DNA from: Eubacteriales bacterium
GTDB lineage: Bacteria; Bacillota; Clostridia; Oscillospirales; CAG-382
Assembly: GCA_045542335.1 (NCBI GenBank)
Contig: JAZQKV010000105.1
Coordinates: forward strand, 1,377 to 65,376
Length of the DNA: 64,000 nucleotides
Direction: 5' to 3'
Position 1 is the stretch's first letter. The number at the start of each line of letters is the position of its first letter. Shown here in pieces: positions 1-64,000 of this stretch. The notes beneath the pieces were generated by a model. That model saw only the letters and a list, made by a program, of their open reading frames with translations, made no database searches and was not told the origin of the DNA. A program made the position numbers and the translations under genes.

Positions 1-2
1 AT

Positions 3-869
3 TGGTGGACCGATTGCGATGATTGTGTCGCCCTGCGCATCCTTGCTCGTGCACATAAAAATAGAGAAATCCACCTCCTCGCTATAGGCATCAACGCCTG
101 CATGGAGTGTTCCGCCCCATCAATCGAAGGCTTTCTCAATGTCGAAGGCGTTTCCAATATCCCCCTTTGTATTGACCATCAAGCTACTCTTTTCGGTGGT
201 AATCCTCCATATCAGAAGAATCTGAGCAAATACTCCAAACGTGTCCTGTCTAACTCTGATATTCCCGATGCCGTCACCCTTTACAGAAGCATCCTTGTAA
301 ATGCTCTCAACAATGGAGAAATGCTTGAAATCATCGAAATTGGCTTCCCTCAGCTTCTTACCGGGTTGCTCTTGTCTAATCCCGATGCAGCTTGTCCTCT
401 CAATGGTGTTGAACTTGTTGGCAAGACCGTCTCTAAAATCTGGGTCATGGCAGGAAAATGGGATAAGCAGGGCGAAAAGGAGCATAACTTTTCTCTCAAC
501 GAGTTTGTGAGCCATAATGCTTGCGCCTTTTGTGACACTTGCCCTGTTCCTATTACCTTTCTTGGATGGGAGGTTGGTTTTGATGTCATTACCGGTAGTA
601 AGCTAAATGATGATGACCCACTTCGTATTGCTATGCTCGATCATGGCTCTGTAAATGGTCGCTCATCCTGGGATCCAATGCTTGCAGTTCTTGCGCTCGT
701 TGGTGACGAAGAGAAAGCCGGATACTATACCGTAACCGGTAAGGCCTCCGTCAACGCGCTGACCGGTCAGAATTTCTTTTGTGAGAACCCTCAAGGCTTG
801 CATAAATATGTCGTCCGTAAATTTGATGCTGATTATTACCGTGATATTATCGATAACCTGATTATGTAA
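3..869 (+). CDS. Nucleoside hydrolase family protein (IU-NH-like), 5'-partial
   Basis: Frame is open from base 3 (WWTDCDDCVALRIL...). The D-rich N-terminal motif resembles the DxDxxxDD Ca-binding motif, and the C-terminus has RSSWDPMLAV. True start lies outside the window. Confidence 0.7.
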   Translation, partial: WWTDCDDCVALRILARAHKNREIHLLAIGINACMECSAPSIEGFLNVEGVSNIPLCIDHQATLFGGNPPYQKNLSKYSKRVLSNSDIPDAVTLYRSILVNALNNGEMLEIIEIGFPQLLTGLLLSNPDAACPLNGVELVGKTVSKIWVMAGKWDKQGEKEHNFSLNEFVSHNACAFCDTCPVPITFLGWEVGFDVITGSKLNDDDPLRIAMLDHGSVNGRSSWDPMLAVLALVGDEEKAGYYTVTGKASVNALTGQNFFCENPQGLHKYVVRKFDADYYRDIIDNLIM

Positions 870-892
870 AGGCGAGGTCACCCTCGCCTTTT
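868..892. terminator. Bidirectional intrinsic terminator between convergent genes
   Basis: AAAGGCGAGG-tcac-CCTCGCCTTT perfect stem with A/T-rich flanks. Confidence 0.75.
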
Positions 893-1664
893 ATATATTC
901 TTCTTTATCCTCTCAAGCGCACCTTTCTCAAGCCTCGAAACCTGTGCCTGGCTTATGCTTATTTCCTTTGCAACCTCCATTTGTGTCTTGCCGTCGTAAA
1001 AGCGCATGAGAATTATCTTTCTTTCCCTCGGCGATAGCCGTGAAATTGCCTGATTTATCGCTATACTCTCAAGCCAGGATTCATCTGTGTTTTTGTCGTC
1101 ACTTATCTGATCCATAATGTAAATTGAATCTCCGTTTTCAGAATATACAGGCTCATATAGTGAAATCGGGTCGACAATCGCATCAAGAGCGTTGACAACT
1201 TCCTCCTTTTTTACTTCCAGTACCTTTGCTATCTCTTCAATTTTCGGCTCTCTGCCAAGACTTGCACAAAGCTGCTCTTTCGCCTGTAATGCCTTGTAAG
1301 CAAGATCTCTGACCGACCTTGAAACTCTGATTGCATTGTTGTCCCTGAAATATCTGCGAAGCTCCCCAATTATCATCGGTACTGCATATGTCGAAAACTT
1401 CAACCCCAAATCAATGTCAAAATTGTCAATTGCCTTTATAAGTCCTATACACCCCACTTGAAAAAGGTCATCAGGATTCTCTCCACGTCCCGAAAAACGC
1501 TTAATAACGCTTAATATTAGCTTGAGATTTCCCGAAATGAGCTGTTCTCTCGCTTGCATATCTCCGTTTTTTACTCTTTTTAGTAACTCCGTTTTTTCCT
1601 TTTCGTTTAGTACTTTTAGCTTTGATGTGTTGACTCCGCATATTTCAACTTTGCCATTGTTCAT
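891..1664 (-). CDS. sigG: Forespore sporulation sigma factor SigG
   Basis: N-terminus KVEICGVNTSKL, plus DDLFQVGCIGLIKAIDNFD, FSTYAVPMIIGELRRY and TQMEVAKEISISQAQVSRLEK. ATG at 1664 follows a GGGGG SD. Confidence 0.93.
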   Translation of the reverse strand: MNNGKVEICGVNTSKLKVLNEKEKTELLKRVKNGDMQAREQLISGNLKLILSVIKRFSGRGENPDDLFQVGCIGLIKAIDNFDIDLGLKFSTYAVPMIIGELRRYFRDNNAIRVSRSVRDLAYKALQAKEQLCASLGREPKIEEIAKVLEVKKEEVVNALDAIVDPISLYEPVYSENGDSIYIMDQISDDKNTDESWLESIAINQAISRLSPRERKIILMRFYDGKTQMEVAKEISISQAQVSRLEKGALERIKKNI

Positions 1665-1727
1665 ACTCTTTTCCCCCAAAAAATTTACGTGATTTGGAAG
1701 CTGTTCCTTTATCATCTCACATTTTTG

Positions 1728-1756
1728 AGTATTTCCAATTTAAGTGGCATAAATTC
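1728..1756 (-). promoter_or_regulatory. Putative SigF/SigG-type promoter of sigG
   Basis: GAATT-N15-GGAAATACT on the minus strand, an imperfect match to the B. subtilis SigF consensus GyATA-N15-GGnrAnAnT. Confidence 0.35.
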
Positions 1757-1970
1757 ATATTTCATGTGTTGTCAAAATCTGTATATTTATTCTTGTTTGT
1801 GTGTGCATGTTGGTTGTTTTTGATACATATACAAAAAGCTTGCAAACCTGTTTGGTTGTGCAAGCTTTTAATGTATAAAAACTCAAAGAATGTTTCTTTT
1901 TATTATGAGTTCTCAAAAAGGCGTTTATTGAAATCTCTCTTTTTGTTTAAGTGGTAGAATTGAAATTTGT

Positions 1971-2672
1971 TTATTTTTCAATTATGTCCCTGATAACCTC
2001 TCCTGCAATAATCATGCCCGCAACAGGTGGCACAAACGAAATTGATGCCGGCAGCCGTTTCTCCCCGTCATCGGGCGAAATTGGCACTTCATCACTCCAA
2101 AGTACCTTTAATGATTTTATTCCTCGTGACTTAAGCTCACGACGCATAACCCTCGCAAGTGGGCAAACACTTGTCTTGTAAATGTCGGAAATCCTGAATG
2201 CACACGGGTCAAGCTTGTTTCCCGTTCCCATTGAGGAAATCAGCGGAATATCAAGTGACGTGCAAGTTACGGCAAGGGCAATTTTTGCAGAAACATTGTC
2301 AATTGCATCAACAACATAGTCCGGCTTGTAGTTGCTCAATAATTCGGGAATGTTTTCGGGGGTGAGAAAAAGCTCAATCGGTATCGCATTTATATTCGGG
2401 TTAATGTCGAGAACACGTTTTTTCGCCGCTTGTGTCTTTGGAAGACCTATGACCTCTGTTGTCGCCACAAGTTGACGGTTGAGGTTGGTTACATCAACCA
2501 TGTCATTGTCAATAAGAAACAGTGTTCCCACGCCTGCTCTGACAAGCGCTTCAACAACGCCTCCTCCAACACCGCCAAGACCGCAAATCATAACTTTTGC
2601 ATTGCAGATTTTTTCAAATGCCGCCTCGCCGATAAGTCGTATTTCTCTGTCAAACATTGACCTTACTTCCAT
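1971..2672 (-). CDS. tcdA: tRNA threonylcarbamoyladenosine dehydratase (ThiF/TcdA family)
   Basis: GLGGVGG nucleotide-binding motif, DVTNLNRQ, SSMGTGNKLDP, TSVCPLARVMRREL, SISFVPPVAG. Confidence 0.85.
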   Translation of the reverse strand: MEVRSMFDREIRLIGEAAFEKICNAKVMICGLGGVGGGVVEALVRAGVGTLFLIDNDMVDVTNLNRQLVATTEVIGLPKTQAAKKRVLDINPNINAIPIELFLTPENIPELLSNYKPDYVVDAIDNVSAKIALAVTCTSLDIPLISSMGTGNKLDPCAFRISDIYKTSVCPLARVMRRELKSRGIKSLKVLWSDEVPISPDDGEKRLPASISFVPPVAGMIIAGEVIRDIIEK

Positions 2673-2737
2673 AGAATCCTCCGTGTGTTTTTATAAATCC
2701 GCCGTATTCACTTCACAGTGAACACGGCGGTAACTTT

Positions 2738-3658
2738 TTACTTTGCCTCTGCGTTAAAGCTTTCTTTCGCAACTGCGCACATTCCTGCAAGGCCTTGGAG
2801 GTCTGAGGGAATAATAAGCTTTGTTGCGTTGCCGTTTGCAACCTTTTCCATGGCTTCAAGGCTTCTGAGCTTGATTGCGGCATCTGTTGGAGCTGCTTCA
2901 TTGATAAGCTTCAAGCCGTCTGCAACTGCCTGCTGAACGCTGAGAATAGCCTGCGCTTCACCCTCAGCTTCTCTGATTTTTGCCTCTTTGATGGCTTCTG
3001 CCGCAAGGATTGCAGCTGCTTTGTCTGCCTCTGCCTGGAGTATTTTGGATTCCTTCTGACCCTCTGCAATAAGAATTGCAGACTTCTTTTCTCCCTCTGC
3101 CTGAAGAACCTTTTCACGGCGTTCACGCTCGGCTCTCATCTGCTTTTCCATGGCATCCTGAATGTCACGGGGAGGAATAATGTTCTTGAGTTCGACTCTG
3201 TTTATTTTGATTCCCCAGGGGTCAGTTGCTTCGTCGAGAATTGCACGCATACGGGTGTTTATTACGTCACGGGAGGTAAGGGTGCTGTCAAGCTCAAGGT
3301 CGCCAATGATGTTTCTGAGTGTTGTAGCCGTGAGATTCTCGATGGCTACCATTGGCTTTTCAACGCCATATGCATAAAGCTTGGGGTCAGCAATCTGATA
3401 GTAAACAACTGTGTCAATCTGCATATGCACGTTATCTTTTGTGATAACGGGCTGGGGAGGGAAGTCAACTACCTGTTCTTTGAGTGACATTGTCTTTGCA
3501 ATTTTGTCGATGAAAGGAACTTTAATGTGTATTCCGGTGTTCCATGTTCCAAGATATGCACCAAGACGCTCAATAACGTAAGCATTTGCCTGAGGAACAA
3601 TTTTAATGTTGGAAATGATGATAGCAAATATAATTGCAATTATAATAAGAGCTTCCAT
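2738..3658 (-). CDS. SPFH/band 7 (stomatin-like, QmcA) membrane protein
   Basis: N-terminal TM helix, VITKDNV, LRNIIGDLELD, WGIKINRVE, EKQMRAERERR coiled coil. Adjacent to nfeD. Confidence 0.9.
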   Translation of the reverse strand: MEALIIIAIIFAIIISNIKIVPQANAYVIERLGAYLGTWNTGIHIKVPFIDKIAKTMSLKEQVVDFPPQPVITKDNVHMQIDTVVYYQIADPKLYAYGVEKPMVAIENLTATTLRNIIGDLELDSTLTSRDVINTRMRAILDEATDPWGIKINRVELKNIIPPRDIQDAMEKQMRAERERREKVLQAEGEKKSAILIAEGQKESKILQAEADKAAAILAAEAIKEAKIREAEGEAQAILSVQQAVADGLKLINEAAPTDAAIKLRSLEAMEKVANGNATKLIIPSDLQGLAGMCAVAKESFNAEAK

Positions 3659-3685
3659 AATACAAACCTCCGTAAAAATGTTTTG

Positions 3686-4132
3686 TTATTTCTGTGTGGT
3701 AAAAACTTGCTTTTCGGTTTTTGCACAAACAAGCTTAACGCCCTCAATGGCTAAAACCTCAACTGCGCTTCCCTCGGGAATCTCGCTGTTGTCAACGCTT
3801 ACTGCACTCCAGCTTTGCGCACCTGCCTTAACCCTGCCTCTGCCGTCGACGGGAATTGTTTGCTCAACAAGACAAACAGTGCCGATAATTGCATCGGTAT
3901 TTGTCGGGACACGCTTTCGTATAAGCTTCTTTCGCCACACACAAACGTAAAGAATAAGAAGCACCGCCGAAATTACCACAAAAACCACAATCTGAATTGT
4001 AATGTTTTCTGTAATCAACGAAGTTATCATTGCGCCAAAAGCACCCACAGCAAACCATGTCGCAATGAGAGCAGTTGTCGCCGCTTCAAGACAAAGTGAA
4101 AACACTAAAATTCCAAGCCAGATGTAAATCAT
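3686..4132 (-). CDS. NfeD family membrane protein (C-terminal OB fold)
   Basis: Hydrophobic N-terminal helices, then GRVKAGAQSWSA...VEVLAIEGVKL. Canonical partner of SPFH genes. Confidence 0.85.
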   Translation of the reverse strand: MIYIWLGILVFSLCLEAATTALIATWFAVGAFGAMITSLITENITIQIVVFVVISAVLLILYVCVWRKKLIRKRVPTNTDAIIGTVCLVEQTIPVDGRGRVKAGAQSWSAVSVDNSEIPEGSAVEVLAIEGVKLVCAKTEKQVFTTQK

Positions 4133-4236
4133 AGCACACCCCTTTCGTTGCACTGCACAAAACGTGCAGGGTTAAAGTTTTCGGAACAGCAAATCTTTGT
4201 AAAGCGTAAAAATAACACTGCTTTCAAAATACAGAA

Positions 4237-4998
4237 TCACTCATCGTCGGGAAATTCGTCGTCAAAGTCGTCGCCTTCCGAGTAATATCTGCCGCTGTTT
4301 TTGTCATTTATGTATTTGCCGATTACCTCTTTAATGTCGGAATAGCCGTAGCCATATCGACTGAGCGATGATGTGAGCTTGTTCTTGTCGGTTATCTTTT
4401 TTCTTACCACAAGCTTTTTGCAAAGCTTTTCAAGAACTTCGCCAAAATCAATTTCATTCTCGGCAAGCTCAAATGCCGCCCTTATGGAATAATCGGTAAA
4501 TCCTTTTGCTTTTAGCTCACGCTTTATTCTGTAAGGTCCAAAACCCTTTGTTTCGGCGTAAGCTCTGATTTTTCGTGTACAAATGGCAGTTTCGTCGAGT
4601 ATGCCGTTTTTCTTTAACAACTCTGTTGCCGCTTGTGCCGCCTCAGGAGAAAACTCCTTTTCTTTGAGCTTTGCGATAAGAGCCTTTTCGCTTTTGTCGC
4701 CAAAAGTCAGAAACCAGGAAAGGTACTTTACAGCAGAAAGCTTTTCTGCAAGAAATTCAAGGTGGTTTTCTGACAAGACTCTTATTCCGCAGGGATAACC
4801 ATCCTCTTTTTCAAGGGACGGAAGTCCCAGTTGCCTGTAATCTGCGGCTGAAATGCGAAACTCACCAATGTCTGTGTAAATTTTGTATTCGCCGCCCCTG
4901 TCGGAGCAGGTGGCCGATGAAACTGTGACAACAAAGCTTTCATCCCTTGAAAATCCCTTTTGTGTGCCTGAAGAATCACCGCCGCCCAAAATACTCAT
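4237..4998 (-). CDS. recX: RecX family regulator
   Basis: Starts in a TAATG overlap with recA. Contains KSEKALIAKL, GILDE, FGPYRIKRELKAKGF and LSRYGY helical repeats. Confidence 0.8.
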   Translation of the reverse strand: MSILGGGDSSGTQKGFSRDESFVVTVSSATCSDRGGEYKIYTDIGEFRISAADYRQLGLPSLEKEDGYPCGIRVLSENHLEFLAEKLSAVKYLSWFLTFGDKSEKALIAKLKEKEFSPEAAQAATELLKKNGILDETAICTRKIRAYAETKGFGPYRIKRELKAKGFTDYSIRAAFELAENEIDFGEVLEKLCKKLVVRKKITDKNKLTSSLSRYGYGYSDIKEVIGKYINDKNSGRYYSEGDDFDDEFPDDE

Positions 4999-6098
4999 TA
5001 TTCAAAATCCTCGGGAAGAATGTCCTCTGAATCGTCGGATGCGCCTGTAGCAACCTCATCGGATTGTCCCTCAACAACTGCCTTGCGGATTTTTTCTTCA
5101 ATTTCTGCTGCAAGAGCCTTATCCTCGATGAAAAGCTCACGGAGCTTGTCCCTGCCCTGGCAAAGACGCTGGTCGTTATAGGAGAACCATGAGCCACTCT
5201 TCTGCAGGATGTCCATGTTCACGCCCATTTCGATAAGCTCGCTTTCCTTGGAGATGCCATGACCGTACATAATGTCAAATTCAGCTGTTCTGAAAGGCGG
5301 CGCAACCTTGTTCTTTACAACCTTACACTTTGTGTGGTTACCCTGAACTTCGTCGCCACTCTTTATCTGTTCGCTTCTTCTTATATCTACTCTTACAGAG
5401 GCATAATACTTGAGCGCAAGACCGCCGGGAGTTGTTTCGGGGTTGCCGTAGAGAACGCCGACCTTCTGACGGAGCTGATTTATGAAAATAACCGCACAGT
5501 TTGACTTTGCAATTGCGCCTGAGAGTTTACGCAGAGCCTGTGACATAAGTCTTGCCTGAAGGCCGACATGGGAGTCGCCCATTTCGCCGTCGATTTCGGC
5601 TCTCGGAACGAGGGCGGCAACAGAGTCAACAACAACAAGGTCAATTGCGCCCGAACGAACAAGAGCTTCTGTGATTTCAAGTGCATCCTCACCACAGTCC
5701 GGCTGTGAAACAAGGAGATTTTCAATGTTGATGCCCAAAGCCTTTGCATAAACGGGGTCAAGAGCGTGTTCGGCATCAATAAATGCCGCTTCGCCGCCTG
5801 CCTTTTGTGTTTCTGCAATGGCATGAAGTGCAACAGTTGTTTTACCGGAGCTTTCCGGTCCGTATATTTCAATAATTCTTCCTCTCGGGAAGCCGCCAAT
5901 ACCAAGTGCAATGTCGAGTGTGAGAGAACCCGAAGAAATTGCACTTACGTTCATTGCAACATTTTCGGAAAGCTTCATGATTGAGCCTTTGCCGAAATCC
6001 TTTGTGATCTGGTCGATAGCAGCATTCAGCGCACGCTGTTTTGCTGCGTCAGAGCCTTCCTCAACAATTTCGCCTGTTTTCTTTTTCTTTTCAGCCAT
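4998..6098 (-). CDS. recA: Recombinase RecA
   Basis: GPESSGKTT Walker [36 protein letters not shown]. Confidence 0.98.
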
Positions 6099-6296
6099 TC
6101 TTCTTAATCCTTTCAATCTGATTTTTATAAGTACGTTTTTTCACAATGATAATTCAGCTTAATCTGCGGAGCGTGACTCCACGAGAAGTTGCTCCATGTA
6201 AATTTGCTTCGCAAAGTCTGTGGTACCGGAGATGTCCGGCTCATTTGCTATATTTGCCTGCGCCTGAAAAACGAGCACAACAATATCTTTAACGTA

Positions 6297-6325
6297 ATTC
6301 TATCATAATACCCCAACTGTTGCAA
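6297..6325 (-). promoter_or_regulatory. SigA-type promoter of recA
   Basis: TTGCAA-N17-TAGAAT on the minus strand, about 200 nt upstream of the recA ATG. Confidence 0.6.
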
Positions 6326-6346
6326 GGGAATATTATGAAAATTATG

Positions 6347-6360
6347 CGAACATTTGTATC
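6347..6360. promoter_or_regulatory. LexA (SOS/Cheo) box upstream of recA
   Basis: CGAAC-ATTT-GTATC, a near match to Firmicute CGAAC-N4-GTTYG/C, located just upstream of the recA -35. Confidence 0.55.
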
Positions 6361-6375
6361 TTTTTTGTCTTTGAA

Positions 6376-7524
6376 TCAAAGGTCAAAAAATGACATTGGT
6401 TCATCGAGCGCACGGCAAAGAACATTTGCATTTGCACCTTTAAGCATCGCTTTATTGTCATAGGGGCGCACAACAACCTTTAAGTCGTCTTTTGATACAG
6501 TTTCAAAGACATATTTTTCAAGCTTATCTCGCAGAAACTCATGGGCAATTGCAAGCTTGTCCGAAACCACGACAACGTCCGGGTCAATCATTCTTGAAAT
6601 GCTGATAATTCCAATTGCAAGATATGAGCATACTTTGTCAAGTGCCTTGCAAGCCGCTTCGTCATTGTTGTTGACAAGCTCAAGTATTTCTTCGGTGCTT
6701 AACTTTTTGCCCGTGTTTGTTATTTCGGAATAATATCTTTCCAAAGCTGTTGTTGAACAGTAATTCTCAAGACAACCTCTGTTTTTGCATCGGCAAAGCT
6801 CTCCATTCGGGTCAATGGAAATGTGACCGATTTCGCCTGCAAGTCCGTGGCTTCCTTTTGAGGGCAGACCGTTGTGAAGAACCGCAGAGCCAACACCTGT
6901 GTAATTTACAATGTGGCACATAACAGAGGGCTTTTCTTCGATGTTGAAATGGTATTCATTAAGTGCGGCGCAAACAGCATCATTCTCAACAAACACCCTG
7001 CAGTCAAACTTGCTTTCAAAGGTTTGCGCAAGCACCTTTCCGTCGTCTGTTTCGTCGCCGTAAAAGCGGGGGACGCTGATTCCGATACCCAACAGCTTTG
7101 CTTTGCCCTTTATTCTTGCGACAAGCTTTTTTGTAAGCTCAAGAGCCTTGTGCGTCATTTCAGCGGTGTTGCCGAAGGTGTAATAATCCTCGAGAATCTT
7201 GTCTGTTTTTCCGGCAAGATTGCAGGTGCAGGCGCACATATATCCTCTTACAACATAAAGTCCGACAGTGCGGTATGCATCATTGTTAAGCTCAAGGTAA
7301 ATCGGCGGTCTTCCACGGCTTGATTTTTCCGAGCGTGTTTCGGTTACAAGTCCGGACTCCATAAGGCGGGAGATAATTTTTGTAATTGTTGCCTGACGAA
7401 GCCCTGTCATAATGGAGATGTCAATTCGCGAAATATCCTTGTGACCGTGAATCAACTTTAACGCCGCAGAAATATTCTTTTCTTTAATGGTGTCAAGATT
7501 CTCGCCTATTTTTTGCGTATTTAT
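6376..7524 (-). CDS. ROK family transcriptional regulator (NagC/XylR-like), probable ATA start
   Basis: HTH SRIDISIMTGLRQATITKI, GRPP, VFVENDAVCAA, GLAGEIGH and CRCKNRGCLE Zn motif. Frame extends upstream of the TTG at 7455 to an ATA at 7524 with a GGGGG SD. Confidence 0.88.
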   Translation of the reverse strand: MNTQKIGENLDTIKEKNISAALKLIHGHKDISRIDISIMTGLRQATITKIISRLMESGLVTETRSEKSSRGRPPIYLELNNDAYRTVGLYVVRGYMCACTCNLAGKTDKILEDYYTFGNTAEMTHKALELTKKLVARIKGKAKLLGIGISVPRFYGDETDDGKVLAQTFESKFDCRVFVENDAVCAALNEYHFNIEEKPSVMCHIVNYTGVGSAVLHNGLPSKGSHGLAGEIGHISIDPNGELCRCKNRGCLENYCSTTALERYYSEITNTGKKLSTEEILELVNNNDEAACKALDKVCSYLAIGIISISRMIDPDVVVVSDKLAIAHEFLRDKLEKYVFETVSKDDLKVVVRPYDNKAMLKGANANVLCRALDEPMSFFDL

Positions 7525-7573
7525 GTCTTTTACCCCCTTTTAAAGGTTGTAAGATAGTTTCTTTCCTCCTTTT

Positions 7574-7602
7574 ATTATATCATGTGTCGCAGTTTTTGTC
7601 AA
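7574..7602 (-). promoter_or_regulatory. Consensus SigA promoter of the ROK regulator
   Basis: TTGACA-N17-TATAAT with an extended TG on the minus strand. Confidence 0.8.
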
Positions 7603-7956
7603 TAACCTTGAAAAAATCTTTTCTCAAAGATGACAGAGCACAAAGCGACAAGTGTGGTTAAAAAAAGTGCGTTGATGTGAGCGATTATGCAAACGGAAGT
7701 TTAATGATTTCGCCGCATAATTACTCAAAACTCAAAAATCATCACCTGTTTTGGGGTAAATATTTGCAAAATCTTATAGAAAACCTTGCAATTATGTGGT
7801 ATCATAATATTGGGAGATGGTTTGGCACACTTTTCTTTCCACCGTGTCTTTATTATACATCAAGTGCTGTCCCTTTTTTGGGACTTTACTATAAATCGCA
7901 ATAGGTTCTTATTTTTTGAAATAAGTAATAGAATAGAAAGAGGGGAGTGAGCCCGT

Positions 7957-9687
7957 GTGAAAAATCAGGCTAATGGAGAATATTCATTTTCAAAGCTTTG
8001 CAAACATTTCAGAATAAAGAGAACAAAGGTCATTAAAGCTATTGTGCTTACGGCGGTTGTCATGCTTGTTTGCACGGGATTTCTTTCTGCATCGGCAAAG
8101 TCCCCTGCAATTGTGAGTCCATGGGCAATGGAGGTTGTTGAAGCGGCAAATCTTGCGGGAATACTGCCTGCCGAAATGTTCCCGACAGACTACAAGGCAG
8201 ACATAACCAGGCATCAGATTGCTGTGCTTGTTGCCAACGCCTACGACAGAATAACGGGCACGACGGGAAGCGAAAATGATCCGGGATTTGCGGACATTGA
8301 CGAATACGCTGAAAAGAGAATTAAATCCCTTGGCATAATGAACGGAAAGGGCGGCGACCTTTTTAAACCTTATGACAATCTGACAAGGCAGGAAATGGCA
8401 AAAATAATTGTTTCGCTGAAGTCTGTCATCGACGGCGAGCAAATCCCCGAAAGCTATGAAAATCCGCCGCTTTCGGATTTTGAGAGTGTTGCTCAATGGG
8501 CAAAACCATTTGTTGCGGCTTCTTTTGCTAACGGAATTTTCAAAGGTCGTTCAGACGGTGCATTTCATCCGGTGGACAATCTCACAATTGAAGAAGCAAT
8601 TGCGGTTGTTATGAGAATAAACCGTCTGCCGGCTGTGGCAAAGCCTGTGATAAAGTCTGAATTTCTTTCCGAAGGTGCAATTCACACAGATGCTGAAATT
8701 ATAACAGTTTCCGTGGAAAATGCAAAGGGCGGTTTTGAGCTTTTCAATTGTTGCAAAACCGAAACGGGAACATATGTGACAACGCTCGGTAACACAACTT
8801 CTTCCTCAATGACAATTCACACCGCAAGCTTTATGGGTAACGGAACTCACTATCTTTTTGCACGTTGTGCAGACGGAGTTTTTTCAGACCCTGTGGAAAT
8901 GGTTCCATACTCCGCAAATGCCGGTCTTCGTACAAGCATTTACAACCCCGATGAATACACAAATCAGGTAACGGTGAACTGGAATCGTGTGGCGATGGCG
9001 GATTCATACACCCTCACCATCAGCGAAACACGATACACCGCAGGCATTGGGGACATTGGCTATGGTCCGACAAAGGTTTATGAATTTGACGACGAAACAA
9101 GTTTTACCTTTGAAGCTTATCCAAATATCACCTATACAATTGAGCTCATGGCAGGAAACTTCTTTGAAACGTGTACGCTTGCCGTGGATTTTGTCACCGA
9201 CAAGGACATTGCTTCAGCAATCAAGGCTTCTTATCCAACCACCAAAGCTGAGGCGCAGGCACTCATGAAAAGCGTGACAGTTCCTGTGTGGAAAATACGA
9301 GATGGCAAAAAAGTTGCCTCTCAGCTTACAGTTGATGTGCATAACCTTATTGCCGACAAGGTTGAGGCGGCATTTAACGATATTTTCAATGGCCCCGAAA
9401 AAGCACCGATTTATACAATCGGAGGCTTTGCATGGCGAGGCGGCAGGTCAGAGCATAATGTGGGCACAGCTCTTGACTTGAACCCTGACGAAAACTATTG
9501 CCTTTACAGCAGCGGCGCAATTGTTGGCTCATATTGGAAGCCCGACGAGGACGAGTATTCATTTTCACCCTATGGCGATGTTGTGAAGTGCTTTGAAAAA
9601 TACGGCTTCACATGGGGCGGCGATGCATGGTTCAACGGCGTGTACGGTACTCGGGACTATATGCATTTTTCTTACATGGGAACATAA
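7957..9687 (+). CDS. Secreted SLH-domain protein with C-terminal M15 family (D-Ala-D-Ala/L-Ala-D-Glu) Zn peptidase
   Basis: Signal-like hydrophobic segment, three SLH repeats (ITRHQIA, LTRQEMA, LTIEEA), an Fn3-like middle region, and M15 motifs R...SEHNVGTALD and DYMHFS. Confidence 0.8.
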   Translation: MKNQANGEYSFSKLCKHFRIKRTKVIKAIVLTAVVMLVCTGFLSASAKSPAIVSPWAMEVVEAANLAGILPAEMFPTDYKADITRHQIAVLVANAYDRITGTTGSENDPGFADIDEYAEKRIKSLGIMNGKGGDLFKPYDNLTRQEMAKIIVSLKSVIDGEQIPESYENPPLSDFESVAQWAKPFVAASFANGIFKGRSDGAFHPVDNLTIEEAIAVVMRINRLPAVAKPVIKSEFLSEGAIHTDAEIITVSVENAKGGFELFNCCKTETGTYVTTLGNTTSSSMTIHTASFMGNGTHYLFARCADGVFSDPVEMVPYSANAGLRTSIYNPDEYTNQVTVNWNRVAMADSYTLTISETRYTAGIGDIGYGPTKVYEFDDETSFTFEAYPNITYTIELMAGNFFETCTLAVDFVTDKDIASAIKASYPTTKAEAQALMKSVTVPVWKIRDGKKVASQLTVDVHNLIADKVEAAFNDIFNGPEKAPIYTIGGFAWRGGRSEHNVGTALDLNPDENYCLYSSGAIVGSYWKPDEDEYSFSPYGDVVKCFEKYGFTWGGDAWFNGVYGTRDYMHFSYMGT

Positions 9688-9701
9688 TTATAGAGTGTGC
9701 C

Positions 9702-9732
9702 AATGGGGAGTTTTCTATGAAAACTCCCCATT
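9702..9732. repeat. Diverged copy of the palindromic REP-like family, possible terminator
   Basis: AATGGGGAGTTTTC-tat-GAAAACTCCCCATT, followed by gaattcacagaaaagtttt, resembling the tails of the copies at 52718 and 61708. Confidence 0.5.
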
Positions 9733-10040
9733 TTTGAATTCACAGAAAAGTTTTACAAAGGGTGGGAGAGATTCATTGGGGGATTTGGTTTTGAGAGAGC
9801 GTTGTACAGCTTTGGGAGTGGTTTAAGATATTTATGAAGATAAAGCGTGATTTTAGTTTTGAAATTCTTGGCGGAGCGTGTGTGCGTTCTGTTTTTTTGC
9901 CGATATTTGTGATATTATGAACAAAGAGCGCAAAAATGTGAAGATTATCATGAAAATATACAACTTCTGTTTTGGTAAAGTAGCAAATCTGTAATTCTCG
10001 GTGAAAAAGCAAAGAGGGCGTAAAAAAATGGCGAATCAGG

Positions 10041-10069
10041 TTGACAATCAGCAGTTTTTGTGATATAAT
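10041..10069 (+). promoter_or_regulatory. Consensus SigA promoter of the large HTH protein
   Basis: TTGACA-N17-TATAAT with TG at the extended -10 position. Confidence 0.8.
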
Positions 10070-10091
10070 TTAAAAGCGTTCGAAAAAACTA

Positions 10092-10105
10092 TAAACAATT
10101 GTTTA
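10092..10105. promoter_or_regulatory. Perfect 14-bp palindrome, candidate operator
   Basis: TAAACAATTGTTTA, about 20 nt downstream of the -10 box. Confidence 0.4.
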
Positions 10106-10193
10106 CGGAATTTTGAAACTGTGGGGGATAACAGTGCTGATTCCGTGGGCAGTACAGCACGGTTTGATTACCGACACCATGGGAGGCGAGAAA

Positions 10194-11648
10194 TTGTATA
10201 ATCAAACTTTCGGACAGTTTTTAAAAAGGGTACTTGACAAAAGGGATTTAAGCACACGCTCACTTGCGGGGATTATGGGGCTTAAGAGCAAAACGCAAAT
10301 AACACGTCTGCTCGACGACAGTTGTACAATGAAAACAATTGAGGCTTTTGCGGAAAAGCTTAAAATTTCGCTTGAGCTTTCAAAAAAAGAAATGTCGGAT
10401 ATGGAGGAGGCAATTCTCAACCATGGAACATCTCAGGCTCTCATAAAGTCAAGAGGTGTCCTTCAAACGCTTCTTACCGGCAAATACAGCGATGCTTCAA
10501 AAAAGATACAGTGCTTTTTGAAAAACGGTTGCGACGAAATTGATGAGCAATATAACCTCGGCGATGCCCTTGCAAGAATGATTGAGCAAAACAAAAACGC
10601 ACAAATTGAGATTTATATCCGCAACATAAATTCTATGGAGCTTGTTTGTGCGCTGACAAAAATTATTCACCGTCAACCCACGCCGAAGCTCACTGTTCAT
10701 CATTATTTCAGCGATGGCGAAAGCGTTGAGGACATTGGTATTTTGCTTTGCGGTCTTCTTAACCTTGCAACTTTTGAGGGGTACTATCCATACAGACTTC
10801 CCGAGGGAATGAGAACAGGCAGCGGACTTGTTGTTTTTGTAAATGGCGGCGAAAAAACAACGCTTATCAACGTTTTTGGCGAAAAGAATTTCTCCGAGAT
10901 AACAGACACGTTCCCGGAGAGTATGTATAAGCATATTAAAAAATCATATGAAAGACTAAGCTCAATAAGCGCACCTCTTAAAAACAGCTTTAGGAGCGAC
11001 CCTCTTGAAAAGCTTTCGGCATTTATTGAGGATCAGATTGAAAAGGATTGCGTGCCGAGCATCGAGCTTGCTTCAACGCTGTGTTTTATGATGGTTCCTT
11101 TTCACATCCAGGAAATACTTTATAAGGACTCAAATTATATGGGACTTGGAAAGGACCATCCTGTTGTCGGCAAAATGGTTGTTGCAATGAAAGAGCGTTC
11201 TGAAAACATTTTTTCGACCAAGAAAAACAAAAACCTCTCTCTCATTTGTACAAGAGAGGGACTTGAACGTTTCCTTGAAACAGGAAAGACCGACGATTGG
11301 TTCCCATTTTTCCGTCAACTTACGCCGGAAGAAAGAGAAGAAACCATTGCAAGTGTCAGACAGAATTTCGGCGGAAATATCCATGTTCTTGCAAAGGAAT
11401 ACAGCGTAAGAAATTTTGAGTGCATTGTTTTCCAGGGCCATGGAATACAGATTTGCGCCCCCGGGGCAGGTTATTGGAGCAATTTCAGCACCGTCGACAT
11501 AACCGATCGCCGCATGGAGCGTCTTTTGAAGGACTTTCTTGCCAATGATGTTATAAGGAATTGTTGCATCAGCGCAAGGGACATGAAAAAGCTTTGGCTT
11601 GATATTGACAGGAAAATTGCAAAAATAAAGGAAAATAGCAAGATATAA
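10194..11648 (+). CDS. Large hypothetical protein with N-terminal XRE-like HTH
   Basis: TTG start after a GGGAGG SD. TFGQFLKRVLDKRDLSTRSLAGIMGLKSKTQITRLL resembles a Cro/XRE HTH; the remaining ~420 aa are unrecognised. Confidence 0.6.
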   Translation: MYNQTFGQFLKRVLDKRDLSTRSLAGIMGLKSKTQITRLLDDSCTMKTIEAFAEKLKISLELSKKEMSDMEEAILNHGTSQALIKSRGVLQTLLTGKYSDASKKIQCFLKNGCDEIDEQYNLGDALARMIEQNKNAQIEIYIRNINSMELVCALTKIIHRQPTPKLTVHHYFSDGESVEDIGILLCGLLNLATFEGYYPYRLPEGMRTGSGLVVFVNGGEKTTLINVFGEKNFSEITDTFPESMYKHIKKSYERLSSISAPLKNSFRSDPLEKLSAFIEDQIEKDCVPSIELASTLCFMMVPFHIQEILYKDSNYMGLGKDHPVVGKMVVAMKERSENIFSTKKNKNLSLICTREGLERFLETGKTDDWFPFFRQLTPEEREETIASVRQNFGGNIHVLAKEYSVRNFECIVFQGHGIQICAPGAGYWSNFSTVDITDRRMERLLKDFLANDVIRNCCISARDMKKLWLDIDRKIAKIKENSKI

Positions 11649-11678
11649 CATTTAAAAAAGTAAAATGTGGCAAAATAT

Positions 11679-11713
11679 AACAGGGGGACAGGCGTGAAGT
11701 CTGTCCCTCTGTT
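11679..11713. terminator. Terminator between convergent genes
   Basis: AACAGGGGGACAGG-loop-TCTGTCCCTCTGTT stem. Confidence 0.65.
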
Positions 11714-11752
11714 GTTCATATGAAAATACTGTTTGTCGGGGAATGTGAAAGG

Positions 11753-13228
11753 TTATGCCTGTTTGCCGGATGCAATGCCCTCGTAGTTTGTGAGGAACGC
11801 CTCGGCGGTCTTTTCCATGACGACGGTTACACGGCTGTCCTTGAAAGCAAACACCATGTCAAGAGTGCCGAAGTATTTGTCAATGACTTGCACCTTGATG
11901 TGAAGCTTCTGAGGCTCAATCCACTCTGCCGAAGCTGCACAGTCATACTGATGTCCGGGAACACCAAACGTTGCCACAAGATCCGAATAACCTTTTTCGG
12001 GGAATTTTGAAAATTCATTTTTGCCAAGACCGAACGCAAGCTCCATGTCACCGTTTGCGTTGGTGTAATTAAGCACGCCGTAATCACCGTTGAAGCTTAT
12101 GCGGAAATTCTTCAGACCCATGGAGTTGCCGTTCATGACATATGTCACGCCGTCAATGTTCTTTGCAAAATCGCTTGTCAGTTTGCCGTCAGCAAAAACA
12201 AGCTTGCGGTTGCTCTCATAAGCGCAAAGCTCATCATAAGCCGCCTTGTTTTCGGGGAGAGGGGTGTCGGAGAGCTTCTCAATTATGTTTTCATAAAGCT
12301 CGTAATAAAGGACAAAGCGTGTCATGGGGGAGTTGCCCTGATTGTCGGAATTTATAACAAAAAGGAAATCTGTAATGGGGTCGTAAATTGCAAACTGGTC
12401 ACCCATTCCAACAAAGGCAAAACCGTCCCGGGGAGCTTTCCAGATCTGATAACCGTAACCGAAACTGCCATAGGTGTAGTGATCGCCAATGTCATTTGCA
12501 ACCTGCTTTGAGGTTGCCTCGGTGAGGAATCTTTCGTCCATATAACGCTTGCCTTCCCATGTGCCCTTGTTGGCAACAAAGCGAGCCATGGTGAGAAGGT
12601 CACGGGAGGTGCACATGATGCCCGAATCGCCGAACGAATGACCGCCCGGGCACTTTATGCAGTATGCATCCTCACTAAAGCCGCAGTCACGCAAAAATCT
12701 GTCCTTGAGAAATTCAAGAAAAGGCTTGCCGCAAATGCGCTCAACAATGGCGCACAGCTGATAGGACACAGGGCTGTCATACTGGAAAAACGTTCCGGGA
12801 ATTTTGTCGGCGGGATTTCTGAAATAAACCTCGGTTCTGTCCTCGGTTCCGCTTGAAAACCAGTTCACGCCACTACGCTTGCAGGTTGACATCGTGAGTG
12901 CATCACGAATGGTCATTTCATAAAGCCATTCGTTGTCATTTTCGTTTTTATATTCGGGAAGATAGTCAATAAATTTGTCATCAAGGCTCATTTTGCCGTC
13001 CTCAACGAGAAGTCCGACAGCAATTGCAACAAAGCTCTTTGAAATGGAATACATTCTGTGCTTGAAGTCCTTGTTGAAAGGCGCATAATAGGTTTCGCAG
13101 AAAATGTTGTTGCCTCTTGCCATGATGATGCTGTGTGTGCTCATCTTGTATTTTTCAAGCATTTTGATAAAGCCGAGAACCGCCTCGGATGATATACCCG
13201 CTTTTTCGGGAGAAATTCTTTCAAACAT
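11753..13228 (-). CDS. Serine hydrolase, beta-lactamase/class C-like (NylB/EstB-like), paralog 2
   Basis: SxxK (YSISKS), YDS in place of YxN, FAFVGMGDQ. No signal peptide; extra C-terminal domain. Confidence 0.8.
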   Translation of the reverse strand: MFERISPEKAGISSEAVLGFIKMLEKYKMSTHSIIMARGNNIFCETYYAPFNKDFKHRMYSISKSFVAIAVGLLVEDGKMSLDDKFIDYLPEYKNENDNEWLYEMTIRDALTMSTCKRSGVNWFSSGTEDRTEVYFRNPADKIPGTFFQYDSPVSYQLCAIVERICGKPFLEFLKDRFLRDCGFSEDAYCIKCPGGHSFGDSGIMCTSRDLLTMARFVANKGTWEGKRYMDERFLTEATSKQVANDIGDHYTYGSFGYGYQIWKAPRDGFAFVGMGDQFAIYDPITDFLFVINSDNQGNSPMTRFVLYYELYENIIEKLSDTPLPENKAAYDELCAYESNRKLVFADGKLTSDFAKNIDGVTYVMNGNSMGLKNFRISFNGDYGVLNYTNANGDMELAFGLGKNEFSKFPEKGYSDLVATFGVPGHQYDCAASAEWIEPQKLHIKVQVIDKYFGTLDMVFAFKDSRVTVVMEKTAEAFLTNYEGIASGKQA

Positions 13229-13254
13229 TGTCTTTATACCTCCGCTTTCGGTTT

Positions 13255-14733
13255 TCACGCTTTTTTGCCTGTGGCAAAGCCGTAGTATTCGTTAAGGAAC
13301 GCTTCGGCGCACTTTTCCATTTGTACGCAAACACGTTCATCCTTGAAGGAGAAAGCCATGTTGAGTGTTCCGAAATACTTGTCAATAACCTGAACCTTTA
13401 AATGAAGCTTTTTAGCTTCAAGCCATTCTGCCGATACTGCACAATCATATTTATGCCCCGGCACACCAACTGTTCCCACCATATCCGAATAGCCTTCCTC
13501 CGGGAACTTTCCGAAAACATTCTTTCCAAGACCAAAGCCAAGCTCCTTGTAGCCTTGCTTGTTTGTGTAGCAAAGAACGCCCTCGCTGCCGTCTTTTGAA
13601 AACTTGAAGGTAAACTCGGAAATGCCCATGCGGTTGTCGGAAAGCTGATAAGTAACGCCGTCAATTTCCTTTGCAAACTCGCTTGTTGTTTCGCCTCTTG
13701 CAAAGTTTAGAACACGGGTGTTTTCAAGCTCTTTAAGCTCGGCATAGGCGGCTTCATCTTCGGGAAGAGGAGTGTCAGAAAGTTTCTCAACAATGATTTC
13801 ATAAAGTGCATGATAGAGGACATATTGGGAAATGGAACTGCCTTGGTTGTCGGAATTTATAACAAAAAGGAAATCTGTCATGGGGTCATAAATTGCAAAC
13901 TGGTCGCCCATTCCGATAAATGCAAAGCCGTCTCTGGGAGCTTTCCACACCTGATAGCCGTAGCCGAGGCAATCAAAGCGGTTGTATGCCCTGTTTGAGT
14001 TTGAGGCAAGATTTGAGCAGGCTTCTTCAAGATACTCTGCGTTCATGTAACGCTTGCCGTTCCAGGTACCCTTGTTGGCGACAAAGCGTGCGAAGGTTAA
14101 AAGGTCCCGGGAGGTACACATAACCGCAGAATCTCCCCACGCTCTTCCGCCAACAGCTTGCAGGCAATAGGAATCCTTGCAGAATCCGCAATCCACAAGG
14201 AATCTTTCCTTGAGGACTTCGATGAAAGTTTTTCCTGTGAGCTTTTCAACAATAACACCAAGCATATATGAGCCGGGGCTGTCGTATCTCCAGATTGTGC
14301 CGGGAATTTTGTCGGCAGGTTCTCTGAAATAAACCTCGCTTCTGTCGCTTGTTCCACAGGTGAACCAGTTTGTGCCGGCGGTTTTGCAGGAACACATTCT
14401 GAGGGAGTCACGAATGGTCATTTCACGAAGAAGATCGTTTTCCTTGTCATTTTTATATTCAGGGAAAAAGTCAACAAGCTTGTCGTCAAGGCTGAGCTTG
14501 CCGTCCTCAATCATAAGACCGATTGCAACCGAAACAAAGCTCTTTGACACGGAATACATTCTGTGCTTGAAATCCTTGTTAAAGGGCGCAAAATATGTCT
14601 CGGAGAAAATGTTGTCCCCCCTTGACATGATTATGCTGTGTACATTGAGCTTGTATTTTTCAAGGGTTTTGATGAATTTTACAACTGCCCTTGATGAAAT
14701 TCCCGCTTTTTCGGGAGAAATCCTTTCAAACAT
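13255..14733 (-). CDS. Serine hydrolase, beta-lactamase/class C-like, paralog 1
   Basis: SxxK (YSVSKS), WRYDSPGSY, FAFIGMGDQ. Same N-terminus (MFERISPEKAGISS) as the neighbouring paralog. Confidence 0.8.
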   Translation of the reverse strand: MFERISPEKAGISSRAVVKFIKTLEKYKLNVHSIIMSRGDNIFSETYFAPFNKDFKHRMYSVSKSFVSVAIGLMIEDGKLSLDDKLVDFFPEYKNDKENDLLREMTIRDSLRMCSCKTAGTNWFTCGTSDRSEVYFREPADKIPGTIWRYDSPGSYMLGVIVEKLTGKTFIEVLKERFLVDCGFCKDSYCLQAVGGRAWGDSAVMCTSRDLLTFARFVANKGTWNGKRYMNAEYLEEACSNLASNSNRAYNRFDCLGYGYQVWKAPRDGFAFIGMGDQFAIYDPMTDFLFVINSDNQGSSISQYVLYHALYEIIVEKLSDTPLPEDEAAYAELKELENTRVLNFARGETTSEFAKEIDGVTYQLSDNRMGISEFTFKFSKDGSEGVLCYTNKQGYKELGFGLGKNVFGKFPEEGYSDMVGTVGVPGHKYDCAVSAEWLEAKKLHLKVQVIDKYFGTLNMAFSFKDERVCVQMEKCAEAFLNEYYGFATGKKA

Positions 14734-14947
14734 GTTTTTGTACCTCCGGATGATTTATAAAAGTGAGCCGTAATGCGGAAAAATACCGCCGATTCACGAA
14801 TTTAACTGCAATATAGCACACGTTTTCCGCAATGCCACTTTGAAAATGCGGCAATAAGTTATTATGTCAAAAACAGCACTGAAATTGCTGCTTTGGTGGG
14901 TGTTATCTGTCTTGCTTCACAGCATTAAAAAGATGCGTGAATAAGAA

Positions 14948-15592
14948 TCAGTCTGCGCTTTCAATAACAACCGCCTCGCCTGCGCCAACGGAAATAACAG
15001 CTTTTTCGCCGACAATTTCGTTTGAAACGGTGATTGCGTCATCTCTGCAAACCTCGGCATTTTCAAGCGGATATTTAACGCCACTCATACAAACTCCCGA
15101 AAGCTTTTCGGAAACGGGGATGAGCGAAAGATATTTGAAGCCTCTGCGCTTAAGCACTTCAACACTTGAATTTTTAATGTATGTGGCATGGTTTTTTCCG
15201 TCAACAATTTCAAGGTCAACGCCTTTTTTTGCGGCATATGCAAGGAGGTTTATGTTGGCAAGTGTGTGGTCAAGACGGCCTCCGAGACCGCCGATAATCA
15301 CAATGTCATCAAAGCCTTCGTCAATGGCATAGTCAAGACATTCCTTTGTGTCGGTGTAGTCCTTTTCAACAGGGAGAAGAATATATTTTGCCGACGGAAA
15401 CATTGCCTTTGCCTTTTCAATATCAAGGGAATCCATGTCGCCGATAACAACGTGAGGGCAAAGACCGTAGCCACGAAGTCTTTCGCAGCCTGAATCCGCC
15501 GCAATCAGAAAATCATCGGGATTGGGAACAAAGCCGAGGGTTGATGTGGAGAACGAATCGCCCCACGCATATATGTAACACTTTTTTGACAA
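14948..15592 (-). CDS. thiN: Thiamine diphosphokinase
   Basis: IAADSG, IGDMDS, EKDYTDT, GGLGGRLDHTLAN, VSNEI. Confidence 0.92.
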   Translation of the reverse strand: MSKKCYIYAWGDSFSTSTLGFVPNPDDFLIAADSGCERLRGYGLCPHVVIGDMDSLDIEKAKAMFPSAKYILLPVEKDYTDTKECLDYAIDEGFDDIVIIGGLGGRLDHTLANINLLAYAAKKGVDLEIVDGKNHATYIKNSSVEVLKRRGFKYLSLIPVSEKLSGVCMSGVKYPLENAEVCRDDAITVSNEIVGEKAVISVGAGEAVVIESAD

Positions 15593-15641
15593 TCCTTACA
15601 CATCCTTTCACAGGGAATATAATACTTCATTTCGCACAACA

Positions 15642-16592
15642 TCAGTTGTCCCAGGGATTCACGCTGTCAAGCTCCTCTTTAAGCTTGCAAAAGCTTTCAT
15701 GGCGTGTTGCGGCAATTTCGCCACGGGAAAGAGCCAATGCAACAGAGCAATCCTCTTTTCCCTCTTTTGTGTGGGAGCAATCACGATAACGACAGTTGTG
15801 CGAATGTTTTTCAATGTCGGGAAAAGCCGCAAGCAACTCGTCTTTTTCAATGAGCTTCATGGAAACAGCTTCAAGCATACTGAAGCCGGGGGTGTCTGCG
15901 ATGCAACAATCATTGTCCAACACAAAAAGCTCGGTTGCACGGGTTGTGTGTTTTCCCCTTGCGGTCTTTTTGCTAAGTACACCTGTTTCGGGAGAAAAAT
16001 CCGGGAAAAGATGGCCGATAATACTGCTCTTTCCAACACCTGATGCACCCGAAAAGAAGCTTACACCGCTTTTCATTATACTTTTTATCTCGCTGAATTG
16101 GTTTTCATATTCGCCTGACTTTTCGCTGTTTGCACTGACACAAAACACCTTGAAGCCGGATTTCCGATATATTTCTGCAAGCTCGTTCGGCTCACATATA
16201 TCGCATTTATTGAAGATGAAAAAAACTTCAATTCCGCTTTTTGTTGCAATTGCACTTTGCTTGTCAAGGGTGTAAATATCTGCCTTGGGGTTTTCTGCGC
16301 ACGCAACGATAAAAAGTCTGTCAACATTTGCGCAAGCCGGACGTATCAGGCTGTTTTTCCTCTCATGAATACGCACGATAACGCCGTTTGTGTCGCCTGT
16401 CGCAGGGAGTGTGCAATCCACGATGTCGCCGGGCAGGGGAGAGAGTTTTTCTTTGCGGAAAATCCCCTTTGCATTCATCGGGAAAACACCTGCATCGGTC
16501 TTTACCGTGTAAAGTCCGCCGACACCCTTGAGGATTCGTCCGACAACTGTATTTTCACTTACTTCATCGGTAAAACCGATTGTTTTTGTCAT
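15642..16592 (-). CDS. rsgA: Ribosome small subunit-dependent GTPase A
   Basis: NKCD, GASGVGKSS, GKHTTR, DTPGFS and the CRYRDCSHTKE...C Zn finger. Confidence 0.95.
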   Translation of the reverse strand: MTKTIGFTDEVSENTVVGRILKGVGGLYTVKTDAGVFPMNAKGIFRKEKLSPLPGDIVDCTLPATGDTNGVIVRIHERKNSLIRPACANVDRLFIVACAENPKADIYTLDKQSAIATKSGIEVFFIFNKCDICEPNELAEIYRKSGFKVFCVSANSEKSGEYENQFSEIKSIMKSGVSFFSGASGVGKSSIIGHLFPDFSPETGVLSKKTARGKHTTRATELFVLDNDCCIADTPGFSMLEAVSMKLIEKDELLAAFPDIEKHSHNCRYRDCSHTKEGKEDCSVALALSRGEIAATRHESFCKLKEELDSVNPWDN

Positions 16593-18994
16593 TATTCTAC
16601 CTCAACTTCGGGAGAAATTGCGGAAATGTCCGCAGAAACCGCACCAATTGTTTCGGAAACAGTCACATCATTTGTTGCCTGTGTTGCTTCGGGTTGCTTT
16701 GTGGTAACGGTGTTTCCGGGGGCTTGCGGCTGTTCTGCACCGGGAGCTTGTGTGCCCTGTTCATTGTCAGCTTCGGTTGTGTCGCTGTTGTCGTCGGTTT
16801 CGCCGTCGTTGCCGTTTTCTTCATCCTCGTCTTTGGCACTCTTTCCAAGGCTCACATAGATTGTGATTTTCTCTGATGAATCCTCTATGCTTGTTCCCTC
16901 GGGGATGCTTGTGGAGATGACGTTTCCGGCGGGGATTTCGTCGTCTTCAACCTCAATCTTTTCAAGCTGATAAAGTCCGAGAGCATAAAGCTTTGTTTCG
17001 GCAGAGTCATAGGGGGTGTTGACAAGATTTGGCATAAGAGTTTCGCCAAGGCTTATTGTGATGTCAACGCAAACAGTTTCTTCTGTTATGAATTTACCCG
17101 GCTCAACACTTGTTTCGGCAACTGTGTCTTCGGGATATTTGCTTGGAGCATAGGTGTAGCTTCCGACGGTGATGCCCTGTTCTTCGAGTATGTCAAAGGC
17201 TTCCTCAAAGTTTTTGCCGAGAATGTTAGGCATAATAATGGGACCTTTGCTCACATAAATGTCAATTGATGTTGTTCTCGGGAAAACATCTTCTCCAACG
17301 GGAACGGAGGTGTCGGTTACGGTTCCTTCCTTTGCCTCGGAGGGAACGAGCTTTCTTTCGCCGATGGCAAAGCCAAGGCTTATAAGCTCTCTTTCTGCCT
17401 GTTCATAGGTTTTTCCTGTGACGTTTGGCATTGCAATGGGCTTGACATCCTGTCCCTTGCTCACAAAAAGAGTTATCGAATCGCCTCTTACAAGCTTTGT
17501 GCCGTCTTTTGGCTCGGTGCGTATGATGTAACCCTCGATAATGGTGTCATGGAATTCCTGAGCGACCTCCACTTCAAGTCCGAGAGCTTCAAGCTCAAGT
17601 CTTGCATCTTCAAGGTTTACAACCGAATAATCCTTGAGCGAAACATCGTCGTCGCCCTTGTTAACGTATATGACAAGATCAATACCCGAGGGTGTCATAA
17701 TCTTTCTTGAAAGCTTTTCGGGATATTGATTCATAATCTCATTTTTTTCTGCCATGCGGTTGTAGGTGTATTCAATCTTCACCTTGTAGTTTTGTTCGGC
17801 AAGCTTTGCCTCAAATTCCTTGGTGTAAATCTCGCCCACAACATTTGGGATAATAACTTCGTTTTTGTCAGAATTGCTGCTTGAAAGAACGTCAAGAACA
17901 ATTCTTCCAACGCAAACAAAAACAACAATAAGAAACGCAAAGGTAACGCCTGCAACAATGGGAAGCATTGAGGTTGTACGGCGTCTTTTTTTAGCCTTTT
18001 TCTTTTGCTTTGCAAGAGAATTTGTTCCTGTTCCTGCTTTTACAGGCACGCGCTCGCCGCCGGTTGAGGTTTTAGACGAAGCACCGCCGGAAACAATGTC
18101 GGCGTGTTCATCTCTTGGCTTCTGACGCTCGGTGAAGCGTATTGTGGGATTTGCCACAAGATACTCAATTGCACGCTGCATTGAGTTTGCAGAGCCAAAT
18201 CTGTCGGCAGGATTCTTCTTCATGGCTTTGAGGATAATCTGTTCAAGACCGTATGGCACGTTTGCAGGATCCTTTGCCGCCGCAGACGGTGCAACAGGCT
18301 CGTCCTGAACGTGCATCATTGCAACCGAAACAGAGCTTTCCGCAGTGAAGGGAAGCTTTCCTGAAACCATTTCATAAAGCATAACGCCGGTTGAATAAAT
18401 GTCGGAATGAAAATCAACGATTCTGCCGCTTGCCTGCTCGGGACTGATATAATTGACCGTTCCGATTGCCTTGTCGGTTGCGGTGAGAGAGGGAGCGTTT
18501 GAAATCTTTGCGATGCCGAAGTCTGTAACTTTTATTGTGCCGTCACGAAGAAGCATGATGTTCTGCGGCTTTATGTCACGGTGGACAACGCCCTTTCCGT
18601 GAGCATGATGAAGTGCAGAAAGAATCTGCGCTGTGTAGTGGCAAGCTTCTGTCCATTCAAGAGAACCCTTTTTGTCAAGGTAATCCTTGAGTGTTATTCC
18701 GTCAATAAACTCCATTATGATAAACTTCTGCTTTGAGCTTGCAGGTGACACGTCATATATCGCCACAATGTTTGTGTGAGAAAGCATTGCAATGGCTTTT
18801 GACTCGGTGAAAAAGCGTTTTACGGCAACTTCATCGTTGTTATTCTCATCGTTTAATATTTTAACGGCAACGGTTCTGTTCATGGAAATATCGGTTGCCT
18901 TATAGACCACCGCCATTCCGCCCTTGCCCACAAGCTCTGTGAGTCTGTAACGGTTTTCAAGCACCGTTCCTATATACTGTTCATATCTGTCCAT
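16592..18994 (-). CDS. prkC: PASTA-domain Ser/Thr kinase (PrkC/Stk1/PknB)
   Basis: GKGGMAVVY, HRDIKPQN, TDFGIA, GTVNYISPEQA, one TM helix, about five PASTA repeats and an acidic tail. Confidence 0.93.
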   Translation of the reverse strand: MDRYEQYIGTVLENRYRLTELVGKGGMAVVYKATDISMNRTVAVKILNDENNNDEVAVKRFFTESKAIAMLSHTNIVAIYDVSPASSKQKFIIMEFIDGITLKDYLDKKGSLEWTEACHYTAQILSALHHAHGKGVVHRDIKPQNIMLLRDGTIKVTDFGIAKISNAPSLTATDKAIGTVNYISPEQASGRIVDFHSDIYSTGVMLYEMVSGKLPFTAESSVSVAMMHVQDEPVAPSAAAKDPANVPYGLEQIILKAMKKNPADRFGSANSMQRAIEYLVANPTIRFTERQKPRDEHADIVSGGASSKTSTGGERVPVKAGTGTNSLAKQKKKAKKRRRTTSMLPIVAGVTFAFLIVVFVCVGRIVLDVLSSSNSDKNEVIIPNVVGEIYTKEFEAKLAEQNYKVKIEYTYNRMAEKNEIMNQYPEKLSRKIMTPSGIDLVIYVNKGDDDVSLKDYSVVNLEDARLELEALGLEVEVAQEFHDTIIEGYIIRTEPKDGTKLVRGDSITLFVSKGQDVKPIAMPNVTGKTYEQAERELISLGFAIGERKLVPSEAKEGTVTDTSVPVGEDVFPRTTSIDIYVSKGPIIMPNILGKNFEEAFDILEEQGITVGSYTYAPSKYPEDTVAETSVEPGKFITEETVCVDITISLGETLMPNLVNTPYDSAETKLYALGLYQLEKIEVEDDEIPAGNVISTSIPEGTSIEDSSEKITIYVSLGKSAKDEDEENGNDGETDDNSDTTEADNEQGTQAPGAEQPQAPGNTVTTKQPEATQATNDVTVSETIGAVSADISAISPEVEVE

Positions 18995-19104
18995 CTGTTC
19001 CGTCCTCTTTTGAAGTTGGTTTTTGGGTTTGTATATTATAATGAAAAGTATGCGAGAAATATGTATGCACCACTCACGGTGCTGTATTTATACGAAAGAC
19101 AAGC

Positions 19105-19869
19105 TCACAGCTTGACAAGCACCGCCGTGATATTGTCTGTGCCACCGGCAACATTTGCACGGTGAACAAGCTCGGAGGTGATTGAAGTTATACCGCCGGG
19201 GGCGGAAATAATACGAAGCATCTCGTGCTCATCAAGCATATTTGAAAGACCGTCGCTGCAAAGAAGAAGCATATCCGCTTCATCAGAAATGACGAAGTGA
19301 TCTGCAATAACCTCGTTGTCAATTCCAACAGCACGGGTGATAATGTTTTTGTCGGGATGATTTTGGGCCTGTTCGGGAGTTATACTTCCGCTTTCCACAA
19401 GTGACTGAACATATGAATGGTCAACCGTGATAAGCTTTATTTCATCGTCCTTTGCGGCATAAAGCCTGCTGTCGCCGATGTTGACAATGTAAATATCCTT
19501 TTTGACTTTCAAAGCCGCAACGAGGGTTGTTCCCATGCCGAAAAGCTCGGGGTCTTTCTTTGAACGTGCAAAGACCTTTGAGTTGGCATACTGAACAGCT
19601 TCGTCCAACACCTCGGAAAACTTTATTTCCGAAAGCTTTGAAGCGCTTTTGGCAATACCCGTGAGCCTTGCTTCAAGCCTTGAAACAAAGGATTTTACCG
19701 CAAGCTCCGAGGCAATCTGACCGCCTGCTGCTCCACCCATTCCATCGCACACCACAGCAACAAATGCGTTTCCGCACAGCTTTCCAAGCGGCGGCAGGAA
19801 ATCGGCATACATACTGTCCTGGTTATTCTTGCGAACCTTTCCCGTGTCGGTTCTGGCACAAAAATTCAT
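19105..19869 (-). CDS. prpC: PP2C-family Ser/Thr phosphatase (PrpC/Stp1)
   Basis: RKNNQD, VCDGMGG, NIGDSR, DHSYV, LLCSDGL, GGTDNIT. Confidence 0.93.
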   Translation of the reverse strand: MNFCARTDTGKVRKNNQDSMYADFLPPLGKLCGNAFVAVVCDGMGGAAGGQIASELAVKSFVSRLEARLTGIAKSASKLSEIKFSEVLDEAVQYANSKVFARSKKDPELFGMGTTLVAALKVKKDIYIVNIGDSRLYAAKDDEIKLITVDHSYVQSLVESGSITPEQAQNHPDKNIITRAVGIDNEVIADHFVISDEADMLLLCSDGLSNMLDEHEMLRIISAPGGITSITSELVHRANVAGGTDNITAVLVKL

Positions 19870-19993
19870 GATTTACAAAACACCTCCTCCTGAGAAAATG
19901 TCGGTGTAACGAGCGAGTCTGTGACCCGCACATTTTAATATAATTCTTATATTATTCTATGCTTATTTTCGTTTTTTGTCTGCAAAATGGGGA

Positions 19994-21052
19994 TTATTGC
20001 TCTTTTAAAGCGTTTTGCTTTCGAAGCTGTCCGCAAGAGGCGTTTATGTCTGAACCGAGCTTTCTTCGCACAGTTGCCGTGAAGCCTTTCTTTTCGAGAA
20101 AAGCAACAAACTCCTCAATGCGCTTTGCAGAGCTTTTTCTGTAATTCTTTTCTTTCACGTCGTTTAGCGGAATGAGATTTATGTGGCAGAGCATACCCGA
20201 AAGAAGCTTACAAAGCTGGGATGCCGCCTCGGGAGTGTCGTTTACGCCGTCAATCATGGCATATTCAAAGGAAATGCGTCTGCCTGTTATGGCTATGTAG
20301 TCGTGGCACGCCTTTATGAGCTCGTCGATACTCCATTTTTTTGCAACCGGCATAATTGCCGCACGAGCCTCCTGTGTGGGAGCATGAAGCGAAACCGAAA
20401 GGGTAATCGGAAGATTTTCTTTTGCAAGCTTGCGGATACCGTCGCAAAGACCGCAGGTTGAAAGGGAAATGTGGCGGTAACCGATGTTACGCCCCTCGGG
20501 CAAATTGACAAGCTTCAAAAAGCGGATGCTGTTGTCGAAATTATCAAGCGGCTCGCCAATTCCCATCATGACGATGTTTGAAACACGCTCTCCCGTGTCC
20601 TTTTCAGCCGCAAGGAGTTGTCCGAGAATTTCGGATGCTGTGAGATGTCTTGCAAGACCGGAAATGGTTGAAGCGCAGAAAGAGCAACCCATGCGACAGC
20701 CTGCCTGTGTGGAAATGCAGATTGTGTTGCCGTGATTATAGCGCATAAAAACGCTTTCAACACATTCACCGTCGTGCATTTCAAAGAGATATTTGATTGT
20801 TCCGTCAATTTGCGAAACATATTTTTCACGAACCTTTGGAAGCGAAATATAGCAGGTTTCTTCAAGCACATTTCTTAGTGCGGCAGGAATGTTTGTCATT
20901 TCCGAAAAATCTGAAATTCCCTTTGAAAGCCACGAAAACACCTGCTTTGCACGGTATTTTTCCGCTTTTACACCATATTTTGCCGAAATGTCCGCAAAAA
21001 GCTGCTCAATTTCGCTTATGAACATACTTGCAATATCAATCTTTTCCTGCAT
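19994..21052 (-). CDS. rlmN: 23S rRNA/tRNA m2A methyltransferase (radical SAM)
   Basis: CISTQAGCRMGCSFCAS, MGIGEP, SLHAP, DINASCGQL. Confidence 0.95.
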   Translation of the reverse strand: MQEKIDIASMFISEIEQLFADISAKYGVKAEKYRAKQVFSWLSKGISDFSEMTNIPAALRNVLEETCYISLPKVREKYVSQIDGTIKYLFEMHDGECVESVFMRYNHGNTICISTQAGCRMGCSFCASTISGLARHLTASEILGQLLAAEKDTGERVSNIVMMGIGEPLDNFDNSIRFLKLVNLPEGRNIGYRHISLSTCGLCDGIRKLAKENLPITLSVSLHAPTQEARAAIMPVAKKWSIDELIKACHDYIAITGRRISFEYAMIDGVNDTPEAASQLCKLLSGMLCHINLIPLNDVKEKNYRKSSAKRIEEFVAFLEKKGFTATVRRKLGSDINASCGQLRKQNALKEQ

Positions 21053-21103
21053 ATAATCACCTCCCGATAAACACTTTTAAAACAAGAGAATACATTTAAT
21101 TAT

Positions 21104-22423
21104 TTATTGTTTTTTTACTATTTTTGCTCCGAAAAAGCCGTCTGTGTTGGTTTTATGTGGCATGAAGGTCACAAAGCCGTCGTCGGTTCCGAAAAGGTCG
21201 GTGGAGCAAAGCTCATAACCCTCATTTCCATGCTCGGCTATGAATTTGTTTACAATGTCTTCATTCTCCGCCTTGCGGAGAGTGCAGGTGGAGTAAATCA
21301 GTGTGCCGCCGGGCTTCAGATATTTCACGGACTGACACAGAATGTCATACTGAACAGAGGGAAGATTTTCAATTTCGTCCTTTGATTTATGGCGAATGTC
21401 GGGTTTCTTTCCGATAACTCCGAGACCCGAGCAGGGAACGTCACAGATAACATAATCCGCTTTGCCGAAAAGATTCTCGTCGGGATTTCTTGCATCCCTT
21501 GCGGCGGCGGTTATGTTGTCAAGCCCAAGACGCTCTGCTCCTTTTTGGATAAGAGTAGTCCTGTTTTCATGCAGGTCAAAGGAATAAACCTTGCCTTTGC
21601 CGAAAACTGTCATTGCCGCTGAAAAAGTCTTTCCGCCGGGGCAGGCACAGCAATCTACAATCACTGTGTCTTGCTTCACATCCCGAATCATGGATGCCAC
21701 CATCTGAGAAGCCTCGTCCTGGACAAAGAAAAGACCGTTGTCAAAGCCATATAAATCCGTTGCCGGGAAAGAGCCGTCCATGCGTATTCCAACATCGGAA
21801 TACCTGCAGGGAGATGCTTTTGTGCCAAGAGCCGAAAGCATTTTCTCACGGGTTGTTTTGACGGTGTTTACACGGAGAGTGATGTATGGCTTGAGATCTG
21901 AAAAGGCAAACGCCATGCTTTTTGCCGCAGATGCCCCATAGTCGTCACGCCAGAGGCGAAGAATCCATTCGGGGATGCTTGTCACAACCGAAAGAGCCTT
22001 GAAGCCTCCCTCGGAGGTGAGAATGGAGGGAAGCTCCTCCTTTTTGCGGCAAATGCTTCTCAAAACTGCATTTATAAAGTTTGCCGCACCTGTTTTTGTG
22101 ATGCGTTTGCTTATTTCAACCGCTTCGTTGCACACGGCATTGTCGGGGACCCTGTCCATGTACATAATCTGATAAACGGAAATGCGCAAAATGCAAAGCA
22201 CAACGGGGTCAATCTTTTCAAGTGCAACCGTTGAAAACTTAGAAATAATATAATCAAGCGTAATAAGCCTTTCCGCCGAGCCGTAGAGCAACGCCGTGAA
22301 AAAGCTTTTGTCAAGACCCTCAAACTTGTATTTCTTTATAATACTGTCAAGCTCAAGGTTGACAAAACGCCCGTTTTTAATGCATGAATTAAGCGACAGA
22401 GCCGCTGCTTTTCTCGGATTCAA
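21104..22423 (-). CDS. rsmB: 16S rRNA m5C967 methyltransferase
   Basis: NusB-like N-terminus, QDEASQ, CACPGGKT, DVPCSGLG, YSTCT. TTG start. Confidence 0.93.
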   Translation of the reverse strand: MNPRKAAALSLNSCIKNGRFVNLELDSIIKKYKFEGLDKSFFTALLYGSAERLITLDYIISKFSTVALEKIDPVVLCILRISVYQIMYMDRVPDNAVCNEAVEISKRITKTGAANFINAVLRSICRKKEELPSILTSEGGFKALSVVTSIPEWILRLWRDDYGASAAKSMAFAFSDLKPYITLRVNTVKTTREKMLSALGTKASPCRYSDVGIRMDGSFPATDLYGFDNGLFFVQDEASQMVASMIRDVKQDTVIVDCCACPGGKTFSAAMTVFGKGKVYSFDLHENRTTLIQKGAERLGLDNITAAARDARNPDENLFGKADYVICDVPCSGLGVIGKKPDIRHKSKDEIENLPSVQYDILCQSVKYLKPGGTLIYSTCTLRKAENEDIVNKFIAEHGNEGYELCSTDLFGTDDGFVTFMPHKTNTDGFFGAKIVKKQ

Positions 22424-22507
22424 GTTAGCTTACCGTACCTTTCAAAGTGTATGCAATGCTTCTCACGATGCAAAGAATGAGTGTGGGAAGCCGCAGTCAA
22501 ATAACAG

Positions 22508-23185
22508 TTATCTTCTGCGATTTGTTACAGCAATAAGGCGGAGCAGGTTTGCAAGAGCAACCGCCATCGCCGCAACGTAGGTCATTGCAGCCGCAGACAA
22601 AACATTTTTCACGCCTTTTATTTCATCGTCGCCGAATCTGCCTGTGCCGGAAAGAGCCGCAAGGGCACGGGAGCTTGCGTTGAACTCAACGGGAAGCGTT
22701 ACAACCTGGAAAAACGCCGCAAGCGCAAAGGCGATAATCCCGAGGGTTACAAGGTTAAACGCACCAAGAACAAGGCCGATTAAAACAAGGGGCATTGCAA
22801 GGTTTGAGCCAAGGGAGCAAATGGGGAGAATTGCGGTGCGAAGCTTTATCGGACCGTAACCTACGGCATATTGTACCGCATGACCTGCTTCGTGTGCCGC
22901 AACGCCGATTGCCGTGACGGTAGTTTTGTCGCAGGTTGTTTCGGAGAGCCTTATAACATTTGCTTTGGGGTCATAATGGTCGGTTAAGTCGCCTGCAACT
23001 CTTTCGATACCAACGTCATAAAGTCCGTTGGCGTTGAGAATCATTCTTGCGGCATCTGCGCCGGTCATGCCCTGCGAATTGGAAATCTTTGAATATTTTT
23101 TCGATGTGGAAGAAACCTTCGCCTGTGCCCAGAATGCAAAAATCATTGCAGGGATAACAAGCACAACATAGTATATATCAATCAT
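22508..23185 (-). CDS. Membrane zinc metallopeptidase (YugP-like, Zn_peptidase_2)
   Basis: LTDHYDP, AAHEAGHAVQ, TLPVEFNASSRA, AAAMTYVAA. Confidence 0.88.
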   Translation of the reverse strand: MIDIYYVVLVIPAMIFAFWAQAKVSSTSKKYSKISNSQGMTGADAARMILNANGLYDVGIERVAGDLTDHYDPKANVIRLSETTCDKTTVTAIGVAAHEAGHAVQYAVGYGPIKLRTAILPICSLGSNLAMPLVLIGLVLGAFNLVTLGIIAFALAAFFQVVTLPVEFNASSRALAALSGTGRFGDDEIKGVKNVLSAAAMTYVAAMAVALANLLRLIAVTNRRR

Positions 23186-23244
23186 TGTGACACCTCTTTA
23201 ATGTGAAGTTTTGCCGAATGAAAGCTTAAAATGAAAAACTCTGA

Positions 23245-24216
23245 TCAGCTGAATTTTGTGTTCGGAGTGACCTTTCTGCCGTTTACAAGGTCTGCCGCAG
23301 AAAGAAGCTTACTTCCCTCGGGCTTTGCGGCATCAAGTGAAATAAATCCGTCTGCACACTTGATGAAAATTTTGCCTTTTGCCGCATAGACAACCTGTCC
23401 GAAATCGGCATCGGAAGCATTGAGGGGTATGAGAGAAAGCTCGGCTTGAGTGCAGATGTGTGCAGTGCAGAGCTTGAATATTTTGCCGTCGCAGGTTGTT
23501 TTTGCTGTTGGAAACGGGTAAAGTCCACGGATTCTGTTGTGAATTTCAGCCGTCGGTTTTGCCCAGTTTATAACCTCGTCGTCGGCTGTAATTTTTGAAG
23601 CGTAGGTTGCAAGGGAATTGTCCTGCTTGACCGGGCAAAGTGTGCCTTGTCTTATCATGTCCATAACCTCGACAATCATACTTCCGCCAAGGTCGGCGAG
23701 AATGTCGTACATTTCGCCTGTGTTTGCATCGGGAGAAATTTCAACCTCTCTGCAAAGAAGCATATCACCTGTGTCAAGACCCGAATCCATTTGCATAACC
23801 GTGACACCTGTTTTTGTTTTGCCGTCAATGACCGCGCGTTGAATGGGTGCGGCACCTCTGTATTCGGGGAGAAGCGAGCCGTGAATGTTAATACAGCCGT
23901 ATTTGGGAAAATCAAGCACATAATCGGGGAGGATTCTGCCATATGCTGCAACAACTGCAACATCCGGCTTCAATTGCTCAAGAAGCGGCAGAATTGCGCC
24001 GTCTTTAAGTTTTTCCGGCTGATAGACCTCAAAGCCTGCTTCAAGGGCATATCTCTTGACGTCGCAGAATTTTTGCTTCATGCCTCTGCCTGCGGGCTTA
24101 TCCGGCTGTGTTATAACGCCGACAATGTTTTCACCTGCAAGGTGCAGGGCACGCAGTGCCGCCTCGGCAAAATCGGGTGTTCCCATAAAAAGTATTCTCA
24201 AATCACTTTTGCTCAT
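23245..24216 (-). CDS. fmt: Methionyl-tRNA formyltransferase
   Basis: FMGTPDFA, TQPDKPAGRG, AAYGRIL, NIHGSLLPEYRGAAPIQ. Confidence 0.96.
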   Translation of the reverse strand: MSKSDLRILFMGTPDFAEAALRALHLAGENIVGVITQPDKPAGRGMKQKFCDVKRYALEAGFEVYQPEKLKDGAILPLLEQLKPDVAVVAAYGRILPDYVLDFPKYGCINIHGSLLPEYRGAAPIQRAVIDGKTKTGVTVMQMDSGLDTGDMLLCREVEISPDANTGEMYDILADLGGSMIVEVMDMIRQGTLCPVKQDNSLATYASKITADDEVINWAKPTAEIHNRIRGLYPFPTAKTTCDGKIFKLCTAHICTQAELSLIPLNASDADFGQVVYAAKGKIFIKCADGFISLDAAKPEGSKLLSAADLVNGRKVTPNTKFS

Positions 24217-24262
24217 GTCAGTTCCCTCCTTGTTCTTTCGGGAGTTGCTTGTGGGGTGAGTT

Positions 24263-24751
24263 TTAACCGTCAACCTCAACGTCGTCTTCGTCGAGCATTT
24301 CGATCACCTTGTCAATGTAAAGTATGCCGTCAAGGTGGTCATACTCATGGCAAAGGCATCTTCCGAAAAGCTCTGATCCTGTGTAGGTGAACACCTGTCC
24401 GTTTCTGTCCTCGGCTTCAACTGTCACAGTCATCGGGCGGCGTGTTATGCCGAATTTTCCGGGGATTGAAAGACAGCCTTCGGCATCTTCCTGGGTTCCC
24501 TCGGTTTTTATGATTTTGGGGTTGATGAATTCAACAATGTGATTTTTTCCGTCTTCAACGCCGTCGTCGATGATGAAAATTCTCCGGAGTATTCCAACCT
24601 GCGGTGCGGCAAGTCCAACACCGCCGGACTTTATGAGAGTGTCTTTCATGTCATCGAGCAAGGTTATAAGACGGTCTGTCATTTTTTCAACGGGCTTGCT
24701 TGTTTTGCGAAGAACTTCGTCGCCCTCTTTGAGTATCTGAAGTATAGCCAT
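24263..24751 (-). CDS. def: Peptide deformylase
   Basis: GVGLAAPQVG, EGCLS, HEYDHLDG. Confidence 0.96.
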   Translation of the reverse strand: MAILQILKEGDEVLRKTSKPVEKMTDRLITLLDDMKDTLIKSGGVGLAAPQVGILRRIFIIDDGVEDGKNHIVEFINPKIIKTEGTQEDAEGCLSIPGKFGITRRPMTVTVEAEDRNGQVFTYTGSELFGRCLCHEYDHLDGILYIDKVIEMLDEDDVEVDG

Positions 24752-24839
24752 TTTATCCTCCGTAATATGTTGTTGGAAGTTTATATTTATTGCTTTTCGG
24801 CTTTTGACGGACACATTTGAGTTGTGTCTTTATTGCCGT

Positions 24840-27404
24840 TTAAAGCATGGAAGTCGGGTTTATGTCAAGGGAAACAGATGTCTTGCCCTTGGAGTTTGTG
24901 AGAAATTCCGTGTAGGCTGTGGAAAGAAGCTCACGGAGCCGTTTGGAATTTTTGCATTTGATTATGTATTTCATGCGGTATTTGCCAAGCACCTTGTAGA
25001 TGCCTGCCTTGAAAGGTCCATAAACAATCATTTTGACATCAGGAAAGCTTTGCCTTGCAATATCGTCAAAGCTTTTTCCGAAAGCGGTTGATGCACGGAT
25101 AACGTCGTTTTCGGTTTCCGAGGTGAAAGTGACGGTTACGATGTCGCAGAACGGCGGAAAAGATGTTGCCGAGCGCAGAGCTGCCTCACCTTCATAAAAG
25201 CTCTCGTAATCCTGTGCGGAAGCAAGGGTGAGAACTTCGTTTTCGGGGCTGTATGTCTGAATGACCGCTTTGCCGGGGATATCACCTCTGCCGGCTCTGC
25301 CGATAACCTGTGTCACAAGAGAAAAGGTTCTCTCGGAGGCTCTGAAATCGCCGACGTAAAGAGAGGTGTCTGCAAGCACGATTCCAACAAGGGAAACTCT
25401 GCCGAAATCGTGTCCCTTGGCAACCATCTGTGTACCGACGAGAATGTCTGCCTCGCCGTTACGGAAGCTGTCAAGAATTTTGTCGTGTCCCATTTTGCCG
25501 GAGGTTGTGTCGAGGTCCATGCGAAGAACACGGGCACTTGGCAAACGCTCGCAAAGCTCTTCTTCAAGCATCTGAATTCCTGTTCCCACAAATCCGATGT
25601 GAGATGCACCGCATGAGGGGCAGACCTGTGGAATTGCGGAGGAATAGCCGCAATAGTGGCAGACAAGCCGTCCGCCTGAGCCATAGTCGTGCTTGTGGTG
25701 AGTCATTGCAACACTGCAATTGGGACATTCCGCAGTGTAACCGCAGACACGGCAGGTTACAAGGGAATTATAGCCTCTTTTGTTGAGAAGAAGCACCGCC
25801 TGTTCGCCTTTTTCAAGACATTCGGAAAGACTTGCAAAAAGCTCGTTGCCGATAAGGCGTGACTTTATTGACACTACCTCCGCTTTGTCTGCACTGCTTT
25901 CGCCGTTTTCACGCAGGTCAGATACCGAAACTGTCGGAAGAACTGCATTGCCGTAGCGTGAGCAAAGCTTGACAAGGGAATAGATGCCGTTTTTTGCCTT
26001 TGTGAAGCTTTCAAGAGAGGGGGTTGCCGAAGCAAGAAGCATAAAAGCCTTTGAAAAGGCGCATCTGTAACGGGCAATGTCCCTTGCATGATATTTGGGG
26101 TTCATGTCAGCCTTGAAAGAGGATTCCTGTTCTTCGTCAAGAACAATCATGCCGAGGTTTTTCACAGGCGCAAAGATTGCCGACCTTGTTCCGATGACGA
26201 TGTTTCCGCAGCCACTCTTGATTTTGCGCCATGCATCAGTTCTTTCACCGTCTGAAAGGGCAGAATGAATGACGGAAACTCTTTCACCGTAACGCTTGAT
26301 AAAAATGTTGACGGTCTGGGAGGTCAGCGCAATTTCGGGCACAAGAACAATAACATCCTTGCCGTCGGAAATGCACTTGTCGGTGAGCTTTAGAATAACC
26401 TGCGTTTTTCCGCTTCCCGTGACACCGAAAAGCAATGCCGCTTTGGCATCTTTGCTGCTGTAAAGCTCGGAAAGCTCGGAAAATGCCGCCTGTTGCTCAT
26501 CTGAAAGGGCAATGTCCTGCACTCCGTATTGAGCTTGTTCGTTTGAAACGAAGGCATAGGGCGTTCTGTTAACACGGACATCGCAAAGAGCAAGAGCCTT
26601 TTTCTTTATAAGCGTGTTAATTGTTGAAACGCTGATGCCGTAGACCTGGGAAAGCTTTGAACGGGTGAGGGGGGGACATTCAGAAACAATTGATAAAACT
26701 TCTTTCTGAACGTCGGAAAAGGTTTTGTTGTCGGCACAAAGAGCCAAGTCGAGCTCCTTTTCCGAAAGAGCCAACAAAACCTGTTTTTCAACTTTTGTAT
26801 TGATACTGAATTTCAGGTCATCAAAGGTTTTGATGCGTTTTTCCTTAATTGCTTTTTTTACAAGCTCCGAAATCGAAAGCTCCTCCGTCATCTTTGAAAA
26901 TTCCCTTTTTATGTCGTCAAAGCAAGGGGAGTTACTTTTGATATACTCTTCAATTTCGGCTTCAAGCTCGGTTTTGTTATTCTGCGGAGCATTGCCGTGA
27001 ACGGTGTTGCCGACATATTTGTAACGGGTAACCGATTCAAAGTCAAGTCCCGGAGGAAGCATTGCCTTTGCCGCTTCGCCCACTGTGCAAAAGAGTGTTT
27101 CCTTCATGTGAAGACAAAGCGCAACGAGATCGGGACACAGGCAAAAATCGTCTGTGTGCGAGGCATAAATTTCCTTCAGGTTTCTGATTTCCGAGTTTTG
27201 AAAAATCCGGACAACAATTCCGGACTTGCGGTTGTTTGCTCTGCCGAAAGGGACAATGACGGGCGTTCCGGGGAAAACCTTTCCACGAAGCTCCGGTGGG
27301 ATTGAGTAGCTGTAAGCCTTGTCTGCCGCATAGGGAATATCAAGCAGATGCACCTCTGCGAACATGAAGCTGTTTATATCACAGCCGACTTTTGCATTTT
27401 CCAC
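24840..27404 (-). CDS. priA: Primosomal protein N' (replication restart helicase)
   Basis: GVTGSGKT, LVPEIALT, DEEQ, CxxC Zn motifs, GTQMVAKGHDF, QVIGRAGR. Confidence 0.95.
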   Translation of the reverse strand: MENAKVGCDINSFMFAEVHLLDIPYAADKAYSYSIPPELRGKVFPGTPVIVPFGRANNRKSGIVVRIFQNSEIRNLKEIYASHTDDFCLCPDLVALCLHMKETLFCTVGEAAKAMLPPGLDFESVTRYKYVGNTVHGNAPQNNKTELEAEIEEYIKSNSPCFDDIKREFSKMTEELSISELVKKAIKEKRIKTFDDLKFSINTKVEKQVLLALSEKELDLALCADNKTFSDVQKEVLSIVSECPPLTRSKLSQVYGISVSTINTLIKKKALALCDVRVNRTPYAFVSNEQAQYGVQDIALSDEQQAAFSELSELYSSKDAKAALLFGVTGSGKTQVILKLTDKCISDGKDVIVLVPEIALTSQTVNIFIKRYGERVSVIHSALSDGERTDAWRKIKSGCGNIVIGTRSAIFAPVKNLGMIVLDEEQESSFKADMNPKYHARDIARYRCAFSKAFMLLASATPSLESFTKAKNGIYSLVKLCSRYGNAVLPTVSVSDLRENGESSADKAEVVSIKSRLIGNELFASLSECLEKGEQAVLLLNKRGYNSLVTCRVCGYTAECPNCSVAMTHHKHDYGSGGRLVCHYCGYSSAIPQVCPSCGASHIGFVGTGIQMLEEELCERLPSARVLRMDLDTTSGKMGHDKILDSFRNGEADILVGTQMVAKGHDFGRVSLVGIVLADTSLYVGDFRASERTFSLVTQVIGRAGRGDIPGKAVIQTYSPENEVLTLASAQDYESFYEGEAALRSATSFPPFCDIVTVTFTSETENDVIRASTAFGKSFDDIARQSFPDVKMIVYGPFKAGIYKVLGKYRMKYIIKCKNSKRLRELLSTAYTEFLTNSKGKTSVSLDINPTSML

Positions 27405-27500
27405 CTTTGTCCCCTCCTTTCGTCAAAGCTGTAAGAAAAACGGATGCCATGAGTCTTTACAAAACTTCACACCCACAATCCGTTTTGCTCCCGACTCAGC

Positions 27501-27845
27501 TTATTTGCTTTCTTCGAGAGAAACAATGCCTGTTGCGGCATCAACACCGTTTTCATCGGTGAGAAGCATTTTTGGTGCGCTTTCGGCGATGAGAATTTCT
27601 TCGTTGTTAATCATGTTTATTGCAACCTTAACAGGCTTTTCGTCAAGATATTCTTTCTTGAGAGGGTGACGATCGTAAGCGATTTTCTGAATGGCCTTGT
27701 CGTGAACAGCCTGCTCTGTTGATTCTGCATCACGGGCAACCATCTGCTTGCCTGTTACATATCTTGCAGCCTTTGCAGCGGCAATAACGAGGGTGTATCT
27801 GTTGTACTTGTCCTTTGAAAGTTCTTTGATGGAAGGGGTTACCAT
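27501..27845 (-). CDS. rpoZ: RNA polymerase omega subunit (with internal insertion)
   Basis: PSIKEL...NRYTLVIAAAKAAR and EKPVKVAINMI; sits between gmk and priA. Confidence 0.8.
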   Translation of the reverse strand: MVTPSIKELSKDKYNRYTLVIAAAKAARYVTGKQMVARDAESTEQAVHDKAIQKIAYDRHPLKKEYLDEKPVKVAINMINNEEILIAESAPKMLLTDENGVDAATGIVSLEESK

Positions 27846-27929
27846 AATTCTTCTCCTTTATAAAGTTTATTTGAAATTTTGTTGTTTACTTGAATATAAA
27901 TTTGCCTGTGAAACGTTATTGCACTAAAC

Positions 27930-28568
27930 TCAACAGAAAAACGTTTCAAGCTCGGCTTTGCTGTTGTCGGGGCGAAGAGCAGAAGCTGTGATGATAGCAT
28001 CAAGCTCGTCTGCCGCCTTTGATATTTCACCGTCACGATTGACAATAACATAATCGTAAAGAAAAGCAAAGGGAGCTTCGTGCTTTGCGGCGCAAAGTCG
28101 CTTCAGGATTTTGTCCTCTGTTTCGGTTCCTCTGCCTCTGAGACGGTTTTCGAGAGTGTCGTAGCTTTCGGGAGTGATGAAAACAAAGAGGGCATCGGGG
28201 CGTTTTGCTTTTACCTGGAGTGCGCCCTGAACCTCAATTTCGAGTATGACGTTTTTTCCGTCGTTCAACTGTTTTTCAACGAAATCTCTGGGAGTTCCGT
28301 AAAAGTTGCCGCTGTACTCGGCATATTCAAGGAAGTTGTTTTCCTTAATTTCATTCTGAAAAGCTTCTTTGGTGGTGAAAAAATAGTGCACCCCGTCAAT
28401 CTCGCCCTCACGGGGAGCTCTTGTCACCTTGGAAACCGAATAAACATATTCACCGGGATGCTTTTTGAGAAATTCTGCAAGAACTGTTCCTTTTCCTGCG
28501 CCCGAGGGACCGGAGACAACAAGGATACGTCCTTTTTTAGCGGTGCTTTTGTCAGGAGTTTGTGTCAT
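27930..28568 (-). CDS. gmk: Guanylate kinase
   Basis: [37 protein letters not shown]. Confidence 0.96.
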
Positions 28569-28839
28569 CTTCATTTCCCTCGCTTTCATCGCTTTCGCCA
28601 ACTTCTTCACCGCTTATTCTGTTGGAAATTGTTTCGGGCTGAATTGCGGAAAGAATGATGTGGTCGCTGTCGGTGATAATAACCGCCCTTGTTCTTCGTC
28701 CGCTTGTTACGTCAATAAGGCGACCCGAATCCTTGGCATCGGAGATATATCTTTTTACGGGTGCGGAATCCGGGCTTGCAAGGGCAACAACCCTGTTTGC
28801 AGAAACCATGTTTCCAAACCCGATGTTTATAAGCTTCAT
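28552..28839 (-). CDS. remA: RemA/DUF370 family protein
   Basis: [44 protein letters not shown]. Confidence 0.92.
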
Positions 28840-28923
28840 TTTGTCGTTCCTTTCTTTAAACTGCTGTTGTGTGAAACGGCGAGATCAAACGCCGGTTTTC
28901 TGCAGAAAATGATTGAGCCTTTA

Positions 28924-29823
28924 TTATTCAAGATTCTGAATCTGCTCTCTGATTTTTTCTGCTTCGCTTTTTGCATCAACAACCATCTTTGCAAGCTCGG
29001 CATCGTTTGCCTTTGAGCCGGTTGTGTTTATTTCACGGTTGATCTCCTGAAGAAGAAAATCAATTCTTCTGCCGACAGGCGAAATTTTGTCTGCCGCAAG
29101 GGACTCTTCAAGGAATTCACGAAAGCTTACCATGTGGCTTGAAAGGCGTGTGATTTCCTCGTCAACCGCTGCTTTGTCAGAAAACAGCGCAACCTCGGCA
29201 ACAACCCTTGATTCTTCAAGGGGAATACCCTGTGTCAATTCCTCAATGCGCTTTACAAGACGTTCACGATAGTTTTCAACTATGGTTGGGACACGCTGCT
29301 TGACATTTTCAATGTAGGTGTCAAAGAATCCAAGCTTACTGAGAATATCGTCGCAAAGCCTTTTTCCTTCGGCTTTCTTCATCTCAAAGAATTCTTCAAA
29401 TGCCGGGACAAGGGCGGTGCGAAGTCTGTTCCAAAGAACGTCTGCACCCTCTTCTTCGGGTTTTGCAAGGGTGAAAATATCACGGTTTGCCGCCACACTC
29501 ATGACGCTTATGTCGTCGGAAAGACCATATTCGTCACGGAGCTTGTTAAGGCACGCAAGATAGCCTTTCAGATAGCTTTCATTAAGGGCAATTTCGTCCT
29601 CGCCCTCATCAACCTTTTCGGTGCTGATATATATTTCTATTTTGCCCCTTGTGGCATATTCCGAAACAAGGTTTTTAATCTTGTCCTCAAGGCGGTTAAA
29701 GACCTTGGGCATTTTGCAGGTAATGTCGGTGAAACGGGAATTTACGGACTTTATCTCTACGGTAAATTCATATCCGTCGACAACTGTTTTGGCTCTGCCG
29801 AAGCCTGTCATGCTAAGTATCAT
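28924..29823 (-). CDS. yloC: YicC/YloC family endoribonuclease
   Basis: MILSMTGFGR, EIKSVNSRF, EEITRLSSH, GRRIDFLLQEINREINTTGSK. Confidence 0.93.
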   Translation of the reverse strand: MILSMTGFGRAKTVVDGYEFTVEIKSVNSRFTDITCKMPKVFNRLEDKIKNLVSEYATRGKIEIYISTEKVDEGEDEIALNESYLKGYLACLNKLRDEYGLSDDISVMSVAANRDIFTLAKPEEEGADVLWNRLRTALVPAFEEFFEMKKAEGKRLCDDILSKLGFFDTYIENVKQRVPTIVENYRERLVKRIEELTQGIPLEESRVVAEVALFSDKAAVDEEITRLSSHMVSFREFLEESLAADKISPVGRRIDFLLQEINREINTTGSKANDAELAKMVVDAKSEAEKIREQIQNLE

Positions 29824-30083
29824 TTTATCGAGTCCTTTTCTTTTGTAATTGGCTGAAAATCTTTGCGGAACATTGTGGTCTGAACCCTGAAATGGGTATA
29901 TATACCGACAATAATTCTATCTTAATATTATACCCCGACAAGAGCCGTTTGTCAAGGCATTACAAGAAAAATTCACCTATCTTTAATAAAGATTTTTGTT
30001 TTGAATTCTTTCTCTGTTGATTGCAACTCACCTTGTCCCAAAACGTGTGTGAGCAAAGGCGCATAAACGCCGAAAAACAAGCA

Positions 30084-30112
30084 AAGACCGCCGAGAAAAT
30101 CTCAGCGGTCTT
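30084..30112 (-). terminator. Terminator of the large secreted protein gene
   Basis: AAGACCGCCGAG-aaaat-CTCAGCGGTCTT stem, about 20 nt beyond the stop codon. Confidence 0.6.
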
Positions 30113-30129
30113 GAGTGGTTAATTATAAA

Positions 30130-33100
30130 TCAATCAACTTTGTTGTACAGCAATGCGCAGATGCCCACATCGCAGTTTTCTGATTGTTTGAGATTTGCCG
30201 TGGAGGTCGGGAGGTACACATTATTTGAACTTGCGGCATCATAGCCTGTAACTCTCACGGTAACGGTGTGCTCGCCCGGGTTGAGGTCGTCCTCAATATA
30301 ATAGGTTTGTGCGTGATTGTAACGCTGGCTTCCGCCTGCGTTGAACATCTTGTAGTCTCCTCCGTCAACGCTGTATTCCATGATGCCCATGTTGGTAAAC
30401 TTCATGAAAATAAATCCGAAGCTTGAGCCCTTGAACTTAAAGGTCATTGTGTCGCCCGGAATTTTTGATGAGAGATATTTGGCGGAGAGTGTGTTTGTTG
30501 CGCTGTATGAGGTTGTCGCCCAGCTTCCTGTCTTTATAACTTCGCTTGATGCAGGGTCGATAAACGCAGGATTAAGGATAAGATTTGTTTTGAGAGGTGC
30601 GGGCAAGGCTCTTGTTTCAAGGCTTGCTGTGGCAGGACGCTTGTTGCCGATGAGATACGGCTCAAAGCGGTCACGCATGATGCGTGTGTAAAGCTCATAG
30701 CCTGCGGTGTTGGGATGGAGATTATCGTTTGTTGTAACCTTGCAATCTCCAACTGCCGTGTTGAGCGCACCGCTGGGACTTCCAACATCAATCACCGGTA
30801 TTCCGTAATACTCGGCAACCTTTATGTGTGCGGCTCGGGGGACGGTATATCCCGAAAGTGCCGTGAGAAGAATGCATATATCGGCGTTGGGATTGATTTT
30901 GTAAACATTAAGAATAAGGCTTTCCATGAGCATTTCAATGTGCGCCTGACCAAAGGTATTGAAATCGTTTACGGCGTATTCAAGGAACACAAGGTCGGGT
31001 ACATTCTCCGTCTTTCTCATGAGTTGCGACTCAAGACGGAAGATACCGTAGTTTGAGCCTGTGTTACCTATACCTGCCTGAACATAGTTGATTTCGGCTT
31101 CGGGGAAAGCAGAACACATCCAGTCATAGAACTGTTCATCGTAGCCATAGTATTTGTTTCCGGAGTTTGCGGTGATGGAGCCGCCGATGTAGCCGATATT
31201 GAGCTTCTTTTCAATGGTGAGCTTGTAATAAGTGTTTGCAAAGCTCATTGTGCGGCTTTTCTCATTCCTCATGATGTCGGTTTCACTCATTCCGAGGTTT
31301 GCCTTTATCTGTGCAATTCCGGAAACATTGTATGAACTGTCTTCAAAAATGTCTGCTTTTTCCAGGACTTCATCGGAAACCGTGGATGAAAATGTTCTCA
31401 GGTAAATTACAAGGTCGTCAATATCAACGCTGCCGCTTGAGTCGATGTCGCCGGGGTAAAGGAGGTCTGCATCTATTTCGATGTTTCTGCCGGAATAAAT
31501 TTCAAGGTTATCGTAAATGTAAGGAATATAGCCGGGTTTTCTGATTTCCACGGTGTATGTGCCGATGGGAATATTCGGGACGGAATAGCTTCCGTTTACT
31601 CCGTTTTCGGTTACTGTGGGAGTAAACACGATTCCGGGATTATCTTTGCCTGTAATTGTGACGACTGCGGGATTGAGGTTGCTTCCCGCACGCATGGTGG
31701 TGAAAATACCGGTTAAAGTCTGTGTGGTGTTTTCGGGAGTGGGTGTGGGGATTGCATCAAAGCTGACCTTTACCGTCACGGTATCAGCCTTGTCGTTAAG
31801 CTCGGCTGTGAGGCTCTTGTAGGTGGAGTGTTTGTTGTTTGCATTGACGTTGATACCGTCGAGGAGATCCCCGGCATTAAAGGTCAGTCCGTCAGCACCG
31901 GAGGAGAGTGTGACAGTTGCGGTGTACTCGGTGTCATACTCAAACTTTGTGTGTGCAGGAGACCAGATAATATCGCTTGCGGTGCAGTTGCCGATTTCGT
32001 TGTATGTGTTTGCGCCGCCGGTTTGCACGACCTTTGTGATGGGAGTCATGCCGTAGCGGGGAGGAGTGATGACAAAAGCCGCACTGAGTGATTGCTCATT
32101 CTCATAGGAAATTGTGTGAGAGCCTTTGGAAAGTGTGTAAATATTGGAATCGTTCTTTGCAAGCTCGATGCCGTCAACAACAATGGGAAGTGCGGAGCTT
32201 GAGGGAACAATTGAAAACGAAACTGTGCCGTCGGAATTGTAAACCGGCTTCACCGTTCCGTTCTTCTGATTGTAGATAACGTAATCAAAGGAACTTGCGG
32301 TAAAGGCAGGTGTAAGTCCGTTATTGGCGATGGCGATTCTGCTTCCGTCAATACGGTTTTTGGTTGTGATTTTTCCTGTCACACTGCCGCCGTTTATTTC
32401 GACGTAAACATTGCCGTCAATACCGGGTGTGTAGGTTGTTTCAACCTTGTTTTCGGTGATAGTTACCGCTTCTGTTGCTGCCTTATTTGCACCGAGAGTC
32501 ACGTTTCCGCTTACCGTACCACCGTTGATAATCACGTTTACGTCACCCGTTATAGGTCCGTATGCATACGTTGTTACAATTGACGCCGAGATTGTTCCGC
32601 TGTTTACGGTAAGGTTGATGTCACCGTCCACAAGAGCGGAGTTTGTTCTCATGGTAGGAGCTTTTGAGTAATATGAGCCGAGTATAAACTCAGAAGCTTT
32701 TATGAGCTGTGCACCGTCAATTATCCAGTTGAGATCACCTTCATATATTGCGCCGCCAAGCTCTCCACCGTAGGTGAGACCGAGGATACCGCCGTTAAGC
32801 TCTGCGGTTACGGTGCCGTTTGTACCTGTATACACAGATGGCGAAAACTGAAGATGTGCCGAAGAACTAACTCCGTCGGCGTATGTAACTTCAACATTCT
32901 CTCCTATAACAAAGTGACTTGCAATTGAACGAATGCTCTTGTAAGGCTCGGCAACAACAATGCCGATGTTATCAATGACGGTATCGCCCTTAAACTCCAT
33001 GCTGGCATCAAAAATAACTCTTCCATCGTTGTAGCCATATATTTCAACTTTTGCACGTCCTGAATTATCAACCCATTTGCTTGCTTTTGGGGAATAGTCG

Positions 33101-34626
33101 CCACAGATGTAAACACGTCCGCCGTTTGTTGCATCAAACTTTGCAAAGGCTGTTCCGACAGTTGCAAACGCTGTTGCAGGTGTAAGACCGTCATGTGATG
33201 TGTCGTTACCGTTTGTGCTGTCAACATAATATGCGTTTCCATAGATGTAGCTTAAGCCGGTGGTATTTATCTTTTTGAGAAGGGTTTCCTTGTTGCCGGG
33301 ATAGTCGACGTAGTCAATTGAAATTTCAGATGTATCCGAGGTGGCAAGATTCTGCAAAATCTTTGTTGATCCGTTACTGCCGGTAAATGTACCGCCGTTG
33401 ATTTCAAGGGAAAGGTTGCCGGAAAGATACTGTGCCTGATTTTTCACACCGTAAATATAATGTACACTTCCGCCGTTTATAACTGTGTTTACATCGCCGT
33501 TGACAGAGGCATAATAAAGAGTGTTTCCGTCGGTATCGGTTGTTGTGCTTCCACCGTAGCCGACAACATTGAAGGTTGTTATTGTACCGCCGTTGATTTC
33601 GGTATAAATATTGCCGTTTATGGCATGGTAGCCGTCTTTCTTTCCTGCCTGAGTACCTGCGGTAAAACTGTTTATCTTACCGCCGTTAATTGTCCACTTG
33701 ACGTTTCCGTTGACAGTTGTCCAGCCGTAACCCGAGGCATAAACATTGTCGTATGTTCCTCTGTTGATAATAACCTCGCCGCCGTCAAAAGTTCCGCCGT
33801 CGCCTGTCGCCATGAGCTGTGTGACAACGCCAGATACATCGGTGCCGGTATACTTTGTGATAACAAAATCCGTGTAATTCGGGTCGCCGAGGGTGAGCTT
33901 GTTACCTTGAGCGTAAATGCCGGGATAGCTGCCTGCGGTCTGATATAGGGTCATATCACGAAGCTCGGTTGAATTCATGTGAAATCTTATGGATTTTTCC
34001 ATTTCAATGGTGGAATCAGCATCCCAACCCATGATAACAACATTTGCGTTTTCAAAGCCTTTGCCGATGTCGCCGCTTACTGTGACATAATCCTTGACGA
34101 CAATAACTCCGTCATCGCCAAGAGCCGCAAGTGCCTTGTTGATGGTTGCATAGGGCTTTTCGTAATTGCCCTCGGCGTAGTCCTCAACGAGGTCACTGCC
34201 GTTGTCGTCAATGTAGACGGCATTTTTGGGGATAACATAGGTGAAAAATGTGTAGGTGAGTGTCTTGCCGTCGGCTGAAAGAGATGTGTTCTCGGTTGCT
34301 GTGGCAAGAGAGGACGCAAAAACATAGCCCTCGGGCGCAGTATAGGCGGCGGTGTACCTGAGAAGCTCGCCTGTTTGCGCTTTGTCACCAAAAGTGAAAT
34401 TCAAGCCTGTCCATGTAGGAGTGAGGGTAATGCCGTCAACGTCGGTTGAGGTTGCATTGGAGTACCCTGTGGGGAGATTTACTTTGTTTCCCTCAACGAT
34501 TCCGTAAATTTTTGAGGGAAGAGTGGTTAGAGATGTGATTTGCGCATCTTCTGCCAAAACGCTTTGGAAAACTGCAAAGGGGATGCACATTACAAGTGCA
34601 AGAAAAAGTGCAAGAAATTTCTTCAT
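30130..34626 (-). CDS. 1498-aa secreted multidomain protein: repeated beta-helix/Ig-like modules, X-module + dockerin-like unit, SGNH esterase, C-terminal beta-sandwich
   Basis: Signal peptide MKKFLALFLALVMC; two ...YID...PYATINKA / YVD...AFATVGTA modules with GGTI repeats; PGDIDSSGSVDIDD dockerin loop; SGNH blocks GGSIT, GNTGS, EYAVND, DNLHP. Confidence 0.78.
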   Translation of the reverse strand: MKKFLALFLALVMCIPFAVFQSVLAEDAQITSLTTLPSKIYGIVEGNKVNLPTGYSNATSTDVDGITLTPTWTGLNFTFGDKAQTGELLRYTAAYTAPEGYVFASSLATATENTSLSADGKTLTYTFFTYVIPKNAVYIDDNGSDLVEDYAEGNYEKPYATINKALAALGDDGVIVVKDYVTVSGDIGKGFENANVVIMGWDADSTIEMEKSIRFHMNSTELRDMTLYQTAGSYPGIYAQGNKLTLGDPNYTDFVITKYTGTDVSGVVTQLMATGDGGTFDGGEVIINRGTYDNVYASGYGWTTVNGNVKWTINGGKINSFTAGTQAGKKDGYHAINGNIYTEINGGTITTFNVVGYGGSTTTDTDGNTLYYASVNGDVNTVINGGSVHYIYGVKNQAQYLSGNLSLEINGGTFTGSNGSTKILQNLATSDTSEISIDYVDYPGNKETLLKKINTTGLSYIYGNAYYVDSTNGNDTSHDGLTPATAFATVGTAFAKFDATNGGRVYICGDYSPKASKWVDNSGRAKVEIYGYNDGRVIFDASMEFKGDTVIDNIGIVVAEPYKSIRSIASHFVIGENVEVTYADGVSSSAHLQFSPSVYTGTNGTVTAELNGGILGLTYGGELGGAIYEGDLNWIIDGAQLIKASEFILGSYYSKAPTMRTNSALVDGDINLTVNSGTISASIVTTYAYGPITGDVNVIINGGTVSGNVTLGANKAATEAVTITENKVETTYTPGIDGNVYVEINGGSVTGKITTKNRIDGSRIAIANNGLTPAFTASSFDYVIYNQKNGTVKPVYNSDGTVSFSIVPSSSALPIVVDGIELAKNDSNIYTLSKGSHTISYENEQSLSAAFVITPPRYGMTPITKVVQTGGANTYNEIGNCTASDIIWSPAHTKFEYDTEYTATVTLSSGADGLTFNAGDLLDGINVNANNKHSTYKSLTAELNDKADTVTVKVSFDAIPTPTPENTTQTLTGIFTTMRAGSNLNPAVVTITGKDNPGIVFTPTVTENGVNGSYSVPNIPIGTYTVEIRKPGYIPYIYDNLEIYSGRNIEIDADLLYPGDIDSSGSVDIDDLVIYLRTFSSTVSDEVLEKADIFEDSSYNVSGIAQIKANLGMSETDIMRNEKSRTMSFANTYYKLTIEKKLNIGYIGGSITANSGNKYYGYDEQFYDWMCSAFPEAEINYVQAGIGNTGSNYGIFRLESQLMRKTENVPDLVFLEYAVNDFNTFGQAHIEMLMESLILNVYKINPNADICILLTALSGYTVPRAAHIKVAEYYGIPVIDVGSPSGALNTAVGDCKVTTNDNLHPNTAGYELYTRIMRDRFEPYLIGNKRPATASLETRALPAPLKTNLILNPAFIDPASSEVIKTGSWATTSYSATNTLSAKYLSSKIPGDTMTFKFKGSSFGFIFMKFTNMGIMEYSVDGGDYKMFNAGGSQRYNHAQTYYIEDDLNPGEHTVTVRVTGYDAASSNNVYLPTSTANLKQSENCDVGICALLYNKVD

Positions 34627-34680
34627 GTTTTTTCTCTCCTTTAAACTTGAATGTATATTTACATGGAAAAATACAGTTAC

Positions 34681-34709
34681 ATTTTACCATGTTTAAAGAG
34701 GTTTGTCAA
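34681..34709 (-). promoter_or_regulatory. SigA-type promoter of the 1498-aa gene
   Basis: TTGACA-N17-TAAAAT on the minus strand, about 55 nt upstream of the ATG. Confidence 0.7.
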
Positions 34710-34865
34710 CGACGTTAACTAAAGTTGTACATATCGAACAAAAAATGCAGGTCTTGTTTGTTTAATACAACAAGTTTTGTGTTGAAAACTATCAGAATAT
34801 GCCGTTGTAATCAATGCCGTGAACTAAAGATCCTGGTATGGTAAAAATCTGCTTCAAATAAATTC

Positions 34866-34894
34866 AAGGTGTGTCTTTCAAAAACACACCCCTT
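34866..34894. repeat. Degenerate palindrome resembling the REP-like family core
   Basis: AAGGTGTGTCTTTC-aa-AAACACACCCCTT, just past the stop of the small Cys-rich gene. Confidence 0.35.
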
Positions 34895-34918
34895 ACAGGT
34901 CATGATTAAGTTCGCATA

Positions 34919-35107
34919 TTATATAAACAGCGTGCACCCCTGATTTCTGAATCTTTCAATCATTTCAAGCAGGTCTTTCCGAGAAAGCTTAAAATGCTCG
35001 CCCAGGCAGTCAAGACACATAAATTCCGTGGCGGCACGGCTGACAATTTTTCTGTGCAGGGAAATTTCGTCAGAAACAAGTCCTTTTCCGCATTTCATGC
35101 ATTTCAT
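34919..35107 (-). CDS. Small Cys-rich hypothetical protein (CxxC...CxxC...GCTLF)
   Basis: 62 aa, ATG with an upstream AAGGA-like SD, 27 nt downstream of the GH27 gene; putative Zn-binding. Confidence 0.65.
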
Positions 35108-35134
35108 TTGTGTTTCACTTCCGTCCTTGCCGTC

Positions 35135-36280
35135 TTAAATGTTTACTTGAACCTTGGCACGGAAGACAACGCTCTGATGCGGCTTGAGACGATAGTTGAA
35201 ATAGTCCTTCACGCCAACGGTGGTTTCGCCTGTGTAAAGATTCTTGAGAGTGAATTCTGCGCCGGAATGAGCCGGGAAACCGAGGGCATCAGGATAGAAC
35301 CAGCCGCTTCGTTCATTTTCAGTGAAGTTGAACATTCCAATGGCGTAATCGCCGCCACACAAAAGCTTTGCAAGAACAAGCATATCCGGGTCGCACAAAT
35401 TGGAATGGATACGAAGAACAGGACGGCAATCGGGGTCCTGATTTATTTTTATAAGTTCCTTGTTTTGCATGAGCTTCTCGTTGAACTCGTCGCAGTTTTT
35501 AAGGTCTGCGCCCATGATAAGGGGTGTTCCGAGCATACACCAAAGTCCGAAATGAGTTTCAAACTCCTCGTTTGTGGGGATTTTGTCAACCTGAATTGCG
35601 CATCTGCCCTCTTTTGTAACGCCGCAGATGAGCATATCAATGTCGTTGAAGCAGCCCTGACTTGAAAGATAGAACTTGTCAAACTGTCGCATTCCGATTT
35701 CCTTGATTGACGGATAGTGATTGAGAATGTCAACATCGGAACGGTACATATGCGCGCCAATCTGCTTCATCCATTCGCCGGGATTTTCCACGCCCCAGTT
35801 GCAGGCAGAGAAAAGAATGTCACGACCACAGGTGCGAAGTGCATTTGACATTGTAAGATATGCCATTTTGCAGTTGCCGCCGTCGGGAAAGTGACAGTAG
35901 TCATATTTGAGGTAGTCAATACCCCATTCCGCAAAGGTTTTTGCATCAACAAATTCATATCCGCAGCTTCCGGGATAGCCGCCGCAGGTGAGCACGCCTG
36001 CGCAGGAATAAATGCCCATTTTAAGTCCCTTTGAGTGAACGTAATCGGCAACATATTTCATTCCGTGAGGGAATTTCTGAGGATCGGGAACAAGCTTTCC
36101 TGCCTCGTTTCTGTGTTTTGTCGACCAGGTATCGTCAATGACAACATATTCATAGCCGCAATCTTTGTAGCCCTTTTCAACCATTGCATCTGCCGCCTCA
36201 AGCACCGCCTGTTCACAAACGTTGAAGCCGTAGGTATTCCATGAGTTCCAACCCATTGGGGGAGTTATGAGATTAAGCAT
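35135..36280 (-). CDS. Alpha-galactosidase, GH27
   Basis: TPPMGWNSWN, YVVIDDTW, GIDYLKYDYC, FNDIDML and a C-terminal beta-sandwich. No signal peptide. Confidence 0.9.
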   Translation of the reverse strand: MLNLITPPMGWNSWNTYGFNVCEQAVLEAADAMVEKGYKDCGYEYVVIDDTWSTKHRNEAGKLVPDPQKFPHGMKYVADYVHSKGLKMGIYSCAGVLTCGGYPGSCGYEFVDAKTFAEWGIDYLKYDYCHFPDGGNCKMAYLTMSNALRTCGRDILFSACNWGVENPGEWMKQIGAHMYRSDVDILNHYPSIKEIGMRQFDKFYLSSQGCFNDIDMLICGVTKEGRCAIQVDKIPTNEEFETHFGLWCMLGTPLIMGADLKNCDEFNEKLMQNKELIKINQDPDCRPVLRIHSNLCDPDMLVLAKLLCGGDYAIGMFNFTENERSGWFYPDALGFPAHSGAEFTLKNLYTGETTVGVKDYFNYRLKPHQSVVFRAKVQVNI

Positions 36281-36457
36281 GAATTTGAACCTCCTAAAAG
36301 TACTTTTGTTTGAAATAATTATACCATGCTATTTGTGCTTTTTCAATGGCAAACAGTAACGCATTTCATGTCATTTTGTAACATAACAAAAAGCGGGCAT
36401 CCCAACGGGACACCCGAAAAAACATATTTATCTCACGTTTTGCCGCAACACTTGATT

Positions 36458-37114
36458 TTAAGCTTTGGCATCGTTGCTTTCGACATCGTCGCCTGCGCTT
36501 TCTGCGCTATCCTTGCCGTTGATAAAATCGGCAAATTCCGTGATAATTTCCCAAAGCTCATCTCTGCCCTCTTTGGTCTGTGAGGAAAATGGAATTATAA
36601 CAACATCCTCCGGAATCTCCGGATGGTTTTCAAGGGTCCCGATGCAAAGATTGCGGTTCGTTTTGTTGAGCTTGTCAGCCTTGGTTGCAACAATTGCAAA
36701 GGGGAGATCCTGTTGCTTGAGAAAGTCAAGCATAACAAGGTCATCCTTGGTAAGACCTACCTTTAAGTCAACAAGCTGAAGAAACAGAATCTGCGTGTCA
36801 AGTGAAAAATACTTGTCAAACAGCTTGCTCCATTTGTCCCTTTCGCTGAAAGAACGCTTGGCGTATCCGTAGCCGGGCAGGTCAACAAGATAAAGCTCGT
36901 TGTCAACATCATAGAAATTCGCCGTGATTGTTTTCCCCGGCTCTGCACTTACACGGGCAAGCTTTTTCCTGCCGAGAAGCGTATTTATAAGTGAGCTTTT
37001 TCCCACATTTGATCTTCCGCAGAACGCCACCTGAGGTAAATCTGTTCTTATTATTCCCGGCAACTGCGAGGGAAGACCTGCGGTCATAACAAGGTTTACG
37101 TTGTTGAGATTCAT
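36458..37114 (-). CDS. engB: Ribosome biogenesis GTPase YsxC/EngB
   Basis: GRSNVGKSSLIN, PGKT, DLPGYG, TKADK; follows lon. Confidence 0.95.
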   Translation of the reverse strand: MNLNNVNLVMTAGLPSQLPGIIRTDLPQVAFCGRSNVGKSSLINTLLGRKKLARVSAEPGKTITANFYDVDNELYLVDLPGYGYAKRSFSERDKWSKLFDKYFSLDTQILFLQLVDLKVGLTKDDLVMLDFLKQQDLPFAIVATKADKLNKTNRNLCIGTLENHPEIPEDVVIIPFSSQTKEGRDELWEIITEFADFINGKDSAESAGDDVESNDAKA

Positions 37115-37133
37115 AAATACACCTCCGTCTTGT

Positions 37134-39461
37134 TTATTTTACAAGTGCAGTGTTCAGAACATCGTCTATTTTTTCTGCAAGAACAAATTTGATGTTTTGC
37201 TTGACAATGGGGTCAATTTCTTCAAGGTCTGGTTTGTTGTCCATGGGGATAATAACGGTTTTCATGCCTGCTTTGTATGCCGCCATGGTTTTCTCTTTAA
37301 GACCGCCGATGGGGAGGACTCTGCCGGTGAGGGTTATTTCACCTGTCATGGCAACATCGCCTCGCACGGACTTCCCGGAAAGCTCGGAAACAAGGGCAGT
37401 TGTCATGGTGACGCCTGCCGAGGGACCATCCTTAGGAACAGCTCCTTCGGGAACATGAATGTGTATGTCAAGAGCTTTGTGGAAATCGTCCTTTATGCCA
37501 AGCTCGCAGCTGTGCTTTCTTATGTAGCTTACCGCCGCCTTTGCCGATTCTTTCATAACATCACCGAGCTTACCTGTGAGCTCAAGCTTGCCTGTGCCCT
37601 CCATGCTCACCGCTTCAACCTGAAGAATGTCGCCTCCAAGCTCTGTCCAGGCAAGTCCGTTTACAACGCCTTTGAGATTCTCCTTTTGGGTTTCGGGTTC
37701 TTTCACCTTTTCAGGTCCAAGATAATCCGCAAGGTTTTTCGGAGTTATTTTATAGGACTTTTTGCCGCTTTCAACAATTTTAAGTGCAACCTTTCTGCAA
37801 AGGGAGGCAATCTCCTTTGAAAGATTTCGCACGCCTGCTTCTTTAGTGTATTTATCAATGAGCATAACTGCCGCTTCCTCGGAAATGTTCAGGTTGCGCT
37901 TTGTGAGTCCATGACGCTTGAGCTCCTTGGGAAGCAGATGATTTTTCATAATTGAAAGCTTTTCAGTGGGGGTGTAAGACGAAAGGGAGATTATCTCCAT
38001 TCTGTCAATAAGGGGACGGGGAACGGTTTCAAGAGTGTTTGCAGTTGCGATGAACATACACTCGGAAAGGTTTATGGGAAGCTCAATGAAATGGTCACGG
38101 AACTCCTTGTTCTGATCCGGGTCAAGCACCTCAAGAAGTGCCGCCGACGGGTCGCCGTGGGAATCTCTTGTCAGCTTGTCAATTTCGTCAAGAAGAATAA
38201 CTGGATTCATTGCGCCTGCCTGCTTTATTGCTTCGGCAATTCGTCCGGGCATTGATGCAACATATGTCTTTCTGTGACCTCTTATGTCCGCTTCATCTCT
38301 TATGCCGCCCAGGGAAACACGCACAAATTTTCGTCCCGTTGCCCTTGCAATTGAGGAAGCAACCGAGGTTTTTCCAACGCCGGGAGGGCCAACAAAGCAA
38401 AGAATCTGACTTTTAAGGTCGGGAGAAATCTGCTTTACAGCAATGTATTCAAGGATTCGCTCTTTGATTTTGTCAAGTCCGTCGTGATCCTCGTCAAGAA
38501 TCTTTCTTGCGGCGGCAACATCATAACGTTCTTTTGTCATGATGTCCCAGGGAAACTCAAGACAGGTGTCGAGATAGTTGCGCATAATGGTGCTGTCGGC
38601 AGAGCTGTAAGGAGTTTTGGAAAGCTTTGTACATTCCTTGTCAAGCTTTTCACGCACTACCTCGTTGGTGATCTTTGCGATTTTTTCACGGTATTCGACA
38701 ATTTCCTCGTCGTATTCCTCGCCCTCGCCAAGCTCGTTTCTTATTACACTCAACTGTTCACGCAGATAACGCTCTTTCTGAAGACCATCAATTCGGGAAC
38801 GCACCTTTGCATGAATATCATATTCTGCCTTTAAAACCTCGTCTTCGTTTTCAAGAAGAACAATTGCCTTTTCAAGACGCTTTATGGGGTCAAATTCTTC
38901 AAGCACCTCTTGCTTGTCGGGGAATCTGTAAAGGAAATTTGAAGCAACAAAATCTGCAAGCATACCGGGATCTCTTATGCTTTGCGCTGTGACGATTATC
39001 TCATCCGAAACCTTTGGAAGAATTTCGATGTGCTTTTCTATTTTGGAAAGTGTTTCCCGAATGAGTGCCTCGCCACGGACTCCGCCGCTTTCTGATACAA
39101 ATGTGTCCTTGATATAGACACGGCATTTCATGTGCGGCTCATAGCACACAAAGGATTTTACAATCGCACGCCCCGATGCCTCAACGATAAGGCGGTAGCT
39201 TTCATCGGGAAGCTTCATTGCCTGCTTGATTTCGGCAACAACGCCGACGGTGTACATATTCTCCTCAATGGGTGAGTCAATTCCGGGGTCGTTTTGTGTA
39301 CACAAAAATACACGTCCGAGCTCTTGCGCTTCCCGCATTGCAAGAACGGATTTAGACCTTTTGATTTCAAAGCTGACGGGAAGTCCCGGAAAAACAACAA
39401 GTCCCCTCAGGGGAATTACCGGAAGCACTGCTTCGTCAATTTTTTCTATAAATCTGCTCAT
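37134..39461 (-). CDS. lon: ATP-dependent Lon protease
   Basis: GPPGVGKTS, LLDEIDK, PKDGPSAG catalytic Ser, PIGGLKEKTMAA. Confidence 0.97.
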   Translation of the reverse strand: MSRFIEKIDEAVLPVIPLRGLVVFPGLPVSFEIKRSKSVLAMREAQELGRVFLCTQNDPGIDSPIEENMYTVGVVAEIKQAMKLPDESYRLIVEASGRAIVKSFVCYEPHMKCRVYIKDTFVSESGGVRGEALIRETLSKIEKHIEILPKVSDEIIVTAQSIRDPGMLADFVASNFLYRFPDKQEVLEEFDPIKRLEKAIVLLENEDEVLKAEYDIHAKVRSRIDGLQKERYLREQLSVIRNELGEGEEYDEEIVEYREKIAKITNEVVREKLDKECTKLSKTPYSSADSTIMRNYLDTCLEFPWDIMTKERYDVAAARKILDEDHDGLDKIKERILEYIAVKQISPDLKSQILCFVGPPGVGKTSVASSIARATGRKFVRVSLGGIRDEADIRGHRKTYVASMPGRIAEAIKQAGAMNPVILLDEIDKLTRDSHGDPSAALLEVLDPDQNKEFRDHFIELPINLSECMFIATANTLETVPRPLIDRMEIISLSSYTPTEKLSIMKNHLLPKELKRHGLTKRNLNISEEAAVMLIDKYTKEAGVRNLSKEIASLCRKVALKIVESGKKSYKITPKNLADYLGPEKVKEPETQKENLKGVVNGLAWTELGGDILQVEAVSMEGTGKLELTGKLGDVMKESAKAAVSYIRKHSCELGIKDDFHKALDIHIHVPEGAVPKDGPSAGVTMTTALVSELSGKSVRGDVAMTGEITLTGRVLPIGGLKEKTMAAYKAGMKTVIIPMDNKPDLEEIDPIVKQNIKFVLAEKIDDVLNTALVK

Positions 39462-39661
39462 TTTCTGTGTAAGTCCTCGTTAAAAATAATTTGTAATGTC
39501 GGCGGCAAGTGTGGCTTTTCGGAAGAAAGCGAAGACACTTTTCTGCGTTTACCAAAATCGGCAGACAGACGGTGAAAAGCAACCGTGAAGTCTGCCGAAA
39601 ATTTCAAAATAAAATTTCGTGTCCGACATTTTTGCATATCCGCAAATAAACATCAACCTTT

Positions 39662-39690
39662 ATTATACATCGGAGCTTTGTGCCTTTCAA
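39662..39690 (-). promoter_or_regulatory. SigA-type promoter of lon
   Basis: TTGAAA-N17-TATAAT with TG, about 200 nt upstream of the lon ATG. Confidence 0.65.
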
Positions 39691-39819
39691 CATTTTACGG
39701 TGAATTAAACGTTAATAAAATGATAAATCCGTTATGTAAGGTGTGATGCAAAAGCTATGTGGTTGCAACTGTGCAAGCAAAAAAGGAAACCGTGTGCGGC
39801 TTCCTTAAATGCGTATCTG

Positions 39820-40638
39820 TCAATAAGTGATTTTCATTTCATTGATGTTTCCGCTGCAGGAAATCCTGTGATCGCAAGCACCAAGCTGTTCGAGAAACTC
39901 CCGTGTTTGCTTCACTGCTTCATTGCCCTTCCAATCGGCTTCATCAACGTTCCATATGCATATATCCGGGCTTGCAAGCTTGTAAATATCTTCGGGAACA
40001 TCGTTTTTTCCGCCGCCGGGAATTTGCATAATATCGCAGCTTAACTCGTTTTTATAGTTTTCAAGAAGTCGTGTGCCTGCCTCTCTGCCGAGCTTTCCCG
40101 CATAGAGCAGGGAAGTGCAACAGAGGTTGAATTTGTAAACTACTCCACGGTTGTTTATAAAATCCTCTGTGATGCCTGTGTCGGCAGCGGAGAAAACCCT
40201 AACAAGAGCTCGGTCAAGCTTGATTCGTTCGCCTGTGCGCACGTCAACTTTCTGACAGGCGGTGCTTTTAATGGTCAGGTTGAAATCCTCGGCAAACGCC
40301 GCATTTGCACTGTCGTGAAGCTCAAGCTCATCGGGAACAAGGTGGGAATAAACAATTTTTTCTATGATTATGCGTGTCCCACTGCTTTTGAGAAGCTTTG
40401 AAAGTGCGCCGGCGGTGTCGGCAGTTGTGTGGGTTATAAACCATGCGTCGACCTTGCCGCCGCAATTTTCGATAATAAAGTTTTCAAGCCTGTCGGCATC
40501 CTCATGTGTGCCGCCGTCTATTACAAAACAAATGCCGCTTCCGGACTTTGCAACCATGCCGACATTTGCAGTATTCTTTCCGGGAATCTGCCACAGAGTG
40601 TATTCCGTGTCAAAATTATTCCTGTATTTCGGTGCCAA
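39820..40638 (-). CDS. MBL-fold (ComEC/Rec2 C-terminal-like) protein with degenerate metal-binding motifs
   Basis: VIDGGT, WFITHTTADT, LLYAGKLG, DIMQIPGGG. TTG start after an AGAAGGG SD. Confidence 0.65.
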   Translation of the reverse strand: MAPKYRNNFDTEYTLWQIPGKNTANVGMVAKSGSGICFVIDGGTHEDADRLENFIIENCGGKVDAWFITHTTADTAGALSKLLKSSGTRIIIEKIVYSHLVPDELELHDSANAAFAEDFNLTIKSTACQKVDVRTGERIKLDRALVRVFSAADTGITEDFINNRGVVYKFNLCCTSLLYAGKLGREAGTRLLENYKNELSCDIMQIPGGGKNDVPEDIYKLASPDICIWNVDEADWKGNEAVKQTREFLEQLGACDHRISCSGNINEMKITY

Positions 40639-41373
40639 AACTACCCTTCTTTCTGCTTTTGCCCATGCACAATGGCGACATGAGCGAAATTTTTCGGACA
40701 AAAATCGCCCCTCGGATGCCCGGGCGGCGAAACGGTTGAACTCTCTGAATATTGTTCGTGTGCTGAACTTAAAATCCAACACATCTTTTTTGCAAGGAAC
40801 ATTATAGCAAACATTTTTTGTCACTTCAACATTTTTTTTGGCGGTTTATGTTATTTTTTTAAGAAATACTTGTAACTGAACTTAACAATTCCGTATAAAC
40901 TTCAATTCATCAATTGTTTGAAAAACAAAAGCTGACTCCTGTTTGCCCCTTTACAACGCTAAAGTGCGGATTTGCGGCAGTTTTTACGCACATTACGATC
41001 CGACAATCAACCAAAAGGGAAAATCTTGATAAAAAGCGACGTATTTAAGCGTTTTTCAGGGGATTTACATGACAGTTTGTTTCCTTTTGACATATTGATT
41101 TCGTGTCGGAATTTAAAGCTTACCTTGGCGAAACAACAAAAAAATCCTCCGATGCCTTTGCTCCGGAGTTAAAAGAGGTTGAAGCACGCTCTTAACATAA
41201 GTTAACAAATAGGGTATATTTTATTTCTGATTACACATAAAATACACAACAAAATGTAAATCAAAACTTATAGTTTATTTAAATTCTACATTGATTTCAA
41301 AGTATTGGACTAAAATTTTAAAAAAGGTATATAATAGCTTTATGGAAAAAAGTCGAAAGGGAGGCGAGGGGAA

Positions 41374-42465
41374 ATTATAAGCACGGAATTTTGCAAAAAG
41401 GTACTTTTACACACGGCGTTCTGGGGGATATGTGTTGTTGGAGGATATTTGGTTCTCAAATATGTTGTGCCTGTGTTTCTGCCGTTTATTATAGCGATTT
41501 CGGTTGCGTTTTCGTCAAGACCGCTAAAGCTTTTCATAATGAAAAAAACAAAAATGACCTCAAAGGCATCGGCAGTGGCGGCGGTGACGCTGATACTTGG
41601 CATACTTATATACATTTTCTTTCATCTTTTTGGCACAATGGCAAATGAGCTTGCCTCTGTTTATGACTATCTGACAGCCGAAACGGACATTTCGGGTGTT
41701 CTTTTCGGAACACTTTCAGACGTGACAGCCCGCATATCGGATTTTCTTCCTTTTCTCAATTTGTCGGAGCTTTCGCCTGCGGACAGGCTTTCGGCACTTT
41801 TAACACGCATTTTGCCGGGTTTTACCACGGCACTTGGTGAGGCGATTGCCGCAACGGCAAAGGCTGTTCCGTATGCCCTTGTTTTTGTGGCGGTGACGGT
41901 TATTTCGACATTTTATTTTTCGGTTGACCTTGAAAAAATCACCGCATATTTGTCGGAGCTGTTTCCAAAAAACACAAAAAAGCTTGTTTCAGCGGCGAAA
42001 TCAAAGGTAGCCTCGGCAGTGTTTAAATATGTCAGGGCATATTTGTTCATTCTTCTTATGACTTTTACCGAGCTTTATATCGGCTTTTTGTTTTTGCGTC
42101 TGCCGTATGCATTCAGCCTTGCGATAATTGTGGCAATTGTTGATGTTCTTCCGGTGCTTGGAACGGGAACTGTGCTTATTCCGTGGTCTTTTGTGGCATT
42201 TGCAATGGGAAACACTTTTATGGGTGCGGGAGTTTTGACGCTGTATGTGCTTGTGGCACTTATCAGGCAGTTTTCCGAGCCGAAAATCGTGGGAAAGAGC
42301 ATTGGTCTTTATCCGCCGCTAACACTTGTGGGAATGTATGTTGGAATCAAGCTTTTTGGCGTTTGGGGTATATTTGTATTGCCGCTTCTTATACTTTGTG
42401 CAAAATCTGTGCTTGAGATTATTGCAGTGGGAGCGCAGTCGTCCGGCGAGGAAAAAACACCGTGA
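41374..42465 (+). CDS. ytvI: Sporulation integral membrane protein YtvI (AI-2E family), probable ATT/ATA start
   Basis: FLPFIIA, STFYFSVD, YVRAYL, VDVLPVLGTGTVLIPW, IRQFSEPKIVGKSIGL. The first TM helix lies upstream of the only canonical start (TTG 41449). Confidence 0.8.
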   Translation: MISTEFCKKVLLHTAFWGICVVGGYLVLKYVVPVFLPFIIAISVAFSSRPLKLFIMKKTKMTSKASAVAAVTLILGILIYIFFHLFGTMANELASVYDYLTAETDISGVLFGTLSDVTARISDFLPFLNLSELSPADRLSALLTRILPGFTTALGEAIAATAKAVPYALVFVAVTVISTFYFSVDLEKITAYLSELFPKNTKKLVSAAKSKVASAVFKYVRAYLFILLMTFTELYIGFLFLRLPYAFSLAIIVAIVDVLPVLGTGTVLIPWSFVAFAMGNTFMGAGVLTLYVLVALIRQFSEPKIVGKSIGLYPPLTLVGMYVGIKLFGVWGIFVLPLLILCAKSVLEIIAVGAQSSGEEKTP

Positions 42466-42481
42466 AATGTGGCAAGTGCGT

Positions 42482-42504
42482 AGGGGGCGAGGTCATCGCC
42501 CCCT
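42482..42504. terminator. Terminator between convergent ytvI and ferredoxin genes
   Basis: AGGGGGCGA-ggtca-TCGCCCCCT stem. Confidence 0.6.
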
Positions 42505-42506
42505 GA

Positions 42507-43211
42507 TTATTCTACAATGTTTCCGTCGGTTGAGATTGTGACAACTCTCCAGGGAATGAATTTTCCGCTTGCCATGAGCGCACGTTTTACGGCGTTTTCA
42601 ATGCCGCCACAGCAGGGAACCTCCATACGCACAACCGTAACACTCTTTATATCATTATTTGCAATAATCTGTGTCAGTTTTTCGGAGTAGTCACCTTCGT
42701 CGAGCTTGGGGCAACCGATGAGGGTTATTTTATTGCGTATAAATTCATTGTGGAAATTGCCGTAAGCGTAGGCTGTGCAATCGGCGGCAACAAGCAGGTT
42801 TGCGCCGTCAAAGTATGGGGCGTTGACAGGTACAAGCTTTATTTGCACAGGCCATTGCATGAGCTGACTTTCGACACTTGCGCACGATGCAACAGGTGTA
42901 GAATGTTTTCTTTCAAGCTGCTTTGACTGCGTGCCGGGACAGCCGCATGGGAGCTTTGCGCCAACTCCGTGCTTTTGCATTTTTGCCTTGCGGACAGCTT
43001 CTTCATCATAGGTGGGAGCTTCTCTTTCCTCAAAGGTTATTGCGCCGGTTGGGCAAGCAGGGAGGCAATCGCCGAGACCATCGCAGTAATCTTCACGAGT
43101 GAGAGTTGCTTTTCCGTTTACCATTTCAATTGCGCCTTCGTGACAGGCTGACGCACAAGCTCCGCAACCGTTGCATTTTTCTTCGTCAATTCTGATTATT
43201 TTTCTTATCAT
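42507..43211 (-). CDS. 2x[4Fe-4S] ferredoxin-domain protein with Cys-rich C-terminal domain
   Basis: CNGCGACASACHE, YCDGLGDCLPACP, CGCPG, ADCTAY, GCPKLD, MEVPCCGG. Confidence 0.85.
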   Translation of the reverse strand: MIRKIIRIDEEKCNGCGACASACHEGAIEMVNGKATLTREDYCDGLGDCLPACPTGAITFEEREAPTYDEEAVRKAKMQKHGVGAKLPCGCPGTQSKQLERKHSTPVASCASVESQLMQWPVQIKLVPVNAPYFDGANLLVAADCTAYAYGNFHNEFIRNKITLIGCPKLDEGDYSEKLTQIIANNDIKSVTVVRMEVPCCGGIENAVKRALMASGKFIPWRVVTISTDGNIVE

Positions 43212-43404
43212 GGTGTGTACCTCCGTTTTTCGTTGTTTTTCACATTTTTGAGGAAGCTTTTCCTGCAATGTTTTTTATTTACGGAATTGAAGCTCCGTTA
43301 TAAAAATGTTTGTCAAAAGTTGATTTTGGCTCTTGACTTTACATTTATATTATAGTATAATAAAAAACGAAAGTATGTTGAAAATTCAACAAAACGGAGG
43401 CTTT

Positions 43405-44073
43405 ATGAAAAAATATTTTGAGATACTTCGCAAGTGTATTTTGTTTGACGGCATTGAGGACGGAAATCTCATGGGGATGCTTGGCTGTCTTGGAGCAAAG
43501 CTTGTTAAATATGCGAGAAATCAGACTATTGTGTCCGAGGGGGACGAGGTTGGTTTGATCGGGATTGTGTTGAGTGGCGAAATAAGGCTTATGCGCATAG
43601 ATTATTACGGCAACAGGAGCATAATGGCAACAGTTGAGCCGTCGGAGCTGTTTGGCGAGAGCTTTGCGTGTGCGGACATGAAAAAGAGTCCGGTGGACAT
43701 TGTTGCCACGGACAATTGCGATATTTTGCTTATAGATTGTGCCCGCATTATACGCACTTGCTCAAACGCTTGCGAGTTTCACAGCAAAATGATATACAAT
43801 CTTCTTAAAATTGTTGCGGGAAAGAACCTGGTTTTTCATCAGAAGCTTGATATTATGTCCAAGCGCACGACCCGGGAAAAGCTGATTGCATATCTTTCGC
43901 ATCAGGCGAAGAAGAACGCAAGCGAAAGGTTTATTATTCCGTTTGACAGGCAGGAGCTTGCGGATTTTCTTGAGGTTGACAGGAGTGGGCTTTCGGTTGA
44001 AATTGGAAAGCTGAAGCGTGAGGGCGTTATTGAGTGCAGGAAAAACGAATTCCGTCTGATGAAGAAAGATTAA
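43405..44073 (+). CDS. Crp/Fnr family transcriptional regulator (HcpR-like)
   Basis: cNMP-binding fold LFGESFA; C-terminal HTH TTREKL...DRQELADFLEVDRSGLSVEIGKLKREG. Divergent from the ferredoxin gene. Confidence 0.88.
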   Translation: MKKYFEILRKCILFDGIEDGNLMGMLGCLGAKLVKYARNQTIVSEGDEVGLIGIVLSGEIRLMRIDYYGNRSIMATVEPSELFGESFACADMKKSPVDIVATDNCDILLIDCARIIRTCSNACEFHSKMIYNLLKIVAGKNLVFHQKLDIMSKRTTREKLIAYLSHQAKKNASERFIIPFDRQELADFLEVDRSGLSVEIGKLKREGVIECRKNEFRLMKKD

Positions 44074-44083
44074 AAAGGTGTTG

Positions 44084-44122
44084 AAAAAAGAAATCCGTCC
44101 TTTTGGGGACGGATTTCCTTTT
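44084..44122. terminator. Bidirectional terminator
   Basis: A-run, GAAATCCGTCC-loop-GGACGGATTTC, T-run. Confidence 0.75.
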
Positions 44123-44133
44123 ACGTCAGAGTT

Positions 44134-44475
44134 TTATTCTTTTATACCACAGGATTTCGCATAGACTTTCACAATATCAAGCAGGTTTGCAATTTGTTCG
44201 TCGGTCATTTGAGAAAGATAAGTGTTTAACACCGTGCCGGCATTTTTGCTTGTGATGCCAAACAGTATATAGTCGGCATCAACGTCAAGGATTTTGCAAA
44301 CATCCTTTAACCTTGCGATTGAAAGTCCCGCCAGACCTCTCTCAATATTGCTCATTTGTTGAGGAGAACAAATGCCTGCCTTTTCGGACAAAACCTCTTG
44401 CGTCATATTCCGCTTTAAACGTATTTCTTTGATTCTTGCACCAATCTCGGCATTGTCCTTGTTGAATTTGTTCAT
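44134..44475 (-). CDS. XRE family HTH transcriptional regulator
   Basis: IGARIKEIRLKRNMTQEVLSEKAG...MSNIERG...LDVDADYILFG. Confidence 0.88.
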   Translation of the reverse strand: MNKFNKDNAEIGARIKEIRLKRNMTQEVLSEKAGICSPQQMSNIERGLAGLSIARLKDVCKILDVDADYILFGITSKNAGTVLNTYLSQMTDEQIANLLDIVKVYAKSCGIKE

Positions 44476-44822
44476 TGCATTTTACCTCTTAAAAAGTGTT
44501 TACACTATTTATTATAATGCTTTTAATACAAATTATGAATGTGCTAAAAACATTAGAACTAAACGTAAAAACACTTGACAAAGATGCTTCCTTGGAGTTG
44601 CAAAGCAAAAACTGTTTTGCATCTGAAAAAGGTGGGGGATTTTGCAGAATCTCTCTTTGGGTTCATACATCAATAAAAATTTGTATAAAAAGAAAATTTT
44701 CCCCCAAACCTCTTGCAAATCATGAATAAATGTGATAATATTAACATAGGTGCGGTTTGAGGGTCGCAGAACCCGACGAAAACCCATTTTTTCAAGCACC
44801 AAAGAACAGGAGGTATTTTCAA

Positions 44823-45914
44823 ATGGAAAAGCTCAGAATTGGTATTATCGGTTGCGGCGGTATCGCTAACGGAAAGCATATGCCGTCCCTTAAAAAGGTT
44901 AAGGAAGCGGAAATGGTTGCTTTCTGTGACATCGTTGAATGGAAGGCTCAGAAGGCGGCTAAGGATTTCGGTACTCCCGACGCAAAGTATTATACAGATT
45001 ACAAGGAACTCCTTGCCGACAAGACAATCGACGTTGTTCACGTCTGCACACCTAACAGAAGCCACAGCTTTATCACGGTTGATGCCCTTGAAGCAGGTAA
45101 GCACGTTATGTGCGAAAAGCCTATGGCTATCAACTCCGCAGAAGCTAAAAAGATGATTGATGCCGCAAAGAGAACAGGCAAAAAGCTCTCCATCGGCTAT
45201 CAGAACAGACAGGCGGCTGAAAACCAGTTTGCAAAGGAATACTGCGACAACGGCAACCTCGGTGACATCTATTTCGCAAAGTCCCACGCTATAAGACGTC
45301 GTGCAGTTCCCACATGGGGCGTGTTCCTCAATGAATATGAACAGGGCGGCGGCCCCCTTATCGACATCGGTACTCATGCTCTTGACCTCACTCTCTGGAT
45401 GATGAATAACTATAAGCCCAAGTATTGCGTTGGTACTACATATCACAAGCTCAACAACCAGACAAGAACAGGCAACGCATGGGGCGACTGGAAGCCTGAA
45501 GACTTCACCGTTGAAGATTCTGCTTTCGGCTTTATCGTTATGGAAAACGGTGCGACAATCGTTCTTGAATCCGCATGGGCACTCAACACTCTCGAAGTGC
45601 GTGAAACACGTTATCAGCTCTGCGGTACAAAGGAAGGCCTTGATACATTCACAGGCACAGTCAGAATCAACGGCGTTGAGTGCGGCAGACAGTACACAAA
45701 GACTCCCGAGCTCAAGGCAGGCGGCGTTGCTTTCTATGACGGTGCGGGAAACGGCTCTCCCGCAGACAGAGAAGCGCAGGCCTGGATAAATGCAATTATC
45801 AACGACACCGATCCTGTTGTTCTTCCCGAACAGGCTTATTGCGTAACTCAGATTCTTGAGGGTATCTATGAATCCGCAAAGACAGGTAAGCCTTACTACT
45901 TTGAAAATAAATAA
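44823..45914 (+). CDS. Gfo/Idh/MocA oxidoreductase (probable glycoside 3-dehydrogenase)
   Basis: GIIGCGGIA Rossmann motif, HVMCEKPMA, GGGPLIDIGTHALD. Confidence 0.88.
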   Translation: MEKLRIGIIGCGGIANGKHMPSLKKVKEAEMVAFCDIVEWKAQKAAKDFGTPDAKYYTDYKELLADKTIDVVHVCTPNRSHSFITVDALEAGKHVMCEKPMAINSAEAKKMIDAAKRTGKKLSIGYQNRQAAENQFAKEYCDNGNLGDIYFAKSHAIRRRAVPTWGVFLNEYEQGGGPLIDIGTHALDLTLWMMNNYKPKYCVGTTYHKLNNQTRTGNAWGDWKPEDFTVEDSAFGFIVMENGATIVLESAWALNTLEVRETRYQLCGTKEGLDTFTGTVRINGVECGRQYTKTPELKAGGVAFYDGAGNGSPADREAQAWINAIINDTDPVVLPEQAYCVTQILEGIYESAKTGKPYYFENK

Positions 45915-45979
45915 TTACGGCGAACAACCTCAAAAAGGTTGCCCGGTGAAAACATTATAATTAAAAAGGAGATTTTACC

Positions 45980-46954
45980 ATGAAACTCGGTCTTGTCACA
46001 GTGCCTCTCGGAAGTATGCCCGTTGAGGAAATGCTTAAGTACGTTACATCCCTCGGCGTTGAAGCCGTTGAAATCGGCGTTGGCGGTTATCCCGGAGACG
46101 CTCATTCCAAGCCTGAAGAGCTTCTTGCTGATAAGGCAAAGCTCAAGGCTTACAAGGAGCTTTTCCCCAAGTATGGCACAATCATCTCCGCACTTTCCGT
46201 TCACGGTAATGCTGTGTCCCCCGACAAGGATTTTGCCGCAAAGTGCGACTACGAATTTGACAGAGCCTGCAAGCTTGCAAACGAGCTTGAACTCGACACA
46301 GTTATCACCTTCTCCGGTTGTCCCGGCGGAAGCCCTGAAGATAAAATGCCCAACTGGGTAACTTGCCCCTGGCCCGACGAATACCTCAAGGTTCTTGACT
46401 ATCAGTGGAACGACATACTCATTCCTTACTGGCAGAAAAAGGCAGAGGTTGCAAAGAAGTATGGCGTAACAAAGATTGCCTTTGAAATGCACCCCGGCTT
46501 CTGCGTTTATAACACAGAAACTCTCTTCAAGCTCCGTAACGCTGTCGGCGATTGCATCGGTGCAAACTTTGACCCTTCCCACCTTATCTGGCAAGGTATC
46601 GACCCTGCACAGGCTATCCGTGAAATCGGTAAGGCAGGCGCAATGTTCCACTTCCACGCAAAGGATACAAAGATTGACAAGTATAACACCGCAGTGAACG
46701 GCGTTCTTGACACCAAGCACTACGGCGATGAAATCAACAGAAGCTGGGTATTCCGCAGCCTTGGCTACGGCACAAGCGTTGAAGCCTGGAAGGAAATGGT
46801 TTCTATGCTCCAGCTCGTTGGCTACAATCACGTTATGTCCATTGAGCATGAGGACAGCTTCATGACAAGCAAGGAAGGTCTTGAAAAGGCTATCAAGTTC
46901 CTCAAGGACGTTATTATTTCCGAGGATAAGCCCAACGGTATGTTCTGGGCATAA
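45980..46954 (+). CDS. Sugar phosphate isomerase/epimerase TIM barrel (B. subtilis YfiH-like)
   Basis: ALSVHGN, FSGCPG, PNWVTCPWP, AFEMHPG, NFDPSHL, HFHAKD, SIEHED, C-terminal MFWA. Confidence 0.85.
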   Translation: MKLGLVTVPLGSMPVEEMLKYVTSLGVEAVEIGVGGYPGDAHSKPEELLADKAKLKAYKELFPKYGTIISALSVHGNAVSPDKDFAAKCDYEFDRACKLANELELDTVITFSGCPGGSPEDKMPNWVTCPWPDEYLKVLDYQWNDILIPYWQKKAEVAKKYGVTKIAFEMHPGFCVYNTETLFKLRNAVGDCIGANFDPSHLIWQGIDPAQAIREIGKAGAMFHFHAKDTKIDKYNTAVNGVLDTKHYGDEINRSWVFRSLGYGTSVEAWKEMVSMLQLVGYNHVMSIEHEDSFMTSKEGLEKAIKFLKDVIISEDKPNGMFWA

Positions 46955-46993
46955 GTTTATGCGACAACGGTATAAATTGAAATAAAGTAAATG

Positions 46994-47029
46994 AGGCACG
47001 AGCCCCGATTCGGGACTCGTGCCTTTTTT
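46994..47029 (+). terminator. Intrinsic terminator of the Gfo-YfiH operon
   Basis: AGGCACGAGCCCCG-att-CGGGACTCGTGCCT followed by a T-run. Confidence 0.85.
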
Positions 47030-47064
47030 GTGTTAGTGTTTATAACTCAAGCTTTTATAATTTT

Positions 47065-47258
47065 TTTGCCTTGTAACAGCAAGGTCGGGAAAAATAAATT
47101 CTTCCCTGTTATAAAGTTCTTTCGGTTCCTTTCTTTCAAGAAAGGAATAAAACCGAAAAACTTTAGCACTTTCCTTTGCCTTGTAACAGCAAAGTTCGGA
47201 AAAAATAAATTCTTTCCTGTTATAAAGTTCTTTCGGTTCCTTTCTTTCAAGAAAGGAA
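47065..47258. repeat. Two near-identical 83-84 bp direct repeats (110 bp period), each ending in a palindrome
   Basis: Copies at 47065-47147 and 47175-47258, both ending TTCCTTTCTT-tc-AAGAAAGGAA. The 27-bp spacer contains an inverted partial copy (aaccgaaaaacttt). Confidence 0.85.
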
Positions 47259-47266
47259 CATAACAA

Positions 47267-48580
47267 TTAAACTTCAAGTACCTTTGCGCAAAGCTCGTCT
47301 GTGCCGTAGACGCCGTCGGGATTGAGCATTTCCCATTCTGCGGGGGGCTCGCCGAGGTCGGGCACATCCATGAGGACGCCGCCGTGGAGTGCGGATTCAA
47401 ATGCGATTATACCGGGAATATTGAAGCGTGCAGCCTGCCAGATATTTGTGGGGGAAAGCTTGTTTTCGGCAACAGCTTTGCAGAAGTCGTCAACCATGAA
47501 GTGATGACAGCCGTTGTGACCGTTTTCAAGGCCTCTGAAGCTTTCGGGAAGTCTGCCTGTGGGCTGAATGGGCGAGGATTCAAGGAAGCCTGCGCCGTTG
47601 GCGATTTTCTGAACACCGTCTGCCTCGTTTGCTTTGAGGGCGGCAACAACCGATTCGGGAAGCATAACGTCGGTTATGTCACGAAGTGTCTGAGGCTTTT
47701 TGCCGTCAGCTCTCAAATCGTCGCAAGGTTCCCACTTGGAAAGATAGTGGTGAGCAACGGAAAATTCATATGAACGCTTTGTTCCGTAGAACTGAGAAAT
47801 GTAGGATTCGGGTGCTGCCCAGCAAACACGTCTGTTTTCGCTTATTCTTGCAACACCTCCGTTGGAAATGTCGCAAAGCATGGCTGTGTTGGTAAAAGGA
47901 TTGTTCCAGAGATTCTGACCGTCTGTTCCGAAAATGTCACGGTCTTCTCTCTCGATAAAGCCCATTGCGGATACCTTTTTGATGTATGCACCGGGCATAC
48001 AGCCGAGAATCATTGCAGTTGAATGGGTGGGGTAATATGTGGGAGGAAAACCTGCAACCTCGGTCCACTTTTCTCCGCCGGAGTGCTTGTATGAGCCGTA
48101 CATATTTCTCATGTCGTGGTTATATTGGGATTCGCCATATACAAAGTCGCCGAATGCTCCTCTTACATAACCGTCACGGCAAAGACAGGTGCACGCTCTG
48201 TAATAACCGGTTTCGCCTGTGTGATAGATAAGCCCTGTCTTTCTCACCGCTTCCTCAATCGCCATGATTTCCTCAACGGAGATTCCCGAGGGAACTGCGG
48301 AATAAACGTGCTTTCCTGCATAAAGTGCATCCACTGCCATTTTTCCGTGAAGGTGACGCTGAGTGAAAATTGCAATAGCGTTTATTTTCTTGTTCTTCAG
48401 TGCTTCCTCGAAACTGTCAATGCCCTCAACGTTGAATTTCTTGCAGAACGCATTCTGCCTTTCCTTGATTATGTCGCAAACATAAACCTTTTCAACGTCG
48501 GGATGCTTTTTGTAAAGCTCAATGAAAAAATCCGCAAAAGCTCCGCAACCTATTACGGCAAGCGTTATTTTTGTTCTCAT
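47267..48580 (-). CDS. Gfo/Idh/MocA oxidoreductase (second, divergent type)
   Basis: AVIGCGAFA, HVYSAVP, HTGETGYY, YPTHST, NGHNGCH. Confidence 0.8.
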   Translation of the reverse strand: MRTKITLAVIGCGAFADFFIELYKKHPDVEKVYVCDIIKERQNAFCKKFNVEGIDSFEEALKNKKINAIAIFTQRHLHGKMAVDALYAGKHVYSAVPSGISVEEIMAIEEAVRKTGLIYHTGETGYYRACTCLCRDGYVRGAFGDFVYGESQYNHDMRNMYGSYKHSGGEKWTEVAGFPPTYYPTHSTAMILGCMPGAYIKKVSAMGFIEREDRDIFGTDGQNLWNNPFTNTAMLCDISNGGVARISENRRVCWAAPESYISQFYGTKRSYEFSVAHHYLSKWEPCDDLRADGKKPQTLRDITDVMLPESVVAALKANEADGVQKIANGAGFLESSPIQPTGRLPESFRGLENGHNGCHHFMVDDFCKAVAENKLSPTNIWQAARFNIPGIIAFESALHGGVLMDVPDLGEPPAEWEMLNPDGVYGTDELCAKVLEV

Positions 48581-48727
48581 GGGGTTACCTCCTGAATTGT
48601 TGTTTTTCAAAATATTTGTCATTTCAAAAATATTTACGCTTCTGTAACTACATTATACCATTTTACAGTTATAATAAAAGTTGAAATATAACAAAAAATG
48701 TTGTAAAACAAACATCAGAGGCTTGCT

Positions 48728-49606
48728 ATGCTTGAAAAACTCAACCCTTATATCCGATACGCAAGAATCCAAAAGCTCACCGAAAGCTCTAAAAAGCTGT
48801 GCATGGGTCACGATAACCGCCTGTTTGTCTGCCTTGAGGGTGAGGCAAATGCAAAGGTTTGCAAAAAGAATCCGCAATCCGATTCTCTCCCGACAGACTT
48901 TGATAATTTCACAATTTCTGCCGGAAATGCCCTGTTTATCAACGCATACACGCCTTATTCGTTTTATGGATATACCGACGATGACGGCGTTCTTATGCTG
49001 GTTTTGAATTTTGACCTGACAGATGAGTTCAGCTGCTTTTCCGAGCTTCATCATACATTTGAGTATTCGCTGTGGGACGGAGTTAAAAAGTATGCCGAGG
49101 CGGAGATCCCACTTCTTGAAAAACCCAGGTTCTTCGCGGAAAGTCAAAGTGTTGTTGGGCTTCTTACACGAATTACAGATATGTTCCGAGAGGAAGAACC
49201 CGCAGATTTTTACCGTGATATTTCCTCGGCATACCTCAAAACCGCCCTTATTTCAATGCTCTCGGAGCAAACAACCGCAAAGCCTGCGCCTGTGCGTCGT
49301 GCAATGGAATACATAAGAGCATCTTTCAAAACGGAAATTTCAAATGAAGATGTGGCAAAATTCGTCGGTTATCATCCTTATCATCTTAACCGCCTTTTTA
49401 AAAAACACCTTGGAACAGGACTTCGTGATTACATAATAAACTATCGTCTGAGGGAAGCGCAAAACCGCCTTGCCGAAACAGACTTGCCTGTTGCATTTGT
49501 TGCCTCGGAATGTGGATTTTCAGACGTTTCATATTTTTCCCAGTGCTTTCGCAAACGCATCGGAAACACTCCGAAAGAATACAGGCAAAAAAACAAGCTT
49601 ATGTAA
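48728..49606 (+). CDS. AraC family transcriptional regulator
   Basis: Cupin-like N-terminus; YHPYHLNRLFKK, VASECGFSDVSYFSQCFRKRIGNTPKEYR. Confidence 0.92.
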   Translation: MLEKLNPYIRYARIQKLTESSKKLCMGHDNRLFVCLEGEANAKVCKKNPQSDSLPTDFDNFTISAGNALFINAYTPYSFYGYTDDDGVLMLVLNFDLTDEFSCFSELHHTFEYSLWDGVKKYAEAEIPLLEKPRFFAESQSVVGLLTRITDMFREEEPADFYRDISSAYLKTALISMLSEQTTAKPAPVRRAMEYIRASFKTEISNEDVAKFVGYHPYHLNRLFKKHLGTGLRDYIINYRLREAQNRLAETDLPVAFVASECGFSDVSYFSQCFRKRIGNTPKEYRQKNKLM

Positions 49607-49765
49607 AAAGTCAGACATTAAAGAAAAAATCTGTTTCCGGACTGAATACTTTTTTCAAAACGACAAAATAATTAAGGGTATGCACAAGATTTTTGCATAC
49701 CCTTAAAAATATGAATTTCCCCGATAGCTTCCATGATAAAAACTTTGTTTTTCTGCGGACTTCAC

Positions 49766-49834
49766 GGGGATTCAAAAGGGTACTTTTCAGACAAAGTACC
49801 CCTTTGACAGGGCGTGGGGCATTGCCCCACATAC
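49766..49834 (-). repeat. Composite palindromic REP-like element, full copy (reverse orientation)
   Basis: Reverse complement gtatgtggggcaatgccccacgccctgtcaaaggggtactttgtctgaaaagtacccttttgaatcccc matches the copy at 61680-61748. Confidence 0.8.
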
Positions 49835-49839
49835 CTCAT

Positions 49840-49938
49840 TTAGTTGTTGCCGCAGAAGCAGCAAAGGAAGATGAGGGCGATGAGGATGATGATCCAGATG
49901 TTGTTGTCGTCTGTGAAAGAATTACCCAAGCAAGCCAT
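49840..49938 (-). CDS. 32-aa hydrophobic Cys-rich small protein, probably spore-associated
   Basis: AAGGAGG SD, then MACLGNSFTDDNNIWIIILIALIFLCCFCGNN; SigK-like promoter upstream. Confidence 0.65.
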   Translation of the reverse strand: MACLGNSFTDDNNIWIIILIALIFLCCFCGNN

Positions 49939-50093
49939 AAATATTTCCTCCTTAAAGTATGCATCGAGAGCCGATGCGATGAAGTTGCGTGAAAGGCAAA
50001 GCCGTGGACATTGCCAAGGGGGGACGGCAAGCCCATAGCACCGCCTGCCACTGCTTTTCACTCATCAAAGCACCTCTTTGAGATGCTTTACTA

Positions 50094-50122
50094 CATACTA
50101 TGACATAAAGCTCCATGCGGTT
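50094..50122 (-). promoter_or_regulatory. Putative SigK-type promoter
   Basis: AACC-N16-CATAGTATG fits the mACm-N16-CATAnnnTr consensus. Confidence 0.45.
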
Positions 50123-50233
50123 CTTGACGAAAGCTCGGGTAAATGCGAAAAATATGGGTATATAAAGCTTTTTAGACGAGAAGTGCGGAGAATAAATTTT
50201 TTTGAAAAAAGTGAAAATATATCAAAAAAACGG

Positions 50234-50262
50234 TTGACAAAACGAATTTTTTACGTTATAAT
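50234..50262 (+). promoter_or_regulatory. Consensus SigA promoter of the asnC-like gene and smpB
   Basis: TTGACA-N17-TATAAT. Confidence 0.8.
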
Positions 50263-50300
50263 AAGGTGCAAACGAAAAAAATTGTGTGGAGGCGATTTTG

Positions 50301-50759
50301 ATGGATGAACTTGATTTCACAATATTATCGTGCCTTAAGGAAAACGCAAGAATGACTTCTTCGGAAATCGGCAAAAAGGTTAATCTTTCGGTTTCTGCGG
50401 TCATTGAAAGAATAAAAAAGCTTGAGCAGTCGGATATAATTGAAAAATACACCGTAACGCTCAATCAGAAATCACTTGGCAATGACCTCATTGCCATAAT
50501 GGAGGTCAGCCTTGAGCATCCCAAATATTATGACGATTTTGTTGCAATGGTAGAGCGCAATCCGAACATTCAGTCGTGCTATTATCTTACGGGTGAATTT
50601 GATTTTATGCTCAAAATTATCACCGATTCAACCGACAGCCTCAACCAGATACACCGTCGGATAAAGAGCATGAAGGGCGTCAGCACAACTGAAACGCATT
50701 TCGTTCTTAAAGCTCTCAAGTGTGAACCGTCCGTTATTCCGACAATGGACTACGAATAA
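50301..50759 (+). CDS. Lrp/AsnC family transcriptional regulator
   Basis: [17 protein letters not shown]...[31 protein letters not shown]. Confidence 0.92.
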
Positions 50760-50794
50760 TATTAACCACAAGTTATCGAAAGGAGCTGATACTT

Positions 50795-51262
50795 ACGGAT
50801 AAGAATAAGGAAATAAAAATCGCCGCACAGAATAAAAAAGCATATCACGATTATTTTATCGAGCAAACCTTTGAAGCAGGTATCGAGCTTTTCGGCACCG
50901 AGGTCAAGAGCATACGTCAGGGTGCAGTAAACATGAAGGATTCCTATTGCCGCATAATCAAGGGCGAGATTTTTGCAACAGGTATCCACATAAGCCCATA
51001 TGAAAAGGGCAACATTTTCAACCGCGAACCCATGCGTGACAGAAAGCTTCTCATGCACAAGCGTGAAATAATGAAGCTTTTCGGACTTGTGGGAACGCAA
51101 GGCTATTCAATTGTGCCGCTGAAAATGTACTTTGTCGGCTCAAGGGTGAAGGTTGAAATAGGACTTTGTAAGGGTAAAAAGCTATACGATAAACGTGAAA
51201 CCGATGCCAAAAAGCAGGCACAGAGGGACATCGAAAGATACTCAAAGGAAAGCAACAGATAA
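50795..51262 (+). CDS. smpB: SsrA-binding protein SmpB (non-canonical start)
   Basis: In-frame [31 protein letters not shown] lies upstream of the ORF-track ATG (50933). Also has [32 protein letters not shown] precedes CTT/ACG. Confidence 0.92.
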
Positions 51263-51370
51263 CTATACTTCAAGGGATACCAATGTGGGTGTCCCTTGAT
51301 TTTCTTTTTGTCACCACACAGCTATATTGCATATAATGTTCATATGAAACATTTAAAAAGGAGCTTTTTC

Positions 51371-51616
51371 ATGATAAATCAATCCAACCTTTCCGAGTTT
51401 CTCAATCTTTCCGACGAACAGCTCAAAAAACGCCTTGAACAAGCCGCCGTTGCCGCAGGTGCTGATAAAAACAAAATCGCCCTCATGCTGTCAAATCCCG
51501 AAAGATTGCGAGCCATCATTTCTTCCCTGACTCCCGAGGATGCTGAACGCATGATAAAAATGTTTGGAAAAGACAAGGCACAGGCAATCGCCGACAGCTT
51601 GAAAAACGGAATGTGA
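51371..51616 (+). CDS. Hypothetical protein
   Basis: AAAGGAG SD + ATG; helical 81 aa; first of three tightly spaced genes. Confidence 0.65.
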   Translation: MINQSNLSEFLNLSDEQLKKRLEQAAVAAGADKNKIALMLSNPERLRAIISSLTPEDAERMIKMFGKDKAQAIADSLKNGM

Positions 51617-51648
51617 AGCGCACAATTTGAGAAAGGAGAGAGTGCAGA

Positions 51649-52077
51649 ATGGATAATCCGCAGGACAAAATCAATGCTTTGCTTTCTGACCCGGAGAATC
51701 TCAAGACACTTGCCAGAATCGCCTCGGGTTTTATGGCACAATCGCCCATGCCCACACCCGAACAGCCGCAAGCTGATGACGGAGCTTCGGCACAGACCAT
51801 CTCTGACAACACCGCTTCCGACGGCGAAAGCTTGTCAAACGGCCAAACAGAAAAAAGCGAAAATGCAGTTCCGACAATTTCAGGTCAGACCGGGGATGCA
51901 GGTCTTTTGTCGGGACTTCTCGGTCCGGGGTTTAAAATTCCGGGGGACGTTGACAAAAGCATTGTGCTTCTCAACGCTTTGAAGCCGTATCTTGGAAATC
52001 ACAAGCGTGAAACGTGTGAGCTTGTTGTAAGGCTTCTTGGGGCGGCAAAGCTGTTGGGAATGTACAAAATTGGCTGA
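51649..52077 (+). CDS. Hypothetical protein (possibly spore-associated)
   Basis: AAAGGAGAG SD; LLSDPENLK and LLNALKPYL motifs flanking a low-complexity linker. Confidence 0.65.
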   Translation: MDNPQDKINALLSDPENLKTLARIASGFMAQSPMPTPEQPQADDGASAQTISDNTASDGESLSNGQTEKSENAVPTISGQTGDAGLLSGLLGPGFKIPGDVDKSIVLLNALKPYLGNHKRETCELVVRLLGAAKLLGMYKIG

Positions 52078-52094
52078 AAGGGGGAGATTTACAT

Positions 52095-52622
52095 ATGTAT
52101 GCGAGAAATTATAATAAGCCGCAAGAAGTTATGCAAGGACGGAAAATACCTGTTCAGAGCTTTCCCGAACCCGGCGTTTTTATGGGAATGGAACGGAGCG
52201 TTCACGAGGACAGAGCCGATTTGAAGCCACGCTTGCACACATCTTTTCCGTCAAGCCGTCCCAAAACAGATGATCTGGTTTCAGACAACGACATTCAAGC
52301 CGACACACACTCGGAGCAAGCTGCCGAAAACACAGATTTGCCCGATGAGCAGACACCCGATGAAAAAGAAAACAACCGGGAAATCCAAACCTTCGCCAAT
52401 ACACCGGCAAAATCAAAAAAAGACATGGGACTTATCGAACGTTTGAGCAAGAATATGTCAAAACATTCCTCCGGCGTTTTTTCGGAGCTTTCAACGGAGG
52501 ATTTTATAATTTTTGCGCTTATTGCCCTGTTTCTTCTTGGTGCAGATGACGATGAGCCTGACGGCAAAAACGAAAAGGACAGTCTTGTTCCTCTTGCATT
52601 GCTTGCTTTGGTTTTGCTTTGA
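52095..52622 (+). CDS. Hypothetical protein with acidic linker and C-terminal hydrophobic segments
   Basis: GGGGAG SD; starts MYARNY; ends EDFIIFALIALFLL...LALLALVLL. Confidence 0.65.
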   Translation: MYARNYNKPQEVMQGRKIPVQSFPEPGVFMGMERSVHEDRADLKPRLHTSFPSSRPKTDDLVSDNDIQADTHSEQAAENTDLPDEQTPDEKENNREIQTFANTPAKSKKDMGLIERLSKNMSKHSSGVFSELSTEDFIIFALIALFLLGADDDEPDGKNEKDSLVPLALLALVLL

Positions 52623-52694
52623 TGCCAAGTGTTCGGTTTGAAAAATGCACAAAAATAAGGGCAGGTGAAAACTGTCACGTCTTGCCTGTAAATC

Positions 52695-52758
52695 TATGGG
52701 ACTTTGCTCCAAAAAAGAAAGGGGTGCTTTTCTTGAAAAGCACCCCTTTGAACACCCC
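52695..52758 (+). repeat. Composite palindromic REP-like element
   Basis: Core AAAGGGGTGCTTTTC-tt-GAAAAGCACCCCTTT (52718-52749) is identical to the 61708 copy except for the loop; tail gaacacccc. Confidence 0.8.
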
Positions 52759-52821
52759 GAAACGCTTTAAATCGGGGTGAATTGCTTATGGTTTTGAGGG
52801 CAAAAACGCCCCAAAAAGTTG

Positions 52822-53976
52822 TTATTCTGCTTCAGTTTCGGTTTCTGTTTCAGCCTCGGTCTCTGCTTCTGCTTCTGCTTCTGCTTTTGCTGCTTCCTCT
52901 GCGGCTGCGGCTTCTTCTGCTGCAATTTCCGCTTCGATTTCTGCCTTGAAGGTGTCAAAGGTTATTTCGTCATAACCCTCGCCATATACAACGGGTGTTG
53001 TGTCGATAAGAGCCTGAATTGCAGACTGAATTGCTGCAACTGTACCGTTTGCTTCGATAATTGCGTAAGCATAGGTGTCTCTGTTTTCAGCAATTTCCTC
53101 GGCGGTGAGAGCAAGGGGAAGACGCTTTATGATGTGGTAGCCATAGCTTGTTTCAACAGGCTCGCCGATTTCGTTATCCTCAAGAGCAAGTGTTCCCTGA
53201 TAGAATTCTTCAACCATTTCGCCGGGGCCAAAGGTGTAACCGTCGGGATTTGCTTCCATGCCGGGGTCCTCGCCGTATTCCTTGACAAGTGCATCGAAAT
53301 CTTCGCCTGCAATTGCCTTATTGTAAACGTCGTTTGCAAGCTTCTTCTTTGCTTCAAGGGCATCGCCTGTGAGTGCGGTTCCGTTCTCGTCGGTTGTGCC
53401 GATGAGAATGTGCTTTGCGGAAGCGTAGTTTTCGTTTACATATTTTGTGATTTCTTCATCGGAAACCTTTTTCATTTCCGCAAGGGAGATTTCATCGTTG
53501 ATTGCGATGAGCTTCATCATTTCGGGAAGCTGTTCTCCGTAAAGCTCGTTGATGTCAACGCCGTAATAGAGCGAGAACATCTGGGTGTAGTAAGCGGTGA
53601 TTTCGTCAATCTTTGCCTGATCGATGTTGTCAACGTCAACGCCGACAGATTTTGCGTAGTTATATGTTGCGGCGTTGGACTTGAAATAGCTTTCAATTTC
53701 GGTGTTGAACTGTGTCTTGAATTCTTCGCTTGAAAAATCAACTTCTTCGCCATTTGTCATATAGTCCTTCTGAATTGTTTTGAAGAAATACTCATAAGAA
53801 CTTCTGTCAACAACATACTCGCCGATGGTGAGTATTGCGGAGGGGGCTGCGTTTTCGGGTTGAGTGTTGTCGGTGATGTTTTCTCCATTGGGGTTAACCT
53901 GGGGGATTTTGTCGCAGCCGCAAAGTGCAGAGAATGCAAGGACGGCGCAAATTACAAGTGCAAGAATCTTTTTCAT
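52822..53976 (-). CDS. Parvulin-type peptidylprolyl isomerase lipoprotein (PrsA-like)
   Basis: Lipobox-like ALCGC, SAKHILI, FDALVKEYGEDPG, MVEEF, ETSYGYHIIKR; EA/ET-rich tail. Confidence 0.85.
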   Translation of the reverse strand: MKKILALVICAVLAFSALCGCDKIPQVNPNGENITDNTQPENAAPSAILTIGEYVVDRSSYEYFFKTIQKDYMTNGEEVDFSSEEFKTQFNTEIESYFKSNAATYNYAKSVGVDVDNIDQAKIDEITAYYTQMFSLYYGVDINELYGEQLPEMMKLIAINDEISLAEMKKVSDEEITKYVNENYASAKHILIGTTDENGTALTGDALEAKKKLANDVYNKAIAGEDFDALVKEYGEDPGMEANPDGYTFGPGEMVEEFYQGTLALEDNEIGEPVETSYGYHIIKRLPLALTAEEIAENRDTYAYAIIEANGTVAAIQSAIQALIDTTPVVYGEGYDEITFDTFKAEIEAEIAAEEAAAAEEAAKAEAEAEAETEAETETETEAE

Positions 53977-54172
53977 TGTTTTTTTCCTGACCTTTCGTTA
54001 TAAAAATTTGTTTTCGGACATTTTTGTACGGCAACGCCAAGTGTAACCATACGCATAAAAAACATTATATCACCCGAATGTGATGAATCTGTGAAAATCC
54101 TTAAAAGTTTACAATATGTTCTTGGAGATGAAAAAAACAGACGTGAACTCTTCAATGGGAACTTTGCAAGAA

Positions 54173-55489
54173 TCAAATGTCATATTTTGCCCTTGCGAAG
54201 TGTAAAACTTCAAGTCCGATTTCGCAAAGGGGTGCAACCGCAACACGACCGAGACTTGCAGAGGCATGGACGATTTTGCCGTCGCCTATGAAAATTGCCA
54301 CATGACCTTTGAAGTAAACAAGGTCGCCCGGACGAAGCTCGTCATGGGTAATTTCCGTTACAAATTCCTCCTTGAAAACCGCATCTCTGAACAATGGGAC
54401 ACCGCAAAGACTGTGTGCCATAAATGCAAGACCCGAGCAGTCAATGCCCGATGGACTTTTTCCGCCCCAACGATATGGCGTGCCAACATACAAAAGAGCG
54501 TTTGCGGCAATTTTTTCGCCGGTTTCCATGTTGTCCTCATACTGTGGCACAAGATTTTCCTTGCGCACAAAGTAACGCTTTTTGCCGTAAAACACCCTGC
54601 AGAAGCGTTCGCCTGCATCATGGATATATTCCACCACAGAGCCTCTTGGCAGAACAGCAATTGGAGAATGTTTGTATTCAGGCGTCGGAAGCAGGTCGCA
54701 CCACGGGGAGAAAACTGTTTTTGTAACCTTGTGTATTCCTCCTGTCACAGGCTGAATGTGCTTTCTGCGGATATAGCCTTTATAGCCGTAATATGTTTCG
54801 CAAAGCACCATGCTTTCGGTATAATCCCCATCTGTTTCATCTGTTATGCAAATAAGAGTTCCGTAAAGAGCTTCGTCAACACATTCTGCCTCAATTGCCG
54901 GCTCGGAATAAAGCATTGCCGAGGGTACGCTGACAAAATATTTGTATTTCTCAGCATCTGCGGCGATTTTTGCGCTTTGCTTTTCAAATTGCTCCGGGAA
55001 AAGCATTTTTGCAAGCCTTGCAACTGTTCTTGCCGCTGTTTTTTCGGGGCGAACGGTTATGTTTGCGCAGGACGAATATGTTCCGATTCTTTTGTTGTAA
55101 AGGGCAGAGATTTCCTCCTTTCCGCCCTTTGCCATGGGACGGCTTTTGTCGCCGAGGATTCTTGTCAGACAATGCCCGAAAGGTGTGTCGAGAAACACGA
55201 TTCTTCCGTGTTCTTTCATTATTTCAACATTTTCGGGACGCATTACACAGCCGCCGCCGGTTGAAATTATTGCGCCCTCGGAGTTTTGGGAAATTTCACG
55301 CAGGACCTCGGTTTCAATTTTTCTGAAAGCCTCCTCGCCCTGTGTTGCGAAAATCTCGGAAATTACTCCGTGTCTTGAAACAATTTCGTCGTCCACATCC
55401 ATAAATGGGTGACCTGTTTCGTTTGCAAGTCCTTTTCCAACTGTGGTTTTTCCGCAGCCCATAAAGCCGCAAAGATAGATGTTATTCAA
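54173..55489 (-). CDS. Fusion: shikimate kinase + SH3b + NlpC/P60 (YkfC-like) peptidase
   Basis: GFMGCGKTTVG, FRKIE, STGGGCV, RPMA (AroK); then DEALYG and LPRGS (SH3-like); then PYRWGGKSPSGIDCSGL...HVAIFIGDGKIVHAS. Confidence 0.85.
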   Translation of the reverse strand: MNNIYLCGFMGCGKTTVGKGLANETGHPFMDVDDEIVSRHGVISEIFATQGEEAFRKIETEVLREISQNSEGAIISTGGGCVMRPENVEIMKEHGRIVFLDTPFGHCLTRILGDKSRPMAKGGKEEISALYNKRIGTYSSCANITVRPEKTAARTVARLAKMLFPEQFEKQSAKIAADAEKYKYFVSVPSAMLYSEPAIEAECVDEALYGTLICITDETDGDYTESMVLCETYYGYKGYIRRKHIQPVTGGIHKVTKTVFSPWCDLLPTPEYKHSPIAVLPRGSVVEYIHDAGERFCRVFYGKKRYFVRKENLVPQYEDNMETGEKIAANALLYVGTPYRWGGKSPSGIDCSGLAFMAHSLCGVPLFRDAVFKEEFVTEITHDELRPGDLVYFKGHVAIFIGDGKIVHASASLGRVAVAPLCEIGLEVLHFARAKYDI

Positions 55490-56337
55490 GAATTGTTCCT
55501 CTTTTCAAGTTCTTTTTCGCAAGCCTTTGCCACAATGTCAAGCTGACTGTCCGTGAAAGTGCAGCCTGTCCAGAGCTCCTGCGCCTTCACAGCCTGAAGA
55601 ATGAGCATCCAGAGTCCGTTTTCGCCATGGATACCATGCTTTGCGGCAATTCGCAGAAGCTCTGTTTCGGAAGGATTGTAAATTGCATCAAAAACACCCG
55701 AGCAATCCTTAACTGCTTCTTCTGAAATGGGAGAAACTCCAACCTTCGGGAACATACCAACGGGTGTTCCGTTGACAATAAGCGGATTGTCAAGTGATTT
55801 TATAGCTTCGGTGTCCTCAAGGGAAAGAACAGCCGGTCTTACATTATATGCCGCCTCAATCTCGTCTGCCAATTCCGCAGAGCTTGCGGCGTTTCGTGCG
55901 GCAATTGTGAGATGCGCACCCATGTCGCAAAGCGCATGGGCAAAGGTTTTGCAAACTCCGCCGCTTCCTAAAAGAAGAACCTCTCTGTCAGCCGCAAGAC
56001 CTCCCTTTTCGAGCGCTCTTGTGAAGCCGAAATAGTCGGTGTTGTGTCCCACAACTTTTCCGTTCTGCTTGACAACGGTGTTAACCGAGCCGAGCTTTTT
56101 TGCTTCGGGGGAAAGCTCGTCAAGAAAAGGAATTGACACAACCTTGTGGGGGATTGTGATGTTGAAGCCGTCAAATTCACGGATAACCTCGGGAAGCCTT
56201 TTGGGAATATCTTCGGGGGCAATTTCCGTGATGTCGTATTCGCCGTCATAGCCTGAAAGGGAAAACAGAGTGTTCTGGATAAGAGGGGAGATGGAATGGG
56301 TCAGGTGGTGACCTATCAGAGTGAAATTTTTCTTCAT
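55486..56337 (-). CDS. aroE: Shikimate dehydrogenase
   Basis: HSISP, NITIPHK, GSVNT, GHNTDYFG, GSGGV, DAIYNP, NGLWMLILQA. Confidence 0.93.
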   Translation of the reverse strand: MKKNFTLIGHHLTHSISPLIQNTLFSLSGYDGEYDITEIAPEDIPKRLPEVIREFDGFNITIPHKVVSIPFLDELSPEAKKLGSVNTVVKQNGKVVGHNTDYFGFTRALEKGGLAADREVLLLGSGGVCKTFAHALCDMGAHLTIAARNAASSAELADEIEAAYNVRPAVLSLEDTEAIKSLDNPLIVNGTPVGMFPKVGVSPISEEAVKDCSGVFDAIYNPSETELLRIAAKHGIHGENGLWMLILQAVKAQELWTGCTFTDSQLDIVAKACEKELEKRNNS

Positions 56338-56424
56338 ATTATACTTCCTTTTGAGTGAATACTGCGTGCCGTCGTTCAAGAGCATTCGCATGAGAATCAG
56401 AGGGGGTGGGACGTCTTTATGCCC

Positions 56425-56949
56425 TTATTTGAAAAGCTTGCCCTTGAAACGGTATCTGTAAATTATCGCCGCAACGTTGAGAAAAAGGTCGTAGGCGAAG
56501 AGAAAAACGTTTGCCGCAACAAGCGTCACAACAAGCATTGCCGTTGTGAACCCCTCCTCAATGCCAACAAACTTTACCGTGATAAATGCAAGCACTCCAA
56601 CGCAGGCATTGAAAAGTGCAAGCTTTATGATAATGCCAATGGGAACGCACTTTACCGTGTGCCTTTCGATGACCGTTTTGAGAATGGGATAATGCCCGAG
56701 AAAAAGGACATAGTAAAGCGTTGCAGGTCTTAGCGGCATGAAAATGAGGGAAGCCACGGAGGAAACAGCATAAACGAGCCAAGCACGCTTTGCAGTTAAT
56801 TCTTCCCTCGCAACAAGCACCGCAAGGCAAGCTGCCGATGCTGCCGTGAGGTCAAGGATTTCAAAAAATCCTCCTATTATAACAAGCACTGCCCCAACCG
56901 CCGAAAGCATGGCAGAAAGTGCAAGGCTTTTTGTGTCGGTTCTCTTTAT
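56425..56949 (-). CDS. Multi-pass membrane protein, probable ATA start
   Basis: GGGAGG SD, 8 nt, then ATA gives (M)KRTDTKSLALSAMLSA; several TM helices; GHYPILK. Confidence 0.7.
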   Translation of the reverse strand: MKRTDTKSLALSAMLSAVGAVLVIIGGFFEILDLTAASAACLAVLVAREELTAKRAWLVYAVSSVASLIFMPLRPATLYYVLFLGHYPILKTVIERHTVKCVPIGIIIKLALFNACVGVLAFITVKFVGIEEGFTTAMLVVTLVAANVFLFAYDLFLNVAAIIYRYRFKGKLFK

Positions 56950-57147
56950 GACCGTCGCCTCCCGAAAACAACATTACTCCGTATATTTTACCACACAATA
57001 ACTGTTCTTTCAATAATATTTTATAAAATAAATATGATTTAACAAAAAATTAAAACCGTTGAAGTGTGAAGCTGTTGAAAGACAGAGGGTATTGGTGTAA
57101 AATATATAAGGAAAATTTTGCAAATTAAAGAAAGGAAAACATGATTT

Positions 57148-57633
57148 ATGATTTTAAGGGAAATTTCGGAATTTATAAAGAGAACCTGCGTGTTCTTCAC
57201 TGTTGGCACTCTTGCCTTTTTAATTGCGGGAACGGCATTCTCGGGTGATGTTGCCATGGGCGAGGACGGTTTTGCCTATATTTACACAAAGCTCATTCTT
57301 TTCGGCGCACTCCTTTGCTTCTCGGCGTTTGTGTCACTTGCCATCAGCGTTTCCTCGGCGGTGAGCTTTGATATTGTTTTCAAGGTGCTCATAAATTTTG
57401 CGATTTGCTATGTTGGCTTTTACGTTTCATTTTTTGTGCTTTTGGGCAACTTTTCGCTTCTCGGACAGTTTGCATATATGTCCTTTATCTTTTTTGTTGC
57501 CTATGCCGTGATATGCGCCGTTTACCTCATTATAAGAGGAATACGTTCAAAATTTGAAAACGAAAACAGCTCTTACACCGAGCTTTACAGCGAGCTTGAT
57601 GAGAACAAGCAAGGCAATAAAAATAAAGGATAA
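57148..57633 (+). CDS. Hypothetical membrane protein
   Basis: Four hydrophobic segments and a charged C-terminal tail; 5 nt upstream of the next gene. Confidence 0.6.
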   Translation: MILREISEFIKRTCVFFTVGTLAFLIAGTAFSGDVAMGEDGFAYIYTKLILFGALLCFSAFVSLAISVSSAVSFDIVFKVLINFAICYVGFYVSFFVLLGNFSLLGQFAYMSFIFFVAYAVICAVYLIIRGIRSKFENENSSYTELYSELDENKQGNKNKG

Positions 57634-57638
57634 ACAAT

Positions 57639-58763
57639 ATGAATCAGACATTTAATTATGTGGCAACCTGCCTTTTCGGACTTGAGGGAATGGTGGGCGA
57701 GGAAATCGACGCTCTTGGTTATAAACGCCGGGAAACAATTGACGGCAGAGTTTATTTCAGCGGTGATATTTCTGCAATTGCAAGATGCAATATGTGGCTT
57801 CGCTATGCAGAGAGGGTTTATATAGAAGTCGGCTCATTCACCGCAGAGAGCTTTACAGAGCTTTTTGATGGCGTAAAAGCCTTGCCCTGGGAGGATTTTA
57901 TCGGCATGGAGGACGCTTTCCCCGTGACAGGTCACTCAATCCGTTCAAAGCTTTTCAGTATTCCCGACTGCCAGAGTATTGCTAAAAAAGCAATTGTCGA
58001 ACGCCTCAGAACAAAGTATAATATTTCGATTTTTCCCGAAAGCAAAACGAAAATCCGTGTTGAGTTTTTCATTCTCAACGACAAGGCGTGCCTGATGATT
58101 GACACAAGCGGAAATCCGCTTTTCAAGAGGGGTTATCGCCTTGAGGCAAATGATGCTCCCATAAGAGAAACACTTGCGGCGGCAATCGTGAAGCTTTCAA
58201 GACCAAGAGAGAATGTCCTTATGTGGGACCCTTTCTGCGGTTCGGGCACTCTTGCCGTTGAAGCAGCTCTCATGATGAACAATATTGCTCCCGGAATTAA
58301 CCGACGCTTTGCCGCCGAGCATTTTGAGTTTATCCCAAAAGCTGTGTGGCGCAATGCCAGAGAGCAGGCGAGGGAAGCTGTTGTAAAAAGCGATTTTCAC
58401 GTTTTTGCCTCGGATATTGACCCGAAATGCGTTTCTCTTGCAACGGAAAATGCAAAGCGTGCAGGCGTTGCGGAAAGTATAGATGTTTTCCAGAAGGACG
58501 CATTGCGCATTGAAAAGCATGACTTGCGCACAACGCTTGTGTGCAATCCGCCATATGGTGAGCGTATGTCGAGCATTTCCGAAGCCCGCGAGCTTTATCG
58601 CAAAATGGGCAAGGTTTTCTCAAAGGTTGTGCCACCGTGGCAGATGTACCTTATTACCTCCGAGGAGGAATTTGAACGTCTTTACGGCAGGAAAGCAGAC
58701 AAGGTGAGAAAGCTTTATAACGGAATGATTAAGTGTTCGCTTTATCAGTATTTTAAAAAGTGA
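57639..58763 (+). CDS. THUMP-domain class I SAM RNA methyltransferase (YpsC/RlmL-like)
   Basis: DTSGNPLFKRGYR, APIRETLAAA, DPFCGSGT, CNPPYGER. Confidence 0.9.
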   Translation: MNQTFNYVATCLFGLEGMVGEEIDALGYKRRETIDGRVYFSGDISAIARCNMWLRYAERVYIEVGSFTAESFTELFDGVKALPWEDFIGMEDAFPVTGHSIRSKLFSIPDCQSIAKKAIVERLRTKYNISIFPESKTKIRVEFFILNDKACLMIDTSGNPLFKRGYRLEANDAPIRETLAAAIVKLSRPRENVLMWDPFCGSGTLAVEAALMMNNIAPGINRRFAAEHFEFIPKAVWRNAREQAREAVVKSDFHVFASDIDPKCVSLATENAKRAGVAESIDVFQKDALRIEKHDLRTTLVCNPPYGERMSSISEARELYRKMGKVFSKVVPPWQMYLITSEEEFERLYGRKADKVRKLYNGMIKCSLYQYFKK

Positions 58764-58833
58764 GGCTTTGTCCGACGATTGAGAGTAAAAAAACGCAATT
58801 TAAATCCAAAGGGGAAAAGAGGAAAAATAAACA

Positions 58834-59520
58834 ATGTTAATTGATTTGCACGTCCATACAAAGGAAGTCAGCCGATGCTCGGAGATTCCTGCAAGAGAGG
58901 TTGTCAAAACATATAAGGAGCAAACGGCATATGATGCCATTGTGATAACAGAGCACATAAATGCCTGCCTTTTCGGCGAGGAAATGTCAGGGGAAAAATG
59001 GCAGGAAACTATCACGAGGTATATGAGTGGTTACAATACGGCAAAGGAGGAGGGCGACAAGCTCGGCTTAAAAGTGTTCTTTGGCTGTGAGCTTGCCCTT
59101 ACAACCGTCGGCGACAACGATTTTCTGCTTTACGGTGTGACGGAGCAGTTTTTGAGAGATAATGTGAACATCAACAGAAGACCTCTTAAAGAGGTGTCAC
59201 AGCTCTGCAGGGATAACGGCATACTTCTTTACAAGGCTCACCCTTTCAGAAACGGAATGGTAATGGTTGACCCCTCGCTTCTTTTCGGCATTGAAACTGC
59301 AAACGGTCATCCGGGACACAATTCAAGAAACGATTTTGCAAACCTATGGGCGGATATGTACGGACTTGCAAAAATCGGAGGCTCGGATTTCCACCACCCC
59401 GGTCATCACGGCAGAAGCGGAATTTTCACAAGAACTCCCGTCAATGACGAAAAAGAGCTTGTTGAAGTTCTGAAAAACGGAGATTATATGATATGCTCCG
59501 ACATAAACAGAGGTTTTTAG
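58834..59520 (+). CDS. PHP domain metallophosphoesterase-like protein
   Basis: DLHVHT, ITEH, GCEL, KAHPFR, GGSDFH. Confidence 0.82.
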   Translation: MLIDLHVHTKEVSRCSEIPAREVVKTYKEQTAYDAIVITEHINACLFGEEMSGEKWQETITRYMSGYNTAKEEGDKLGLKVFFGCELALTTVGDNDFLLYGVTEQFLRDNVNINRRPLKEVSQLCRDNGILLYKAHPFRNGMVMVDPSLLFGIETANGHPGHNSRNDFANLWADMYGLAKIGGSDFHHPGHHGRSGIFTRTPVNDEKELVEVLKNGDYMICSDINRGF

Positions 59521-59583
59521 CAGTCCCACACTTTAAGAATTAATTTTATTGGTTAAAAAAATGTAAACAAATGCCAAAACCAC

Positions 59584-59612
59584 TTGATTTTTCCATTGGT
59601 TTATATTAAAAT
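59584..59612 (+). promoter_or_regulatory. SigA promoter of groESL
   Basis: TTGATT-N17-TAAAAT, immediately upstream of CIRCE. Confidence 0.7.
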
Positions 59613-59625
59613 ATAGTCCATGGAG

Positions 59626-59652
59626 TTAGCACTCGCCGGGTTTGAGTGCTAA
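59626..59652. promoter_or_regulatory. CIRCE element (HrcA operator)
   Basis: Perfect TTAGCACTC-N9-GAGTGCTAA. Confidence 0.97.
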
Positions 59653-59660
59653 TAACATAA

Positions 59661-60002
<342 letters not shown>

Positions 60003-60039
60003 TTTTAACAGGCGAAAAATCATCATTATTTGGAGGTAA

Positions 60040-61671
<1,632 letters not shown>

Positions 61672-61679
61672 TTTGAGTA

Positions 61680-61748
61680 TATGTGGGGCTTCACCCCACA
61701 CCCGACCAAAGGGGTGCTTTTCGAGAAAAGCACCCCTTTGGAATCCCC
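61680..61748 (+). repeat. Composite palindromic REP-like element, full copy
   Basis: tatgtggggcttcaccccacacccgaccAAAGGGGTGCTTTTC-ga-GAAAAGCACCCCTTTggaatcccc, 8 nt after the groEL stop. Confidence 0.8.
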
Positions 61749-61858
61749 TAAAAGCTTTAAGAGGGAAGTATATATAAGTAAAAGTAAAAGAGCCAGGCGG
61801 TCATGGGGACGGCTTGGCTCTTTCTGTTGTTTTTGTATTAAGTGGGGTGTGTCATAAG

Positions 61859-62287
61859 TCACTTGGTCTTTCTGCCACCCCTGATTTTCTCCCGCTTGTT
61901 GCGAAAATATGCCTTTATCTTTTCCCACCATGGTACCTTTATTTCGCAAAGAGGTGTAAGTCCCTTTTTGGCTCTGTACCTGTCAAGTGCTTTTCGCAAG
62001 CCGAGTGCAATTGCAACGCAAAGCGGAAAAAACGGCGTCATCGGTCCCATCCAAAATGCCCAATACACTGTGCCAACGGCAATAAGCGGCGTACATTCAA
62101 GAAGTATTCCAAGAAGATAAAGCAGCCATATGGGAATGGTCATGACAAGAACAACGATGCCGAAAATAAGCAGGTTGTGTATGTCGCCAAGCTCACGCAA
62201 TATGCCCTTTACAAATCTAACAAGCTTTGCCCAAAGTTTTTTCAATGTGTCGGAAAAAGTGTTTTTTGTTGTTTCTTTGCTGTTCAT
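61859..62287 (-). CDS. Hypothetical membrane protein
   Basis: Hydrophobic core with FWMGPMTPFFPLC and a basic tail. Confidence 0.65.
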   Translation of the reverse strand: MNSKETTKNTFSDTLKKLWAKLVRFVKGILRELGDIHNLLIFGIVVLVMTIPIWLLYLLGILLECTPLIAVGTVYWAFWMGPMTPFFPLCVAIALGLRKALDRYRAKKGLTPLCEIKVPWWEKIKAYFRNKREKIRGGRKTK

Positions 62288-62308
62288 TTTGCCTCTCAGA
62301 AGTGATTA

Positions 62309-63154
62309 TTATTGAGTGTCATTATCATTTAACAACGCTGCCTTGTTGTCGGCTTGGTCGCCTTTTGAATTGTCGGCAAGCTCGGGGATAAAGTGGCGTG
62401 CAAGCTTGCCCTTGCCCCTGGTCTTGACGTAAAAATAGCCGATTGCGCTGAAGATAACGGCACCGATAAAGTTGACAATGAGGTCCTTCATTGTGTCAAA
62501 TAAACCGATGTCAAGATATCCGTTCACAGGCAGAAGCTCTCCGTTGACCGCTGTGCTTGCAATGTCGCGGACAACAACGGCGGTGTTTTGTCCTTCGGGA
62601 TGAAGCGTGACGCTGCTGATTGTTGTTATAACCGTGTCTTTTTGCATATCTGTCAGCAAAAAGCAATCCATTGAAAACTCGAAAAATTCCCAGAGAACTC
62701 CGATTGTCATTGAAAAGCAAAATGCAACAATTGCCATGTAAATCGGAGAAAGAGCGAATTTGAGGTGCTTGTTTCGTGTCAGAATGTCAACAAGACAAAA
62801 ACCAAACGCCGCACAAAGAAAACCGTTGAGCGTGTGGAGCATGGTGTCCCAATGGGGGACGGTCAGATAATATCGGTTAAGCTCACCAAGAATTTCCGCC
62901 GCAAAAACAAAGCAGAGAATGAATATTTCAAGGGTGTTGGGAAGCACTATTCCGAAATTCTTCTCCATAAATGCCGGAATGAAGAACAGTATCAGCGTCA
63001 GCGAGCAGTAGAAAACGCTCTGATAATCCTGCCTTAAAACCGAACGTACAAGCGTGAGAATTACAATTGCACGAAGCACAGCATAAACCACAAAGGCTGA
63101 CTTATGCTGTTTTATATGAGTTTTAAGCCCTTTGAAAAAGCCGTTTCTTTCCAT
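62309..63154 (-). CDS. Multi-pass membrane protein with H...WE..E...D motif (DUF2238-like)
   Basis: HWDTMLHTLNGF, GVLWEFFEF, DMQKD, DTMKDLIVN. Confidence 0.65.
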   Translation of the reverse strand: MERNGFFKGLKTHIKQHKSAFVVYAVLRAIVILTLVRSVLRQDYQSVFYCSLTLILFFIPAFMEKNFGIVLPNTLEIFILCFVFAAEILGELNRYYLTVPHWDTMLHTLNGFLCAAFGFCLVDILTRNKHLKFALSPIYMAIVAFCFSMTIGVLWEFFEFSMDCFLLTDMQKDTVITTISSVTLHPEGQNTAVVVRDIASTAVNGELLPVNGYLDIGLFDTMKDLIVNFIGAVIFSAIGYFYVKTRGKGKLARHFIPELADNSKGDQADNKAALLNDNDTQ

Positions 63155-63338
63155 GGATTTCACCTCTGAATTGCATTTACTACATTTTATTATAAAATTT
63201 TCCTTTTGTCAATACCCGACATTTAATGTTTCAAATTGTTTACGTCGTTAAAACAATTCCGCTTTCTGAAATCTTTTTCAAAGCGACCGTTACCGACTTG
63301 CAATTATAAAGCAGAACCTTACGGCAATTGCCGAAAAC

Positions 63339-63367
63339 GAATAAAAAGTATTATTCCGGGCATACTT
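63339..63367 (+). promoter_or_regulatory. SigG-type promoter of tepA
   Basis: GAATA-N17-CATACTT versus the SigG consensus GHATA-N17/18-CATAcTA. Confidence 0.6.
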
Positions 63368-63388
63368 CCAAAAAACGGAGGTATGCCC

Positions 63389-64000
63389 ATGAATTATTAT
63401 ACGAACGAAGATTCAAAGCAGGTTTTACACGAAAAAAGTGAGAACTTGAATATACTTGACAAAGCAGAAATTGACCGTGATGACAGATTACGCAAAAATT
63501 GTGACAGCAACGGCGAAGAGGCAGAAGAAGAGCTTGAAATTGAAAAAAAGCAGGAAATAAGGCTCTCCAATATTGCCCAATCGGGAAGCATAACAACAAG
63601 AAATGATGATATAACAATTCATTCTCTTGTTATCGCAGGGCAGATAGAGGGGCATACAATGCTCCCCCCCGGCTCCAAAACAACAAAGTATGAGCACGTC
63701 ATCCCTCAGCTTGTAGGCGTTGAGGAAAGCGACGAAACTGACGGACTTCTCATTCTCATCAACACCGTTGGCGGCGACGTTGAAGCCGGACTTGCCATTG
63801 CCGAAATGATTTCCGGCATGAGCAAACCAACTGTTTCCCTTGTGCTTGGCGGAGGTCATTCAATCGGAGTGCCTCTTGCAGTATGCGCAAAAAAGTCTTT
63901 TATTGTTCCCTCGGCAACAATGACTATTCACCCGGTGAGAATGAATGGACTTGTCATCGGAGTTCCGCAGACGTTCAGCTATTTTTCAAAAATGCAGGAC
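63389..64000 (+). CDS. tepA: ClpP-like protease TepA, 3'-partial
   Basis: GGAGG SD + ATG; [55 protein letters not shown]. Frame is open to the window end. Confidence 0.88.

Follow-up and report, generated by a model that had tools for sequence, protein, structure and literature searches.

In the 64,000-nt stretch of DNA analysed here (the window, to which all coordinates below refer), which belongs to an uncultured, gut-type Clostridia species, four genes raise the question of where their translation begins: those encoding a ROK-family transcriptional regulator, the sporulation protein YtvI, the SsrA-binding protein SmpB and a small membrane protein. In all four, family-typical N-terminal sequence precedes the first ATG, GTG or TTG of the frame, and a survey of the starts on the contig, covering 60 ORFs of which ~58 lie inside the window, flagged the identical four genes. 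They were located where a preliminary description had placed them, and its observation of an in-frame near-cognate codon behind a strong SD in each gene was confirmed in the form of ATA or ATT codons at spacings of 3–9 nt. The comparisons set out below make it likely that the four genes initiate at AUA (smpB, the ROK gene and the membrane gene) or AUU (ytvI), codons that would be recent, species-specific start replacements backed by strong SDs. AUH is used here for an AUA, AUU or AUC codon.

Reading frames that extend upstream of the first canonical codon

The lack of any ATG, GTG or TTG upstream of the family-typical N-terminus is clear in smpB and the ROK gene and holds in ytvI, where the family profile begins 13 residues before TTG 41449; it is weaker in the membrane gene, where the stretch concerned is only 13 residues long. 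Taken alone, a near-cognate codon that is suitably spaced from an SD is little proof of a start, because an orphan SD always has two in-frame codons at 5–10 nt and because the seven near-cognates are common codons. In the aligned sequences, the part of the pattern that exceeds chance is the coincidence with the orthologues' canonical starts, whose position is occupied by an AUA or AUU codon in 4/4 genes, together with the recurrence of three of the four odd codons (those of smpB, ytvI and the membrane gene) in 93–99.5% identical contigs of the species that derive from other samples. Ranked against canonical starts that have an SD, the SDs belong to the strongest quarter, with duplex energies of −12.1 to −14.0 kcal/mol against an assumed canonical anti-SD, and sequence matches identify promoter-like sites 36–50 nt upstream of three of the starts (ROK, ytvI and membrane gene). 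A fifth look-alike (62309–63208, minus strand), with ATA ATA behind AAAGGA, was dropped; its canonical ATG 63154 has a strong SD.

A public gene-call collection shortens all four products, giving 328 rather than 382 aa for the ROK protein, 338 of 363 aa for YtvI, 109 of 157 aa for SmpB and 161 of 174 aa for the membrane protein, which bears out for these four genes the truncation of gene calls that the preliminary description had predicted. The caller's choice favours a reading in which the downstream canonical codons are the true starts, the upstream SD and AUH sites are relics and the proteins are N-terminally shortened. We regard this as unlikely. Three of the downstream codons concerned, TTG 7455 in the ROK gene, ATG 50933 in smpB and ATG 56910 in the membrane gene, lack an SD, and SD-backed canonical starts are the rule in this genome (1,778 of 2,067 ORFs); the remaining evidence on either side differs between the genes and is given with each of them.

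Table 1. Positions of the four genes, their SDs and associated candidate sites within the window
Feature	Position	Strand	Details
ROK-family transcriptional regulator (wHTH + ROK domain)	6376..7524	−	382 aa from candidate start ATA 7524-7522; stop-to-stop frame 6376-7539
ROK SD, AAAGGGGGT	7532..7540	−	8 nt before ATA 7524-7522
Putative sigma-70-like promoter of ROK	7574..7602	−	TTGACA, 17 nt, TG-TATAAT; 12/12 consensus matches; ~50 nt upstream of ATA 7524
ytvI (sporulation integral membrane protein, AI-2E family)	41374..42465	+	363 aa from candidate start ATT 41374; stop-to-stop frame 41338-42465
ytvI SD, GAAAGGGAGG	41355..41364	+	GGAGG ends 9 nt before ATT 41374
smpB (SsrA-binding protein)	50789..51262	+	157 aa from candidate start ATA 50789; stop-to-stop frame 50726-51262
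smpB SD, GAAAGGAG	50778..50785	+	3 nt before ATA 50789, 9 nt before ACG 50795
ACG, alternative smpB start candidate	50795..50797	+	aligns with ATG of a 93%-identical relative (L068, L069)
Small polytopic membrane protein	56425..56949	−	174 aa from candidate start ATA 56949-56947; stop-to-stop frame 56425-56973
Membrane-gene SD, GGGAGG	56958..56963	−	8 nt before ATA 56949-56947

Candidate start sites of the individual genes

The ROK frame matches PF00480 (E 1e-47), and the NagC and Mlc profiles align with it from residue 8–9. The conserved motif NLDTIKE lies 8 residues after the ATA, a distance equal to that from Met1 in the homologue P0129, and other ROK homologues start with ATG. The duplex energy of the SD with the assumed canonical anti-SD is −12.7 kcal/mol, within the strongest 17% of SD-bearing canonical starts, and the position of the putative promoter implies a short leader with the SD and the ATA at its end. 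The first canonical codon, TTG 7455, would sit ~110 nt into the predicted transcript. Initiation there would cost the protein helix 1 of its wHTH, and initiation at ATG 7362, where the public call begins, would remove most of the wHTH; both losses speak against the downstream starts. A second assembly carrying the ROK gene was looked for and not found, which counts against the explanation that we favour. In G001 and G002, an ATC was considered as a conserved non-AUG start for ROK and dropped, as the collection calls an in-frame GTG three codons upstream and other homologues have ATG.

The product of ytvI matches TIGR02872 with 213.2 bits against a cut-off of 198.15, and the 13 profile residues that lie upstream of TTG 41449 again argue against a downstream start. 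The GGGAGG ahead of the ATT forms the strongest of the duplexes (−14.0 kcal/mol with the assumed canonical anti-SD, top 7.5%), a second AUH codon, ATA 41377, follows directly after the ATT, and a promoter-like TGGACT-18-TATAAT is found upstream at 41306–41335. Codon for codon, the ATT corresponds to the ATG of G001 and G002, the alignment being anchored by a CKK common to them six codons further on. ATT ATA is retained in L070, a Logan contig of the same species with 99.5% identity; in all, the ATT recurs in one other sample (SRR28221499). TTG 41449 has a GGAGG 4 nt upstream and is an alternative start, a point in favour of the downstream codons and against our explanation.

Family membership of SmpB was judged by a full-length match above the curated cut-off of PF01668 / NF003843; the frame matches NF003843 with 205 bits (cut-off 130) over profile positions 5–154 of 156, reading from upstream of ATG 50933. 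That ATG, the first canonical codon of the frame, would leave 109 aa and strip 48 residues from the SmpB core domain. Four in-frame codons follow the SD: CTG 50786, ATA 50789, CTT 50792 and ACG 50795. Where the preliminary description had proposed ACG or CTT as the start, the best candidate proved to be ATA 50789, at whose position the conspecific contig L067 (96% identical) has ATG. A published survey reports that IF3 accepts only Watson-Crick pairs at the first and second codon bases (PMC10158994). ACG was ranked below ATA because it mismatches the second codon base and because L067 has its ATG exactly at the ATA; CTT was likewise ranked lower, and the match of ACG to the ATG of the 93%-identical relative still stands. 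A gap of just 3 nt separates the ATA from the end of the GGAG, which counts against this start, and equally short spacings precede the smpB ATG of L067, the ATG of G001 and G002 and the GTG of G029. Upstream of smpB lies an AsnC-type gene, for which an exact look-up matched the form beginning at ATG 50301 and left the TTG 50298 and GTG 50286 forms unmatched.

Comparison between strains bears on whether the 48-codon extension of smpB is translated. Relative to L067 and L074, four of its codons differ, all synonymously; the ATA/ATG start is the sole non-synonymous difference, and L075 carries one in-frame codon deletion. These synonymous-only changes and the in-frame deletion indicate that the extension is translated and under purifying selection, and initiation at ATG 50933 would forfeit exactly this stretch.

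No Pfam or NCBIfam family was found for the membrane protein. Its ATA aligns exactly with the TTG start of G001, 23 codons before a shared ATA ATA GGA, and the orthologues of G005 (TTG), G006 (ATG) and G008 (ATG) begin at a similar distance. The SD has a duplex energy of −12.1 kcal/mol with the assumed canonical anti-SD, and a promoter-like TTGAAA-17-TG-TAAAAT lies upstream at 57013–56985. Two conspecific contigs, L071 (98.8%) and L072 (93.1%), retain the ATA, and in L072 a new ATG has arisen two codons ahead of it; in all, the ATA recurs in two other samples (SRR28221499 and ERZ27302939). The first canonical codon, ATG 56910, is also Met in the orthologue of the relative G009, which carries an ATA upstream as well. 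This recurrence, which counts against our explanation, would fit a start that has migrated downstream.

The sequence comes from a metagenome-assembled genome (MAG) of 126 contigs, and the odd codons might be errors of metagenome assembly, as the single conspecific contig with ATG at the smpB site could suggest. We consider this extremely improbable. The smpB ATA was seen again in two other samples (ERZ27302939 and DRR768613), in addition to the recurrences of the ytvI and membrane codons, and the recurring contigs each carry SNPs of their own; it would also be unexpected for errors to fall precisely on the third position of four start codons. An ATG in a close relative had been named in the preliminary description as a result that would overturn its reading. 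Such an ATG was seen once, in smpB of the one 96%-identical strain, but in the aligned contigs it is a within-species ATA/ATG polymorphism and not an assembly error, since two further conspecific contigs (L074 and L075) retain ATA.

A further reading, in which the four genes are at an early stage of decay into pseudogenes, have lost the start codon first and are no longer expressed, is very improbable. The genome does hold decayed genes, for instance a frameshifted pyruvate-kinase fragment on contig C46, and the weak starts are species-specific, but none of the four frames is disrupted. Between strains, smpB has 5–11 synonymous versus 0–1 non-synonymous differences, the sole non-synonymous one being the ATA/ATG start, and the membrane gene has 25 versus 5. 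Moreover, smpB is near-universal in bacteria.

AUH codons across the genome and the initiation machinery

The preliminary description had proposed that the lineage uses near-cognate starts routinely. Such a relaxed start-codon stringency, with AUA, AUU, ACG or CUG in regular use across the genome, would account for four of the ~58 window genes being affected, for the apparent AUH initiation of infC, a terminase gene and an RluA-family gene elsewhere, and for the ATA in the membrane orthologue of G009. Genome-wide counts make it improbable. The ORF set was a codon-usage selection of stop-to-stop frames (~2,070 ORFs), so the censuses are approximate. A strong SD preceded 1.2% of ATA, 0.9% of ATT and 1.4% of ATC codons upstream of the first canonical one; unrelated codons gave ~1% and ATG gave 49%. 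In none of three censuses, two of which were stricter screens, were ATA, ATT, ATC, CTG or ACG in excess behind SD sites. By a rough estimate there is room for ~25 SD-backed AUH starts at most (~1% of genes), and the best count is ~7.

Outside the window, the only credible AUH cases were infC (ATA), a phage terminase (ATC) and an RluA-family synthase (ATA). An ATA start of RimO on C56 was rejected, because a TTG five residues before the start of the profile fits; an ATA on C11 (PqqD-like) lies inside a conserved region; and a P-loop ATPase on C116 is ambiguous, as an ATG with GAGG 10 nt upstream is present. Many other orphan-SD matches turned out to be ATG starts at 13–16 nt spacing or members of a family of SD-hairpin-ATG leaders. 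Four cases within the 64-kb window against ~3 in the other 2.7 Mb form an unexplained cluster, which counts against our explanation.

In the comparison with orthologues that the preliminary description had suggested, canonical starts do align with the ATA and ATT codons, but across 25–40 relatives nearly all orthologues begin with ATG, GTG or TTG, which speaks against routine near-cognate use. The odd codons of smpB, ytvI and the ROK gene were not conserved in other species, and the ATA of the G009 membrane orthologue is the sole exception. Conspecific strains with an ATG at the smpB ATA (L067) or two codons upstream of the membrane ATA (L072) point the same way.

The initiator tRNA likewise gives no sign of relaxation, and IF3 looks canonical over its length. 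The initiator tRNA, whose inspection the preliminary description had also suggested, is encoded on C126 as CGCGGGGTAGAGCAGCCTGGTAGCTCGTCGGGCTCATAACCCGGAGGTC and is canonical, with the anticodon CAT and a GGG/CCC anticodon stem in which the three G-C pairs are intact; neither a loss of these pairs nor a changed anticodon was found in this tRNA. IF3 is present at full length (228 bits, profile positions 3–169 of 170). Its own gene, infC, has an ATA that coincides with position 1 of the IF3 profile and follows GGAGGTG at a distance of 8 nt, and IF3 of other Firmicutes likewise begins at ATA (PMC13009471).

Origin of the AUH codons and comparison with known systems

The pattern seems to reflect a handful of recent species-specific changes rather than a genome-wide habit. 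In the explanation that we favour, an ancestral ATG or TTG was replaced by AUA in smpB, the ROK gene and the membrane gene and by AUU in ytvI, in genes that are otherwise intact. A strong, well-placed SD would anchor the 30S subunit at the start, and fMet-tRNA(CAU) would read the AUH codon with a mismatch at the third base only, the type that IF3 tolerates best; infC of this genome appears to start in the same way. Initiation at these codons, and its efficiency, are deduced from sequence, and the expected outcome would be a reduced, IF3-sensitive output. The substitutions look slightly deleterious or neutral, buffered by the strong SDs, and the initiation machinery would be unchanged.

This buffering could be extended into a broader account of start-codon erosion, which, taken whole and with its variants, we hold to be possible though doubtful. 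ATG would decay to ATA or ATT, the weak allele would persist at high frequency, and some strains would restore or create an ATG; of four strains, one carries ATG in smpB, and another strain has a newly arisen ATG two codons ahead of the membrane ATA. The crowding of four such genes into 50 kb could be the trace of a chromosomal segment that was carried along by hitch-hiking or was spared by recombination. In another variant, the AUH genes and infC might form a small IF3-sensitive regulon, which would tie ribosome rescue (smpB) and sporulation (ytvI) to the level of IF3.

A reporter study in a Gram-negative host reportedly found initiation at AUA, AUU, AUC and CUG at low but measurable levels, and is silent on natural use in Clostridia. 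In E. coli, infC starts with AUU and is subject to autoregulation by IF3. The AUU start of E. coli pcnB has also been cited (PMC13009471). Both resemble the recent replacements proposed here in having an AUH codon behind an SD and weak, IF3-sensitive initiation, and with its ATA, infC of this genome fits that pattern too. However, the E. coli infC codon is an old, conserved regulatory device, whereas three or four of the codons described here would be recent substitutions for which no conservation was seen.

The closest parallel is S. aureus, in which retapamulin ribosome profiling revealed SD-driven starts at infC (AUA), ccpN (AUA), cvfC1 (AUU) and citZ (AUA), and reporters showed that such starts give about 10–30% of the AUG level (PMC13009471). 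The two systems share a Firmicute host, strong or extended SDs, a third-base mismatch (AUA or AUU) and a handful of genes per genome that include a transcriptional repressor and infC. The AUA of citZ, moreover, is restricted to one strain lineage and resembles the smpB ATA/ATG polymorphism. They differ in that initiation was measured in S. aureus and is predicted here from sequence, in that the genes are, infC aside, other ones (smpB, ytvI, the ROK regulator and the membrane protein), and in that the four odd codons cluster within 50 kb. The ccpN and cvfC1 codons are conserved, whereas those described here are not conserved beyond the species.

These data give no indication that initiation works by a new mechanism or that the translation apparatus has been altered. 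The public calls of all four genes seem wrong, with SmpB short by a third and the ROK regulator without its DNA-binding helix, and annotation of Clostridia MAGs should permit ATA, ATT and ATC behind strong SDs where homology demands it. The four genes, with that of the ribosome-rescue factor SmpB among them, would be further natural examples of SD-driven AUH starts, of which only a few are listed for Firmicutes, and the within-species ATA/ATG polymorphism could serve to measure the cost of a weak start.

Start sites of the four genes

The window covers positions 1377-65376 of contig C105 in the genome under study (G000). This is a 2.77-Mb metagenome-assembled genome of 126 contigs, 91.6% complete, with a G+C content of about 45% in the window and Shine-Dalgarno (SD)-dependent starts typical of Firmicutes. 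An SD-backed canonical start (ATG, GTG or TTG) was found in 1,778 of 2,067 ORFs, and start codons most often lie 7–8 nt past the end of GGAGG. At about 75% identity, SmpB homologues carry the names Ruminococcaceae or Clostridia bacterium. The sequence and our start survey place the ROK regulator, ytvI, smpB and small membrane genes, each with a near-cognate codon behind an SD, where the preliminary description had put them. Its claim of family-typical sequence upstream of the first canonical codon also holds. The SmpB equivalog spans profile positions 5–154 of 156 only when smpB is read from near 50789, the YtvI profile begins 13 residues ahead of TTG 41449, and matches to the NagC and Mlc profiles begin at residues 8–9 of the ROK protein read from ATA, confirming that the real N-termini lie upstream. 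The predicted truncation of gene calls is real for these genes, as a public protein collection holds shortened calls for all four (ROK, 328 aa; ytvI, 338 aa; membrane protein, 161 aa; smpB, 109 aa).

The SD/anti-SD duplexes at the four sites, calculated with an assumed canonical anti-SD because the assembly lacks the 16S 3' end, have energies of -12.1 to -14.0 kcal/mol, within the strongest quarter of SD-bearing canonical starts. Promoter-like sites lie 36–50 nt upstream of three of the four starts, that of the ROK gene being a perfect TTGACA-17-TG-TATAAT. A second perfect SD-like sequence, AAAGGAGG, immediately follows the -10 box of this promoter, some 45 nt ahead of ATA 7524. No start codon comes after it at a usable spacing, and its probable place is at the 5' end of the ROK transcript or before it.

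Start sites and related loci (first five rows, window positions; others, contigs of G000)
Feature	Location (strand)	First canonical codon	Candidate start	SD, spacing
ROK regulator	6376-7539 (-), stop to stop	TTG 7455, without SD	ATA 7524	AAAGGGGGT, 8 nt
ytvI	41338-42465 (+), stop to stop	TTG 41449	ATT 41374, ATA 41377	GGGAGG, 9 and 12 nt
smpB	50726-51262 (+), stop to stop	ATG 50933	CTG, ATA 50789, CTT, ACG 50795	GAAAGGAG
Membrane gene	56425-56973 (-), stop to stop	ATG 56910, without SD	ATA 56949	GGGAGG, 8 nt
Second SD-like sequence	7565-7573 (-)			AAAGGAGG
infC	C124:616-618		ATA	GGAGGTG, 8 nt
PBSX-type phage terminase large subunit	C61:27537-28946 (-)	ATG	ATC	GAAAGGAGG (9 nt), 8 nt
RluA-family pseudouridine synthase	C115:5402-6427 (+)	TTG	ATA	GAGGTGA, 8 nt
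P-loop ATPase	C116		ATA, ACG, ATT	AGGAG; 0, 3, 6 nt (aligned)
SD-hairpin-ATG leaders	C8:8347, C75:9673, C77:28023, C123:6080, C49:56093 (+)
SD-hairpin-ATG leaders	C31:13820, C31:8097, C119:2996, C124:28457 (-)
Similar leaders	Ahead of C99:26069-27463 (-), C122:3999-6329 (-)
Pyruvate-kinase fragment	C46:15973-16425 (-) and upstream

Counterparts in relatives and strains

A near-cognate codon at SD spacing is by itself weak evidence, because two in-frame codons fall 5–10 nt behind any orphan SD and the seven near-cognates are frequent; comparative evidence is stronger. In a codon-by-codon alignment the ytvI ATT falls on the ATG of the two same-genus genomes, G001 and G002. The membrane ATA occupies the exact position of the G001 TTG start, both being SD-led and 23 codons ahead of a common ATA ATA GGA, and the orthologues in G005 (TTG), G006 (ATG) and G008 (ATG) start similarly far from the first transmembrane segment. 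The ROK ATA lies 8 residues ahead of an NLDTIKE motif, as does Met1 of the homologue P0129. In smpB, the window has GGAGCTG-ATA-CTT-ACG where a contig of a different sample (ERZ28436076; 96% identical) has GGAGCTG-ATG-CTT-ACG, and the ACG position is ATG in a 93%-identical relative. These orthologous start positions, together with the strong SDs, make near-cognate initiation at the four genes likely, as had been proposed.

Among 25–40 relatives, orthologues of the four genes almost always have a canonical start, the exceptions being an ambiguous smpB start in G029 and an ATA in the membrane orthologue of G009 (another genus of the same family; contig C67, upstream of locus position 1995, minus strand). 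This ATA lies 7 nt behind AAGGGGG and directly follows an in-frame stop, and the first ATG matches the residue position of window ATG 56910; either this is a parallel weak start or the start has moved downstream in both lineages. The smpB start in the family repeatedly lies only 1–3 nt after GGAG as against the 7–8 nt usual in G000 (window 50778-50791; G001, G002, G029 and ERZ28436076), in the forms GGAG-CA-ATG, GGAG-CTG-ATG and GGAG-A-GTG. These alignments suggest that very short SD spacing is conserved at this start site.

We compared other assemblies of the species at the odd codons to check for assembly error, which the preliminary description had linked to close relatives carrying ATG there. 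ERZ28436076 does carry ATG in smpB, but the smpB, ytvI and membrane codons recur elsewhere, which makes assembly error unlikely. The smpB ATA is also found in ERZ27302939 (96.5% identical) and Logan DRR768613 (98.7%; with an in-frame 3-nt deletion just downstream), the membrane ATA in Logan SRR28221499 (98.8%) and ERZ27302939 (93.1%), and the ytvI ATT in SRR28221499 (99.5%); no second assembly of the ROK gene was found among those of the species. The odd codons are real, and the smpB start is polymorphic within the species (ATA in three strains, ATG in one). Ahead of ATG 50933, four of the 48 smpB codons vary across strains, all synonymously, the start ATA/ATG being the sole non-synonymous change, a pattern that marks this stretch as translated and under constraint. 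Aligned to window 56950-56957, the ERZ27302939 contig k141_2063385 (93% identical) reads GGGAGGCG-ATG-ATC-ATA against GGGAGGCG-ACG-GTC-ATA. This strain has kept the membrane ATA and acquired an ATG two codons upstream of it, just 2 nt from the SD, apparently a canonical start gained in compensation.

Near-cognate starts across the genome

In 2,192 ORFs defined by codon usage, each in-frame codon was scored for a strong SD 5–10 nt upstream. Among codons ahead of the first canonical one, a strong SD preceded 49% of ATG, 14% of GTG and 9% of TTG codons, compared with 1.2% of ATA, 0.9% of ATT, 1.4% of ATC, 1.1% of CTG, 3% of ACG (3/99) and about 1% of unrelated codons; two stricter genome screens gave the same picture. 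G000 has a canonical initiator tRNA and a full-length IF3. Routine lineage-wide near-cognate initiation, as the preliminary description had suggested, is therefore not borne out by the census, the machinery or the relatives. By a rough estimate there is room for at most about 25 SD-backed AUH (AUA, AUU or AUC) starts, with a best count of about seven.

Manual review of the screen matches left three credible further cases. The infC ATA falls at IF3 profile position 1, the classic autoregulatory arrangement, which shows that ATA behind an SD can serve as a start in this organism. In the terminase the Walker A motif (GGARGGGKS) is encoded ahead of the first ATG, and from its sequence the gene likely starts at ATC. 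For the RluA-family synthase the sole canonical alternative is an in-frame TTG three codons after the ATA, 17 nt from the SD, and a start there is possible. The start of the P-loop ATPase (Walker A HYGSGKTN) is ambiguous, as 12 codons farther upstream there is an in-frame ATG, itself preceded by GAGG at 10 nt. The pyruvate-kinase fragment is split over two frames without a recognisable N-terminal part, which reflects either gene decay or an indel in the assembly.

Four of the roughly seven credible cases fall within 2.3% of the genome, and by automated criteria only, three of six lie in the window against 0.14 expected. We put the Poisson probability of the cluster at about 4e-4, rising to about 0.02 once the roughly 43 windows of G000 are taken into account. 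In a scan of about 250,000 windows, chance can produce a cluster like this; a local cause, for example a linked haplotype, is possible.

Several orphan-SD matches in the genome screen are explained by a common leader of about 55 nt, AGGAGGG(T/A)C-TGAAATC...ATTTCAG-ACAGCATAAA(A)-ATG, found at no fewer than 11 genes outside the window. A perfect SD lies about 45 nt ahead of the ATG, the two being separated by a hairpin of about 14 bp, and five aligned copies show compensatory changes in 5 of 14 stem pairs. Folding would place the SD about 10 nt from the ATG, resembling the split ribosome-binding site of phage T4 gene 38. The leader had no Rfam match (E <= 1).

Mechanism and significance

The closest parallel is in S. 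aureus, where retapamulin profiling revealed AUA or AUU starts at infC, ccpN, cvfC1 and citZ, all behind extended SDs, with about 10–30% of AUG output in reporters and that of citZ limited to one strain lineage (PMC13009471). The four genes fit this model, in which the SD would anchor the 30S subunit at the start site and fMet-tRNA would pair with AUA or AUU despite a third-base mismatch. A published survey reports that at the first two codon bases IF3 accepts Watson-Crick pairs and no others (PMC10158994), and for smpB ATA is on this basis preferred over ACG. The near-cognate smpB start behind an SD described earlier stands, with ATA 50789, where ERZ28436076 has ATG, replacing ACG/CTT as the best candidate codon.

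Unlike those of infC and ccpN, the four starts are not conserved beyond the species. Because of this, and because some strains have ATG at or beside the weak site, we read the four substitutions as mildly deleterious or neutral and buffered by a strong SD, rather than as a selected regulatory device. The four starts add to an already known kind, SD-driven AUH starts, and their importance is moderate for annotation and only modest for biology.
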